Shown piece by piece: positions 1 to 64,000 of a DNA stretch of 64,000 bases (the stretch's first letter is position 1; each line of letters begins with the position of its first letter). Location of the stretch: the NCBI RefSeq assembly GCF_004010195.1, contig NC_057719.1, positions 37,500,704-37,564,703 of the forward strand, given 5' to 3'. The position numbers and the translations under genes were made by a program. Under the pieces are notes generated by a model. It had not been told where the DNA came from. It made no database searches and worked only from the letters and a program-made list of their open reading frames with translations. The DNA comes from Chiloscyllium plagiosum (taxonomy: Eukaryota).

Positions 1-887
1 GCTGGAAAATGGGAAGCCTTCAGAAATGATATAACAAGAATCCAGAGAAAGTATATTCCTGTCAGGGTGAAAGGAAAGGCTGGTAGGTATAGGGAATGTG
101 AGATGACTAAGCAATTCAGGGTTTGGTTAAGAAAATGAAGGAAGCATATGTCAGGTCTAGACAGGATAGATCAAGTGAATCCTTAGAAGAGTACAAAGGA
201 AGTAGGAGTATACTTAAGAGGGAAATCAGGAGGGCAAAAAGGGGACATGAGATAGCTTTGGCAAATAGAATTAAGGAGAATTCAAAGGGCTTTTAAAAAT
301 ATATTAAGGACAAAAGGGTAACTAGGGAGAGAATAGGGCCCCTCAAAGATCAGCAAGGTGGCCTTTGTGTGGAGCCACAGAAAATGGGGGAGATACTAAA
401 TGAATATTTTGCATCAGTATTTACTGTGGAAAAGGATATGGAAGAGATGGTGACATTTTGCAAAATGTCCAGATTACAGAGGAGGAAGTGCTGGATATCT
501 TGAAATGGGTAAAGGTGGATAAATCCACAGGATCTGATCAGTTGTACCCAAGAACTCTGTGGGAAGCTAGGGAAGTGATTGCTGGGCCTCTTGCTGAGAT
601 ATTTATATAATCTATAGTCACAAATGACGTGCCGGAAGACTGGAGGTTGGCAAACGTGGTGCCACTGTTTAAGAAGTGTGGTAAGGACAAGCCAGGGAAC
701 TATAGACCAGCAAGCCATTGTCAGTGGTGGGCAAGTTGTTGGATGGAATCGTGGGGGACAGGATGTACATGTATTTGGAAAGGCAAGGACTGATTAGGGA
801 TAGTCAACATGGCTTTGTGCGTGGGAAATCATGTCTCACAAACTTGATTGAGTTTTTTGAGGAAGTAACAAAGAGGATTGCTGAGGG
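1..887 (+). mobile_element. CR1-clade (HER1-like) LINE ORF2 fragment, linker to start of RT
   Basis: Translates to CR1 motifs GKDKPGNYRP and IRDSQHGFVRGKSCLTNLIEFFEEVTKRI, with frameshifts; breaks off abruptly at ~887. Confidence 0.93.
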
Positions 888-1905
888 CAATAGACAATAG
901 GTGCAGGAGTAGTCCATTCTGCCCTTCGAGCCTGCACCACTATTCATTTTGATCATGGCTGATCATCCTCAATTAGTATCCTGTTCCTGCCTTATCTCCA
1001 TAACCCTTGATTCCACTATCCTTGAGAGCGCTATCCAACTTTTTCTTGAACGAATCCAGAGACTGGGCCTCCACTGCCCTCTGGGGCAGAGCATTCCACA
1101 CAGCCACCACTCTCTGGGTGAAGAAGTTTCTCCTCATCTCTGTCCTAAATGGTCTACCCCGTATTTTTAAGCTGTGTCCTCTGGTTCTGGACTCACCCAT
1201 CAGCGGAAACATGTTTCCTGCCTCCAGAGTGTCCAATCCTTTAATAATCTTATATATCTAATCAGATACCCCGTCAGTCTTCTAAACTCAAGGGTATACA
1301 AGCCCAGTCACTCCAGTCTTTCAGTTTAAGTTAATTCCGCCATTCCAGGAATTGACCTTGTGAACCTACACTGCACTCCCTCAATAGCCAGAATGTCTTT
1401 CCTCAAATTTGGAGACCAGAACTGCACACAATACTCCAGGTGTGGTCTCACCAGGGCCCTATACAGCTGCAGAAGACCTCTTTGCTTCTATACTCAATCC
1501 CTCTTGTTATGAAGGCCAGCATGCTATTAGCCTTCTTCACTACCTGCTGTACCTGCATGCTTACCTTCATTGACTGGAAAACACCCAGATCTCTTTGTAC
1601 TGCCCATTTACCTAAATTGACTGCATTTAAGTAGTAATATGCCTTCCTGTTCTTTCTACCAAAGTGGATAACCATACATTTATCCACATTAAACTGCATC
1701 TGCCATGCATCTGACCACTCACCTAACTTGTCCAGGTCACCCTGAATCTCCTAACATCCTCCTCACATTTCACCCTGCCACCCAGCTGATGAAATTTGCG
1801 AATGTTATTGCTAATACCATCTTGTATATCCTGAAGATAGATTGTAAAAAGCTGCGGTCCCAGTACTGATCCGTGCGGTACCCCACTGGTCAGTGCCCGG
1901 CATTC
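888..1905 (-). mobile_element. CR1 LINE 3' fragment (different subfamily) with tail
   Basis: Minus ORFs MQFNVDKCMVIHFG and ESRTRGHSLKIRGRPFRTEMRRNFFTQRVV; short CTATTGT-type tail at ~888-900. Confidence 0.92.
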
Positions 1906-2011
1906 CGAAATGGAGGGGGGGAGGAGTGTGGAAGGATGAGAGAATGCAGGCTGCGCCCCTATGAAGCAGGGGGAGGGCTTGCAGTTGGCCTGTGTGGGGA
2001 TGTGGGAGACT

Positions 2012-2795
2012 ACAGTTTTGGGAAAGCAAATCTTAGCAGGACTTATACACTTAATGGTAAGGTCCTAGGGAGTGTTGCTGAACAAAGAGACCTTGGAGTG
2101 CAGCTTCATAACTCCTTGAAAGTGGAGTCGCAGGTAGATAGGATAGTGAAGAAGGCATTTGGTATGCATTCCTTTATTGGTCAGAGTATTGAATTCAAGA
2201 ATCGAGAGGTCATGTTGTGGCTGTACAGGACATTGGTTAGGCCACTGTTGAAATATTGCGTGCAATTCTGATCTCCTTCCTATTGGAAAGATGTTATGAA
2301 ACTTGAAAGGGTTCAGAAAAGATTTACAAGGATTCTGCCAGGGTTGGATGATATGAGTTATAGGGAGAGGCTGAACAGGCTGGGGCTGTTATCCTTGGAG
2401 CGTCGGAGGCTGAGGGGTGACCTTATAGAGGTTTCCAAAATTATGAGGGGCATGGGTAGGATAATTAGGCAAAGTCTTTTCCCTGGGGTTGGGGAGTCCA
2501 GAACTAGAGGGCATAGGTTTAGGGTGAGAGGGGAAAGATATAAAAGAGACCCATGGGGCAACTTTTTCACACAGAGGGTGGTACATGTATGGAATGAGCT
2601 GCCAGATGAAGTGGTGGAGGCTGGTACAATTGCAACATTTAAGAGGCATTTGGATGGCTACATGAACAGGAAGGGTTTGGAGGGATATGGGCCGACTGCT
2701 GGCAGGTAGGACTAGACTGGGTTGGGATATCAGGTTGGCATGGACGGGTTGGACCGAAGGATCTGTTTCCATGCTGTACATCTCTATGACTCTAT
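2012..2795 (+). mobile_element. CR1 LINE 3' end
   Basis: LERVQKRFTRILPG...RRRLRGDLIEV...FFTQRVV; ends in CTATGACT tail. Confidence 0.95.
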
Positions 2796-2809
2796 GAGAT
2801 ATGTAACAG

Positions 2810-5558
2810 GTGAGGGAGAGATGTGAAAAGGATTGTTGTAGTGGGAAATTTTAATTTTCCAAACTTTGACTGGGAATCCCTTAGGGCCAAGGACTTAGAT
2901 TGTGCATCGTGGTGAATTTCTTGAAACAGTTTGTAGATAGTCCAATGAGGGGAGGGGCCATGAGAGGATGTGTGTTTGGGAATGAGCCTGGCCAGTTGAT
3001 CAAAGTTTCAGTGCAGGAGCATTTTGGGGACAGTAAACATTATTTCGCAAGTTTTAAGATAGTTATGCATAAGGATAAACTGATCCTTGGGTGAAAATGC
3101 TCGATTGGGGGAAGGCTAATTACAGCAGTATTAGGCAGGAACTGGAGAAATTAGATTGGGGTAGCTGTCTGAGGGTAAATCACATCTGACATGTGGGGGA
3201 ATCTTTTAAAGGCCAGATGATTAGATTTCAGGACCAGCATGTTCCTGTCATAATGAAAGTTAAGGAAGCCCTGGATGACAAGAGATATTGAACGTTTCAT
3301 CAAAAAGGAAAAGGACACATTATGTAAGGTTAAGGAAAGTGAAAATATAAAGGAAGCTGAAAAGCAGAAAAGAATGTCAACAAGAAATTAGGAGGGCCCG
3401 ATGAGGCCACAAAATGTCCTTTGCAAGTAGGATTTAGGAGAATCCCAAGGCATTTTCTACAAATAGTATGATCAAAATGGTAACAAGGGAAATGGTAGGC
3501 CCACTCAAGGACATGGGAGGGAATTTATTCATATAGCCAGCGGAATGGATGAGGTCACCTTAATGAATATTTTGCATCAGTACTCACTAAAGTGAAAACC
3601 ATGGATGATGGTACCATTAGTGGGGGGAGTATGGAACATTCTTTCTTCCATGGGGAGGTGATGGCGATGGGTGGCTTGAAAAACATTAGGGTAGATAAGT
3701 CCCCAGAGTCTGATAGGATCTATTCTGGGATATTGAAGGAGGCAAGGGAGGAGATTGCTGGGCCTTCTCAGAAATCTTTGTATCTTCTTTAGCCACTGGC
3801 GAGGTCCCAGAAGACTGGAGAATAGCCAATATTGTTCATTTGTTTAAAAAGGGGAACAGGGATAATCCAGGAAATTATAGGCCAGTGAGCCTTACATCAA
3901 TGATAGGGGAATTCCATAGAATCCCTACAATGTGGAAACAGACCATTCAGCCCAAAAAGTCCACACTGACCCTCCAAAAAGCATCCCGCTCAGGCCCATC
4001 CCCCTACCTTTTCCCTATAGTCCTACATTTCCCATGGTTAACACACCAAACCTACACATCCCTGAATAAAATGGGCAATTGTAGCATGGCTAATTCACTT
4101 AATTTACTTATCTTTGGACTATGGGAGGAAACACAGAAATCCATGCAGACACTGCGAGAACATGCAAACTCCACACAGACCATGAGTGGAATCAAACCTG
4201 GGTCCCTGTGAGGCAACAGTACTCACCACTGAGCCACCATGACACCATAAAATTATTGGAGGAGGACATGATTTACTCACATTTGGAAAAGGATGGATTT
4301 ATTAGGGAGAGTCAGCATGGCTTTATGCAGGGGAAGCTTTGTCTCAAACATGATTGAGATTTTTGAAGATTTGACAAAGGTGATTGATGAAGTTAGGGCA
4401 GCGGATGTTGTTTACATGGACTTTACTAAAGCATTTGACAAGGCCCCCCCATGGTAGACTGGCTCAGATGTTTAAGTTGCATGGGATCCATATGAAGTTG
4501 GCAAATTGGGTACAAAATTAGCATCGCCATAGAAGATGATAGTTAGTTGTGAGGGTTGTTTTTCTGACTGGCAGTCTGTCAACAGTAATGTCGTGTTAGG
4601 ATCAGTGCTGGGACCTCTGTTGTTTATAATTTATATAAATGATTTGGATGAAATTTTAGGTTGTCTGATTAGTAAGTTTGAAGACAACAAAAATTAATGC
4701 AGTTGTGGATAGTGAGGAAGGTTATCAAAGAATACAGCAGGGTATAGTTGGAAAGTTGGGCGGAAAAATGGCAAATGGATTTAATCTGGATAAGTGTGAG
4801 GTGATGTATTTTGAGAGGTTGAAAAGAATACAATAAATTGTAGGACTCTTAGGAGTACTGATATACAAAGGGATCTTGGGGTGTGAGTCCATAGCTCCTT
4901 GAAAGTGGCAAAAGAGAGAATAAGGTGGTAAAGGAGGCTTACAGCACATTTGCCTTCATCAACCAGGACATTGAATGTAAAAGTTGGCGACTCATATTGC
5001 CGCTGTATATAAAAAAAAATTTTAGTTGGATCACACTTGGAGTTCTGTTTGCAGTTCTGGTCACTTCACTCCAGGAAGGATGCGGAGGCTTTAGAAATGG
5101 TACAAAAGAGATTTAGCAGGATGTTGTCTGGATTTGAGTGTATTTGCTATAAAAAATGGTTGGACAAACTTGGATTGTTTTCACCAGAGCATCAGAGGCT
5201 GAGGGGCAACCAGATAGAAACATATAAAATAATGAGAGACGTGGATCAGATTGATAGTCTTATCCTAGGGTAGAAATGTAAAATACTAAGGGCATGGGTT
5301 TAAGGTGAGAGGAGAGAAGTTCAAAGGAGTTTAAAGTTTACAGAGATGCTGGATGTTACTTGGAGGTGGTAAAAGTAGATATATTAGCATAGTTTAAGAG
5401 ATGTTTAGACAGACAAAAATGGGCAGGGAATAGAGGGATATGTACCATATGCAGGCTGATGGGATTAGTTTAAAATGGTGTAATGGTCATCACAGACATG
5501 ATGGGCTGAACGGGCTTGATCCTGTGCTGTTCTGTCCGATATATCAATGTATCTATGC
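2810..5558 (+). mobile_element. Long decayed CR1 ORF2 (endonuclease end, RT, 3' UTR), interrupted by a SINE
   Basis: Remnants of GNFNFP, FKKGNRDNPGNYRPVSLTS, ESQHGF and QKRFSRML in order, with many stops and frameshifts. Confidence 0.92.
3915..4246 (-). mobile_element. HE1/V-SINE-like tRNA-derived SINE nested in CR1
   Basis: Reverse complement of the SINE at 11659 (head GGTGGCTCAGTGG, core, CR1-like tail); splits the CR1 after RPVSLTS. Confidence 0.88.
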
Positions 5559-5573
5559 CTGCAATTAACTTAC

Positions 5574-5597
5574 AATCTTGGAATTCAGCTACCCAGA
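5574..5597 (-). CDS. Candidate 24-nt phase 1-1 microexon (xWVAEFQDx)
   Basis: Acceptor TGTTTCTCTTTTTAG, donor GTAAGT; only one frame is open and it continues the 6205-6160 frame; no homology recognised. Confidence 0.4.
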
Positions 5598-6159
5598 CTA
5601 AAAAGAGAAACAATCAAAACATCCAACAGAATGGAGTCAAGAACATAATCAAGGTGAAACAGTGAATAAACTACAGTGCTCTGATGGGATTATATATGAT
5701 TAGGTGTCTAATTACAATCATCTAGAAACAAGGGAGACACTCTAACAATGGGGCAGTGAAAAGAGGAAATCTTCTCATTCTGGTTCAGATAAAATATTAT
5801 TGACCTGAAACTTTGATAGGTTTTGCTCTCTACAGATGAGTATTTGCAGTATTTTCTGCTAGATTTCAGATCTCCAGTGCTGCATTTTGTTTTGTGTTAA
5901 ATCAAAGATGTTCTATTTTTAAACTGAGAGCAATCAAAGCGGACATTCAGGAAATGCACTGAAGTTGCACACCCAGAAGCATTTGAAACGTCTGGATGAA
6001 GGAACTAAGATGCATCTAATGATCTTTGTAACCTTTATTTATCTTGGAAGCCACAGGTCTTTTCCTAAATACTGAAACTCAACTTATTAATAATTATCAT
6101 CCAACTTTTCTGTTCCTACACCATATCCTTAATATGCAGAGCTAATTTTATGAACTTAC

Positions 6160-6205
6160 AAATCAAGCAAACCAGCTTAGAATACAAATCACCATCAAAA
6201 CACAT
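6160..6205 (-). CDS. Candidate first coding (leader-like) part of a 64-nt exon at 6223-6160: MCFDGDLYSKLVCLI
   Basis: Acceptor TTTTTTCCTAATTATAG, donor GTAAGT; ATG directly after an in-frame TAG; 46 coding nt ending in phase 1; weak Kozak context. Confidence 0.38.
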
Positions 6206-6904
6206 CTACCAGTAATTCAGCTTCTATAATTAGGAAAAAAGTGGATCACCTACATTCTAATTCCTTTTAAATTGAGTGTTTTATAATACAAGTAACATCA
6301 AAGCTGAGATGTAGTGCATCAAAGAACACTTTCAATTGAAAGGGCATATGTTTAACTATTCCAGATTAATGCAGGTAGTTGAGATACATTAATAAGTATT
6401 TTAAATAGGCAAGATCACCAAATGTTACACCTTCTCAGGAAGTGAAATGGAGATCAGTATCTGCCCAGGCTCTGAATAACATGGTTCAAGGTGAAAAATG
6501 TTGGTGAATCACATGAGAAGTTCAGCAAGGCCTTTCTTAATGTCAGGAACAACAAGCTATATTTTCCAATGGAGTTCTGGGTATACCAATAAGAATGAGG
6601 GGAGTGGTGAGAGACCTACTAATGAGGATTACTACTCATTATCACCTTCATTGCTACCTAATCTCACCTCATGAATATGCAGGTTCCCATTCAAACACCC
6701 ACTGGATAGAAACTAAATGGCTGCAATTCCAGACATGAAAACCAGAGCAGATACCTGGCACTTGCAGCTCTCCACTTGCTCTTCCCAACCTCTACCTTGG
6801 ATACCTGGCAACAAAATCCCAGTGTACACTCCATGGACAGCAACCACACACAGCCCACATCCATTAATGTTGGCATCCGACACATGCATATATCCAAGGA
6901 TTTA

Positions 6905-7256
6905 TATGAGAGTCATGGAATCCCTTCAGTGTGGAAATAGGCCATTTGGCCCAACAAGTCCACACAGACCCTCTGAAGAGTAACCCACACAGACCCATTC
7001 CCCTACCTTATTACTCTACATTCACCCCTGACTAATGCACCTAACCTACACATCCCTGAACACTATGAGCGATTTAGCATGGTCAATTCACTTGACCTGC
7101 ACAGGTTTGAATTGTGGGAGAAAATCAGAGCACCCAGAGGAAACCTACACAGATACAGGGAGAATGTGCAATCTCCACACAGTTGCCCGAGGCTGGAATC
7201 AAACCCAGGTCTGTGCACTGGGAGGCAGCAGTGCTAACCACTGAGCCACCATGCCA
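6905..7256 (-). mobile_element. HE1/V-SINE-like SINE
   Basis: Same head, core and tail as the 11659 and 22284 copies, reverse orientation. Confidence 0.9.
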
Positions 7257-7414
7257 CTCCTTTTGCACTTTCTGCTCCCTGGCACTTCCCGTTGTAATTG
7301 CTGATAGGGACAAGCACTCAGTTCACGGATTGGCTCAGGCTACATCTTGGATCTGCTCACTTGCTCTCTTAGTTCTCCCTCACTTAGCACCTTCCTGGAT
7401 TTTCACAGCACATT

Positions 7415-8560
7415 TTTTTTCATTCAATGCATGTGGGTGTCTCTGACTATGCTGGCATTTATTGCCTATCCCTAGTTGCCCTTGGAAGGTGGTGGTGAGC
7501 TGCCTTCTTGACCTTGAAAGAAATGAACTGAAACCTACATTTCATTCTACAAGATGGAAGACTTAACAGCAATCTAGGTTTGTTCAATATATTGTATCAG
7601 TTGCATGCATGACACTGTGATCTTTTGTGTGATTCTGTGTTTTATGATCCTGCTCCACAGATACCTGATGAAGGAGCAGTGCTCCGAAAGCTGGTACTTC
7701 CAAATAAATCTTTTGGACTATCACCTAGTGTTGTGTGATTTTAAACTTCTTGAACTGCTGAAGTCCATTTGCTGTAAGTAAACCCACAATGCCTTTAGGG
7801 AGGGAGTTCCAGGATTTCGACCCAGTGACAGTGAAGGAATGCTGATATATTTCCAAATCAGGATTGTGAGTGGCTTGAGAAAGGAACTAGCTGGTGGTTT
7901 TGTTCCCACGTATTTGCTGCCCTTGTTTCTCTAGATAGTCGTGGTGATGTGTTTGGTAGGTGCTGTCCGAGGAGCCTTGGTGAATTTCTGCAGTGCATGT
8001 TGTAGATAATGCACACTGCCACTGATGAGCATCAGTGATGAAGGCAGTGAACGTTTGTTGATGTGGTGCCAATCAAGTTGGCTATTTGTCCTGGATGGTG
8101 TTCAGCTTCTTGAGTGTTGATGGAACTACACTCATCCAGACAATTGGGGAGTTTTCCATCACGCTCTTGACTTTTGCCTTGTACTTGGCAGACAGGCTTT
8201 GGGGAGTCAGGAAGCAAGTTACTCACTGCAATATTCCAAATCAATGACCTGCTCTTGTGGCTACAATATTTATATGGCAGTCCAGTGCTGTTTCTGGTCA
8301 ATGCTAAATTCCAAGGATGTTGATAGTGGGTGTTTCACTGCTGGTGATATCATTGAATGACAAGGGTCATGTCTAGTTCTCTCTTGACATTGTGCAGCAC
8401 AAATGATACTTGTCACTTGTCAGCCCAAGCGTGGATATTGTAACTGAGATGTCACAAATGATGCTGAACATTGTGCAATCGGCAGGGAAAATCCCAACTT
8501 CTGACGTCATGAAGGAGGGGAGGTCATTGATGAAGCAGCTGAAAATTGTTGGGTCAAAGC
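7415..8560 (-). mobile_element. L2/CR1-group LINE 3' fragment (RT to tail), interrupted by a PLE piece
   Basis: Minus translation PTIFSCFINDLPSFMTSEVGIFPADCTMF (decayed FADD motif); tail shared with 22750-23095, 45440-45680 and the SINE at 62360. Confidence 0.82.
7512..7745 (+). mobile_element. Penelope-like element terminus (family B) with hammerhead-like core
   Basis: Similar to 42885-43280 and 55735-55866; CTGATGA-A-GGAGC-AGT-GCTCC-GAAA-GCTG at 7665-7693; flanked by CTTCTTGA at 7504-7511 and 7746-7753. Confidence 0.8.
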
Positions 8561-11500
8561 CTTTCTCAAAGCAGGAGCAACAAGTCATGGTTTCCCACTG
8601 AATTCTGGATGTAAAGAAATGATTCTTACCCATGAGCAGCAAGAAGCCTGTGAAGGGGATCCTTGCTATTTAATCTCACCTTAAGCAACACCTGCTGGAT
8701 AGAAAGTAAATGCTGAGTATTTACAGAGCAGGTAGCTGGATCTGGAATCCTCAACTACTGCCTGGGCTTGCCTTTTAGTGCAGACAGAAAGCCAGACAGC
8801 ATGTCATGTTGTCAGCAGTGATCAGTCAAGAGGTCGGTCAAGCTATAGCATGTGCCAGCAGAGTATGTGGAAAACACACTGCATGTGCTCGAATCAAATA
8901 GCCTTCTCTTACTATCAAAGGAGAGCTGTTCTCAGTCAAGTGACTAGTCAACCTCATTCAGGGATTTCCATCACAGTACATCAAGGGCAGCCTCCGATTT
9001 CAGTCCAGTGGATTGAGCACAGACACTTTACTAGTTGGGCAAGTCAAGCATGGATTCCTCTCCTCAAACTGAGGGAAGGAGTCAAAGAACACCAGGCTTA
9101 GTTCTTGTTGCCCTATTGTGGGCTGTTTTCTCCTAGTATTTTGGAAAGGGGGGAATTGAGTGAAAATAGGTGGTAAGGATGTTAGTGCCAGTGCAGATGT
9201 GCACAAAGGGAGTGAGGCATCTTGAGTGAGTGAGTAGGCAGCGCAGAGGTCAGTCAGAGATCTTGGGGTAGGGAAGATTGGATGGGGTAAGAGCGAGTGA
9301 GGGAAGATACTACATGGAATTGAGAGTGTGTTGAAATGTGAGCTTTGGTGGGGAGTGTGTGCAGTAACAGTGAAGTTGATGGCACTCACTCTGGCAGAAC
9401 AGAGAAGGCCTTAATGCTCTTTCTATACTGTTGGGCATATCTGCAGTTTGTGGCGATCACAATGACCCACCGGTGACCAGACTGGCAGGGTCTGATGGCA
9501 TGGCTTATTCTGCTATTCCTATGGGAAATTGGCATCCCTTTTCTGTACAACCCTATCCATCCCTTCAGGTCCATCTGGGTGAACTAAGCTGCCTATTTAC
9601 CCTTATCTGTCACCTCTGGGGCAAATGTCAGGAACTGTGTAGGACAGCTCTGGATAGTGATTGGCTGGGTGCACTATGGCCTTTTAAAGATTGCACCACT
9701 TCCAGGAATGCTGGTATACCCTGGAATATCTCAGTAATGAGCATTCTTCTAGATAGTGAGTGGGAGAATTGGTCTAGCATCAGACAAGAGGAGGGCATAG
9801 GGGTGGGCAGATAGTTATGAGGTCAATTCGGGATGACAATGCAAGAAAGTTCACGAGGCCTGATAGAGACACCCTCCACAAAACTCATCAAAAACTACAC
9901 TTTGTTAAAATATGGTAAGCCCCATAAATTCTTGACTAATTAAAGGCCATGTATTACCTTAGATACTTTAGATACTCACTGCCAATTTGTCTCTAAATTT
10001 ACATTCTCTTTCCATTGTATATAACACAGCTCCATAAATTTGATTGACCCACAATGATGTTTGAAACATCAGAAACGTCTATTTGTAAGATGGTGTGTGA
10101 GAAGACCGTTCTTTTAAGTAAACCTGTTCCAATGTTGATAGGTTCTTAGCCACGTGAAACTGCCTGGATGGACTCAGATCAATTCTCTCATTTCTTCGCT
10201 GATCCATGCTGGACTCACAGTGAAACCATTGATCACGTTAGTTTATACTCTTGAGGTTCACGACATTGAAAAAGCAATTAATAATTCTTCATTTGTCTAA
10301 CCAATTTCTAAGAATCATATTAAATCACAGTGTAACAAGCTTCCAATTCTCTAATCTAAAGTGATTACACAATTACTCACAACTTCAGGTGAGGATGTGA
10401 GGTGGTTTCAGAATGGTACCACAAACAGGTGGTGTTTTAATCCTTCCCGCCTAGCAGAAACTCGGAGGGTGGGTGGTTAAAATGACAAAGTGGATTCACC
10501 TATTGACAACCTCCACTTTTCTCCATAGTCTTCATTTTTGACAGACAGGAAGGGCCTTCTGTTTCTTAATCCTTTTAACTTCACATTTTCCTTATCTACA
10601 TAAACTTAACTTAAAACGTTTGGGCTTAACTTTTCAGGTCAGAGTGACTGTTCATTAGACTACCATGGAATTACTATGAACTTTTTCCTGTGACCCTGTG
10701 GTAAGCAGGAATCTATTGCTGTATTCCTGTCATGTATCTGGGACACAAGTAAATAGACCGAGCAACAGCATGTTTCCTCGTCAATCAGACTGAAGAATCC
10801 TTACCAAGGCATGCAGAGTCTGAATCACAAACTAGAAGTAGAATATTTAATTTGAACTCAGATCATGCACAAAAAGTGAAATCCAGAGTGAAAGAAAGAT
10901 GGGAATCAAAGGCAAATAAATTAAAGAAACATTAAGTAGATATTTAAAATATAAATGTAAGTATTAAATTTAACAAATTTAATAATACTTAAAATTTGAA
11001 GGAATGAGACTCAAGACTTACAGAAATTAATTTTTAGTGCGAAAGGGGCCCTTAAGTGATTCAGACAAATTACACTGCTAAACATATATGTTTAGAATAG
11101 GCAAAACCTACCAGAATGATAGAGATTTACAGCACAGCAAGAGCCGTGCTGGCCTATCATGTTAGAACTGTCATCAGCTGTAGTCCCATTTCCCAGCATT
11201 TGGCCCATAGTCCTGTATATTATGGTGTTTTAAACGTTTATCTAAATACTCTTTGAACGTTATGATGGTTCCCATCTTTACCATCCTCTCAGGCACTGAG
11301 TTCCATCCACCCTTTGGGTGAAAAACTTCTTCCTTAAAAGTCCTCTAAACCATCTGTGCTTTGCCTTAAATCTATGTTCACTAATTATTGACTCCACTAC
11401 AAAGGAGGAAAGTTTCTTTCTATCTAACCTATCTATCCCTCTTATAACTTTATAAACCTCAATCAGGTCCCTTCTCAGACTTCTCTGTTCCAAGCAATAC

Positions 11501-11658
11501 AACACCAGCCTATTGAGTCTCTCTTCATATAGGAATTGCTCCAGCACAGCAAATTTCTGGCCAATCTTTTCTGCAGCCCCTCCAGTGCAATCATATCCTT
11601 CCTAGAGTGTGTTGACCAAAACTTCACACTGTACCCCAGCTGTAGCCTAACAATTTAT

Positions 11659-11995
11659 GGGCGGTACAGTGGCTCAGTGGTTGGCACTGCTGCCTCACAG
11701 CATCAGGGCCCCGGGTTCAACTTCTGCCTCGGGCTACTGTCTGTGTGGAGTTTGGACATTCTCCCCGTGTCTGCGTGGGTTTCCTCCGGGTGCTCCGGTT
11801 TCCTCCCACAGTCCAAAGATGTGCAGGTCAGGTGGATTGGCCATGCTAAATTGCCCATAGTGTTAGGTGCATTAGTCAGGGGTTAACATAGGATAAAGGA
11901 ATGGGTCCGGGTGAGTTACTCTTCAGTGGGTTGGTGTGGACTTGTTGGGCTGAAGGGCCTGTTTCCATACTGTAGAGAATCTAATCTAATCTAGT
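11659..11995 (+). mobile_element. HE1/V-SINE-like tRNA-derived SINE, full length
   Basis: Pol III A box TGGCTCAGTGG at 11670-11680, B box GGTTCAAC at 11714-11721, core GTGTGGAGTTTG...GGTTTCCTCCGGGTGCTCCGGTTTCCTCCCACAGTCCAAAGA, (AATCT)n tail. Confidence 0.93.
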
Positions 11996-12042
11996 CTGAT
12001 ATATACAGCTCCAACACAACCTCCCTACTCCTGTATTCAATA

Positions 12043-12372
12043 GGAACTCGGATTTCACCAGTTTCCTCATTTCCCCTCCCCCCACCCTGTCTCAGTCAAA
12101 TCCATCAAATTCAGCACCGCCTTCCTAACCTGAGATCTTCTTCCCGACCTCTCCGCCCCCACCCCAGTCTGACCTATCACCCTCACCTTGACCTCTTTCC
12201 ACCTATCACATTTCCGACGCCCCTCCCCCAAGTCCCTCCTCCCTACCTTTTATCTTAGCCTGCAGGACAAACTTTCCTCATTCCTGAAGAAGGGCTTATG
12301 CCCGAAAAGTCGATTCTCCTGTTCCCTGGATGCTGCCTGACCTGCTGCGCTTTTCCAGCAACACATTTCCAG
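12043..12372 (+). mobile_element. Penelope-like element 3' fragment (family A) with hammerhead-like core
   Basis: End of the endonuclease ORF, pyrimidine-rich tract, CTGAAGA-A-GGGC-TTAT-GCCC-GAAA-AGTC at 12284-12311; 14-bp direct repeat TCCTGTATTCAATA at 12029-12042 and 12373-12386. Confidence 0.85.
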
Positions 12373-13394
12373 TCCTGTATTCAATACCTTGACTAATAAA
12401 AGCAAGTGTCCTAAATGCCTTTGTAACCACCTATCCCGCTACCTTCAAGGATCTATGGACATGCATACCAAGGTCCCACTAATAGTTCATACCTCCTGGG
12501 GCCTACCATTCATCATGTACTCCCTTGCCTTATTAATACTCACAAAATGCACTCACACTTTCAGGATTAAATTAAATTTGCCACAGTTCCGGCGTCTGAC
12601 CATCTGTGTATATTGTCCTGTGGTATTTGGTATAACTCCTATCTATACTGCACACCACCAATTATTCTGTCATTTGTGAACTTACTGATCAAACATACGA
12701 TATGATTTCTAGATTTTTCATGTATACTACAAGCAGCAGTACCCAAGACTTCACCCTGGTGTATGCCACTGGTCACAGGCTTCCAATCACAAAAACAGTC
12801 TTGAATCATCAACCTTTGCCTCCTGCCACTAATCCAATTTTAGATCCAATTTGTCAAATGGACTTTTATTAATCAGTCTCCCATGTGAGATCTTGTCAAA
12901 GCCTCCCATTCCACTATCCTCACCCACACACCTAGTCACCTCCTCAAAAAACTCTATGAAATCTAGTACACGATCTCCCTCTGACAAAGCCATGTTGACT
13001 GTTTTTGATTAACCCGTGCCTCTCCAAATGGAGATTAATTCTTTATCTCAGAAATTGTTACAAAAAGTTCCCAAACCAAAGATGTACAAGTGTTTATGTA
13101 ACATATATTATTGGAAAATTACCACATAAGCCCACAACCTTGTTCATGTATTTCAAAATGGTACTCTTGTCAAGGTACCAGTGTGGTGAAGCTTCTCAAG
13201 GAGCCTGGCAACTCTGAAAGCAACAGCAATGTCCAGATTTCCAAATTTAACACTGTGGATATAAGAGTTGCAAATTACTGATTTAATTCTGAATAATTTT
13301 GAGCACTGAGAGCCTCAATGATATTTTTATTACAAAATCAGGGCTACTATTATTTTAAGGTGCATTTTAAGCTTACCTGCCGCATGAAGTAGGT

Positions 13395-13581
13395 GAATTG
13401 GCAATGCTAAATTGCCCATAGTGTCCAGGAATGTGTGAGCGAGGTGGATTACCGTGGGGATTGCAGAGTTACATCAATAAGGCAGGGGGTGGGTCTGGGT
13501 GGGATCCTCTTCAGATGGTTGGTGTGGACTCTATGGGCTGAATGACCTGCTTCCACACTGTAGGGATTCTATGATTCTATG
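13395..13581 (+). mobile_element. 5'-truncated HE1-like SINE
   Basis: ATGCTAAATTGCCCATAGTG...TTCCACACTGTAGGGATTCTATGATTCTATG. Confidence 0.8.
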
Positions 13582-13819
13582 AAGTAAAGTCACTGATAAT
13601 ACTCTGTGGTCCATTAACAGATGGCAATAACCTGCCGACAAACAGCAAACCCTGCCACTCCACATTGCCCACAACTCTAAAACCGATGTATTAGAATAAA
13701 CCAGATTATTGCAAAATGTTGAATGGAGCAGATTTGCTAACAAAAAATAATTCTTGTGTGAAACATTTAATCAGAATTGAAGTCAAATTAAATAATATGA
13801 TTCAGACTCTCAACCTTTT

Positions 13820-14360
13820 TAGAGGCATAGACATAGAGATGTACAGCATGAAAATAGACCCTTCAGTCCAACTTGTCCATGCCGATCAGACCCAATCCAA
13901 TCCCAACCCAATCTAGTCCCACCTGCTACTTGGCTCTTATCCTTCTAAACCCTCCCTATTCATATCGTCATCCAAATGCCTTTTAAATTTTGCAATTATA
14001 TTAGCTTCCACCACTTCCTCTGGCAGCTCATTCCATACACACACCACCCTCTGCGTGAAAAAGTTGCCCCTTAGGTCTCTTTTATATCTTTTCCCTCTCA
14101 CCCTAAACCTATGCCATCGAGACTGGACTCGCCCACCTCAGAGAAAAGATCTTTTCTATTTACCCTATCCATGACCCTCATGATTTTATAAACCTCTCTA
14201 AGGTCACCCTTCAGCCTCTGACGCTCCAGGGAAAACAGCCCCAGCCTATTCAACCTCTCCCTATAGTTCAAATCCTCCAATGCTGGCAACATCCTTGTAA
14301 ATCTTTTCTGAAGTCTTTCAAGTTTCACAACATCCTTCCGATAGGAAGGAGACCAGAATT
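13820..14360 (-). mobile_element. CR1 LINE 3' end
   Basis: Minus ORF MKLERLQKRFTRMLP...LKGDLREVYKIMR; same family as 2012-2795. Confidence 0.93.
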
Positions 14361-15159
14361 CTCACTGTAATTCAATGCAAATACAGACAAGCCATTAAAT
14401 AAATGCAAAAATTGTCATTGTCTCATTGATGGTAATATACTCTTCATGTGGATTATTTAATAGCGTTTTGTTTATTTAGGTTAATAAAAATCCGATGAGA
14501 ACAGTGATGCTGACTCATCATATTATATCACAACATATTTTTGTCTCATTTGTTTCAGCACCTCATCTTGTTCATAATTCTGATCTATTACTGTCTGTAG
14601 CATGATGCTTCATGTAAATTAGCTTGGAATGGATTATGAATATTGTGAATGAATCACTCCTTCATTTCAGCAACAATGATATTTAATCTTATTTGCATTT
14701 TCTTAACCAAAAATGAAATATAAGCACCAGAACCAAACAAATAGAAATGTCATATTTAGATTTATTTAAATTTCACGCGTCACCAAAGAGCATGGCAGCA
14801 GCTATTAAAGAAACACAGGATACTGTGGATGCCTGTAGTCTGAGTTAAAAGTAGGAAATGCTGGGAAATTCTCCATCGACTAGCCAGCATCTCTGACCAG
14901 TTCTGAAGGAAGGTCACAGATGTGGAGACTTCTGTTTCTCTCCACAGATGCTCACAGAAGGCGGTCAAGAGTTAACCACATTGCTGTGGGTCTGAAGTTA
15001 CATGCAGGCCACAGCAGATTTCCATCAGAGAAACAGATAGGTTTTTACAACAATAAACAGGATCTCCATTATACCCAGCTCTCAAATCCAGGCTTTATTA
15101 AATGCAAATTTCACCATCTGCTATGTTGGGATTTGAACTCAGCCTCAGAACATTTCCAC

Positions 15160-15440
15160 GTATGGAGTCAGCTATTACGAGGGGGCATAGCTTTAAATTA
15201 AGGGGTGGTAGGTATAGGACAGATGTTAGGGGTAGATTCTTTACTCAGCGAGTCGTGAGTTCATGGAATGCCCTGCCAGTAGCAGTGGTGGACTCTCCCT
15301 CTTTATGGGCATTTAAACGGGCATTGGATAGGCATATGGAGGATAGTGGGCTAGTGTAGGTTAGGTGGGCTTGGATCGGCGCAACATCAAGGGCCAAAGG
15401 GCCTGTACTGCGCTGTATTCTTCTATGTTCTATCTATTCT
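15160..15440 (+). mobile_element. CR1 3' end inserted in an older minus-strand SINE (~14985-15490)
   Basis: TRGHSFKLRGGRYRTDVRGRFFTQRVVSSWNALP; TTCTATG tail; flanks resemble the SINE at 19905-20275. Confidence 0.88.
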
Positions 15441-15619
15441 ATTGGCCTGGGGTTCTGAATGGTTAGTCTAGTGACATGACCACTACACTGCCTAACCAAT
15501 TGAATCACTTCTAAATAAACAGATGTCTTGCACTTCAGAATGTACCTCTTCAAGAGACTTTCTGAAAACTTGCAAATGACAAACAACACTTGCTCTGCCA
15601 AAGGTCATACAAAGCTGGC

Positions 15620-15970
15620 TATGTGGACTTCAACAGTTTCCTCATTTCCCCTTCCCCCACCTCACCCTAGTTCTAAACTTCCAGCTCAGCACTGTCCCCA
15701 TGACTTGTCCGGACTTGTCCTACCTGCCTATCTCCTTTTCCACCTATCCACTCCACCCTCTCCTCCCTGACCTATCACCTTCATCCCCTCCCCCATTCAC
15801 CCATTGTACTCTACGCTACTTTCTCCCCACTCTCACCCTCCTCTAGCTTATCTCTCCACGCTTCAGGCTCACTGCATTTATTCCTGATGAAGGGCTTTTG
15901 CCCAAAACGTTGATTTTGCTGCTCCTTGGATGCTGCCTGAACTGCTGTGCTCTTGCAGCACCACTAACCC
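15620..15970 (+). mobile_element. Penelope-like element 3' fragment (family A), decayed hammerhead
   Basis: Same layout as 12043-12372; CTGATGAAGGGCTTTTGCCCAAAACGTTGA from 15884. Confidence 0.8.
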
Positions 15971-18085
15971 ATAATTTACTCAGAGCTGAACAGGAGTGGT
16001 AGGACCAGGGCTCTATCCCAGTACTCTACATATTGAGCTGCCAATTACGGCTGTGTACCTTGAGGGAAGCTGAGCACTTTTCCATGTTTGGGCAGGGAAA
16101 TTGGAAAGGAGGGAGAACTCATTCCCAGCTGCTCCTGTATGTTTTCTAGTCATTCATCTCACTGATGCCTGAAATGTCTGATATGCAAAAATTTCCAATT
16201 CTTCTTCCCTCCCTACAGAATACTTGGAAGAGATGCCAACTTTCTGACACTTCATGCAGAGACATTCTCTACGCACTGCCCTTTGCAGTCGACAGAGGTA
16301 CTATTGTGCAACAAAGTAAAATGAGAAACTCAACACTGCCAATTTCTTGTCTTCCATTTTTAACTTCATTTTCTCCAAGCTTTGTTTGTGTGATATTTGC
16401 TCTGCAGGCCAAGGACAAAGTTTATTTCTTCGGCCAAATCTAGTGCTGTGCACTTCCCACAGAAGTATTTCAGGCTAAAGATCAGATTGCTCCTGCAAAT
16501 AGACAGGAGGATGACAATGCATGACTAAGCTGCACAGGTACAAAGTAAAGAAGGCAATTTGCAAACCTGAGCTGTGTTCATTTAAGCAATAGTGTCAGAC
16601 GACTCAGTACTCAAAACACTGTTGAGTGACTGGACCCCTCGACAAGGGGCTCAAAATTAGGCTAGTGCCACTTAAGGACAAACTGTGCTACTTAAAACCA
16701 GTCTTAAAGGGGAGGTGGATCCTGGCTGCAGCAGGTAGTGAATTGTTGGAGTACAGTCAGGTGGTGCAGAGAATGCCAGCTAGCAGGCTCATAGATATTG
16801 GAAAGCCCTGGGACATGAGGTGGTTAATAGCTTCTACAAGCTGCCAGGAGCCTGTCAAGATCATCCCTTAGAAGAAATGGCAGCAGGTACTCTGAAAGGA
16901 CTCTGCTAACGGTGTCACCCTGATGAAATGGATGCAGCACCAAAAGAAGCTTCACACAAATGGTCAAGATCAGTGAGTTCATTTTGTAATACCACGTTTT
17001 GCATCTTCAGAAATCTTCCATTCTGCTCACTGCACCTCACCTATATCATTAACTAGAATTCACTGTTGAATGCTGCTTTTGGAGCTTCCTCTCACCCTTA
17101 GCATTGCTGGAAGTTTCACACACACACACACATCTCAGTTTACATACACATACACAGCTACTCAACGGAAACGGCATATCACCCAGACACATCGCACCAC
17201 AATCACCAACACACCTCCTTTTCTCTTGCAGGGCATAACCAAAGGGAGTGAACATTGCTGTATGTCCTCAGCCCAATGGAAGAGACAGTGGTCACCATAA
17301 CTGGACCAGGATTTCTGAAGCCAGGTCATTACTGAGGCTGAGTCCTTAGAAGATTGCAGCAGGTTACTGGCTAACTCACCTTCTTATACTCCCCTTATCA
17401 CCCAATCTCTTGAAAGCTGCTAATGGTGTTTACCTGATACTTTCAATTGCTTGGTCGTGCAGACAGGGTATCTTTCACAATCAAAAGTGATGATACCTCA
17501 GAAATACGAGTAACAGATAAAGCTAATGTCTTAAGTTGCTTCTTTGCAGTAGACACACAAGTGGTATTTGCTGCTGAGAGGATCTTGCCCTCAAGCCAAA
17601 TCAAAACCTGCAGGATACCACACAAATAAATAATGAGGAATACGAATTTCGGTGCCATGTGATGAGAGTGTATAGGCCATTCATTCCAATGACCGATGCA
17701 CGATATCAAACAACATGGAACTTTGACTGTCCGCAGAGGATTGCATGCTCAACCAGTCTGTGCCTGAAAAACTTACAGCATGTTTCCAATATTGGATATG
17801 ATTCAGTTATTGGACAACATTGACTAAATGACCATGACAGAGCTAAGAATTTGGAAATCGATTTAAGATTATAAATCACTCACAGTGTGAATCATTTGCA
17901 TGTGCTAGAGGCTACATATGTTCACAAACAAGGCCCTGTTTTGCAGGTAAAAGGAATATGTCCACATATTGCATCAGGATTTGGAGACAGTGGATCCTTG
18001 TTGCATCCCCACGGCAACGCCCTGATCAATCAGAGTCTCCTTATCTGATTTAATTTTAATCAGTTAACTAAGATTGACAGTTAAT

Positions 18086-18430
18086 ACTTCCTGCTGCATC
18101 TCCATGCCAACCACAGTCCAAATAATCATGACCCTCTTCCTCGGCTGTATATAAATTGTTATTTCCTTTCGAAGTTTTCTTTCTTATGTTGCAGTTCAAT
18201 AAGTGCAAGGTGGAAAGCCCCAACTTTATGTTAGCAATGTTTAACCTTCTACATCCCATCATCTTCCCTGCAACCTGACACTTGTCAGGCAGGTTCAGCC
18301 TGTTGCCATCATGGCTGTAGATAGCAGTGCTAAATGAGTCATTTGGTCTCTCACAACAGCTACACGTGGGAGTGTAGGTCGATGAGTTAGCACAGCAAAA
18401 ATCAGAATGTGTCAGTGAGTGTGTGAGTCA
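18086..18430. promoter_or_regulatory. Candidate inducible enhancer (NF-kB, two AP-1, ETS, RUNX, E-box)
   Basis: GGGGCTTTCC (minus) 18212-18221; TGAGTCA 18335-18341 and 18424-18430; ACTTCCTG 18086-18093; AACCACA 18109-18115; CACGTG 18363-18368; no repeat recognised here. Confidence 0.35.
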
Positions 18431-19029
18431 GAGTTCAGACAATGTACAGCAACCTCAAGCAGGTTTTGACCTCAGCTGTGCTCCAAAGTCCTGCATTTAT
18501 GTTTGAGGTGGAAGAAGAAAATTCAGCACAACTTCATAATACAGCTTGTATTACTGACCTCTATCCACTGATTGCAAAAATTGCAATCACTGGACAATTG
18601 AGTAAAATACATTGCATAGGGAGAAGCAATCCTAGAGTTATTACACCTCCACACCCAAGCCACAAATGACAGAAATTTTGCTGATAATGCAATGTTCTCT
18701 AAATCTTTGTTTATGTTTTTCTTTCTGTTTCCAAGGTAATAACTTTGCATAACAACATTTTAGAAATTCAAGAGCTGTTGCTATGAGACAGTCACAACAA
18801 ATTGAGTTAAGGAACGTTAAACCAAAAATCCAAGAAATTTATGATTCTGTAATTACGGCACAATGCACTTTCTTTCTTCGAGAACATAAACGTTTTTAGG
18901 CTCGTGATTCAGTTACTTTCCCATTGCAAGTATTTTTACAACAAATTAAAGAAAGTTTTCAAAAAAAGTTTTAAAAAAATACTTTTTAAAAAAAATGGCC
19001 TGATGACTTTTCTTTCTCCTGTTGCTCAC

Positions 19030-19262
19030 CAGACAGTCTGAGTGACTAATCTTTATTCCGGGAGACTGCAGCATACCAATGGAGGATTGCTGGCCTCAAC
19101 TGTAGTCCATGCCTTTATATAACAGAATTATAAAACTCTGACATTCAGTTAGCAAGAGGTATACAGACAGATTTTTAATCATCGCAGCACAGACACCAAA
19201 GAGCTGCGCTTGAGCTCCAGAACTGGCTCCTCAATAAATTTGGCAAAGTACTGTCTGAAACC
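19030..19262 (-). other. Candidate non-coding exon or TATA-driven first exon
   Basis: Donor CTG|GTGAGC at 19030; possible acceptor CTCCCTTACAG at 19262; internal TATATAAAGG at 19121-19112; no frame open throughout. Confidence 0.3.
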
Positions 19263-19359
19263 CTGTAAGGGAGTGATCCCTTAACATTTGTATTGAACGC
19301 TACCACACAGTATTACTCCAGTTTTGGGTCAAATTGAGAAGAGTGGTGAAGGTTTACTG

Positions 19360-19580
19360 GAGATCAGGAGGAATTTGTTCAGCCAGAGGGTGATTGTGGA
19401 ACCCGTTCCCACAGAGGGCTGCAGAGGCCAAGTCATTGAGTGTCTTTAAGACAGGGATAGATAGTTCCTTGATTAATAAGGGGATCAAGGGTTATGGGGA
19501 CAAAACAGGAGAATGGGGTGGAGGAACATATCAGCCATCATTGAATGGCAGAGGAGACTCAATGGTCCAAATAGCCTTAT
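19360..19580 (+). mobile_element. CR1 3' fragment
   Basis: WNPFPQRAAEAKSLSVFKTGIDSSLINKGIKGYG. Confidence 0.85.
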
Positions 19581-19904
19581 TGAACATTCAATGTTCCTGC
19601 CCAAAATTCCAATTTGTTGAAATATCTGGTAATCTAAATGAAGTGCCTATGCTGCACAAAATCCTGCCTGAGAGAGTCAGATTGGCAGCCAGGTCAGCAA
19701 GATAAAGTGCTGGTCACTGCCAATTGATGCTGTTTCTAATGTATAAGTGATGTGGCACCAATGAAAATACACAGTGTTGGCATCAATAACACAACACTCA
19801 CATGACACCAAAGATATTATACTGAAGTGGCACCAATAGCACTGCACTGACGCTGGGCAATATCATTACCCTGACATGGCAACAGATCAACAATGCTCTG
19901 ATTT

Positions 19905-20275
19905 TGATATTTATCTTTACTCATTGATGGGATGAGGACTTTGCTGGCTAGGCCAACATTTATTGCCTATCCTGAATTACCCAGAGGGCAGTTAAGGGTT
20001 ATCCACAGTGCTGTGGGTCTGGAGTCATATGTATGCCAGACCAGGTAAGGATGGCAGTTTCCTTTCTTAAAAGGACCTGAGTGAACCAGATAGGAGATTT
20101 TTAAAATGATAATAATGTTTCCATAGCCAATATTAGACAAAAGCTTTTAATTCCAGACTCTTTGTTTTATTGAATACATCTGCCATGATAGGATTCAAAC
20201 TCATTCCCCAGAACATTAGCCTGGGGTTTCTGCAGTACTAGTCCAGTGACATTACCACTAAATTACTACCTCCCC
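19905..20275 (-). mobile_element. tRNA-derived SINE with L2-like tail (family also at 50335-50650, 61580-61810, 62360-62695)
   Basis: Mutual similarity (TGACTCCAGACCCACAG, GGAAACTGCCATCCTTACCTGGTCTGGC); tail shared with the LINE at 7415. Confidence 0.75.
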
Positions 20276-22283
20276 ACCTTATACTTATTCTTACACATAT
20301 ATTCAAATTCTCCATGGCCTCACCTCTCCCAATGCTCTTCATCTCCTTCAACTCTATAATCTTCCAAGAATTCCAAACTTCTCCAACTTTGATCTCCTGT
20401 GCATTCTTTTCCCTTCATTACACCATTAGTGCCCATGCCTTAATCATCTAGGTCCTGAGATGTACGTAATTTTCCTATCAAACCTCCCTACTTCTCTATG
20501 AAATCTAAAATCTTGATTTTTCCCTGTTACTACAACTTGGATGTTGCACTTTGGACATTTTACTAAGTTTGAGACCTTGCATTAATCCAAGTTATAGTCC
20601 GGTAAGAACAATGGTATGTTTAGGTTGCTACTGATGGACAAGACTATTACTGCACTCTTTGCAGAACTTACTGTGAATAATAATGTTTGACTATGTCAAC
20701 ACATATGGTCATTATTTAAAAATTGATCACCAGATGAATCAATAATTATAAAACAATAACAGAGTGCATGATAGGTTACATTGATGAAACCAAGCTGGTG
20801 TTTAATATATTGTTATACAGTTTGAAAAGTTTAAAATGTTCAACTACCGAGAATAAAATTTTTTTAAAGCCCCTCCATTCCGTCAAGTGCTGAGAGTGCA
20901 AAACTTACACATAAGTCCTCCTGAAGTGTCACTCTTGAGCAAACAGCACAAAATCTAGATAAATATTTTAAATGGATTGGCTGGCCAGGTTTTTAATTCT
21001 TCAATTTCTTTCATACTTACCTTGTTATTACAATGAGATTCATTGTATGAAGAATCTGTACTAGGTACCTTTATATCGAAGATGGGACCATAAATGGCAA
21101 CTTGTAAACTTTTCACTGTACTCATGTGAGTATAAATGACAATAAAGCTAATGCTAAATCTAATTACATAAGACAGCCATGATGGTGTATTCCAGACAGT
21201 CACATAGTCAAACACTGCATTCTACTGAGTTGCCGAGTCGAGGTTAAACTTTCACTATCAAGGTGTGTAGCTCGAGTCAGGAAGTTTCTTAATCCATCTG
21301 ATTTAAAGAGCTGCTTCCAACCCTTCTCATGCTCCCAACCATGTCCATTCCCCTCATACACCGATGCCACCTCTCAATTCAGATCCTCCAACCATTCCCT
21401 AATGCTGGCCACTTGCGAGCTCAATTTCCTCTCATCCAATATCAACCATGGACAGACTGCAGGAGCTATGTGGACACTAAACAAAAACTTCTAACAATCT
21501 AATGTAGCTCCTAATCTTGCACAACTGGTGCTGAAAGAAGTCATATTCATAAAACCATTCAAACTTTTTAAATCTCTTCAAATGGTTACTCTCTTATAAA
21601 AGCAACAGGCTGCTATTCAGATTTGCATTAAATACAGTTACTCCTTTAATAGCTCCTTTAAAACTCCCAAAACCAAACTCTAAATTCCCTGCTCAAACAA
21701 TTGTTGCTATTGAAACCCAGCCAAACATTCATAATTAAATAATAATTACCATAGGTAATACCAAACACCTCAATTGAATTGCATGATTTCATTTTGTAAA
21801 TAACACTGCATCAGTCAATAAAACTCTTGTCATTTAAAGTCTCGCTGACATTTTTCATGTTTAAACAGCATGGCGTTTTAAAAACTTTTGATTATGTCAC
21901 ATGGACATTATGCACCTTTCAAGAGCATTTACACTCTGCTTCAATCATTAACATTGTGGCTTAAGACCCTTGGAACAGGCAAAATGAGGGCTCTGTGAAC
22001 TCAGCATTAAGTTCAATGTGATTGCCGTGTTCAGATGTGCCTCCTCTGCATTTCATACTCTATCCTTTCTCCCCATCAGCAAAAATGGGATCTGTCAGAA
22101 ATAGGGTAGAACCTCTGCTTCTAGGTTTTGCCCCCGTTGCTAAAGATCCTTATCTTTGGCCCAACTCAGAGAAAATGTGGCTTTTGCAATTAGAATAACA
22201 TTGAACACACAAATGTTTTAAACTAGCATTTAATTTATCAATTAATTTCAACTGATACAAGTTACTATTTCATACATTGAATG

Positions 22284-22593
22284 TGGGTGGCACGGTGGCT
22301 AGCACTGCTGCCTCACAGTGCCAGAGATCCGAGTTCAATTCCCGCCTCAGGCGACTGACTGTGTGGAGTTTGCACATTCTCCCCGTGTCTGCGTGGGTTT
22401 CCTCCGGGTGCTCCGGTTTCCTCCCACAGTCCAAAAATGTGTGGGTTAGGTGAATTGGCCGTGCTAAATTGCCCGTAATGTTAGGTAAGGGGTAAATGTA
22501 GGGGTATGGGTGGGTTGCGCTTCGGTGGGTCGGTGTGGACTTGTTGGGCAGAAGGGCCTGTTTCCACACTAAGTAATCTAATCTAATCTAATC
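22284..22593 (+). mobile_element. HE1/V-SINE-like SINE, young copy
   Basis: CpG-rich core, B box GAGTTCAATTCC, (CTAAT)n tail; short deletion in the A-box region relative to 11659. Confidence 0.93.
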
Positions 22594-22749
22594 ATACTTT
22601 ACTCTATGTCGACCCTATCACTTCATTTCTACAACGGCGACAATCCCTTGTTTAACTTTAGGGTATTCCTTTACATTTGAAATTAATAATAAGAGACAGA
22701 ATTGATCTACTCAGCAGCTGGGCTGAAGTTAGTTTAGCACCCTTTTTTT

Positions 22750-23095
22750 CATTCCTTCACAGAATAAGACATGACTGGCTGGACCAGCATTTACTGCCCA
22801 TCCCCATATATCCTTGAGAAGGTGGTGGTGAACTGCTGCCGTCCATTTGCTGGAGATATACACACAATATCATTAGGGAAGGAGTCCCAAGGTTTTGATC
22901 CAGTGGCACTAAAGGAACACTGATATATTTCCAAGCCAGGGTGGTAAGTGGCTTGGAGGGCAACTTGCAGATGGTGGTGTTCTGATGTATTTGCTGCCCT
23001 TGATCTAGATGATAGTGATCCTAGGCTTGCCAAGGGCTGTCTAAAGAACCTTGATGAATTTCTGCACTGCATTGTGTCGATGCAAATTACAGATA
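22750..23095 (-). mobile_element. L2/CR1-group LINE 3' tail
   Basis: Matches 7415-8000. Confidence 0.75.
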
Positions 23096-23104
23096 AGTGA
23101 TTTT

Positions 23105-23440
23105 TGAACAAACAACAAAGAACAGTCCAGCACAGGAATAGGCCCTTCAGCCCACCAAGCCTACACCGACAAGATGATTTCCAAACTAAAACCCTTTTGC
23201 CTCTACATGGTCCATATCTCTCTATTCCCTGCCTATTCATGTATCTGTCAAGATGCCTCTTAAATCATTGCTATTGTATCCACCTGCACCACATCCTGTG
23301 GTAGCGCATTCCAGGCACTTACTACCATCTGTGTAAGAAAACCTCTCTCTCACACCTTCTTTAAAATTTCTCCTTTTTATCCTAAACCAGTGGCCACTAG
23401 TAATTGACATTTCTACCCTGGGAAAAAGACTCAGACTCTC
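23105..23440 (-). mobile_element. CR1 3' end
   Basis: Minus MNRQGIERYGP; CR1 3' UTR and TGTTCTT tail. Confidence 0.85.
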
Positions 23441-25184
23441 CAGTCTTTTGTTTAAATTTTGCTTTGAATTTACGCCAAGGTTACTTAACCAATATGATTA
23501 TGTATCACTGTGTAGATGTTGATAATATAATGACTGTATTCAATAGACTTGGCATTGGTTCTTCTATCCATACAGTATGCATAGTTGCAAAAGGTTTTTC
23601 ATGTAGAAAGGTCCCATTTGTTAGTGCAGGTTTAGTGCGCTGATGGAGTTGTTCCTGTGTTGTACTGTTCTTTGTTGTTTATTAAAAATTCACTTATTTG
23701 TAATCTGCATCTACAAGTTAAGTTTGCACAGTGATTTCTAGCTGCAGTACGTTATTCGGCATCAGGTGTTCAATTTCTCATTTATACGAGTACGTTTATT
23801 ATAATATAATCTTAATTGAGGTTATACTGTTTTAATGACAGAGCATAATTATCTCAATATCCTTATTAAATATTGTAATGTATCAGCTTGCATCTCTGGC
23901 TTGGCCAAATTTTCTTTTGTAATAATAATTATGGATGACTGTCTTCTTTTTTGATATAAGATTTCTTTTACATTCTAGCTGTATATTACTTGAGAGTCAC
24001 ATTCATTTGTCTTGGCTACAGTATATATGGAAAATGGTTTCGTATTCTCTTTATTTTACTTTGCTAGTTGATTGTCATCTTTTCACAGATTACATCAAAG
24101 GACAAGAGATGACAACATCTAATTTGAATTACTTAGTTCTAGGATACAGCACATCACAGAGCTGTAGTGTCAGTTTGTTTCAGGAGTAATGCAGCACATT
24201 GTTTTAAAAATAATCTCCAATGTTGTGTTTATTTAACATGTCCATTTCATAAACAAAGATCTCTTCAAATGTAAAAGATGAAATATTCAACGACCAATAA
24301 CAGATCTGTAAGTGTCCTTTTCTGATAAATAAGTGTATGGATGAGTAAAAGTACAATTTATACTGTTCCAGCCATTTAATTTACTCTTTAAGAGTTGGCT
24401 GAATTAGCTTGACTAAAATGTGCTATTTTCTCAGGACTTCATAATGTCTTCAATTTGTACATGAGCCTAAGCATCAAAAATAACTGAATATGAGCCAATT
24501 ACTTTCAGCTGACATGTAGGACCGAATACTAATGCACTTGGTTAACTTCCAGATGCCAATTATTTCTATCTGCCTATTGTCTGGGAGCTGGCCTAATTTA
24601 GGAAAGTTAGAGAACAGCACGCCAGAATATAGCTCCCAACTGAGTTCCAAATAACAGCAAATGGCCAAACATCAATCGCATCTTGGTCCTTCAGACCACA
24701 GTGAATAAGTGAGGCCTATTAATCTGGTCTCTATGGAACTGGCTGAACTAGTTTACCATCTCTAAAACCCCAATTATATTTACAGCACCAAGTAGATCTC
24801 ATTCAGAGCATCTCAATGTGGTACAAAGTCAACGAAATCCTCCAGGATTCAAAGATTAGTCTTTCCTCGTTCTACTTCTGCATCAGGTGCTGTTAAATGA
24901 CCTGGGAGACGTTCTAACGTCAGGAGCAGCAGGAGATTTTTGCAGTCAGTGGTTCCAGTAACCTGACTCAATTCTGTTTCCTCTAAATCTAAACCAAGGG
25001 CTTCTCTGGGGTCAATGGTCAAGGTGAGAGGTAACAGAAATCCTACAACATTTACATTTAACCATTTGCTGTGATTTTGTTTCAAATACCAGTTAAAGTG
25101 AAAGCACCCTTAAAAGTGATGCAATCAAAAGGTGAATGGTAACCTGAATTAAAGACATTTTGAGGGCTATCAGATTTAGCTTAC

Positions 25185-25337
25185 CTTAGCCACCTCCAGA
25201 GAAACTACAATCTCTACGGATAAGCTGGTTTCTAGACCACTCAGCTAATATATTTCTGTGCTGAAACAAGTGCAGAAACTACAGTTATAACGTTACTCAA
25301 ATTTCAGCACCTGCACTGTTCCTGTCATGTCAGGAAT
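25185..25337 (-). other. Candidate 153-nt non-coding exon
   Basis: Acceptor ATTTATTTTTTTCTCTAG and donor AAG|GTAAGC; stops in all three frames. Confidence 0.3.
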
Positions 25338-25839
25338 CTAGAGAAAAAAATAAATTTAAAAACATAAATAAATTTAATACTGCCTACTGCAGGAAGAAGC
25401 TGTAATTACTGACGATGTAGTTGATACATTCAAAGATAACAGGTGATGTTAAGGATGCAAACAGTAATCTCGGCACAAATTGTGCCAAAAATTGCATCTG
25501 GTTTTAAACATGTATATTGACTGTGTATGTCCTCCCTCAAGTTTCCACTCAACCTGAATTACATATAATCTCAACTCAAAAACCTTCATTAACCTGAACT
25601 GTCAAGGTAATAAGTGTTATTTTGTATATTCCTTGACATATACCCTGTATAAGATTGAGTGGTAACTTGGTGCAGCTTGATTTATGTAATTGAAAATAGG
25701 TGTATCCCAAAAACTCAGCATTTTAACGTCAGTGTGCAGCTCACCACTTCTTAATCACAATTATTTTAAATGACTGAAAATGACATCAAAAGATTATACA
25801 GAACTATTTGTTATTCATAATGGTGTACAATAGTCTGAG

Positions 25840-26110
25840 GGCTGGTTAGCTCAGTTGGCTGGAAGCTCGTTAGTGATGGAGTTACCATGAAGGGCTGTCC
25901 TTCTCAACCTCTGTCCTATCCTGAGGTATGGTAGCCCTCAGGTTAAATCATCACCAGTCACCTCTCTGTCTCTCTAATAAGAGAGCAGCCCTATGGTCTG
26001 GTAACAGACTGGTGACATGATTCACAAGACCGCCACCTCCAATTCTCTCTCCCCTTCCAATGAGGGAGCAGCCCTATGGTCAGGTGGGACTTTGGTGACT
26101 TTACCCTTTA
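25840..26110 (+). mobile_element. Old tRNA-derived SINE (relatives at 45325-45430 + and 53420-53585 -)
   Basis: A-box-like TAGCTCAGTTGG; shared CCCTCAGGTTAAA...GAGAGCAGCCCTATGG core, duplicated internally. Confidence 0.65.
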
Positions 26111-26589
26111 TAATAATCTGCTTTTTAGTAACTTCAAATTTCATTTCAAAGCTTTTAGAGCTTTGTGTTTAAAAGAATCAACGTAATCCCTGGTCTCTGA
26201 GAAGGTCTGCAAGTGAGACCAAATGCCACGGCAATCAATCTAATCTGAAAGTAAGTGTCTGGTGGAGGGATTGTAGCACAATGATCTTAAACTAGCCCAA
26301 AAAATCATGTACACTTGCTTTTCACGAGCTTGATTCTGTGCAAAATTCTGTAATAACTTTGCGCAGTTTTCACCTACTGCAGATACTCCAATTAAAACAA
26401 AACAATGCAGGCATCCCACTCCCCCCATTGGTGGCATTACTGTTTATGAGCTGCCTAAGCTGTTTGCTTCAACATGCGATCAATCTAACATTCACAAGAT
26501 CTCACTACAACATAAACGTAAATCACATTAAACTGGAGATGTGGCTTCACAGCTCAAGGATACTAAAATAAATGTACCAAAATAGTACA

Positions 26590-26725
26590 ATAAAACAACG
26601 GACTACAGATGCTGGAGATCTAAAACAAACAAAAGCAGAAATTACTGGAGAAGCTCAGCAAGCCTGGCAGGATCAATGGAAAGAAAACAGTTTGCCTTTC
26701 GAGTCCAGTAACCCTTCTTCAGAAT
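26590..26725 (-). mobile_element. PLE terminus (family C) with degenerate hammerhead
   Basis: Minus CTGAAGA-A-GGGTT-ACTG-GACTC-GAAA followed by GATCTCCAGCATCTGTAG; relatives at ~5780-5895 and ~14810-14955. Confidence 0.65.
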
Positions 26726-26998
26726 TGAGTTATGGAAGTTTTCTGACGATACTCCATTTTTAAAAAAATTATTAATGAAAAAAATTGAAAAGGATATCAA
26801 ATAGGACACTTATTTCCTCTCAGTTTTATGGTTTTCTCAGACATATTTTCCCCATACTGCTATAACATGGAACTCACGCTTGATATTTTAGGGTGAAATG
26901 AGATTTCAACATTTTTCTTCTTGTGCTCTGATCTCTCAGGAATATATTTCCCCATTGAGATATTTCTTCAAACGATCAATGTCATCCTGGTCATTGTT

Positions 26999-27143
26999 AA
27001 AAATCACACAGCACCAGGTTATAGTCCAACAGGTTTAATTGGAAGCACACTAGCTTTTGGAGCGTCGCTGATGGACTATAACCTGGTGATGTGTGATTTT
27101 TAACTTTGTACACCCCAGTCCAACACCAGCTTCTCCAAATCAT
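26999..27143. mobile_element. Fold-back PLE terminus insertion (family B)
   Basis: GTTAAAAATCACAC..CCAGGTTATAGTCCA inverted against TGGACTATAACCTGG..GTGTGATTTTTAAC; 14-bp direct repeat TCCTGGTCATTGTT at 26985-26998 and 27144-27157. Confidence 0.88.
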
Positions 27144-27290
27144 TCCTGGTCATTGTTTTGCTTTTTGTTTTACTTTGGCAATTAGAAGTAGAGTTCTGAA
27201 GCATCAACATGAGTGAAACAAAGTGGGAGTAGAATTTCTGTGGCTGACCACTCTGTCTGCTGTAGTCAGTCTGATGGAAGACTGTCATAA

Positions 27291-27500
27291 GTTGAAACTT
27301 TATTGCTGGAACAGCACAGCAGGTCAGGCAGCATCCAGGGAACAGGAGATTCGACGTTTCGGGCACAGGCCCTTCTTCAGGAAGGGCCTGTGCCCGAAAC
27401 GTCGAATCTCCTGTTCCCTGGATGCTGCCTGACCTGCTGTGCTGTTCCAGCAATAAAGTTTCAACTTTGATCTCCAGCATCTGCAGACCTCACTTTCTCC
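27291..27500. mobile_element. Fold-back PLE terminus insertion (family A), perfect hairpin
   Basis: Perfect inverted arms 27289-27375 / 27381-27467; 16-bp direct repeat TGGAAGACTGTCATAA at 27275-27290 and 27501-27516. Confidence 0.92.
27348..27383 (-). ncRNA. Minimal type I hammerhead ribozyme motif, apparently intact (GUC site)
   Basis: Minus strand UUC-CUGAAGA-A-GGGC-CUGU-GCCC-GAAA-CGUC-GAA: core, stem II, palindromic ACGU stem III, stem I UUC:GAA. Confidence 0.75.
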
Positions 27501-29509
27501 TGGAAGACTGTCATAAACCCTGCCTACAGAAACAGCACAATAGCAATCAGGAGATCGATTGAAACTTTACAGAAAATTCTCTCTAATCTTTTCGGAAGTG
27601 TATGAATTTACAGGACCAAACAGATTTTGGAGCTCCAAAATATGAACCTTTGATACTTAGTCATTCGCTGCTACAATAAGGACTGCTCCCTTTGTCTTTC
27701 ACACCATTTTGAACCATTTGGTTCTTGCACATGTGTTTGCTGCATAACCTACTGACACATGTTGTAGATAAGACCTTGGATGCACCACAGAGCTGTGCAA
27801 TTAGATCTTCATTCAGTGCACTGAACTGTGACAAGCTGGCTGCTTCTCTTTATGAGCCAAAAAGCAACGTCAGCCAGAGGCTGAGTAATGAAGCTAAGAG
27901 TCCTGTGTAGACATAGGAGGAGTAAACCCCTGTACACGATCTGGTAGAAGGAAGCATTACTTGGGTGCGGAGTTCCAAAGTGAAATCCTGAAGAATTGAA
28001 ATGGCATGAATTAGTCCAACAGCAAGCATGATGATGTAACGAGGCTGGAGTTTGCCATTGCCAACCTGCTTGGAAGAAGGGTGAAGGAGGCCAGTGTCCA
28101 TGGAGCATGCAGGGAGGTTGTGAGCTGCTGCCACCAGGAATTTGTGGCATTTAGTTTCTGGTGGAGAGTCAGAAGCTGCAAAGAAATGAGGCACTAATAC
28201 TTGGAAATAAAGTGACTGCTGTATATGAGTAAGACCCTGAAACCCCCGATTAAACCTTAAGGGGAATATCAGAAATTTTTTACATGATTCTGGAATTCTG
28301 ATATTGCCATTTTTGTTATATTTTCCCACATTTCTTTCCGTTGCCCATGTTGGTCATTGAAAATTCCACCCAAAGTCTTTAAATCATTCTGGTCTCCTAT
28401 TGGTCTATGCACATGTTGTCATTGTTCTTGGGTTAATATTCCTTCTCCAGGGAGTTTTGTTGCTAAGATGAGTGTTGTTGCCATGGTAGCTATTGTTGCT
28501 GATCCATTGGTGAAGAAAGTAGGTCTCTGGGGCTAGTGGTCATCCTGTGCTCTGTAAAGGTAGTGAGATCACTTCCACTCCTGACACCATATTCCAAGTG
28601 CCATGTTTGATAGTCACCATAGGCTGTTCTCAAAGGCACTGGGTCAAGATCCTGGGATAGCCTCCCTAAGGACATTGTGGGAAAATGGGATGAGATTAAT
28701 TTATGATATCTAGTTGGCATGGATGAATTGGATCGAAGGGTCTGTTTCCATGCTGTATAATTTCTTGCAGCAGTTCAAGGCGGCAGCTCACCACCACCTT
28801 CTCAATGGCAACCAGGGATGGGCGATTAGTGCTGGCAACCCAACGATGCCCACACCCCACAAGTGAATAAATAACAAACTTATAGCAAAGGTGAAGTTCA
28901 TATGATTATGACAAGCCAGCAAATACATGAGGTGGAATTGTCTTGCATCAAACACAGCTTTCTGATGCAGCAAAGTGGCCATTGGCTACACTATGTGAGT
29001 GTTATCTACATATTGACTGTTGGCAGTTATCCAATCAAATAGTGGTTCCAGCTGAGCCTGATCGTGTGCTTGCTCACTGGTTACACATGCACTTCCAGCA
29101 GATCACCAATGACGAGCTGGAAATCTGGCTTATTTTCTTTTCATGAAAGTTAAAGCTCCCTGTAGTTAATCTACTATTGTTTCAGGTGTAATTAATGAAC
29201 TAGAAACTTAACGAGAAAATTTTCACTGCCTGTGTGATTCAGGCACTCAAAACATTTTCAATTATCTCAAAAATTCCTTTAGAAAACGTATTTTCCCTTA
29301 TCCAAGTGTTACTGAAATCAATTACTACCATACATGTAAAAACATGGAAGAATTTATATTTTAATCTGACGCCTTTCACAACATTATTCAGGATTTAATC
29401 ATTGCTGTGAGCAGGAAACCTATTAGCAACTTTGGACATAGCATACCTCGATAAAAGTATTTCCGCTCCTCAGGAAAAATACTCCTTACCTCAGAAAAGA
29501 TGTTATTGC

Positions 29510-29985
29510 CATACGATGAACACAACAAAGGTTCACCAGCCTCCTTCCTGGAATGGTGAGACTGTATTATGAAGAGAGATAGGGAGACTGGGCCAGTATT
29601 CTCTAGAGTTTTGAAAAATGAGAGGTGATCCCATTGAAACTTACAAAATACTTAAACGGATAGACAGGGTGAATGTAGGTAAGATGGTTCAGGAGTATAG
29701 AATCAGGGAACAAAATTTAAAAATAAAAGTAGGTTGCTGTTTAGGATCAAGATGAGGAAAAGCAGTTTTTACTCAGAGGGTGTGGAATTCTCTACCACAA
29801 AGGGCTATCTCAGTCTTTGAATATGTTTAAGAGAGAGATTAATAGATTTCTGATTACCAATGGATTATCAAGGGTTATGGGGATAGTGTAGGTCAAAGAT
29901 TGAAACATTCACACAATCTTGATCGTGTTAAATGGTGAAGCAAGTCAATGGGCTGAATGGCCTACCCTTTTTCCTATGTTCGTAA
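29510..29985 (+). mobile_element. Decayed CR1 3' fragment
   Basis: AGAGGTGATCCCATTGAAACTTACAAAATA, TTTTACTCAGAGGGT, CCTATGTTC tail. Confidence 0.8.
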
Positions 29986-30296
29986 ATGATCAAATTACCT
30001 GACTCATTGGTGTTAGGGAAGGTGTAATGTAGGTGATTTCAAGAAAAGGAATTTACTCTTCCACTTTTGTCTCCACACGAACAGGGGTTCAGATTGAAGG
30101 GTCACCTGAAAGATAGCAATTTTTTATTACGCTGGAGTTTCACCCTAATGCCTCTGGCTTATGGTTGCAGCCCAGAATCTTAATGTGAAAGTACTATGCA
30201 GAACCAAGAGAGTGAAAAAGTTTCAGGGGTCTCCACCAAGGTGAAGAATCTGGCTGTGGATTATCCGGTCAGTTTAACTTGATCCATTTAAAGTCA

Positions 30297-30500
30297 AAAT
30301 GTGTGGTGCTGGAAAAGCACAGCCAGTCAGGCATCCGAGGAGGAGGAGAGTTAACGTTTCGAGCAGAAGCTCTGATGAAGAGCTTAAGTGCGAAATACCA
30401 ACTCTCCGGCTCCTCGGATGCTGCCTGACCTGCTGTGCTTTTCCAGCACCACACATTTTGACTCTGATCTCCAGCATCTGCAGTCCTCACTTTCTCCTAA
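30297..30500. mobile_element. Fold-back PLE terminus insertion (family A), older
   Basis: Imperfect inverted arms; degenerate CTGATGA..GAAA at ~30372; 18-bp direct repeat TTGATCCATTTAAAGTCA at 30279-30296 and 30501-30518. Confidence 0.88.
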
Positions 30501-30660
30501 TTGATCCATTTAAAGTCAGGCAACTTAGCAGTAATGGCAATACCATTTATCAAGATAAATTAAACCACCAACAGGGTCACAAATTTCTCCAAAATTACAA
30601 CTTTACTTCCCTGAAATAGACCACAATGCTGGAGATGGCATGAAGAAAAATCTAAAATGG

Positions 30661-31477
30661 AGGCAGAATTTTGTGCTCTGACAGGCAGTGAGCTTAGAGG
30701 TGTTAAGGCCATTCAATTTGACAGTGTAATGTCACAGCCAAATCCTGCCACCCTTTCGCTTCCAGCAGAATGAGGATCAGAGTGGAATGGCGCATGATCA
30801 ACTGTCCTTCCCCACTGACAACTGAGTCCCTGATGTGTTCAGTTGATAACCATTTCACAGCTTCATTCCACCTCAGTTATTATCAACCAGCTTGTACCAG
30901 GACTGTCCCTATGCCAGATGCACTGTATAACTGGCTCTGGAAGGGTTATTACTGAGGAATGCCATAAGTATCACCCACTATAGAGAAGGTCAGGTGGCCT
31001 TGTGGGCAGTGCAGGTTAGATTCTCAGAGGAGTGTGACCTAACACCTGATCATCCTTGAAGTCTCTATAATGTCCATCACATCAATGTATACAGTAACTA
31101 GTTGTTAACATAAAATAAACTCTTGTTAACAAGAAGCTCTTCTAGTTAGACCCCTGGCCCTACTCTTCCTGTGATCTCCCCCTCCCCTCCCACACCCCCT
31201 AAATACTTAAAATCACTTACCTGTGGCCTAGGTCACTATTCTGGGATTCTAAGGTATTTTTCCAACAGCAGCCATAGTCTCCCCAAGATGCCACGAAGTG
31301 CAAGAACTGCCAGCCTGTTAGTCGAGGTGGGACTTCCATCCCCAGAGTTTTGTTTTCAGGGGAAGGCCCACCACTGGCTGCCCAGCTCAGCAGGCCTTCC
31401 CTAAACAAGGTATCACAGGTTTCATGTCAGTTCTGTGGTCAACACAAGACTCTTGAAACCACAACAATATTCTGCCC
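30661..31477. mobile_element. Possible non-autonomous TIR element (PIF/Harbinger-like MITE)
   Basis: Ends AGGCAGAATTTT ... AATATTCTGCCC are 10/12 inverted matches; no clear TSD. Confidence 0.4.
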
Positions 31478-33872
31478 AGGAAAGCCTGCTTGCATGAAAC
31501 AATCACTTGTGTTTAAGATGTGAAAGCAGCATTAAAAAGAATGTAATCTTTTATACATTTTTTAGAATATTTTTTTCACTTAGCCAAGTTATATCATCTG
31601 TTATTAACTGTTGTGTAAAAATAATTTGCCATATGTCTTAATTTTAAAAACAAACTGCACAAAACTGGAATTATTTCACAATAATTTGACAGAAAATTTA
31701 TGCTTTCCTGAAAGCTTTAAAATTAATAAAAGCAATCTGGTAACAATTGGAATTTGGACAGTGACTCAAGCCCACCAACAAATGGAATCCATTTACTCTT
31801 GCCCCCTTAAAAAACAAGCAGCAATACTGCACACAGTGCCATGATTCAATCAGTACAGTTATTACAAACATCATAGAAATTATTAATAGAAATATTCTCT
31901 AAATGTTAAACATTGATTCTCATTGGTGTAATAGAGTAACTAACCTGGCATATGTTGTCTTCTAATAATTAAAAGAATAGGAGGTATTTAGAAAAACCCA
32001 TTGACTGTACACGCAAGTGTCAGCTAGGATATACTGGCTTACACTTCAACAATAACCTACCCTAGACTGAAGAACTAAGCAGGATTAAGTAGTAACACCT
32101 GGACTTATTTCTGGAGCAGCAAGGTGATCAACTTAATTGATTCTTCTGGTATAAACTTCATGTTCATTGCACATAAGTCAGGTCCTGATGGAGCCAAATT
32201 CATGGAATTTGCAGGATTCTGCATTTTCTTTTGTCTGTGATTTGTTTTAAATAGTTGGTAACAATGAATAGCAAAGGAAGAATCAAAACATGTTCTGAGC
32301 ATAATCTCTTTTTAAGTTGTGGTATTAACAGCTCCCTGACGTCAGTAAGACCCAGCTTAAGAGGGCAACGATGAAAACTGTTCTTTAAATCAATTTTACA
32401 GTTTAACAGCTATAGTGAAGTGAATTGGTAAAATACAAACATCCTTTTGACCTTAAAAGGCAAAAAGCTTTATTTGTGGAATGATTCCATCATAAAATGT
32501 ACTCAGTGTAAATAGAGTAGTCACTAGACCACAGCTAATCATGCAAGCTGGTTTCTTGCCACATACTGTGCTTACTGCCTAACAAGGACTGCTCCTGCAA
32601 TCAGCAAGGTCAAGGCTTCTCATTGGAAAGGAATCAGACAAACAGAACAATGTACCATTATTTCAGAAAAGATTCTAGGAACTGAAACAAGACAGCATTG
32701 TCCATTAATTATCTTTGCAGACCCTGTTATCGTGCCAGTTGGTACAGCTGTTGCAATGCATCCACTTCTTTCAGTCCAAGCACTTTGTTGGTTGTGGCAC
32801 AAACAAAATAGGCACAATAAGAAACAGGTTTCCAGCCCCTCAATATTGTACTTCTATTCTTTGCACTGGCAAAGAATATTTACTTTAATGGCAACATTTT
32901 ATTCTCTTTAAATTTCTTCATTTCTTTAGTCTTTTAGGAAAATAGAAAGCTCGGTCCCTCAAGCCTGTTCTGCCGTTCAATCAGGTCAGACCTAACAAGG
33001 TTAAGTTACATGCATCAAGTGAACCCTGACTTTGGTTCCATAATTTACCTAAACAAAGTTTATCAAGATCAGATTTGAAATTTTCTATTGATCCAATCTT
33101 AACTACATTTATGGAAGAGGAGAGTTTTTAGGCTTCCGCTAAAAACCAGAGAGAACTGAACTGCTTCTATGATAAATGAGCTGGGTTTAAACTTGCATTA
33201 ATTATGTTAGTTAAGTTGCAAGCAACCCCTGTTTGGTGCAAAGGAAATGTGGATCTAGTTATTTCTGCAGTTGTTGGCCTTTGCTGAATACAATGTTTTC
33301 TTATCCATCTGATTGTAGGCTTGCCACCTTCAGGATGATCCCATTTTCTAGTATCTACATTTGACAGGTCCTACTCACAGTAAGGGAGAAAGCAGTAGTC
33401 AGTGAGACAGGACAGTGACATCGCATAGTGCTACATTTAGGTAGCTCTGAAACCTGCAGTAGTTTATGGTATCCAAGTGTTGTACAGTGAAGTCTCTCAT
33501 GACAGGCAGCAGGTTGAGAGGAATCCTGAGTCCTTTGACCTTCTGTCACCAGTAAACCCTCAATGCCTCAATGTTTATGGGTTTGTGTAGCCAACTAAAC
33601 TGCCCTGATACTCTTAAACATTTTATAGAAATGCATTTAACCTCAGAGAGGCAATGGTTTGTGCACCTTCTCTTAGCAGATGTCTGAGCAATGAGGGAGA
33701 GCGGACATGGGACTGTATACCTGCCATCCTCAGGTGACAGCGCACTCCCTTGAAAAGCTGACGGATAGAATGAAAGTTTGCTTCCAGAGATGAACGGAAT
33801 CATCACTGATTCCTTACTCTCAGCCACATGGTGGGTCTAAGTGTGAAATTGTGTGTGCAGGTCAGGTCCTAC

Positions 33873-34050
33873 TGTAGTAATTGTAATGAGGTCAGCTAGG
33901 TGATTGGGGCTGTTAATATAAACAGGAGCATCGAGTTTCTGTTCACTCTGATCCAGCTCCCTTAGAGTCAGCTCTCAGTGTCACGTACTATGGGTGTGCA
34001 CATAGAGGGTTACTTGGTAACAGGATATCAGGCTTTGGGGAGTTATTTCA
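33873..34050 (+). mobile_element. Short solo LTR (Gypsy-like)
   Basis: TG...CA ends (TGTAGTAAT...GTTATTTCA), TATAAA, flanked by CCTAC / CTTAC (5-bp TSD, one mismatch). Confidence 0.7.
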
Positions 34051-35379
34051 CTTACCATGATCCATGCACGTTGCTTATGGTCTCAGTGTTGTCCAAATTG
34101 GAGTACAGCACTTAGGCTGCAATCAGAATGGATCCAAAACATTAAACTCATTTGAAAAATGTTTCTGTATAGAAATGGGAAAATTCAACTCCTTATGTTA
34201 GTTTACATGACTTGGGGCCATGTATTTGGATTTTTAATTGGTGATCAAGACTCTGTAGTAACAGTTAACAATGCCAGTAAAATTTCCACAGAGGAGGCCA
34301 ACAGATGCAATAAGGCTAGATTACTGAATAAAGCAGCACCCTGAACCAAGCCATTGGAAATGTGAAGAGTCATTTTAAGTGCTTGGAAAAATCTGCTAGA
34401 GTGCAATGATGCAGTCCAGTCAGCAGTCGATGAATCATTTGTTGCACTTTGTTGCATTCATCAATGAAATTGCAATTAATATAAACTTGATGCTCAATTC
34501 AATGGAACAAAATAATGGCTGGTGATTCATTGTTGCAATGGAAATGAAAATGTATCCACATCAAGTCACAGAAACTATAACAAACAACTTCAAATTTGTT
34601 CACAAGATGTTTGACAATCCTCTCAGAAGCCATTTCTTAATTAAGCTTACAAATGGAAAGACATTTGGATGAAAAGATCTTTGTAAAACTTTCCATATAT
34701 TTAAGATCTCACATTGAATGATGATTCAGTAATTAGAAATGCTATGTTATGCCATAAAAAATGTAGTTACAGCTTTGCATTGGAGTTTGCCAATGTCCAA
34801 TTATTGCCATATTCCAACAAGCATTTTGATTTAGTAGTCCAGCATGCAGAGCAATTAAATTTATTTGTTTCCAGCCTAGTAATATATACATTTTAACATC
34901 AAACAGCCAATTCCAATCTTCAAAGCAACTTTTAACAAATACAAAGAGGGTCCACAGGGACAGACAATTCCCAACAGCAGCGTTGTGCAGCTCGTCACAT
35001 CGATCTATTGCTTTTGCAAGTTAAACTTCAGCCAGAAGTACATTTGACTGAAGCCAAAGTTTGTGTCATACTGATCCTAAAGTACTATTAAAATATTTTG
35101 GATAAATTCCCCATTTTGTTTTATTGAGTAAGATGACCAGCTTTAATCTCTGAAACATCAGGATGACAGCCAAGAGTGGGAAAAGTAACAGATAAATCTC
35201 CTGACTGATACCTGTTGGAGGAGTCACTGAACTATGCATTTTGGATTGGCTGAAAATTAAAAGTTAAAGTTTTTCTCATGGATTAAATGACCATTTGCAG
35301 CCATATTTTTGTTGTCACTCCACTCTCTCTCTGAAAAGTCCCATATATCCAAGAGTTGAGAAGAACAGTATGTCTGTTA

Positions 35380-35735
35380 AGAAATATAAAGAGTGAGGAG
35401 ATGTATTTTCCCTCTGGCAAGTCGTTGAAACAATTGATTTGAGGCAAAATTAGACAATTTTAGACAGCAAAGGGAGTTGAAAACTATGGGAAAAATTTGA
35501 CAGATGGAAGTATAAGGTGGAAAAACACTGACTTGTCTACTTTGGGAGGAAGGAAAGAAAAACAGTATACTATTTAGATTGAGAGAATGAAGAAGTCTGA
35601 TGTACAGAGGATCTGGGATGTGCTGGTACATGAATCATAAATTAGAATGCGGCTACAACAAGTGCTTAGGAAAGTAAATGGAATTTGCCATTTATTGCAA
35701 GGGAATTAGAATATAAAAGTAGAGAGGTTTTACTG
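35380..35735 (+). mobile_element. Highly decayed CR1 fragment
   Basis: GTACAGAGGATCTGGG..GAATTAGAATATAAAAGTAGAGAGGT corresponds to QRDLG..GIEYKSREV. Confidence 0.65.
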
Positions 35736-36477
35736 AGTCTGGGTTTGATTGAATAAGAAAATTAATTTATGTTCTATTTGATTATGGTTTCCCCTTGAGG
35801 GGGAATAGCCTCAAGACCTAGGTCAAAAGAAAGGCCACAGGTTTATCGTGTTATGACTCACACTAATGTAAACAGAAGCCAGCAAACTGAAAATGATTTC
35901 AAGTAAAAATGTTTTAACTTAAATCTAAGCTATATTTTAAAATGGTTAAATTTCATAATTTAAAGTATTGATAGCTTATGTATATTTTGTGGTTGTTTTG
36001 AGCTTTAACATATACTAGGCATCAACCACTGTTGTGGAGTTATACATAGTTCTGTTAGTTTGGAGTTTTCTAGAATACTTAGATGAATTAGTTACAGTAA
36101 TGCTAAATCTCTGGGAGGGTTGGCACTGTATACCCTAACCAGATGAATAAATTGTTCTTCAGGTGCCACCTTATTTTGGTAAAGCTGGTAAGCTAAGGAG
36201 GACAGGCTGTTACAAAATTGATTATCTTGTAAAGTAATTGGTATGACAAAGAATGAATCAGAAGGCAATAGGAAGTGGTGTCACTAAAATAACCATTACT
36301 TATAAAGAAACCAATGTGGAATGCAGCAACAATTGGAGGTTGATCATGTGCTGTTCATGTATTGGCAGGTCAGTTATATTTCAGAGTGGCTCTGATCGTA
36401 CACTGTGCTATTGGCTAACAAGCGGATTCTTAGTAGTTGAGTACAGAAGAAGGAAACATTGAGACCAGGAGAACTCA

Positions 36478-36810
36478 GGACAACACGGTCGTTAGCTCTG
36501 CTGCCTCATAGTGTGAGAGCCCTGGGTTCAATTCCAGCCTTGGGTGACTGTCTGTGCGGAGTTTTCATGTTCTCCCTGTGCCTGTGTGGGTTTTTGCTGG
36601 GCGCTTCTGTTTCCTTCCACAGTCCAGAGATGTGCGGATTTGATGGATTGACCATGCTAAATTGTAAGTAGTGATCAGGGATGTGCAGGCTAGGTGGATT
36701 AGCCATGGGAAAGGCAGGGCTGTTGGGGATAGGGTCTTTATAGGGTCAGTGCGGACTCAATGGCCAAATGGCTTCTTTCTGCACCATAGGGTTTCTATTA
36801 TTCTAATTTC
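36478..36810 (+). mobile_element. HE1-like SINE, diverged
   Basis: GGTTCAATTCC B box, V-SINE-like core, CR1-like tail. Confidence 0.82.
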
Positions 36811-39061
36811 AATCAACAGAAGAGAACAAGAAATGTGTGCCAGTCAAGCAGTGTTGTGATCTTGCATCCGACAATGACCACTTTTATTAAGTACCATTTA
36901 TTTTGTACTTTTTAAGATAAACTGACTAAATTCTGGAACGTGCATGAAGACATATTTGTACTTGGAATGAGCCTTCTGAATAATCAGGACAGATAAATTT
37001 TGAGATTGACAGTCTCAAATTCAATCTATAATTGTAATGAACTTCAATTGTTATGCTCCAAATCAAAGTGCACCCCAAAACCGTGCAGGACCAGCTGATG
37101 GAAGCTGTGCCAGCTGTAAGCCTTGACAGACAGAGGAAGCCAGGCCCATGTTGAGCCTCTAGTCACAGCTATAAGATACCTCCTCCACATGCAGTGGCAG
37201 GCAAAGATGCTAGAGGAAGGTAATGGAGGAGTGCTGGGAAGGTAATGGAGGAGTCCACTCAGGCCATCAGTTCTGCTATGTCTCAGATATGTGAACATTT
37301 GTGTTCCTCCTTCTCTTCAGTGGCTACCAGATGGGTACTCAGCGCTTCATGCCATCACTCTGGGCATGGTCAAGAATAGCAAGGTGCCCACTCCTCCACT
37401 AGTAATTAAGGAGGTGCCATTGCACATAGAGGGAGGAAAAGCATCTTCCTGCTTTTTCTGCAAACACCTCTCAGGATATTCCATGGCTAGAAGCCATTCT
37501 TTAACCTCCAATAACCCCAATACCTCCAGAAGTCACCGAGAAAGGAATCCCTTAGTATGCCCAGCCCTCTAGGCACTGGTTAACCCCAGAAACTTTGTGA
37601 TGGTCTCATAAGTACAACTGAACTGGAGGTAGGCAGCTGAGTGATGGCCCATCACCCATCATAATGATAATAGTGCTTTCTGGACTATTGTAAGGATGTG
37701 TACATTTTAAATATCACCCCTTTGATGCAATAACTCTCTCAAGTAAATAAAGGATTCAATTTTTTACTTTTGTGTTTGCCAGTGTTGGCAGAAACAGCTT
37801 CAGCGATGACAGGCCTGTACTTCAGAGATATATCTCATCAGTTATTTCATGTGGATACCTGTAAGGTTTTCGCCCCTGCAGCTTTGTATGTGTGGTTAAT
37901 GCAGTTACTCTACAAGGAGCAGGTTTAAATATTGCGTACATGGCCATGTTTCATTTGGACTTAATCTTATTGAAGCATTAATTAACTTAAATGATGATGA
38001 CAATGATTGTTATCTTGTATGGAGTATTACAAAGGGAGACAGATGGAAATGCTCATTAAATCTGTACCGAATGTAGCTGTCTGGGACCCTCACACAATAG
38101 TCCTGTTCAATTTTTTCATTAAAGTAGAATTACTGAACAATGTTGAATCCTAGGTTGGATGCTACAAAGTTTTTATTTGAATATTTCTTTCTTGCTTATA
38201 TCCTCCATTGGGACAGACTGACAAGATAACAGTATTGAGAGAGTACTGAACAATGTCAAGTTAAAAAGGTAATGCCATTCTGTCAGGATTAGTGAAATTT
38301 TGTGTGAAGCTATTATACTGAATTTGACAATGCCACAAATGATGGAAATTCCTTTGCCATAATGCATTTAACAATGTTTTAAACACCTGGCAAAATGCTT
38401 GGATGTAGTATTCTGTTCAAACAATTCAGTCTGTGACGGGCTCCTCCTCGGCAAAACAGTCACTTATTTGCAACTATAGCGGGATCTTCTGCTGCCAGAG
38501 ATGGTCAGCTTGGAGGCAAGAATGGCCCTTCATTAAGGAAGGTAGTGGCAGAACCAAATACTACCATCTTCTTGTCTCCAACAAAATCAAGTTCCTTCCA
38601 GCTGCACAGCCAATCAAAACCCTGATGTAGCGTATGAAAATGTATTGTAGGGCCTCAGCCTGTTAGCGCTAGAACTAACAGTTACCAGCTGGCTAATTCC
38701 TGTAAAGTCAGTGCTAACTGCCTAACTTGAGAGCAGCTTATCACCTGGTATTTGGTGGTGGAGGGGTGGTGGGTCGGGGGGTACTTTTTCAAACACCTTA
38801 TTAAAACAGACTGGAAACTTAACTGCTTCAAAAGATTCTGCTCCAGCTGTTCCCAAAAACCATGATCCTTTATGGACTTGCTGCCAACATGAGTGTAATT
38901 AGTTGTGTCAGCTACCTTGAATTCAGAGTTTAGAAGAAAATTGTCATGACCTGTCTGTTTCTTGGTCTGCTGGATTGGAATTTTTAAAATGTCCATGTGG
39001 AGGTGTTTGTTACTTTTGCTATTAGGATATTCGCTGAAATAAACAGACCTCCCAAACAATT

Positions 39062-39570
39062 AAACAGAAAAAGTTTATATTTATTTAGCTCCTTTCCAGA
39101 CCACAGGACTTCCCAAAGCCCTTTACAATCAGAAATACTTTTGAAGTGTTGCCACTGTTTAGAGTCATACAGGATGGAAACAGATCTTTCAGTCCAACTC
39201 ATCCACACAGACTAAGTTTTCCAAACTAAACAAGTCCCATTTGCCTGCACTTGGCCCATATCCCTCCAAATCTTTCCGATTCATGTACCTATCCAAATGG
39301 TTTTTTTAAATGTTGTAAATGTACCTGCATCTACCACTTCCTCTGGCAGTTCATTCCACATACAAGTTGTAGTATAAACAGACATTATGCACACAGTAAG
39401 TTTCCACAGACTACAATGTAATATAGACCAAATAATCTATTGTAATGATGTTTGTTGTGCAATCAATTACAGCCAGGGAGATTTATCCAACTCTAACTTT
39501 ATGGGATTTTTTTGTATCCACCTGAGAGGATTGCATATGCGTTGGTTCTGTCTCATCTGAAAAGGTATTT
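39062..39570 (-). mobile_element. DeuSINE-like remnant interrupted by a CR1 tail (39160-39365)
   Basis: TGGGATTTTTTTGTATCCACCTGAGAG..GTCTCATCTGAAA resembles the Deu-domain region of AmnSINE1/SacSINE1; related tails at ~51860-52020 and ~53060-53225. Confidence 0.55.
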
Positions 39571-40049
39571 AAGTGTAAAAATAAAAAGATAGCTACAAGT
39601 GAGGGAAATACAAACAGGTTTCAGGTGAAAGTTTATGCCTAAAATGCTCCTTCTATTCTCTTCATATTGCTGTGCTTTCACTATTCTCTGCTAATGTTAC
39701 AGATCTTCTTTGCATCGTTCACATTAAAATGGGGGAGACTCTAGTTTATAATGATAAGTGTATTATAATATGTAACACCCAATGTGTTCCTTTACTTCTC
39801 TTATAAATACAGCACTTTGGATGACCTGTCCCCTGAATGCCATGAGGTTGAGTCACTAGAAGTAATCTGAAGTTGATTATAACATTGTTGGAACAAATTT
39901 GTGGACAGAAAACCCAATCAACTTTTGGCTACACATTAGGAGCATTCAAAAAATGAAACCACTGTGATTTTCATTTTTGTTTCCACTTTTTGATAATTTA
40001 TATATAGAATTTGTTGAATTGCATCTACATTTACTAATTTCCAACTGTA

Positions 40050-40790
40050 GCCTGGAATAGTATAAGGAGGACATAAATAGGACGCAGTGATAAAATGAGC
40101 TTGAATGACCAGGAACTTGGCAGATAGTATATAACATGAAAAGTGTGAAATTACCTACTTTGGTATGAAAAAGTAGAAAACCTTTCAAATGAGAGAGACT
40201 GAGAAATGGTGGCTTTCAGAAGGATGCAGGTATCTGTGTGTACAAATCGCAGAAAGTTAACATTCGGGTACAGTGAGCAATTAGGAAGATGTTAAGAAAT
40301 GCAACTTAATACAATTATAAGCCCCTTGGTGAGACCCCCATCTGTGGAACTTGTTCATTCTGGCCTCATGTAAGCAACCGTACACTTTTCTTACAGCGTG
40401 TAACCAAAGTTTTCGAGAGTGATTCCCTGCATGATGGCTTTGTTCTTTGAGGGAACATTGATCTGACATCTGATCTAGAGATATGGTACCTGGAATTTAG
40501 AAGAATAAGGAAAGAACTCATGGAGCCATAAGATTCTGAAGTGGCTTGGAGAATGTTTCACTTGCCAGAGAGCCTAGAACCAGGAATCATTGTCTCAGAA
40601 TTAGGGATTGGTTATTCAGGTCATGGATAAGGAGAAATTTCTTCCCAATATAAAAGAAATGTGTATCTTTGAAGTCTCTATCCTACAGAACTATGAATGT
40701 TCTGACATTGAGTACATTAAAAACAGACATCAATCTATTATTTCAGATACTAAAGGGATCAATGGAAATGGACATAGTCTGGAAATTAGG
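40050..40790 (+). mobile_element. Highly decayed CR1 3' region
   Basis: Remnants TGGTGAGACCCCATCTG, CTAGAACCAGGAATCAT, AAAGGGATCAATGGA. Confidence 0.65.
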
Positions 40791-42884
40791 CAAAAATAGC
40801 TTTGCAAGTGTTTAATGCGATCTAGCCAAACAATGGGATATCCTCAGGGTTGCAATTCTTAACTTGTGGGAACAAAGATGTGACATAGTGGAGAAAATGG
40901 CGAGGATGGGAGTCAGTGAAAATTTTGCTGAAGGTGAGGACATTAAATATGGAGCTGAAAAGCAATTGAACTATTGGATGTGATGATGCATGAAATGTCA
41001 AAGCATGGCCACTTTTGAAGTTTGAAGGTACTATCATTGGATTCTTGGAGAAGTTTATTATTCTGGGCTGAACTAAGAACTTCCTTCTATGGAACTGTGG
41101 GTGGTGAGAGACATCAGAAAGCAGTGAGATGACCTTCTTTGTGAAATTGGGAAGATTGAATAAGCTAGCAGGGTCAGGAATTTGGCTATAAAAATGGTTG
41201 TAAAGTTTATATTGAAGGAGAGCAAGGCAGAACGAAAGGGCAGAGACGGCAGTCAGAGAAGTGTTTTAAGATGATAACGGAAAATCATTGAGTCTGAATT
41301 GCTGTTAAGTACAAATCTTGAGGGACAGAAGGAGTGAGGAACCTCAGTGAAGCACTTAGGTGGGGCCTGAGGGGTGCTGGAGAAGGAGGATTTGAAAAGG
41401 AGGTGAAAGGGTGAAATGTGGTGATGCACTTCAGAGAAAGAAAAGCAATTAGTGGATTGCAAAGGAGAAGACAAAGGAAGGATTGGGTGATTAGAACCGC
41501 ACAGTCTTTATGTTAAATTGAATGGGGCAGGTTTGGGAACATTTAATCAAGTTGGTACACTTCAGAAATGGTAAAATTATCACCACCAGTCAGCAAGATT
41601 TCAGTCAAGGCTAAGTGTCAATGCAATCTTCCACAGTTAGGTCGTGTTAGCAATGTTTGTTTTTATAAGTGAATTGCCATTCTAGAGAGAAATTTAGAGA
41701 GCAGTAAATATTGATTAGGTGATAGCAGAGTTCAAAGAAAAAGTGACAAATGGTATGAGATGAGAGGGTGGGAAAGTTACAGATTGACTCTCAATGGATA
41801 TGTGAACAGAAAATCAGAGAGTGTGGTGGGGATGATACCCCAGTTGGGATTACTGCTGGTAAGGAGGCAGCAGTTGTAACATTGTGAAGAGAGGCACAGA
41901 GGAAATCATTGGGCATAGCCAATGAGAGTTTAAGTCTGGACTATAGAATTTGGTGAAATGACTAGCAACTACTGTGTTAAAAAACAAATTCAATGGTTCT
42001 GCAGAGTGCATTTCAAAGGTGGAGAGTTGGGAAAACATTTCCTACGCTGATGAAAGTGGTGTTATGAAGCAGCTATCTACTCCATGAAGTCATGGATACA
42101 GTACAGCTAGAGACATTTTGAATAGAAACAAAAACATGCAAAACTTTCAAACAATAAGGCAAAGTCTTATCTCCCACCTCTTAAAAGGTAAGGCTGGTGA
42201 ATCCTCTATTACATCTTAATTATTTGAAAATGGATACATTATGAACACTTACCTGTAACCACTCAATCTGAAGAACCATCATTGGTCATTCGGTCGAGCA
42301 GTTCTCAGCTTCCTCTCTCAAGTCAATTGAAAGCAAACGGGCTCCATGTGACCCAATTGGGTAATTCTTGACTGTCAGTCAAAACGAGTTTCCCTACGCT
42401 TCATAATGTTCTCTGTGACGTTTCTCCATCACTCACAACTGATCTTTCATTTCTAGAGACTCTAAGACAATCTGAGAAGTTTGGCAATCCAACTCTAAAA
42501 GCTTTTCATTATTTTTAATCAATATTGTTGAAGCAGTATTTTCTCATTAAAGTGGCAAACTTTGGGTTAAGTGTATTTGATTTTGGAAGGTTTTGGTCTT
42601 TCCACATGTGCTTATCATATGTTAAAGAATCACTGTGTGAACTGGAGACTTGGTTGTGTTAAATGTGACTGAGCAATCATCGGCATTACTAAACGATGCA
42701 AATAAGACATTCTCCTTTGCTATGTGAAACTTTAAGACTCATGATTACTCGAACTATTCATTGTTAAATGGGTAAATTGTGCTGATTATCATAAAAATCA
42801 GGAATTAAATCACTTAGGAACACAGAACTTAGGAGCAAGAGTAGGCCATTTGGCCCTTCAAACTTGCTGTATCATTCAACAAGA

Positions 42885-43280
42885 ATGTATCATGTAAAAC
42901 TCTGTTAGCTCACTTTTTAGATTAGAAAAAATCTAAACATCATGGCACAGACAGAGAATACGGGGGCTTCAACATATTGTCTAGCTAACACCCATTCTTA
43001 CAGTTAACCTGAGAATGCAACTTTTAAAAAAAGGTTTTGTGATTTACACGTGAAAGTAGTGAAACTATCATGATATTCGAACAGATGAAAGACTCAACAG
43101 ACAATCCAGGTATTTTTCAATGTATAATTTCAGTTATATCACACTGTAAACTTTTGCTATAAATTCCGTGCCATACAATTGTGTCCTCCACAACCACCTG
43201 ATGAAGGAGCGACGCTCCGAAAGCTAGTGTGCTTCCAATTAAACCTGTTGGACTATAACCTGGTGTTGTGTGATTTTTAA
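42885..43280 (+). mobile_element. PLE terminal repeat (family B)
   Basis: Ends in AAACCTGTTGGACTATAACCTGGTGTTGTGTGATTTTTAA like 7700 and 55790; contains a hammerhead core. Confidence 0.85.
43195..43229 (+). ncRNA. Minimal type I hammerhead ribozyme motif, apparently intact (CUA site)
   Basis: CAC-CUGAUGA-A-GGAGC-GAC-GCUCC-GAAA-GCUA-GUG; palindromic AGCU stem III; stem I CAC:GUG. Confidence 0.75.
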
Positions 43281-43521
43281 TTATGTCTCTTAAAGGTATA
43301 CTGACATACTGACTGTGAAACATAGGAGGTCACTATGTGACTTACATATATTTTTAATATCATTTATTTTTGAATTTTTGATTTTTGTATTAATGTCATT
43401 GGTTTCTTTTTCTGTGTCTGAAGAGTTTAATAATTAACTTGTAGATATAGCTGTAGCCATAATGAGTTCTTTTATACCAATATGTGAAAGTTAACTTTCA
43501 GAACAAATGGCTTTTTGTATA

Positions 43522-44079
43522 TGTTACAAGGGTTTATGACTGAGCAAGGTAAATAATTGTGCATCAGGATTTCTAAAAGAAAATTTGGATCCTTTTTAAG
43601 CTTCAGGGAACCACCTCATGGCTTGGAGAAAAAATGTTTTTGATTTCCAGCTTGAAGCATTTCTGTAAAAAGTTTTTGGATGCAGATCAACGCTCTCTGT
43701 GAAAGGGAGAAGATAGTAAAAATAGATTCCGTTAGAGCAAAGAATCTAGTAATAGTTTCAGGTCAAAAGGTGAAGTGTTAGAAAAGGATTCTTCACTGGT
43801 TTGAAGATAGTAAAAGGGATGCTTTTGGGATCTGTAAAGGACTGTTTTTATATGTTTCAAAATATCTGATCTGATGTGTATATATAGTTTGGAATTAATC
43901 TGTATTTTCTTCATTTCTTCTATGAAACAAACTTCTACTTATTTGTCATAACTAAATTGTAACATTGCACATTTATTTTTCAATGAGACACATCTTTGTT
44001 AAAACTGAACAAAATATGATCTACCAACCCCGTCTGGAATCTGACTTGCCCAGTAATAACATCAGCAGGCTTAGTAACA
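43522..44079 (+). mobile_element. Probable solo LTR
   Basis: Inverted termini TGTTACAAG ... CTTAGTAACA; no TSD recognisable. Confidence 0.5.
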
Positions 44080-45682
44080 AACATAGCACCAACTCAGAAG
44101 GACAGCAAGTTTCTCATTTTAAAAACAAAAATGAATCATCCATCCATCACTGTCATAACGTTAATGTCACAAATGACATCAACTTCATTGTTTTTCACAG
44201 AGAGAGAGTGGGTTAGTGCTTTGTACAGAATGCACATTGTCCTTTCTCTATAGTCTCAGGTAATCTTTGATTTATAAATCCTGTCAGGAGCTGTACATCT
44301 TTTCACCATTTTTTACAAGGTCCCAAAAGCATCATCACAAACTAATGTGAATCTGTAGAATCTGTGCGAACTTAAAAAGACAATGAGCTTATTGTATACA
44401 CCAAATAGGTAATAACTTTGATGGATATTTCAACAAATGTTTTTCCAGCACCACATTTTTCAGCTCTAATTCAACAGTCTATTTCAGTTTCTGATTTCTC
44501 CACGTTTGGAAACACAAGTATAATGAAGTTTTTGTACCTGCACAGTCTGTTGAAGCAATGGGAAGGAGCTTTGTGCTTGTGGTTCCTTACAGAGAATGAG
44601 CTCCTGACTTCAGATAGCCATCACAACTATCAATGAGCAGAGATGAAGTGTCTAATTATAAAGAGAGCAAGACTGGCTGTGGCTATTTAATTCTTGGCAG
44701 CCATCTACACAACAACACACCAGGGGCCTGGCAACAGCTCAATTGCTCAGTCCTACACTATAAAAGGTTAAGGAAGTGATTCCACATAAATGAAGGAGGG
44801 GGTGGGGCAGTGGTAGAAAAGAAAAATACATGGGCAACTCATCGATCTCACAAAAGTTGTCATAGTTGGCATACATCTTCAAAACTGGAGAATCAAAAAC
44901 AGTGTTGAATATAGCAGCTTGACTCTTAGGGAGCTCAGCTCAGTCCCGAGATCTTTAAAAGTGGCAGGCATGAACAACTCTGGGATTCCTAGCTGCATTC
45001 TTCTTCTGGTACAGGATGCAATTAGCAAACTCAAATGCAGCATTTCTGCCCTTGCTGGCTCCACTGCATTTCAAAGCCTCTGAAATTTTGATAGGACCCT
45101 GGATTATTTTGTTCATGGTACCTCAAAAGAATTCATGAGTGAGGGGAGTCTAGTCTTAAATTAGAAAAGAAAAAAAAAATTAGACATTTAACAGTCCATT
45201 TGAGGAATATTGCCATGCTCACCTTCTCAAATGGAGATCCCATCGAGGAAACCTTCAAACCACTTATCCTTTTTTTCCAGATAAACACAGATAATTAAAA
45301 AATACCCATTCTGGCAGAAGTTCCACCTCATGCCTCACCTGGAGTGCAGTGACCCTCAGGTTAAACCACCATTAGTCATTGCTCTTTAGTGAGGGAGCAG
45401 CCTATGGCCCTCTAGGATAATGGAGTCTTCACACCATCACCCAGAAGGTCAACAGCAGTAGATACATGGGAACACTACCATCTGCAAGTTCCCCACCAAG
45501 CCTCTCACCAACCTGACTAGGAAATATATCACCTTTCTTTCCAGTATCATTGGGTCAAATCACATGAATATCCTCTCTAACAATATTGTGGGTCTACCTA
45601 AAGCAGGTGGACTGCAACGACTCAAGAAGGCAGCTCTTCACCACCTTCTCAAGGGCAATTAGGAATGGGTAATACATGTGTT

Positions 45683-46000
45683 GGGAGAAAGTGATGACTG
45701 GAGATCAGAGTCAAAGAGTGTGGTGCTGGAAAAGCACAGACAGTCAGGCAGCATCCGAACAACAGGAGAACGGTGCTGAGTCTGAGGGTTGGGACTGAGG
45801 GGGGGGGGGGGGAGGGGAAATGAGAAAACTGGTGAAATCCACTTTGATCCCATGTGGTTGGAGGGTCCCAAGGTGGAAGATGAGGCGTTCTTTCTCTAGG
45901 CATCAGGTGGTAAGAGTTTGGCAGTAGAGGTGGTCCAGGATCTGCATGTCCTTGGCATTAGTGGGAGGGGGGGTTAAAGTGTTCGGTCACGGGACAGTGG
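45683..46000 (-). mobile_element. PLE fragment: GIY-YIG endonuclease C-terminus plus terminus, hammerhead region deleted
   Basis: Minus translation approximates EHFNPPSH..LEKERLIFHLGTLQPHGIKVDFTSF; inserted in an L2-like tail. Confidence 0.82.
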
Positions 46001-46076
46001 GACTAGCGACGCCACATTCCACGAATGAATTAAAAACACAGCTCTGCAGAGGGACGAATGTGAAGTCAGCTCGGAT

Positions 46077-46333
46077 ATATACTTTAAAAAGATGAACTTT
46101 TTGAATAGAGATTTTGGAGTCAATTTATCCTCTAGATTTTTAAGCTCCAATTAGCTTAAGGTACAGTTAGAAATTTCAAATATGAAAGTAAAAGTGGTTG
46201 TACAATATACTTTAAAAAGATGAACTTTTTGAATAGAGATTTTGGAGTCAATTTATCCTCTAGATTTTTAAGCTCCAATTAGCTTAAAGGTACAGTTAGA
46301 AATTTCAAATATGAAAGTAAAAGTGGTTGTACA
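46077..46333. repeat. Near-perfect tandem duplication of a 128-bp unit
   Basis: 46077-46204 and 46205-46333 differ only by one extra A. Confidence 0.95.
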
Positions 46334-46804
46334 TACTGGGACCAGTTTTTTTCCATTGGGAATTAAGTTCCGATGAATCATATTGCTTTGTGAACTGTAA
46401 CTTTTAGCAGCAAAATATAAAGCTAACCCTATCGCACTCTCCCCACAACAACAAGACAAAGCCGATTTTACATCAGAAAAACCATAAGCAACTCAGAGAT
46501 AGGCCAGACATTAACCTTGATTAATTACATAGTAACTTCTTCATCTTCAACTGATTTTTATTTTAAAAATAACTTCTGAGAGAAAGGAGAGACAAAGTTA
46601 ACCTTAACTCTTAATATAAAGCCCATCTACAGGGAAACTTCTATTTAAGATCCTGACAAAAATCTTAAAACATCTTTTCTCTTCAGCTTTTCAAAAAAAA
46701 AACTCATTGTAAGGAGACCGAGTCAGTGCTAATCATTAAAAAAGTTCAGGGAATTGAGATTGAGTTTGACAACATTCTGTTGTCACATGCACCAAGATAC
46801 ATGT

Positions 46805-46930
46805 GGAATGTGAGGATTGCAGACGCTGGAGATCAGAATCGAGAGTGTGGTGCTGGAAAAGCACAGCCGGTCAGGCAGCAGCCGAGGAGCAGAAGAATCA
46901 ACCTTTTGGGCATAAGCCCTTCATCATGAA
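46805..46930 (-). mobile_element. PLE terminus (family A), decayed hammerhead
   Basis: Minus ATGATGAAGGGCTTATGCCCAAAAGGTTGA then the family A tail. Confidence 0.8.
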
Positions 46931-46934
46931 AGAT

Positions 46935-48780
46935 TCTTGACCAAGATACTGAAAAGAGTTGTTTTGTGTGCTGTACAGGCAGATTGTACCATACAAAGTG
47001 CATCAGGGCATACAAAGTGCATCAGGGTGGGAGAATAGAGTGCAGAATGCAGTGTTACAACTGCAAAGAAGGTAAAGAGAGAGAGAGAGATCAGAGTTAA
47101 CATTTGAGAGAGCCTTTCAAAAGTCTGAAAACAGTGGGGAAGAAACTGTTCTTGAATGTCTTCATATGTTTATTCAAACTTTTATATCTAATGCCTGACA
47201 GATGATAAAAGAGTACATCTGTCATTGGGAGGGGTCTTTGATTATGTTGGTTGCTTTCCTGAGACAGCAGGAAGTATAGATGGAGTCAATAGATGGAAGG
47301 CTGGTTTGTGTGATGGACTGACATGTGTTCACAACTCTCTATAGTTTCTTGTGATCTTGGGAAAAGTAGTTCCCATACCACACTGTCATGTATCCAGATA
47401 GATGTTCCATGGAAAGCATCCTATTAAAAATTGGTAAAAGTCTTTGTGCATATGTCCAGTTTCTTTAGCCTGCTGAGGGAGTACAGATATTGCTGTGCCA
47501 TCTTGACAATAATGCAAATGTGGATGCACCAGGACAGATTGTTGGAGATCATCACTCCCAAGAACTTGATTGTCTTACCCAACTCCACCTTAGCACCACT
47601 GATGCAGACAGGGGCGTGCCCTCCACAGCAGTTTCTGAAGTCAATGACCAGCTCCTTCGTTTTGCTGACATTGACAGAGATTATTGTCTACACACCATAC
47701 TGCTAGGCACTCAGTCTCTTTGTGGTACTCTATCTTGTCATTGTTTGAAATCCGTCTTACAACTGTGGTGTTGTCAGCAAGCTTGTAAATGGAGTTGGGG
47801 TGGAATTTGGCTGCACAGTCGAGTGTGCAAGGAGTAAAGTAGGAAGCTGAGTACACAGCCTTGTGGGCATCAGTGTTAAGGTGGAGGAGCTGTCGTCACA
47901 TATTCTTACAGATGATAGACTATGGTTTAGGAAGGTCAAGGATCCAGTTATGGCGGGGGTGGGGAGAGGGAGCCAAGAGCTAGATCTCAGAGTTTAGAGA
48001 CAAGTTTGTTTGGAATTATGGTGTTGAACGTGGAACTGTAGTCAGTAAGTGGGAGTGTGACTTAGGCATTCTTGTTATCCAGATGTTCCAGGGATGAGTG
48101 TAAGGCCAGTGAGATGGTTTCTGCCATGGATCTGTTGCAACAGTTGACGAGTTGGAAAGGATCAAGGCAATCTGGGAAGCTGCCGTTGATGTAAGCCATG
48201 ACTAACCACTTGAAGCACTTCATAATGATGTAGAGTAGAGCAAATTTATTTGTTGTTTCTACCATATACAGCTGGTACAATAAAAATGAGACCATGTTCC
48301 TCTAGGACCAAGGTGCTATATGAACGCACAGACTACACAAGAGTACAGTCATACACAGGGCTGCATAAAGTGCATAGAAAAATGCAAAACATGCTAGACA
48401 GCACAGTAATTCCTGACAAGACAAGACAACAGGCACAGTGGTGGACAACTGGAGGTAAGAGCCACTGGGCAGCAGTCACTGAGGAATGCTGCATGATTTT
48501 TCTTTGACACCAGGGGACTTCAGATTGTAGTAAGGAGAAGATGAAGATGTCTGCGAATACTCCCGTCAACTAGTCCCCACAGGATCTGAATGGACGGCCA
48601 GGGACTCCAACTGGGTCAGTCGCTTTCCACGGGTTCACTGTCAAGAAGGCCGATCTAACATCTGCAGCAGTGACCACGGGGACAAGGGCATCCAAAGCTG
48701 TTGGATGACCTGTTCAAAGTCAGCGTAGAATGTATTGAAATCAGATAGGGATGTACAGTTGCTTGAGATTCTGTTTGACT
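46935..48780 (-). mobile_element. Rex1/Babar-type LINE, RT to 3' end, decayed
   Basis: Minus motifs GVFADIFIFSLLQSEVP, LDPFQL..NRSMAETISLALHSSLEHLDNKN, IYKLADNTTVVRRISNND; extra insertion at ~48240-48450. Confidence 0.85.
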
Positions 48781-48827
48781 TCGCTTCTCTCTCAGGTTTA
48801 ACCAAGTGAATCTACCCTGTTCTCAGT

Positions 48828-49035
48828 AAAGGAGTGTGGTGCTGGAAAAGCACAGCAGGTCGGGTAGCATCCGAGGAGCAGGAGAATTGATGTTTCAGGC
48901 ATCAGTTTCCTGATGAAGGGCTTATGCCCAAAACGTTGATTCTCCTGCTCTTCAGATGCTGCCTGACCTGCTGTGCTTTTCCAGCACCACTCTTCTGACT
49001 CTGCTCTCCAGCATCTGCAATCTTCTCTTTCTCCT
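48828..49035. mobile_element. Fold-back PLE terminus insertion (family A), decayed hammerhead
   Basis: Inverted arms around CTGATGAAGGGCTTATGCCCAAAACGTTGA (from 48910); direct repeat TGTTCTCAGT at 48818-48827 and 49036-49045. Confidence 0.85.
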
Positions 49036-50676
49036 TGTTCTCAGTGAATAATGACATTACAACTTATATTCCTTATTGTCTTTATGGCTTTGGACAGTAC
49101 AAGCTCTCTGGTTACCATGTCAGTATATAAAACAAATGGAATAAGTTTTAGTTGGGAGTTGCAATTTAAACACACAGATCTGAGAAGGCACTAGCATCCT
49201 ACAGGAGTGTTATTTTTATTATTATCTTCATAATATAAAAATTACAAATTATTCACAGCTCAACATCATTCTAATTTCAATTATTGTTAATGCAAACATG
49301 ATAAATATTCTCAAATCAATTAATACAATGACATCTCAGATTAGCCACTTAATCTCAAACACACACTGTAATTCACCCTGAAGTAAATCCTGTAGTGAAA
49401 CTCAATAAAACAGTGAAAGGATTTTTTGTAGCAAGGAACCATAAATGTGATAGGCCTGTGGAACACTCCATTGAAAGTTTGGTTTAGTTATATTTAGTTA
49501 TATTTTTATAATGGACAAGGCAGGTATATTTGCTGTGCCTCATTTAAGGCCTAAGGAAGTTGTTCGAAACCGGACTGTTCAAAAGCATTTCTCTAAGAAA
49601 CCACATGGAGGATCCAGAGTCTGAAGAATATAGTATTGACATTGGCAGGACTTAAGTAGCCCTGGTAGGTTACCATGACTGCAGCCAAATTCTTGGTGCA
49701 ACTAGGGAAACAAGAGATAGATATTCCCTGTTGGACAGAGAAACTGCAAAGGAACTTCAAAATCTTTCTCATAGCAATGGATTTGAAAATTGTTCAGAAT
49801 TTAAAAAAGGAACTATTTTTCAAATGCATACAGACATTGATGCAAATCAATACTGACTAAAAGTAAACTTTTAAAAAATGCTTATTCCTCCAATAGTATC
49901 AATGTACTCCTCATGGAACCTCTGCTATTTTCCTGACTGGCATTAATATCTTAATGTTTTGTGTATAGTGTAATTCAATCTGTGATATGAATCTTGATTT
50001 TAACTCAGCCCATTATTTATCAGGCAGGAAAGGCTTGACAGAGGAGTTAAAATTTGGAATTTATTTCTCTCAGCTACAACCCATATGTTCCTGTCCACCA
50101 TATTTAAAATGGTGGTGAATAAATGGCAACAATGAGGCTCCTGGTACAAGCAACTAAGGCCCTATTTAGCTGTCAAAAGTCAGGTCTAATGATGTTACAT
50201 GATCTAATCCTAAATACTGACCTTAACCTTTTCAGATCAGCAAGGCCTCCATGTGCCCAGACCCAGCTCCTCTGGACAGCTATACTCTCAGTCAGAAGTG
50301 GCATCTTTCAGATGAGATCGTCTTGCTGGTTAGCCTTTCATGAGATGTGGGCATCACTGGTGTGACCAGGATTTGTTACCCATCTCTAATTACCCTTGAA
50401 CTGAGTGGTTTGCTAAGCCATTTCAGAGTACAGTTGGATCTGGAGCCACATGAAGGCCAGAACAGGTAAGGACATCGATTCCTTTCCCTAAAAAAGGACA
50501 ACAATGAACCAGATAGGCTTTTACAACAATTGATGATCGTTATTAGTCTCCATTACTGAGACTAGGCTTTATATTTATTAACTAACTTAAATTATGCCAA
50601 TTGTCTTGGACACACATCCCTAAAGTATTAGCCTGGGTATTCGCTTTACTAAGAATCAGAATCCCTACAGTGTGGA

Positions 50677-51465
50677 AATATAAATGATTTGGATGCGAGC
50701 ATAAGAGTTACACTTAGTAAGTTTGCAGATGACACCAAAAGTGGGGGTGTAGTGGATAGCGAAGAGGGTTACCTCAGATTACAACAGGATCTGGACCAGA
50801 TGGGTCAATGGGCTGAGAAGTGGCAGATGGAGTTTAATTCAGATAAATGCAAGGTGCTGCATTTTGGGAAAGCAAATCTTAGCAGGACCTATACACTGAA
50901 TGGTAAGGNNNNNNNNNNNNNNNNNNNNNNNNNNNNNNNNNNNNNNNNNNNNNNNNNNNNNNNNNNNNNNNNNNNNNNNNNNNNNNNNNNNNNNNNNNNN
51001 NNNNNNNNNNNNNNNNNNNNNNNNNNNNNNNNNNNNNNNNNNNNNNNNNNNNNNNNNNNNNNNNNNNNNNNNNNNNNNNNNNNNNNNNNNNNNNNNNNNN
51101 NNNNNNNNNNNNNNNNNNNNNNNNNNNNNNNNNNNNNNNNNNNNNNNNNNNNNNNNNNNNNNNNNNNNNNNNNNNNNNNNNNNNNNNNNNNNNNNNNNNN
51201 NNNNNNNNNNNNNNNNNNNNNNNNNNNNNNNNNNNNNNNNNNNNNNNNNNNNNNNNNNNNNNNNNNNNNNNNNNNNNNNNNNNNNNNNNNNNNNNATTTA
51301 AAAGGCATTTGGATGGGTATATGAATAGGAAGGGTTTGGAGGGATATGGGCTGGGTGCTGGCAGGTGGGACGAGATTGGGTTGGGATATCTGGTCGGTAT
51401 GGACGGGTTGGACCAAAGGGTCTGTTTCCATGCTGTACATCTCTATGATTCTATGACTCTATATG
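50677..51465 (+). mobile_element. Young CR1 3' half spanning an assembly gap
   Basis: [32 protein letters not shown] before the gap; CR1 3' UTR and CTATGA tail after it. Confidence 0.93.
50909..51295. other. Assembly gap
   Basis: Run of N. Confidence 1.
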
Positions 51466-52039
51466 ACGAAGAATAGAGGGCATTAATTTTAGGTGAGGGG
51501 CATATGGTTTGCAGGAAATCTAAGAAAAGAAGTTCACCCAGAGGGTAGTAGAAATATGAATGTGCTAACAGTTATTTTTAATGGCCCAAACCATCAGAAC
51601 CAACATCTGGAAATATCCAGCATTCAAATTTCAATCCTGATGGTGTTGGATTTGAGTAGAGAGAGAATAGTTAATCTGTGGAATTCATTGCTGCATTGGA
51701 CTGTGGAGGTCAATAAATTGTGTTTTGCTTGGGAAGGGGATTGAGGATTACAGGAAAAAAAGCAGCAGAATGGAGTTGAGAAATATAATCAGCCATGATC
51801 AAATGGCAGAGGAGACTCAATTGCCTAATTCTGCTCTTTTATCTTATGGTCTTAATGAGTAACTGTATCTATATCGTGTTTTGGGAGTTTGCTGGTTACT
51901 ACATTTCCTCAATTACAACAGTAAGTACACTTCAACAATACTTCATTAGTTGCAAAGCACGTTGAGATGTGTAATGATCATGAAAAGCATTATATAAATG
52001 CAAATCTTTCTTTCTTTTCATATCACCCATTTCAGGCTT

Positions 52040-52215
52040 AGTCAAGTCATACAGCATGGAAATAGACCCTGCAGTCCAACTCATCTGTGCCGGCCAGACA
52101 TCCCAATCTGGCTGAGCCCCATTTTCCAGCATTTGGCTCATATCCCTCTAAACCCTTCCTATTCATATACCCATCCAAATGCCTTTTAAATATTGTAATT
52201 GTACTCACCTCCACC
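52040..52215 (-). mobile_element. CR1 3' tail
   Basis: Minus FKRHLDGYMNRKGLEGY. Confidence 0.88.
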
Positions 52216-53959
52216 CTACTAAAATTGTTGTTTCCAATAAAATATTCAAGTTGATGTCTGTGGAACATTCTATTCAGGATGAGTTCCTGGACCATGATTG
52301 CTGCCTTATGTTTGCTCTCATCAGGAGCCCTCTAGTGTTCAATTATCACCTTTCAAATATGACACACCATTTTCCTGCCTCAGAATTTCAAAGAACCATA
52401 ATCATCTTCAATAAGCCTAATAAACAGCTAAAAAACACCAAGCAAAGTAACAACATCAAGAACCATAAATCCAAACAAATTTATCAGTGTTCTTCACAAT
52501 GAAGGATATAGTTGAGCAATTTCGACAATGGGGAGTTGAGACTAATAACAGGAGCAGGAAACCGTTCCTTCAGATTTTCTCAGATTCAGTTCAATGCCAT
52601 CAGCTGAATTTTCTCCAAAGATCATCTGGAGAAATCACACCTAAAGAACCAATAACATTCTAAGGTATGGTTGCCTTGAATATGAAAAAAATATGAAAAA
52701 CCAAATGAAGTGAAGTTTCTGATGAGTTTCAACAGCTTCAAGTCGAATAGCTATTACGGGTGGAACATATTCAATGTCTACATTTTCCCAAAGGGAGCAG
52801 GTTGATGTGTTCCTTAAATTGATTTTTTACAATGTCCCCACAATAAATCATCCATTAAAACTAAAAGCATAACTGCTCCAGTCATTCACTCAGTAACATG
52901 AACACTCTGTTTCCACATTCCCAAGAAAAGGGTGATATGACCGGTTTTCACCCTGGAACTTAATAATGGTAGATTGTTGAACTGCTCAGCCCGTTCAGTC
53001 AAACTGTTCAAGTTATACAAAAGTTCGCCATAGTACCCTCGCCAAAATCTATCCTTCAACCACTAAAACCAATTATTCATTCGTTGTCACTTTGCAGTTT
53101 CTGGGATCTTGCTGTGTGTCAAATTGACTGCTGTGTTTCCTTGCTTTGGAATCACTTCAAAATGTACTTATAAAGTTCTCTGGGATGTCCTAAGATTCTA
53201 TAAAATTTCAAGTCTTTCTTTTTAGGTACCATATGATATGTAATTCGCCCCTCCTAACCATCTTTGGGCCACATCACTCAATGCCTACACTTAAACATCC
53301 ATTGATCCTAATCTTGAAATTTCAGTTGACCTGGTATCCATGGACATTTGTAGAAAAGAGTTCCAGATTACTCAAGGTAAAGTTACCATTATCTTACCAA
53401 ACTGTAGGAGTACTTTCTCATTAAAGAGAGACATCTGCTGGTGGTTTAACCTGAGAGTCACCACACTTCAGAATAGGAGAAAGTTGGAGAAGGAGAGTCC
53501 TTCATGGTAACCTCAGCCTGTGAGAGAACTCAGTCCATGCTGTTGGTGTCACCCTATGGAATCTAGCCAACTGAGCTAAGACTTCCCGATTTCATTCTTA
53601 AAATAATCCAGCTATAATTTTATGATTATACACCCTTGCTCCAATTTTCCCCACAGATGAAATAGTTTTTCTGTCAACCCAATGTAACCCCTTTGATATT
53701 TTAAACACAGGCTAGATTCTTCAAAACTTGAGTGAAAATAAATCAAGTTTAACCAATCTGTATTTGTACTCTAAACCTCGGTATCATTCTGGTGTATCTG
53801 TACGTTTGCCCTTCCAAGATCGGTCTTCCTCTCTTGAGCTTCAGTGCCAACTTGCTGAGGTCTGACCAAGATCCCATATGACTGAAACATAACACTGTTC
53901 TCTATCATTTAAGTGATTTTCTAAAGTATATCTACTCTAATCAAGGATCCTCCAGTGTT

Positions 53960-54473
53960 TTATTACAAATAAAATTGGCTTGAAAGTAGGAGATAGACAG
54001 TGGTGGTGGAGAGTTGTTGTTTTGGACTGGAGGCCTGTGACCAGCAATAAGCTGCAAGGACCAGTGCCTGGATCCATTGCTTGTTGTCATTTATGTAAAT
54101 GATTTGGATGGGAATATGGGAGGAATGGTTAGTAAGTTTGCAGACGACATCAAAATTGGTGGTGTAGTGGACAGCGAAGACGACTTTCTCAGAGTACAAA
54201 GGGCCTATAGGCCAAGGAGTGGTAGATGGAGTTTAATTTAGAGGTGTTGCTTTTTGGAAAAGCAAATCAGAGTTGGACTTATACATTTTATGGCAGGGTC
54301 CTGGGGAGTGTTGCCAAACAAAGAGACCTTGGGGTTTAGGTTCATACTTCCTTGAAGGTGGCGTCATAGGTAGACAGGTTAGTGAAGGCATTTGCTACAC
54401 TTGCCTTTATTGGTCAGTGCATTGTGTATAGGAGTTGGGATGTCATGTTGCAGCCGTACAGGGCAGTGGTAAG
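53960..54473 (+). mobile_element. CR1 RT fragment
   Basis: AGTAAGTTTGCAGACGACATCAAAATTGGTGG = SKFADDIKIG. Confidence 0.9.
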
Positions 54474-54866
54474 TATAAGTCCTGCTAAGATTTCCTTTCC
54501 CAAAATGCAGCACCTCTCATTTATCTGAATTAAATTCCATCTGCCACTTCTCATCCCATTGGCCGATCTGGTCAAGATCCTGTTGTAATCTGAGGTAACC
54601 CTCTTCGCTGTCCATTACACCTCCAATTTTGGTGCAAACTTACGAACGATACCTCTTATGCTCGCATCCAAATCATTTATATAAATTATGAAAAGTAGTG
54701 GTCCCAGCACCGAACCTTGTGGCACACCACTGGTCACAGGCCTCCAGTCTGAAAAACAACCCTCCACCACCACCCTCGGTTATCTACCTTTGAGCCAGTT
54801 CTGTAGCCAAATGGCTAGCTCCCCCTGTATTCATTGAGATCCAACCTTGCTAACTAGTCTCCCATT
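54474..54866 (-). mobile_element. CR1 RT fragment, inverted relative to its neighbour
   Basis: Reverse complement of the same RT segment ([14 protein letters not shown] to LHFGKGNLSRTY). Confidence 0.9.
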
Positions 54867-55149
54867 AAATCTGGAGGATATCCCCCAATGTGCCCAGCAG
54901 CTCAGCCAGCCAGGGAGGCACGAGTGAGTATAGCCAGCCGCCCCGGACAGGGGATTACATCACAGCCCAAGAACCTGTCAAAAGCAGCACTAGGGCCTGT
55001 GAATCCTGTAAAGCCATGAAAATCTGTTATTGCTGCAACTGTGTAGTGTTTCTCACAGAATTGTTTTAGCACAGGAAACCACGTGACTATTATTTCTGCA
55101 CTGGCTCTGCAAAGGATTATTTCAGTACAGCCATTCTCTGAGCATTTCC

Positions 55150-55700
55150 TATTAACCCTGCACATTCATCCTTTTCTGTAAACATTCTCATTTTTTTTTT
55201 GATAATTCAATTAACGCTGCAGTTTTAGGTAATGCTTTCCAGATCTTAAATACTGGCTGCTTGAAATATGTCAGTTTTGCTTCTTTCACCAATTGCCTTA
55301 ATATCTGTTTTCTTTCTTTCTTGATCCCTTCATGAAGTGGAACAGTTTCTCCCATTCTAAATTGCACAGACCCCTCAATTTTGCATACCTCTATCAAATC
55401 TCCTCTCAGCCTTGTCTTCTTCAAGAGAAAAGTTCCTAACTTCTCTAATCTATCTTCATAACAAAAGTTTGTCATTCCTGGAAACATTGTCATCAATCTT
55501 TTCTTCACCCTCTCCAATGCTTTCACATCCATCCTAAAGTATGGTGTTCAGAACTGGATGCAGTACCCCAGAAGAGGTTGACCCTTTTTCTCATTTACAT
55601 TAGACTCAATTTCGTTGCTGTTGTATTTTGTCGTCCTATTAATAAAACCGAGGATAATGCATATATTATTAACCACTTTTTCAACTGGTCCTATGACTTG
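55150..55700 (-). mobile_element. Decayed CR1 3' fragment
   Basis: Minus ORF DVKALERVKKRL..RLRGDLIEVCKI. Confidence 0.85.
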
Positions 55701-55734
55701 CAGTGATTATACAGAGACTAATAACTACCTGATG

Positions 55735-55866
55735 GTCCATAACTACCTGATGAAGGAGCAGCGCTCCGAAAGCTAGTACTTCCAAATAAACCTGTTGGAC
55801 TATAACCTGATATTGTGTGATTTTTAACTTTGTCCACCCCAGTCCAACACTGGCTCCTCTACATCA
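55735..55866 (+). mobile_element. PLE terminus (family B)
   Basis: Matches 43190-43280 and 27080-27143. Confidence 0.85.
55744..55778 (+). ncRNA. Minimal type I hammerhead ribozyme motif, apparently intact (CUA site)
   Basis: UAC-CUGAUGA-A-GGAGC-AGC-GCUCC-GAAA-GCUA-GUA; stem I UAC:GUA. Confidence 0.75.
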
Positions 55867-55891
55867 TATATTGGCAGCACTCAAAACTGAA

Positions 55892-56391
55892 NNNNNNNNN
55901 NNNNNNNNNNNNNNNNNNNNNNNNNNNNNNNNNNNNNNNNNNNNNNNNNNNNNNNNNNNNNNNNNNNNNNNNNNNNNNNNNNNNNNNNNNNNNNNNNNNN
56001 NNNNNNNNNNNNNNNNNNNNNNNNNNNNNNNNNNNNNNNNNNNNNNNNNNNNNNNNNNNNNNNNNNNNNNNNNNNNNNNNNNNNNNNNNNNNNNNNNNNN
56101 NNNNNNNNNNNNNNNNNNNNNNNNNNNNNNNNNNNNNNNNNNNNNNNNNNNNNNNNNNNNNNNNNNNNNNNNNNNNNNNNNNNNNNNNNNNNNNNNNNNN
56201 NNNNNNNNNNNNNNNNNNNNNNNNNNNNNNNNNNNNNNNNNNNNNNNNNNNNNNNNNNNNNNNNNNNNNNNNNNNNNNNNNNNNNNNNNNNNNNNNNNNN
56301 NNNNNNNNNNNNNNNNNNNNNNNNNNNNNNNNNNNNNNNNNNNNNNNNNNNNNNNNNNNNNNNNNNNNNNNNNNNNNNNNNNNNNNNNNNN
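55892..56391. other. Assembly gap
   Basis: Run of 500 N. Confidence 1.
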
Positions 56392-56394
56392 GAG

Positions 56395-56860
56395 AGAGTG
56401 CTTGTGGTGGTGCGTGGAATGTAGGGTGGGGTGCTGGTGGATAGAAACGAAGTTGGTCATTCAGACTAACTGATCAGATTGTGAGAATACCAGAACAATG
56501 GTGCATCTCCTACCAGACGTAAAAGGACAGACACTGGGATGGGGAACAAGGACATGATCACATGCAAAAAGAAAAGGAAGAAATGGTTCAGAGTTTGAAG
56601 GTGTTGAACTCAATGTTATGTTCAGAAGATTGTAAAGTGCCTAGTCTGAAGAGGAGATGTTGTTCCTCCAGTTTGCGCTGTGTCTTACTGGAACACCACA
56701 GCATACCAAGTACAGATATGTGGGCATGCGTGCAGGGCACGATGTTCAAATGACCAGCTACGGAAAGGATGGGGTTATGCTTGTGCACAGACTGGAGATG
56801 TTCTGCAAAGCGGTCACCCAGTCTGCGTTTGGTTTCTCCAGTGTAGAGTCGACCACTTGG
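56395..56860 (-). mobile_element. Penelope-like element GIY-YIG endonuclease C-terminus and 3' region
   Basis: ORF ..VAGHLN..HISVLGML..QRKLEEQHLLFRLGTLQSSEHNIEFN; upstream GETKRRLGDRFAEHL remnant. Confidence 0.85.
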
Positions 56861-58952
56861 CTTATCTTGACTGTAGTTGATGACATTCTGTTACACTGTA
56901 TTACGTGCCAGGCTTAAATCTTTGGAATTGTCAAGACAGAGAGAGCCTAAGGCCCACAGTGGAGAGCATGTCTATTAAAACTCAAAAGAAAGGAGAACTA
57001 GCGGTAGATCAGGCATTAACAACTAAATAAAAGGTATAACTTGGATCTCAGCTGAAAACATTAGAAGAAATAAAGGAGAGATCTGGGAGAGAATGAGTTA
57101 AAAGTAGATTGAGGACTACAATAAATTCATTTTCAATAGGAGGGTATTATGGGGAGAGGGGTATCAAGAATAGCAGAGTTACAGCATAAAAAGGAAGAAA
57201 GGTTCAAAGAACATTTGTTGTATTAAAAATGACGACTTGCGAGTAACATTTGATCAGTGAATGAGAGAGCCTTTGAATTTTCCCATCTGATCTTAAAAAA
57301 ACTAGGAAATACATAAGCATTATTTTTCTTCTGAAAATAGGCAATTTTTCTACTTCTGAACCATTAAAACTAAAGAATGGCATAGCTGAAAAATGCAGCA
57401 TTGCTTTGATCATATTATATTAGCTTCTCAGGTGAATAATATTATGAGACCCTTGCAAATGCCTCTTTATAGGGTAGATGTAAAGCAGTACCATTCTTCC
57501 TGGGTTTGGGGGAGTTACAATCTAGATGCCAAAATTTAGGACAGCAATTATCACATCCAGTTAAGAATTCAAGAGATTTTGTTTTACCAGAGACAGTGGT
57601 TAGACCATCAGGTTGCTACCACATGGAGTAGTTGGGATAAATAGTACAAATGCCTTTAAGGGGAAACAAGATAAGTACAAGGGAGAAACAGTCGAGGATT
57701 TGTAGATAATGTTAACTGAAGTAGAATGTGATGAAGCTGGTGTGGTGCAAAAATATTATCACAGGTACATTGGGTGGACCATTTCCTGGAAAATAAAATT
57801 CTATGAGCTGAAATTTATGGGTCACCCTAGTTCCATCGCTGCCTCTCCAACAGCCCTCCTCTCACTTCATCTGAATCTTTGGGAGCCCGGCCCATGATCC
57901 TATTGGTGGCCTTGTTGATATTTAATGCTGAGAGCAGCGTATGGGGTTGGAAATGGGACTTCATTCCCTCGGAAGGAGATCTCATCTCCAAGAGCTGCCA
58001 ACCAATGGCATGCCAGCTTCTGTAGTCCCAAAAGTGGAACAAGAGCAGTGGGCACTACCACCCCAACCAGAAGATGTAACATTATACAGTACTGGAGGAA
58101 ACGTGGCAAGCAGCAATGGTGCAGTTCGAGTTGAATGATTTTCTCATAGTTACTTACTGCTGTAGAGCAAGGAATGATATATATAAAATGAAACATTTGG
58201 GTTCAGATATCATTGGTTAATGATGTCTTCTGAATCCCTTGATGTCTTACTTTATTGTAGCAGTTGGCAGAAAGTCACTTGGAAAGGATAAAACATGAAG
58301 CTTTCTAAAATGTAGACGCAAATTCCCCTTATCCAGAGCTTCCTCAGCAGTAAAACTGCCCTGTTGCTTCAATTGAGCACTAAATAGATTTTTAGACAAT
58401 GTTCTGTGGATAGAAAGGTTAGCACACAAGTCTGTGTCAGCCTGAGAATAAGATGCATTTTCATTGCCAAATGTATGCATTTTTCTCGGAGGAGAAATGA
58501 GTACAAGTATTATGCAGAAGGTCAGAAGGAACCACCTCCATCAGTCAGAACACACTTGTGCATTGAGTGTGTCCACAAAAATATGTGGGGAGTTAAGATT
58601 TCCAAAGACTTCCTTTTGTTCATTGTATTATGCCAAAAATAAGAAGAGCACCAAGAAAAATTACCTCTACACTTAAGACAAAGTTCATTCCTATTTCGTG
58701 AATGGTTCATATTTACATGAGTAACTAACACTGTGGCTAGCCAAGCTGACACTCAATAGATTTCCTCCATAAATCACAAAATAGTCAATTGTTGGCATTG
58801 AAATAAAATACCAAAGCATCCACTTTAGTTGTTAAGGCTGGATGGAAGATATTTCATGGTTAAGACTGCGTCGTTCATCTCATTCACTGGGAAAGTACAC
58901 CTTAGAAATTTGACAGTTGGTTAAAACAATTCTCATTTGGTGTATCAATATT

Positions 58953-59263
58953 GATTAGATTAGATTACTTACAGTGTGGAAACAGGCCCTTCGGCCCAAC
59001 AAGTTCACACCGACCTGCCGAAAAGCAACCCACTCAGACCCATTCCCCTACATTTACCCCTTCACCTATCACTACGGGCAATTTAGCATGGCCAATTCAC
59101 CTGACCTGCACATTTTTGGACTGTGGGAGGAAACCAGAGCACCCGGAGGAAACCCACGCAGACACAGGGAGAATGTACAAACTCCACACAGACAGTCACC
59201 CAAGGCTGGAATCAAACCCAGGTCTCTGGTGCTGTGAGGCAGCAGTGCTAACCATTGTGCCGC
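58953..59263 (-). mobile_element. HE1/V-SINE-like SINE
   Basis: Close reverse-complement match to 22284-22593, with (AATCT)n tail. Confidence 0.93.
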
Positions 59264-60064
59264 TCAAACTAGTCAAGGAAGAATTGTCCGTGTATCATCT
59301 CAGTTATTAGATACAATCTGTTGAAGGATCGCTATAATTTTTCTCTTTCCTTCACAGTCCTACTATCAAATAGGTCACATGACCCTCAATGTTTACACTT
59401 CAGGTCCATTCCATGAGCCCACACAGGCAAGTGCAGCATCTCCTGATCAGCCACATGCAACTGTACTAAGCCAGTGACCAATGTCCCCTTTGGGATGGTC
59501 AAGCGACACATTAATTTCAGAATCGATGTGGACAGTGAGACTGAGAGAGCCAGAAACTTCAGTGCCGTGGCTCAACTTTCCTGTGTCGGTGATCTCAGAC
59601 AGGTGTGGCCATCAGGACTCCCCCAGACCAGCTATTGACTCATTAAACACAAGGCATACAATTCCCTCAATATGCCACCAATGGAACCTATAGGTCTTTG
59701 TGTTATTTATTTAGGGACAGCCACAGCACTCTTTGGTGCCACAGTGTTTCATCCTCACACTCCCACCAGCACCAGAACTCTCCTAATGACCAATATTCAT
59801 CAGAAATAATCACCCACTGTAACATGGCTGATGGCACCAGTAAAGAAACTAAGTCTCAGGAAACTGACTATAATGCAAGCCACGCTAAGCAGACATCAGC
59901 GTCCAGAAACTAAGATCCAGATACCTGAAGTTTGTGCAACTTAAATGCCCCAGCAACAGCCTCCCAGATTGTGGATGGCTTGTTGTCCTTTACAGAAGCT
60001 GGCACTGCTAAGAAGAGATGCCCTGATTGTGGCAGACATGGTGGAGAACAAGGCTTCCTCATAC

Positions 60065-61380
60065 AAAGGATGGGATCTATCCTAGGATCCTCTGGGAAGC
60101 AAGGGAAGAGATTACCGAGCCTTTGGCATTGATCTTCAAATCATCATTGTCTACAGGAATAGTGCCTGAGGACTGGAGGATAGCAAATGTGGTTCATTTG
60201 TTCAAAAAGGGTAGTAGAGACAACCCTGGTAATTACAGACCAGTGAGTCTCACTTCAATTGCTGGTAAAGTGTTGGAAAAGGATATAAGAGATGGTTATA
60301 AATCCTATCGAGAAAAGAATAATCTGATCAGGGACAGTCAGCACGGTTTTGTGAAGGGTAGGTCGTGCTAACGAATCTTATTGAGTTTTTTGACAAAGTG
60401 ACCAAACAGGTTGATGAGAGTAAACCGGTTGATGTGGTGTATACGGATTTCAGCAAGGCATTTGATAAGGTTTCCCACAGTAGGCTGCATTCAATAAGGT
60501 TCCCCACAGTAGGCTATTATACAAAATGTGGAGGAATGGGATTGTGGGAGACATAGCAGTTTGGATCAGTAATTGGTTTTCTGAAAGAAAACAGAGGGTT
60601 GAAGTTGGTGGAACATGTTCATCTTGGTGTCCAGTTACTAGCGGCATACTGCAAGGGTCGGTGTTGGGTCCACTGCTGTTCGTCATTTTTATAAATGACC
60701 TGGATGAGGGCTTAGAAGGGTGGGTTAGTAAATTTGCGGACGACACTAAGGCCGATGGAGTTGTGGATAGTGACGAAGGATGTAGTAGGTTGCAGAGAGA
60801 CATAGATAGGATGCAGAGCTGGGCTGAGAGGTGGCAAATGGAGTTTAATGTGGACANNNNNNNNNNNNNNNNNNNNNNNNNNNNNNNNNNNNNNNNNNNN
60901 NNNNNNNNNNNNNNNNNNNNNNNNNNNNNNNNNNNNNNNNNNNNNNNNNNNNNNNNNNNNNNNNNNNNNNNNNNNNNNNNNNNNNNNNNNNNNNNNNNNN
61001 NNNNNNNNNNNNNNNNNNNNNNNNNNNNNNNNNNNNNNNNNNNNNNNNNNNNNNNNNNNNNNNNNNNNNNNNNNNNNNNNNNNNNNNNNNNNNNNNNNNN
61101 NNNNNNNNNNNNNNNNNNNNCACAACTTTAAAGTGAGGGGAGATAGGTATAAGACAGATGTCAGAGGTAGTTTCTTTACTTAGAGAGTAGTAAGGGTATG
61201 GAATGCTTTGCCTGCAATGGTAGTAGATTCGCCAAGTTTAAGTGCATTTAAGTCGTCATTGGACAGGCATATGGATGTACATGGAATAGTGTAGGTGGGA
61301 TGGGCTTCAGGTTAGTATGACAGGGCGGCGCAACAGAGGGCCAAAGGGCCTGTAGTGCATTGTAATGTTCTATGTTCTAT
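60065..61380 (+). mobile_element. CR1 ORF2 RT to 3' end spanning an assembly gap
   Basis: [62 protein letters not shown] tail. Confidence 0.95.
60857..61120. other. Assembly gap
   Basis: Run of N. Confidence 1.
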
Positions 61381-61879
61381 AAGTGCAACATGTTGACATC
61401 CTCCAGCACCAAATGGACAGCTCAGAAATCTAGGCACCAGGGAAGCTTTCATGCTGAGGCATTGCACTTTAATGTCCTTTAACGATTCACATTCAAGGCT
61501 CACTGCAGCTCTCCTGCTGAAAGCCTGGACCCACCCACCCCTTGTACTTTTACAATGGCCCATCTGAGAAAATGGCAAGTGGTAGTGTCTCTCGGCCAAT
61601 AATCCACAGGCCCTGGCTAATGCTCTGGGAATATGGGTTCAAATCCCATCGCAGTATGTGATGTCATTGTAATGTAATAAATCTGGAATTAAAACAAGTC
61701 TAATGGAACTGAAATTGTTGTCAAACACAAATACCCTTCGGGAAGGAAATTTGCTGTCCATACCTAGTCTAGCCTGTGTGTGACTCCAGACCCACAGTAA
61801 TGTGCTTAACACCCGCAAGGCCTCCGAGTGGGTGCAGTTTCATCCTGTTCTTTAGACTTTGATGTATTTTGGTGTAACT

Positions 61880-62290
61880 GAATGGGTTGCTAGATTCATT
61901 CAGTTACACCAAAATGCAACAAAGTCTAAAGAAGAGAATGAAACTGGACAGACACCCTGTATTGGTCTAGGTACCAGGAATTACAGCAGCAAAAATCAGC
62001 CCCTTTTACCCTGGCAAGACATTTTTCCTAACCTCTCGGGGCTAGTGGCAAAATTAGGAGAGCTGGCTCACAGACTTGTCAAACAACAGCCTGCCATAGT
62101 CATACACAGAGTTATACCTTACAGACAATGTCTCAGACGCTACCACCAGCATCATCATCACTAGGTATGTTCTATCGCATTGGCAAGGCAGAGTTGCCCT
62201 GGGAGTTTTCAGCATTGATCCCAGACTCCATGAAGTCTTGTATCTTCAGCTCAAACAGGGAGTAAGGAACTTCCTGTTGATTAGTCCACC
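61880..62290 (+). mobile_element. LINE 5' fragment (AP-endonuclease N-terminus)
   Basis: NLSGLVAKLGELAHRLVKQQPAIVI resembles the NxxGL..PDIVxxxE motif of LINE endonucleases. Confidence 0.65.
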
Positions 62291-62359
62291 CCCAAAACCA
62301 CTATCAGTACTGATCAAGCTGATTGGGTCCTGAAGGACATATCTTCTGTCTCGGGAGAG

Positions 62360-62695
62360 ATGATGGTCTAATGGTATTACCGCAAGACAATTAATCTGGA
62401 AACTCAGCTAGTGTTCCAGGGATCCAGGTTCAACTCCTGCCAAGGCAGATGGTGGAATTTGTATCTGATAGTCTGGAATTAAGGGTCTTACATAACCATG
62501 GAGACATTGCTGATTGTCATAAAAGCCCATCTGATTCACTAATGTCCATTAAGGAAGGAAATTGCCATCCTTACTTGGTCTGGCCTACATGGGACTCCAG
62601 ATCCACAGCGATAAGGATGACTCTTAACTGCCTTTGGGGCAATAAATATTGGCCCTGCCAGGGATGCTCACGCCTTGTGAGTGAGTAAATAAATA
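62360..62695 (+). mobile_element. tRNA-derived SINE with L2-like tail
   Basis: TGGTCTAATGG A box, GGTTCAACTCC B box, tail matching the LINE end at 7415. Confidence 0.78.
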
Positions 62696-63635
62696 AAACC
62701 GCTAGATAGGGTCTGCAGGGAACCAACAACTGGCAAATTCTCAAACTACTAATCAAGGGCAATTAGAGACAGGTAACAAATGCAGTCCACATAGTGGCTG
62801 GAGAAATGACAGGGAACATTTCCAGCCATTTCTGTTTTTTGTTCTTTGGTTTCCTTGATTAGAGAGAAGGTTGTTGCCAAGCAGCGTGGTGAGTTTCGCT
62901 AATCAATATCGAGTCACCAATTAAAGGGGATTATTGCTTGTTCAACATCTTAATAGCAGCTCAACTCACTTCAATAAATATTCAGCTTACTACCTGACAC
63001 TATATGAGCTTGGCGTTGAGAATTCTCAACATAAACGGCAGAACATTTTCTGTCCTACTACAATGTGCAGCAGGCTCCAAGATGGTGCTCCAGGTTGGAC
63101 ACTGGGCACCAACATCCTGGGTCACATTCCATGGGTATTAGCTACAAGCACCAATGTCCACAGGCACTGGCACTTGTCATGTACGAGCATCTAAAGTTCT
63201 TCATGGTGTAGGTCTGAACCATGTACAGGACGTATCTACTTCAATGCAGCACCTTTGGACTGTACTAGCAACTATCATTATCATTCTGCTGCAAGGACAC
63301 TGTGTAGTTAAGGACACCAACTCAGCACATGGGCTGGACCAGGCTACACCTCTATGCTCTTGGCTCGTTGCCACAGCGCGCGCTCACTCCAAATCTACTT
63401 TCCTTGCGTTGTCTTGCCTTGCCTTTCTAACTGTGCCCCCTCAGGCAGTGATACCAGTTCTTCTGTCTTACCATTTTAATTCCATTACAAAGGCAAGAAG
63501 CTTGTCTTCATTGTCAGCAGGTGTTAGTAAAGTCAGGAGAGCTGGCCTTTACTCAGGGAGCCTGGCAAACCAAGTCCAGAGCAGCCTCTGGTACCAGTCT
63601 AGCAGCTTAGAACTGGTCAGTTGGCTATTTAGAGT

Positions 63636-63750
63636 GGGAGAAAGTGAGGACTGCAGATGCTGGCGATCAGAGCTTAAAAATGTGCTGCTGGAAAAGCGCA
63701 GCAGGTCAGGCAGCATCCAAGGAGAAGGAGAATCGACGTTTCGGGCATAA
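63636..63750 (-). mobile_element. PLE terminus (family A) truncated inside the hammerhead
   Basis: Minus CTTATGCCCGAAACGTCGATTCTCC...CCTCACTTTCTCC; CUGANGA half is missing. Confidence 0.85.
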
Positions 63751-64000
63751 GTGGTGAGGGACAGCATCTGCTTCTCATAAATGAGTGAAGGGCTAAACAG
63801 TGGGCAGCACCACCTCTCAACTGGAGTCTTTCTGCCCTACTGAGTGCTGCTTTCATCCTGGAATGAGAGGGGCAGGAATTACAGGAGATGGGAGTGAGTG
63901 GCACAGCTGTTGGGCTGTCCCAAGCAACTGAGTAGACAGCACAGAGGGCACATAGGGTTAGTGGCATCAGGTTTGTGGTGGGTGAGAGTGAGACTGAGTA

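Follow-up and report, generated by a model that had tools for sequence, protein, structure and literature searches.

The pseudo-LTRs of Penelope-like retroelements in the shark Chiloscyllium plagiosum carry minimal type I hammerhead motifs, and most copies are probably short by-products, in which reverse transcription started in the tail, close downstream of the motif, and ran off at the front of a mostly uncut RNA that would begin at the 5' edge of the motif. The element class itself is already known, having been described in 2014, and the present families, with their Neptune-type linker, are further members of the known Penelope-like hammerhead class. The window analysed is a stretch of 64,000 nucleotides (contig NC_057719.1, positions 37,500,704 to 37,564,703). 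According to the initial annotation, terminal repeats of Penelope-like elements here contain hammerheads of the minimal type I form; this assignment is supported, together with covariation across the families.

The hammerhead motif in the window is real. A strict descriptor (CUGANGA, an optional extra base, a stem II of 4-6 bp, and GAAA) gave six matches, at 7665+, 12284+, 26722-, 27380-, 43198+, and 55747+; 200 windows simulated with matching dinucleotide composition gave 0.065 on average, with a maximum of 1. The ten sites and two half-cores named beforehand all lie where claimed, and all are ends of repeats from three families. The formula said to unite them fared less well, as core and stem II are present in six of the ten, and the complete motif with palindromic stem III and U-H in only three (27380-, 43198+, and 55747+; null 0.005), the other seven being broken in one way or another. 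An Rfam scan returned no hammerhead family among 14 matches with E up to 10, presumably because the motifs are a minimal form without the helices expected by the Rfam hammerhead models.

Two of the three complete motifs belong to family B. The 5'-truncated copy at 42890..43286 (+) has C3 at 43198, stem I CAC:GUG, and a predicted cut after 43226, and the solo ribozyme and tail at 55736..55854 (+), which starts at -10, has C3 at 55747, stem I UAC:GUA, and a predicted cut after 55775. The third is the complete core on the minus arm of a family A3 fold-back insertion (27286..27501; C3 at 27380, predicted cut 27353/27352) flanked by a 16-bp direct repeat; the inverted arm supplies the 5' strand, and in the fold model the core is buried in another hairpin. 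A type III fold via the inverted arm was rejected by eye, as stem I cannot close.

The seven defective sites differ in their lesions. The family B copy of an old subfamily at 7522..7748 (+; C3 at 7665) has a G at position 17 (7693) and is predicted to be inactive. Stem III is broken at 12284 and at 26722; the former is C3 of a 5'-truncated A1 copy (12043..12372, +) with the last protein codons, the pseudo-LTR, a palindrome broken at 12308, and a 14-bp target duplication, and the latter is C3 of a family C solo ribozyme and tail (26592..26728, -). G12 has become A in a 5'-truncated A2 copy with the last protein codons and the pseudo-LTR (15620..15975, +; C3 at 15884), and likewise in the plus arm of a family A fold-back insertion with a 10-bp target duplication (48832..49035; C3 at 48910). 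Both C3 and G12 are changed at 46927, in a family A solo ribozyme and tail that runs from about -5 (46806..46933, -), and stem II is broken in a decayed family A fold-back insertion between 18-bp direct repeats (30296..30498; C3 at 30372). The half-core at 27060 lies in the minus arm of a family B fold-back insertion (26996..27142, 14-bp target duplication) that starts from +11 and lacks CUGAUGA, and the one at 63740 in a family A solo copy (63637..63751, -) that starts from +12 and lacks CUGANGA.

Stem I was not a condition of the descriptor search, and among 12 hand-picked representatives it covaries across families: its first three positions pair in 12/12, 11/12, and 10/12, with three Watson-Crick types at each. 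These pairs were counted by descriptor because the MAFFT alignment of the 12 representatives shifts its register by one column between families. The palindromic pair 15.2-16.2 is C:G in families A, C, and D and G:C in family B; the pair G10.1-C11.1 is G:C in 9 of 12, the remainder resembling CpG decay; and the extra base expected between positions 9 and 10.1 is present, as A, but as U in family D. The two largest subfamilies, A1 and A2, have a stem I of 2 bp followed by a U-U mismatch, and its pairing probability in the fold model is below 0.05. A dimer fold is possible, yet it was not the lowest-energy co-fold in any of seven cases, in a model that ignores core contacts.

The host element could be read from broken copies. 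At one locus (L307) two direct repeats stand 3,850 bases apart with the motif in both and the protein start following the first, and at another (L309) a GIY-YIG end precedes the second repeat. None of the 20 long open frames fetched was an intact element or frame; all were assembly gaps read as X, and no intact protein could be read because the element bodies are N gaps in the assembly. Family A and related frames nevertheless hold a C-x4-C-x2-C linker with GIY-YIG and YIDD reverse-transcriptase fragments; this agrees with the CX2-5CxxC linker before GIY-YIG and the CCHH motif that mark Neptune, and would place the elements with Neptune or Nematis. Pfam matches lie below the curated cut-offs (GIY-YIG best E 3e-4, RVT_1 E 0.087), and a PDB search by sequence gave nothing relevant. 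The proposed link of family A ends to GIY-YIG holds at 45819-45956(-), where 46 aa align at 65% to the end of the family A protein (E 2e-17), but this copy (45693..45983, -) is a C-terminus fused to the tail at +31 and has lost its ribozyme; at 12043 and 15620 the last protein codons are present and nothing more of the protein. A related Penelope-like family has left another GIY-YIG endonuclease fragment at 56591..56890 (-), whose terminal repeat would fall in the next N gap on the same strand. In A2 the first in-frame AUG is at about +167, past the tail. The Penelope-like traits of a tail, inverted truncated copies, and target duplications are all present, and there are two preferred 3' ends about 35 bases apart (clusters at +84-89 and +120-122 in family B).

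The genome holds at least 96,505 exact matches (80,312 of family A, 15,966 of family B, and 227 of family C), or about 27 per Mb, and many other copies have decayed. In 1.005 Mb there are 77 matches to core and stem II against 1-3 in five simulations, and 37 to the complete motif against 0. The very large count expected from the window is thus borne out, but to call it a very large set of self-cleaving motifs overstates the function of scattered copies. Inserted copies decay about neutrally, and no selection on them was found when core and tail positions were compared (22/618 core against 53/1,110 tail changes, p 0.27; G12 lost in 18/62); a lone copy has no partner for stem III; stem I in A1 and A2 ends after two pairs; and most copies derive from RNA that was read through the cut site.

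In family A (164 tail matches, less 2 near an edge and 37 with N, identity <85%, or family C-like tails, leaving 125 copies), 31 events at -5..+1 give a rate of 7.1% 5' ends per base at risk, and 12 events upstream give 0.32%. The 57 copies of family B give 5.3% at -15..-5 (14 events) and none at -59..-16 (0 events), the bins in both cases having been drawn after inspection of the data. The family A pile-up falls at the 5' edge of the ribozyme, on an initiator-like word, and not at the cut, which 110 of the 125 copies read through; in family B the edge is broad and lacks a clear initiator word, and 19 of 25 family C loci, judged by eye, begin within 5 bases of the core. Where copies run into the protein start, most of them also begin between -19 and +95, with only 5 of 55 rows extending past -100, one of which is a self-match. 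Genome-wide, junction-type matches number 6,265 at -3 against 468 at the cut, with the identical ATTC word at both, from patterns of unequal stringency and with 14 sampled copies as one denominator; the A2 count of 2,700 at -3 was not used as a rate, as it includes a subfamily with matching upstream sequence of its own (at least 5 of 30 loci).

Untemplated single bases at the -3 junctions were G in six cases and A in two, a weak signal of a cap (p about 0.06), and G preceded the junction in 20 of 37 cases other than fold-backs (p 0.03, with one duplicated locus and C and T excluded from the sample), so that a cap-derived G is suggestive only. Most of the 25 cases at -3 with a target duplication show AT or ATTC microhomology, hence target preference shapes the peak. 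Single-cell poly(A) reads span the cut site; 1,595 of them, on both strands, showed no pile-up of RNA 5' or 3' ends, in a library type that is a poor test, and they come from one raw run, which may or may not be of the window's species, and from any of many copies. A second single-cell run had no matching reads. As judged from the genomic copies, the templates were likely mostly uncut, with an RNA that starts at the motif.

Under this preferred reading, an internal promoter, such as Penelope is reported to have (PMC2377424), would start the RNA near position -3 in families A and C, where stem I opens with the A of the initiator-like word, and between about -5 and -15 in family B. Reverse transcription would begin internally at the two tail ends, as described in vitro for an anole element on uncut RNA (PMC11167929). 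When it starts in the first repeat, only 95-130 bases would be left to copy, giving solo units that would be joined via 1-6 bases of microhomology or folded back. The motif would be kept by selection on master elements, where cleavage would be slow, in the dimer or with the help of the element's protein, and single scattered copies would be mostly inactive.

The same pile-up could be due to joining chemistry and reflect no RNA end, if the folded motif makes the enzyme stall or jump and the end of the cDNA anneals to AT-rich overhangs of the target or folds onto itself. The microhomology at the target duplications, the inversion of 73 of the 138 near-core junctions, and the preference of the anole endonuclease for ATT (PMC11167929) all speak for this, yet the ATTC word at +30 attracts far fewer junctions, the family B edge has no ATT, and stalls are expected 3' of the stems, where the rate is in fact lowest (0.09% at +19..+28); this explanation is unlikely. 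It is likewise unlikely that a considerable fraction of the template RNA is cleaved by the ribozyme in vivo, with copies starting at the cut as its footprint. Family A does have a rate of 1.4% per base at +29..+33, compared with 0.2% on either side (8 and 5 events, p 0.0007), and family B 1.6% against 0.4% (4 and 4 events, p 0.04), the corrected genome-wide rate is 1.63% at the cut against 0.62% at +27, and six rows running into the protein start begin at +29..+32. However, +32 is nearly as frequent (1.27%, partly small deletions), and of 30 loci at the cut viewed by eye, 20 were joined to an inverted or partial copy of the element itself, explicable by cDNA pairing that mimics stem I, 4 were mutated whole copies, and 6 were clean. 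The exact cut in family B has only 81 matches, of which about 13 of 30 inspected were real junctions, roughly 0.15%, and the read-through in family A counts against frequent cutting as well. The genomic footprint of cleavage is weak in family A and none is seen at the exact site in family B.

The short ribozyme and tail units might also form a non-autonomous element in their own right, like a retrozyme or a SINE, with transcription and recopying of its own. Their very high copy number, their own target duplications, and RNA reads on both strands would fit, and retrozymes have been proposed to derive from such repeats (bioRxiv 10.64898/2026.07.22.740005). This is nonetheless very unlikely, given that solo units have their subfamily variants in common with long copies and are ragged at the 5' end, that no head-to-tail array of them occurs within the window, and that a single motif cannot release a unit. 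Finally, with about 37 complete motifs per Mb and reads from such copies in poly(A) RNA, scattered copies could be working ribozymes that cut host transcripts and are retained for it; the equal decay of core and tail, the loss of G12, the poor pairing of stem I in A1 and A2, and the reads across the cut site make this extremely doubtful.

The closest relatives are the metazoan Penelope-like minimal hammerheads (Cervera and De la Pena, 2014; PMC4209133), described as type I with stem III reduced to a palindromic pair, an extra base between 9 and 10.1, the pair G10.1-C11.1, compensatory changes among families, mostly single truncated copies, and opposite-strand pairs. The counts given there, about 9,000 in Xenopus and 4,000 in coelacanth, are far below the present one, and the motifs here differ in a stem II of 4-6 bp and a stem I of only 2-4 bp. 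No shark appears in the examined text or supplement table of that paper, and a literature search found no paper on the shark families, although supplement listings may still include shark motifs. The anole Poseidon element PAc (Frangieh et al., 2024; PMC11167929) likewise has a pseudo-LTR hammerhead, two 3' ends that define the tail, and uncut RNA as the main template, which would probably hold here too. PAc belongs to the Poseidon clade, has a reading frame from stem II, and requires protein for cleavage, whereas the family A2 AUG is at about +167 and its protein has a cysteine linker.

Elements of Neptune or Nematis type (Craig et al., 2021, PMC8557442; Arkhipova et al., 2013, PMC3846280) share a C-terminal GIY-YIG after a CX2-5CxxC linker, direct and inverted pseudo-LTRs, a tail of 30-40 bp, 5' truncation, target duplications, solo pseudo-LTRs, and an initiator-like word in the repeat. 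Here most copies are solo units with target duplications of their own, whereas the rotifer work in this pair of papers reports few solo repeats and tentatively ascribes them to recombination or deletion. Animal non-LTR retrozymes (Cervera and De la Pena, 2020, PMC7229834; Li et al., 2026, preprint) are also short, protein-free type I hammerhead repeats of very high copy number, with 126,247 motifs reported in axolotl. They are tandem units of 170-400 bases, in contrast to the copies found here, which are scattered singly or as fold-backs and whose 5' ends are ragged; the window has no tandem units each with a complete hammerhead, its copies being dispersed or inverted and kilobases apart. The preprint, as far as its sampling is described, includes one chondrichthyan and treats tandem retrozymes only.

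The role of the hammerhead has been viewed differently over the years, with processing of tandem RNA proposed in 2014 (PMC4209133), the role called unclear in 2021 (PMC8557442), and the motif reported as dispensable for insertion in vitro in 2024 (PMC11167929). About 100,000 complete motifs in one genome provide statistics beyond the reach of small genomes, and exact, cheap tests become possible from these end statistics. We would suggest, at a confidence a little short of even, that the promoter start and the first ribozyme base coincide, so that the capped RNA opens with the hammerhead, and that the roughly half a million family A ends are a base-resolution fossil map of the 5' end of one Penelope RNA, of the two sites at which it is primed internally, and of its rare self-cuts, in a genome whose hammerhead density exceeds the other animal counts compared. 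If this is true, the cut would remove a 31-base capped leader, and hence the hammerhead could be a switch that ends translation rather than the step that releases the template.

The initial annotation had placed about a dozen hammerhead repeat ends of three families in the window and expected very many self-cleaving motifs genome-wide. Every site it named is a family member, and six carry the core plus stem II in a descriptor search (7665+, 12284+, 26722-, 27380-, 43198+ and 55747+), against 0.065 expected per window from 200 simulated windows. Only three of the six also have the palindromic stem III and U-H of a complete motif, and the remaining named sites are genuine members whose core or stem is broken. 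An unselected sample of 1.005 Mb (the window and 100 stretches of 10 kb) holds 77 core-plus-stem II matches against 1-3 in five simulations, and 37 complete motifs against 0. In the genome searched (G000, 3.56 Gb), exact patterns match 80,312 times for family A, 15,966 times for B and 227 times for C, which is an old family; reversed control patterns match 0 times. Extrapolated to the genome, complete motifs come to about 124,000 and family A-like tails (the sequence 3' of the ribozyme) to about 550,000, some family C tails being counted in with the latter. Rfam returned no hammerhead match. These hammerheads are a real and abundant new addition to a known class, and those in the window have mostly decayed.

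The direct repeats, GIY-YIG ends, tail ends and flanking direct repeats are marks of Penelope-like elements, such features being listed in two accounts (PMC8557442, PMC3846280). In subfamily A2, the motif lies in two direct repeats spaced 3,850 bases apart (genomic stretch L307), with the protein start 3' of the first (L307) and the GIY-YIG end 5' of the second (L309); family B terminates in a related C-terminus. All 20 element bodies fetched (L302-L321) are assembly gaps of 2.4-5 kb, and full-length copies are therefore under-counted in the assembly. The proposed linkage of family A termini to GIY-YIG ends holds, as 45819-45956 (-) matches the protein end in sequence and 12043 and 15620 hold its last codons. 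With C3 of CUGANGA numbered +1 and the preceding base 0, the cut is predicted after +28 in family A and after +29 in family B. Family B 3' ends are concentrated at +84-89 and +120-122, the long tail is present in 53 of 141 family A copies, and direct repeats of 10-18 bases flank six window insertions.

At 45693-45983 (-), the protein end is fused straight to tail position +31, two bases beyond the predicted cut, and the ribozyme is gone; this joint may stem from a deletion or a template jump. A GIY-YIG fragment of 100 aa at 56591-56890 (-) was absent from the initial list, and 79,509 candidates like it were found genome-wide at first look. The AUG within CUGAUGA of A2 starts a short frame (L307:1762-1797, +) in a different register from the main protein frame; A1 (CUGAAGA) has no such AUG. 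Other features share the window. A hairpin at 61842-61939 with arms of ~34 bp and sub-threshold Rfam microRNA matches stands at the start of frame 61856-62164, which resembles a LINE endonuclease. Reverse-transcriptase fragments of another LINE type, which we take to be CR1/L2-like, are numerous (250-2800, 3717-4211, 50653-51450, 60027-61240). A dispersed 200-bp repeat family, 74-89% alike, is SINE-like by appearance (11669-11868, 22287-22486, 36480-36679, 59058-59266), and a local duplication at 46158-46333 comprises two 47-base copies that are identical and lie 129 bases apart.

Pairing was compared among 12 representatives, picked by hand, from families A-E. The search made no demand on stem I; the four stem I positions are paired in 12, 11, 10 and 8 of the 12, respectively, and C:G, U:A and A:U all occur at the first of them. 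In stem III the pair is either C:G or G:C, which maintains the palindrome. Stem II also shows several pair types, but its pairing was a search requirement. Stem I, whose pair types differ across families, thus shows covariation. In fold models, stem II is stable, stem I is weak in A1 and A2 (pairing probability < 0.05), and a double-hammerhead dimer is the lowest-energy co-fold in 0 of 7 cases. In a fourth hammerhead family (L105:1454 +, L073:6928 +), stem II is 6 bp long, the extra base is U rather than A, and stem I is closed by an A:U pair. Additional subfamilies, whose stem I and II pairs differ again, occur at L134:7539 (+), L182:5566 (+), L095:1165 (-) and L102; in L095 and L102 the motif lies 116-250 bases after the GIY-YIG stop.

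Masters retain three CpG sites within the motif that inserted copies lose; in family A, G12 has become A in 18 of the 62 copies. Non-CpG core positions changed about as frequently (22/618) as tail positions (53/1,110; p 0.27). This retention in masters and tail-like decay after insertion suggest selection on the replicating element, with none detectable on the inserted copy.

Copies were chosen by tail alone and their 5' ends then mapped (125 kept of 164 matches in family A, 57 of 57 in family B), in bins fixed after the data had been seen. Per base at risk, 5' ends in family A occur at a rate of 0.32% at -99..-6, 7.1% at -5..+1, 1.95% at +2..+18, 0.09% at +19..+28, 1.4% at +29..+33 and 0.28% at +34..+45; in family B the rate is 0 at -59..-16, 5.3% at -15..-5, 0.19% at +19..+29 and 1.6% at +30..+34. 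Genome-wide, junction-type matches (two mismatched bases ahead of a given position) number 6,265 before -3, 468 among 76,565 tails before the cut, 119 before +27 and 545 before +32. The corrected rates are at least 11% at -3, with a denominator from 14 sampled copies, 1.63% at the cut, 0.62% at +27 and 1.27% at +32. Copies extending into the protein start have 5' ends mostly between -19 and +95, with 5 of 55 rows (a few duplicates and one self-match included) beyond -100, and 19 of 25 family C loci start, by eye, at most 5 bases from the core. In families A and C, the first base of stem I, at -3, is also the A of an initiator-like word. Microhomology of 1-6 bases accompanies -3 junctions in 17 of 25 target-duplication cases; single untemplated bases there are G in 6 cases and A in 2 (p about 0.06), a weak hint of a copied cap.

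The evidence for a cleavage footprint at the predicted cut is equivocal. There is a small excess of 5' ends at +29..+33 (p 0.0007 in family A, p 0.04 in family B). Inspection by eye of 30 loci at the cut in family A showed 20 joined to a copy of the element itself, 4 that are whole copies with mutations and 6 clean ones, and the exact cut accounts for ~0.15% in family B. The many fold-back joints at +29, where an insertion meets its own inverted copy, may reflect pairing of a cDNA end in the manner of stem I, for which an RNA cut would be unnecessary. The 1,595 RNA reads of one run, on both strands, span the cut without a pile-up of read ends, and being unsuited to test cleavage they speak neither for nor against it; a second run had no reads on motif copies. 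The cut site is read through in 110 of 125 family A copies, hence templates are mostly uncut.

The same class of motif has been described, fish Neptune and Poseidon elements included, with up to ~9,000 copies in Xenopus; dimers showed low activity and a monomer showed none (Cervera and De la Pena 2014; PMC4209133). Axolotl retrozymes hold 126,247 type I motifs (PMC7229834), which for a stated genome size of 28 Gb is ~4.5 per Mb, against ~27 exact motifs per Mb here. No description of shark families of Penelope hammerheads was found in the literature searched, which lay outside subscription journals and repeat databases; a 2026 preprint sampled one chondrichthyan, with tandem retrozymes as its only target.

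Published accounts describe an internal promoter with initiator in Penelope (PMC2377424) and, for an anole element, reverse transcription from two internal sites matching the tail, use of mainly uncut RNA, and hammerhead cleavage only with protein (PMC11167929). Combined with the 5' ends mapped here, these findings point to an RNA likely starting at the front edge of the motif and to two priming repeats. Priming in the last repeat would yield long copies, often truncated, and priming in the first would yield units of 95-130 bases running off the RNA end, which may then join a target or fold back. The addition, open to test, is the mapping of this likely RNA front end together with evidence for mostly uncut templates.

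Follow-up and report, generated by a model that had tools for sequence, protein, structure and literature searches.

A recent hairpin insertion of head-to-head pLTR pieces from a Penelope-like element in Chiloscyllium plagiosum, likely made by priming on both target strands

Insertions of EN+ Penelope-like elements (PLEs) are on record with an inverted pLTR, a one-sided tail of 30-40 nt, a palindrome at the junction and a target duplication (PMC3846280, PMC8557442, PMC2377424), the 30-40 nt tail being described for PLEs in PMC8557442 and PMC11167929, and the Penelope promoter has been located in the pLTR (PMC2377424). In vitro, both target strands are cut and extended by a PLE protein, predicted to be a dimer, which starts internally at two sites delimiting the tail and can use uncleaved RNA; inverted insertions are not linked to these start sites in that work (PMC11167929). 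Minimal hammerheads are dispersed in their thousands, with close opposed pairs having been remarked upon, and cleavage of the minimal PLE hammerhead is undetectable as a single motif and weak in dimers (PMC4209133). Non-LTR retrozymes, in turn, are described as head-to-tail tandem units that each carry a hammerhead (10.64898/2026.07.22.740005). Here, we describe a hairpin in a 64,000-nt stretch of Chiloscyllium plagiosum DNA (the window). We read it as a single recent insertion of two short, head-to-head pLTR pieces, likely made by nicking and priming on both target strands (probability roughly 0.85), and the identity of the insert as head-to-head pLTR pieces of a Penelope-like retroelement is close to certain.

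The insert proper occupies 27291-27500 (210 nt) and is made up of two opposed pieces of a Penelope-like pLTR and a one-sided tail, with neither an ORF nor sequence from upstream in the element. Element positions are counted from the last tail base (0), which places the predicted ribozyme cut site at -97/-96, CUGAAGA from -124 and the 5′ strand of helix I from -128. The first piece (27291-27383, element sense on the minus strand) is inverted and tail-less and covers -35 to -127, while the second (27381-27465, plus strand) covers -119 to -35, lacks CUGA, and runs into a single-copy tail of 33-35 nt (27466/68-27500, plus strand) that is present on this arm only and is comparable to the tails described in PMC8557442 and PMC11167929. 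Common to both pieces is a 3-nt GAA microhomology (27381-27383) at the head-to-head joint. Together they form inverted-repeat arms of 87 nt each (27289-27375 and 27381-27467), which are 100% complementary around the 5-nt loop TTCAG (27376-27380, the antisense of CUGAA), retain 6 of 6 CpGs, three per arm, and fold with a z-score of -25. The hairpin is flanked on both sides by the 16-mer TGGAAGACTGTCATAA, at 27275-27290 and again at 27501-27516; among 200,000 random 16-mers drawn from the window, 23 have a second copy 200-260 nt downstream. The start of the left arm overlaps the left copy of this duplication by 2 nt, as the AA that ends this copy can equally be read as the beginning of the inverted arm. 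The insert has the layout of an EN+ PLE insertion, with an inverted truncated pLTR, a one-sided tail within 30-40 nt and a duplication.

The turn of the hairpin lies inside a minimal type I hammerhead (27350-27383, minus strand), whose architecture is that described in PMC4209133. The minus strand from 27380 to 27353 reads CUGAAGA-A-GGGC(CUGU)GCCC-GAAA-C-GUC, a complete hammerhead core in which CUGAAGA (27380-27374) is followed by an extra A, a helix II of GGGC/GCCC with a CUGU loop and a G10.1-C11.1 pair, and then GAAA; helix I pairs UUC (27383-27381) with GAA (27352-27350), and the predicted cut falls after 27353. The features of the minimal PLE hammerhead, namely a CUGANGA core, GAAA, NUH, a helix II with G10.1-C11.1 and a palindrome at 15.2-16.2, are all found in this minus-strand interval, whereas helix I, at 3 bp, falls below the 4-5 bp of the minimal PLE motif and the 4 bp of its own family. 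A palindromic ACGU replaces helix III, and the stable helix III of a canonical Rfam-type hammerhead is lacking. The Rfam hammerhead model gave 0 matches at its gathering score and was not among the 11 Rfam matches at E up to 10, and matches to Rfam microRNAs, far under their gathering scores, reflect only the hairpin. The plus-strand piece begins 5 nt inside the core and is without CUGA, and the full core is found on the minus strand only. An earlier, sequence-only reading of this DNA had described the 87-nt exact arms, the TTCAG loop, the 16-nt flanking duplication, the retained CpGs, the turn inside the ribozyme and the complete core restricted to the minus strand, all of which hold, while the tail was absent from it. 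Its wording of an "intact hammerhead" is apt for the core letters, but not for a motif with no helix III, a 3-bp helix I and no Rfam match.

Longer copies elsewhere in the genome assembly connect the insert to a parent family. The inverted arm is identical at 93 of 93 nt to the pLTR that lies 3′ of the RT/GIY-YIG ORF in L187, and a 30-mer of the window lies 495-497 nt past an endonuclease tag in 11 of 30 loci and 306 nt before an ORF tag in 4 of 30. In L172, a 611-aa stop-free frame matches RVT_1 (E 1.1e-8; 35.5 bits against a cut-off of 29.6) and continues in frame into a GIY-YIG match of 20.9 bits, just under the cut-off of 22.6 that a piece in L181 passes with 22.8 bits. A pair of cysteines within the GIY-YIG motif is visible in the translation of the parent ORF, and a C-x4-C-x2-C linker is present in L172, L181 and others. 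A CX2-5CxxC linker before the endonuclease is described as marking Neptune/Nematis and as absent from Penelope/Poseidon, and the two GIY-YIG cysteines as a trait of EN+ PLEs (PMC8557442). Judged from these translations, the parent family appears to be a young EN+ Penelope-like element with a Neptune/Nematis-type linker; the Poseidon clade was considered for it and dropped on the linker motif. Its first in-frame Met lies past the tail. A gap-free full-length element or ORF was not found among the genome loci examined (L181 and L182 contain gaps), and an endonuclease piece in L011 gave no Pfam match in the frame given. The long copy L187 (C1:59662500-59670800) itself lacks a tail: its sense end lies at -35, the second start point, and it carries a piece of inverted ORF upstream as well as a 649-aa stop-free frame. 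In L121, L140, L141, L143 and L181, an Ala/Thr-rich stretch and a Pro-rich tandem repeat precede the RT, with assembly gaps located there, and these low-complexity stretches recall the low-complexity inserts of rotifer PLEs. In the window, a decayed GIY-YIG piece of another Penelope-like family lies at 56588-56890 on the minus strand (Pfam E 0.04).

The site is empty in other sequenced material. A single contig runs directly from 27274 to 27501 in each of the runs X1 and X6 (both from organism A, in separate studies) and X10 (from organism C), carrying the 16-mer once and lacking the insert, while in X5 two contigs stop at the site and their leftover letters fit the empty form, from which an empty site is inferred there. 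The flanks diverge from the reference assembly at 8 of 400 bases on the right and 0 of 160 on the left in X1, and at 9 of 325 and 4 of 157, respectively, in X10, so the sequenced runs represent other haplotypes or species than the reference assembly. As a control, contigs of the same runs enter an older hairpin 150 nt to the left (26996-27143) from its flanks. Because the contigs of other runs carry a single 16-mer without the insert, a recent insertion with a true target duplication is supported, as the sequence-only reading had anticipated for an insertion it called very recent; the single copy of the 16-mer at the empty site is seen in three of the four runs. Could the hairpin instead be an assembly artefact? 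The filled allele is not among the contig rows shown from the four DNA runs, although these rows are a minority and contigs drop rare variants; the assembly is gapped, and palindromes are hard to assemble. However, duplication, tail and microhomology joint all conform to the family pattern, which is not something an assembler would produce, the flank of the insert is single-copy in the genome assembly, and the runs differ at 8 or more of 400 flank bases, as other haplotypes or species would, which makes an artefact barely credible. A second, empty copy of the flank was not found in the genome assembly. The older hairpin, at 26985-27157 in full, belongs to a second hammerhead-bearing family, with 37-nt arms, a tail of approximately 35-39 nt and a 14-nt duplication (TCCTGGTCATTGTT), and is common to the other runs, whereas the 27291-27500 insert is not. 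An inverted arm, a turn at the ribozyme and a tail recur, along with duplications of 18 and 10 nt, in two decayed hairpins from related families at 30279-30518 and 48818-49045, the former with its full core on the tailed arm, and further single hammerhead cores of at least two families lie on the plus strand at 7665, 12284, 43198 and 55747.

The family to which the insert belongs is large: a 32-nt family tag has 10,509 exact matches in the genome assembly, and the exact turn of the window copy has 189. We took a census of 90 loci, covering 97 of the first 100 tag matches listed, with one copy per locus and ungapped extension. The tag spans the start of the tail, leaving tail-less copies such as L187 outside the sample, and ungapped scoring misplaces a few ends (e.g., L013). 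An adjacent inverted arm, and hence a hairpin, is present in 55 of the 90 sampled copies. Its outer end lies at -33 to -36 in 40 of the 55, and its inner end at -115 to -130 in 45, past -140 in another 7 and no more than 5 nt from the cut site in a single hairpin. The sense pieces begin at -115 to -130 in 53 of the 90 copies and in 4 near the cut site. Of the 55 hairpins, 45 are flanked by duplications of 13-19 nt, lengths that are perhaps slightly high, as one mismatch was permitted from 14 nt. The arms are perfect in 30 of the 52 comparable hairpins, with 17 of these reaching at least 80 nt. A full core is carried by both arms in 19 of the 55 hairpins, by the tailed arm only in 6, by the tail-less arm only in 23 and by neither in 7. 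Perfect arms, a turn within the ribozyme and a core on one strand are thus common family traits. Among 30 loci with the exact turn of the window copy (3 of which are also within the census), 27 hold the tag, and in these the core is on the tailed arm in 15, arranged as in the window in 11 and further trimmed in 1, with arm starts that differ from copy to copy.

These identical turns bear on whether the hairpin unit is mobile in its own right, in the manner of a MITE or a retrozyme. The 189 matches to one exact turn could be taken for the progeny of such a unit, as could L008, L018 and L084, which have one joint and the same end points. Yet this turn is found in either polarity with respect to the tail, and the arm starts vary, a combination that one master copy could not give; in the family at large the joints vary widely, the ends are not inverted repeats, given the one-sided tail, and the duplications range over 13-19 nt; a self-mobile unit is very improbable. 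MITEs and fold-back DNA transposons carry inverted repeats at both termini and a duplication of fixed length, and were rejected as a class for the insert on its one-sided tail, the 13-19 nt duplications and the variable joints. The three copies L008, L018 and L084 are longer hairpins, with a joint at -273/-200, an arm start at -24 and no duplication found, and may descend from a single rearranged source copy.

A different kind of significance had been proposed for the locus from the sequence, namely a switch specific to this site, by which a putative host transcript would pass between long dsRNA and an active ribozyme. The minus-strand core is complete, a transcript would give 85-87 bp of perfect dsRNA, and the two folds are, as had been stated, mutually exclusive. 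The balance between them is nevertheless one-sided, since forcing helices I and II costs 47.6 kcal/mol relative to the hairpin (secondary structure only, with tertiary contacts and dimers left out), and on a minus-strand transcript the antisense arm precedes the ribozyme arm and would be made first. Helix III is absent and helix I shortened, no second sense copy lies in cis, the strand that carries the full core varies among identical joints, and the insert, being absent from the other samples examined, is not conserved. The locus is not special within its family either, where arms are perfect in 30 of 52 hairpins and the turn falls at the 5′ part of the ribozyme in 45 of 55. A locus-specific switch is highly improbable on these grounds. 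If the insert is transcribed, the RNA is predicted to form a hairpin of 85-87 bp in which the ribozyme is locked away, so that the folding model favors dsRNA and a balanced ribozyme/dsRNA switch is not supported. No Pfam match at E up to 0.01 was obtained from 300 stop-free frames of the window (150 of 163 on the minus strand and 150 of 166 on the plus strand; at least 45 aa and less than 25% repeat-masked), a scan blind to short exons, non-Pfam exons and long introns. The locus is an ordinary one among thousands, and most likely inert debris.

The mechanism that we propose for such insertions begins with the enzyme of the element, which would nick both target strands approximately 15 nt apart, with copying primed on each. 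Reverse transcription would be primed by one nick at the end of the tail and by the other at a point lying 34 nt inwards. The two cDNAs would then pass the uncleaved hammerhead and stop at a point approximately 128 nt from the end of the tail, which is most probably the 5′ end of the RNA, and the two cDNA ends would be trimmed and joined via the 3-nt microhomology, with gap filling yielding the duplication. We lean, if only slightly, towards this two-primer, run-off mechanism, and give even odds to the broader proposal that the hairpins are the in vivo footprint of a Penelope-specific double priming, in which an enzyme dimer would prime both target strands at two fixed sites on the RNA, separated by 34 nt, and make two copies of the same uncleaved RNA front end, running off at its 5′ end. 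When the depth of the two arms is compared, the tail-less one extends further by 4 nt or more in 27 of 46 hairpins, as it does in the window copy, and the tailed one does so in 7 of 46. Two primed cDNAs are the simplest account because this extra depth precludes copying of the tail-less arm from a tailed cDNA, while the tail could not come from a tail-less one. The arms also share a source, as a rare core variant is present on both arms at 19 of 21 places, set against 1,271 strand matches of the common form; a single RNA, a pair of RNAs from the same source copy and later gene conversion between the arms would all fit. Target bases match the arm start at A in 31 and at G in 26 of 45 registered hairpins (of 69), as against 19 and 14 of 45 on the tail side, a weak hint of primer-template pairing at the arm start.

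With the element identity unchanged, the inverted arm could also have arisen by snap-back self-priming of a single cDNA, or from an antisense transcript. The joint in the window is exactly what would be produced by a 3′ end in GAA folding onto TTC five bases back, rare variants common to both arms fit self-priming as well, and self-priming on an antisense template is the explanation favored in PMC3846280 for palindromic PLE junctions. However, fold-back of a tailed cDNA cannot add extra sequence to the tail-less arm, as found in the 27 of 46 hairpins above, and fold-back of a tail-less cDNA cannot give the tail. Moreover, an identical joint is found in both polarities (15 versus 11), and the fixed arm start agrees with the second RT start site of PMC11167929, so that self-priming is, in our judgement, unlikely. 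At the joints of L050, L051, L039 and L036, short templated inserts from the antisense strand of the ribozyme are found, two of them after a run of T.

The proposed mechanism has the cDNAs stop near -128. Genome-wide, 11,444 matches reach -127, 4,718 reach -136 and 4,289 reach -145, a drop of 59% at the 5′ edge of the ribozyme compared to 9% over the following 9 nt. The motif TCATTCC lies at the stop point, with TTAT approximately 30 nt upstream, in three related families. We take TCATTCC to be an initiator-like motif, and its presence with the upstream TTAT suggests, at the level of sequence motifs, that an RNA starts here. The integrated copies, which run through the cut site, suggest derivation from uncleaved RNA. 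Alternatively, the stop near -128 might be a structural or protein block, or a favored repair point, at the hammerhead helices, and not an RNA 5′ end. Such a block or repair would fit the position of the stop on the 5′ strand of helix I, the reuse of short self-complementary words in the joints and the lack of a cap-G excess at the base preceding the stop point (C 16, A 12, G 7, T 2; 37 ends), as well as the D. virilis intron described as ending at hammerhead helix I (PMC4209133). But RT reaches the ribozyme from its 3′ side (approximately -93), where few ends are found, and no AG is present at -130/-129 to serve as a splice acceptor. The initiator-like TCATTCC and its TTAT recur in three related families, and 41% of matches extend past the stop point, as expected of RNAs with an upstream copy. 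We regard a block or repair point as possible but doubtful, and retain the RNA 5′ end as the preferred reading of the stop.

In essence, the locus is a further case of the published inverted-pLTR layout of PLEs, and what may be new is the account by double priming and run-off. No paper giving double priming as the cause of inverted PLE copies was found in a literature search that took in few subscription journals, and this is weak evidence of absence. As a class, the hairpins offer a testable link between the in vitro result (two start sites, extension of both strands, ribozyme cleavage dispensable) and the long-noted, unexplained inverted layout of Penelope. If true, double priming would account in one step for the tail and for inverted and solo pLTRs alike, and would explain why whole elements spread by tandem copies only, and the thousands of young perfect hairpins would constitute a natural library of reaction products, some of which are absent from other samples. 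So many young hairpins with perfect arms may, in addition, supply dsRNA pathways or make DNA less stable.

Several known systems invite comparison. In twin priming of L1, both target strands prime, the products are joined head to head through microhomology, and one duplication flanks the whole. The window insert resembles it in its both-strand priming, as proposed here, in its head-to-head microhomology joint and in the single duplication that flanks the unit; in contrast, the two L1 pieces derive from different parts of the RNA, whereas here the same 85-95 nt is present twice, hence the perfect hairpin. Non-LTR retrozymes, as tandem units each with a hammerhead, were rejected for the window locus, which is head to head with a single complete core. 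Tandem units of the window family do exist at L087 and L049, but not at the window locus: L087:2880-3800, L049 and L031 hold retrozyme-like, head-to-tail tandems (224 nt) of pLTR, tail and ORF start, the unit in L087 being bordered by a short direct repeat. The minimal metazoan PLE hammerheads of PMC4209133 share with the window motif the core letters, the extra base between positions 9 and 10.1, the G10.1-C11.1 pair and the palindrome at helix III; the window motif differs from them in its 4-bp helix II, its 3-bp helix I and its pairing with its own antisense arm. The in vitro system of PAc, a Poseidon element of Anolis carolinensis (PMC11167929), is similar in having two RT starts that bound the tail, in cutting and extending both strands and in dispensing with hammerhead cleavage, properties that match the window family, whose arms begin at two fixed points and read through the cut site. 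It differs in belonging to Penelope/Poseidon, with an ORF that begins in the ribozyme, while the window family has a CX4CxxC linker and a first Met past the tail. The closest likeness in layout is to the EN+ PLE insertions described in PMC3846280, PMC8557442 and PMC2377424, which have an inverted, 5′-truncated pLTR beside a direct one, a tail at one end, a palindrome at the joint, a duplication and a parent ORF of RT with a C-terminal GIY-YIG. Unlike these, the window unit is 210 nt long with no ORF between its repeats, hairpins make up 55 of 90 sampled copies, and the duplications measure 13-19 nt, compared to 8-10 nt in the rotifer PLE examples.
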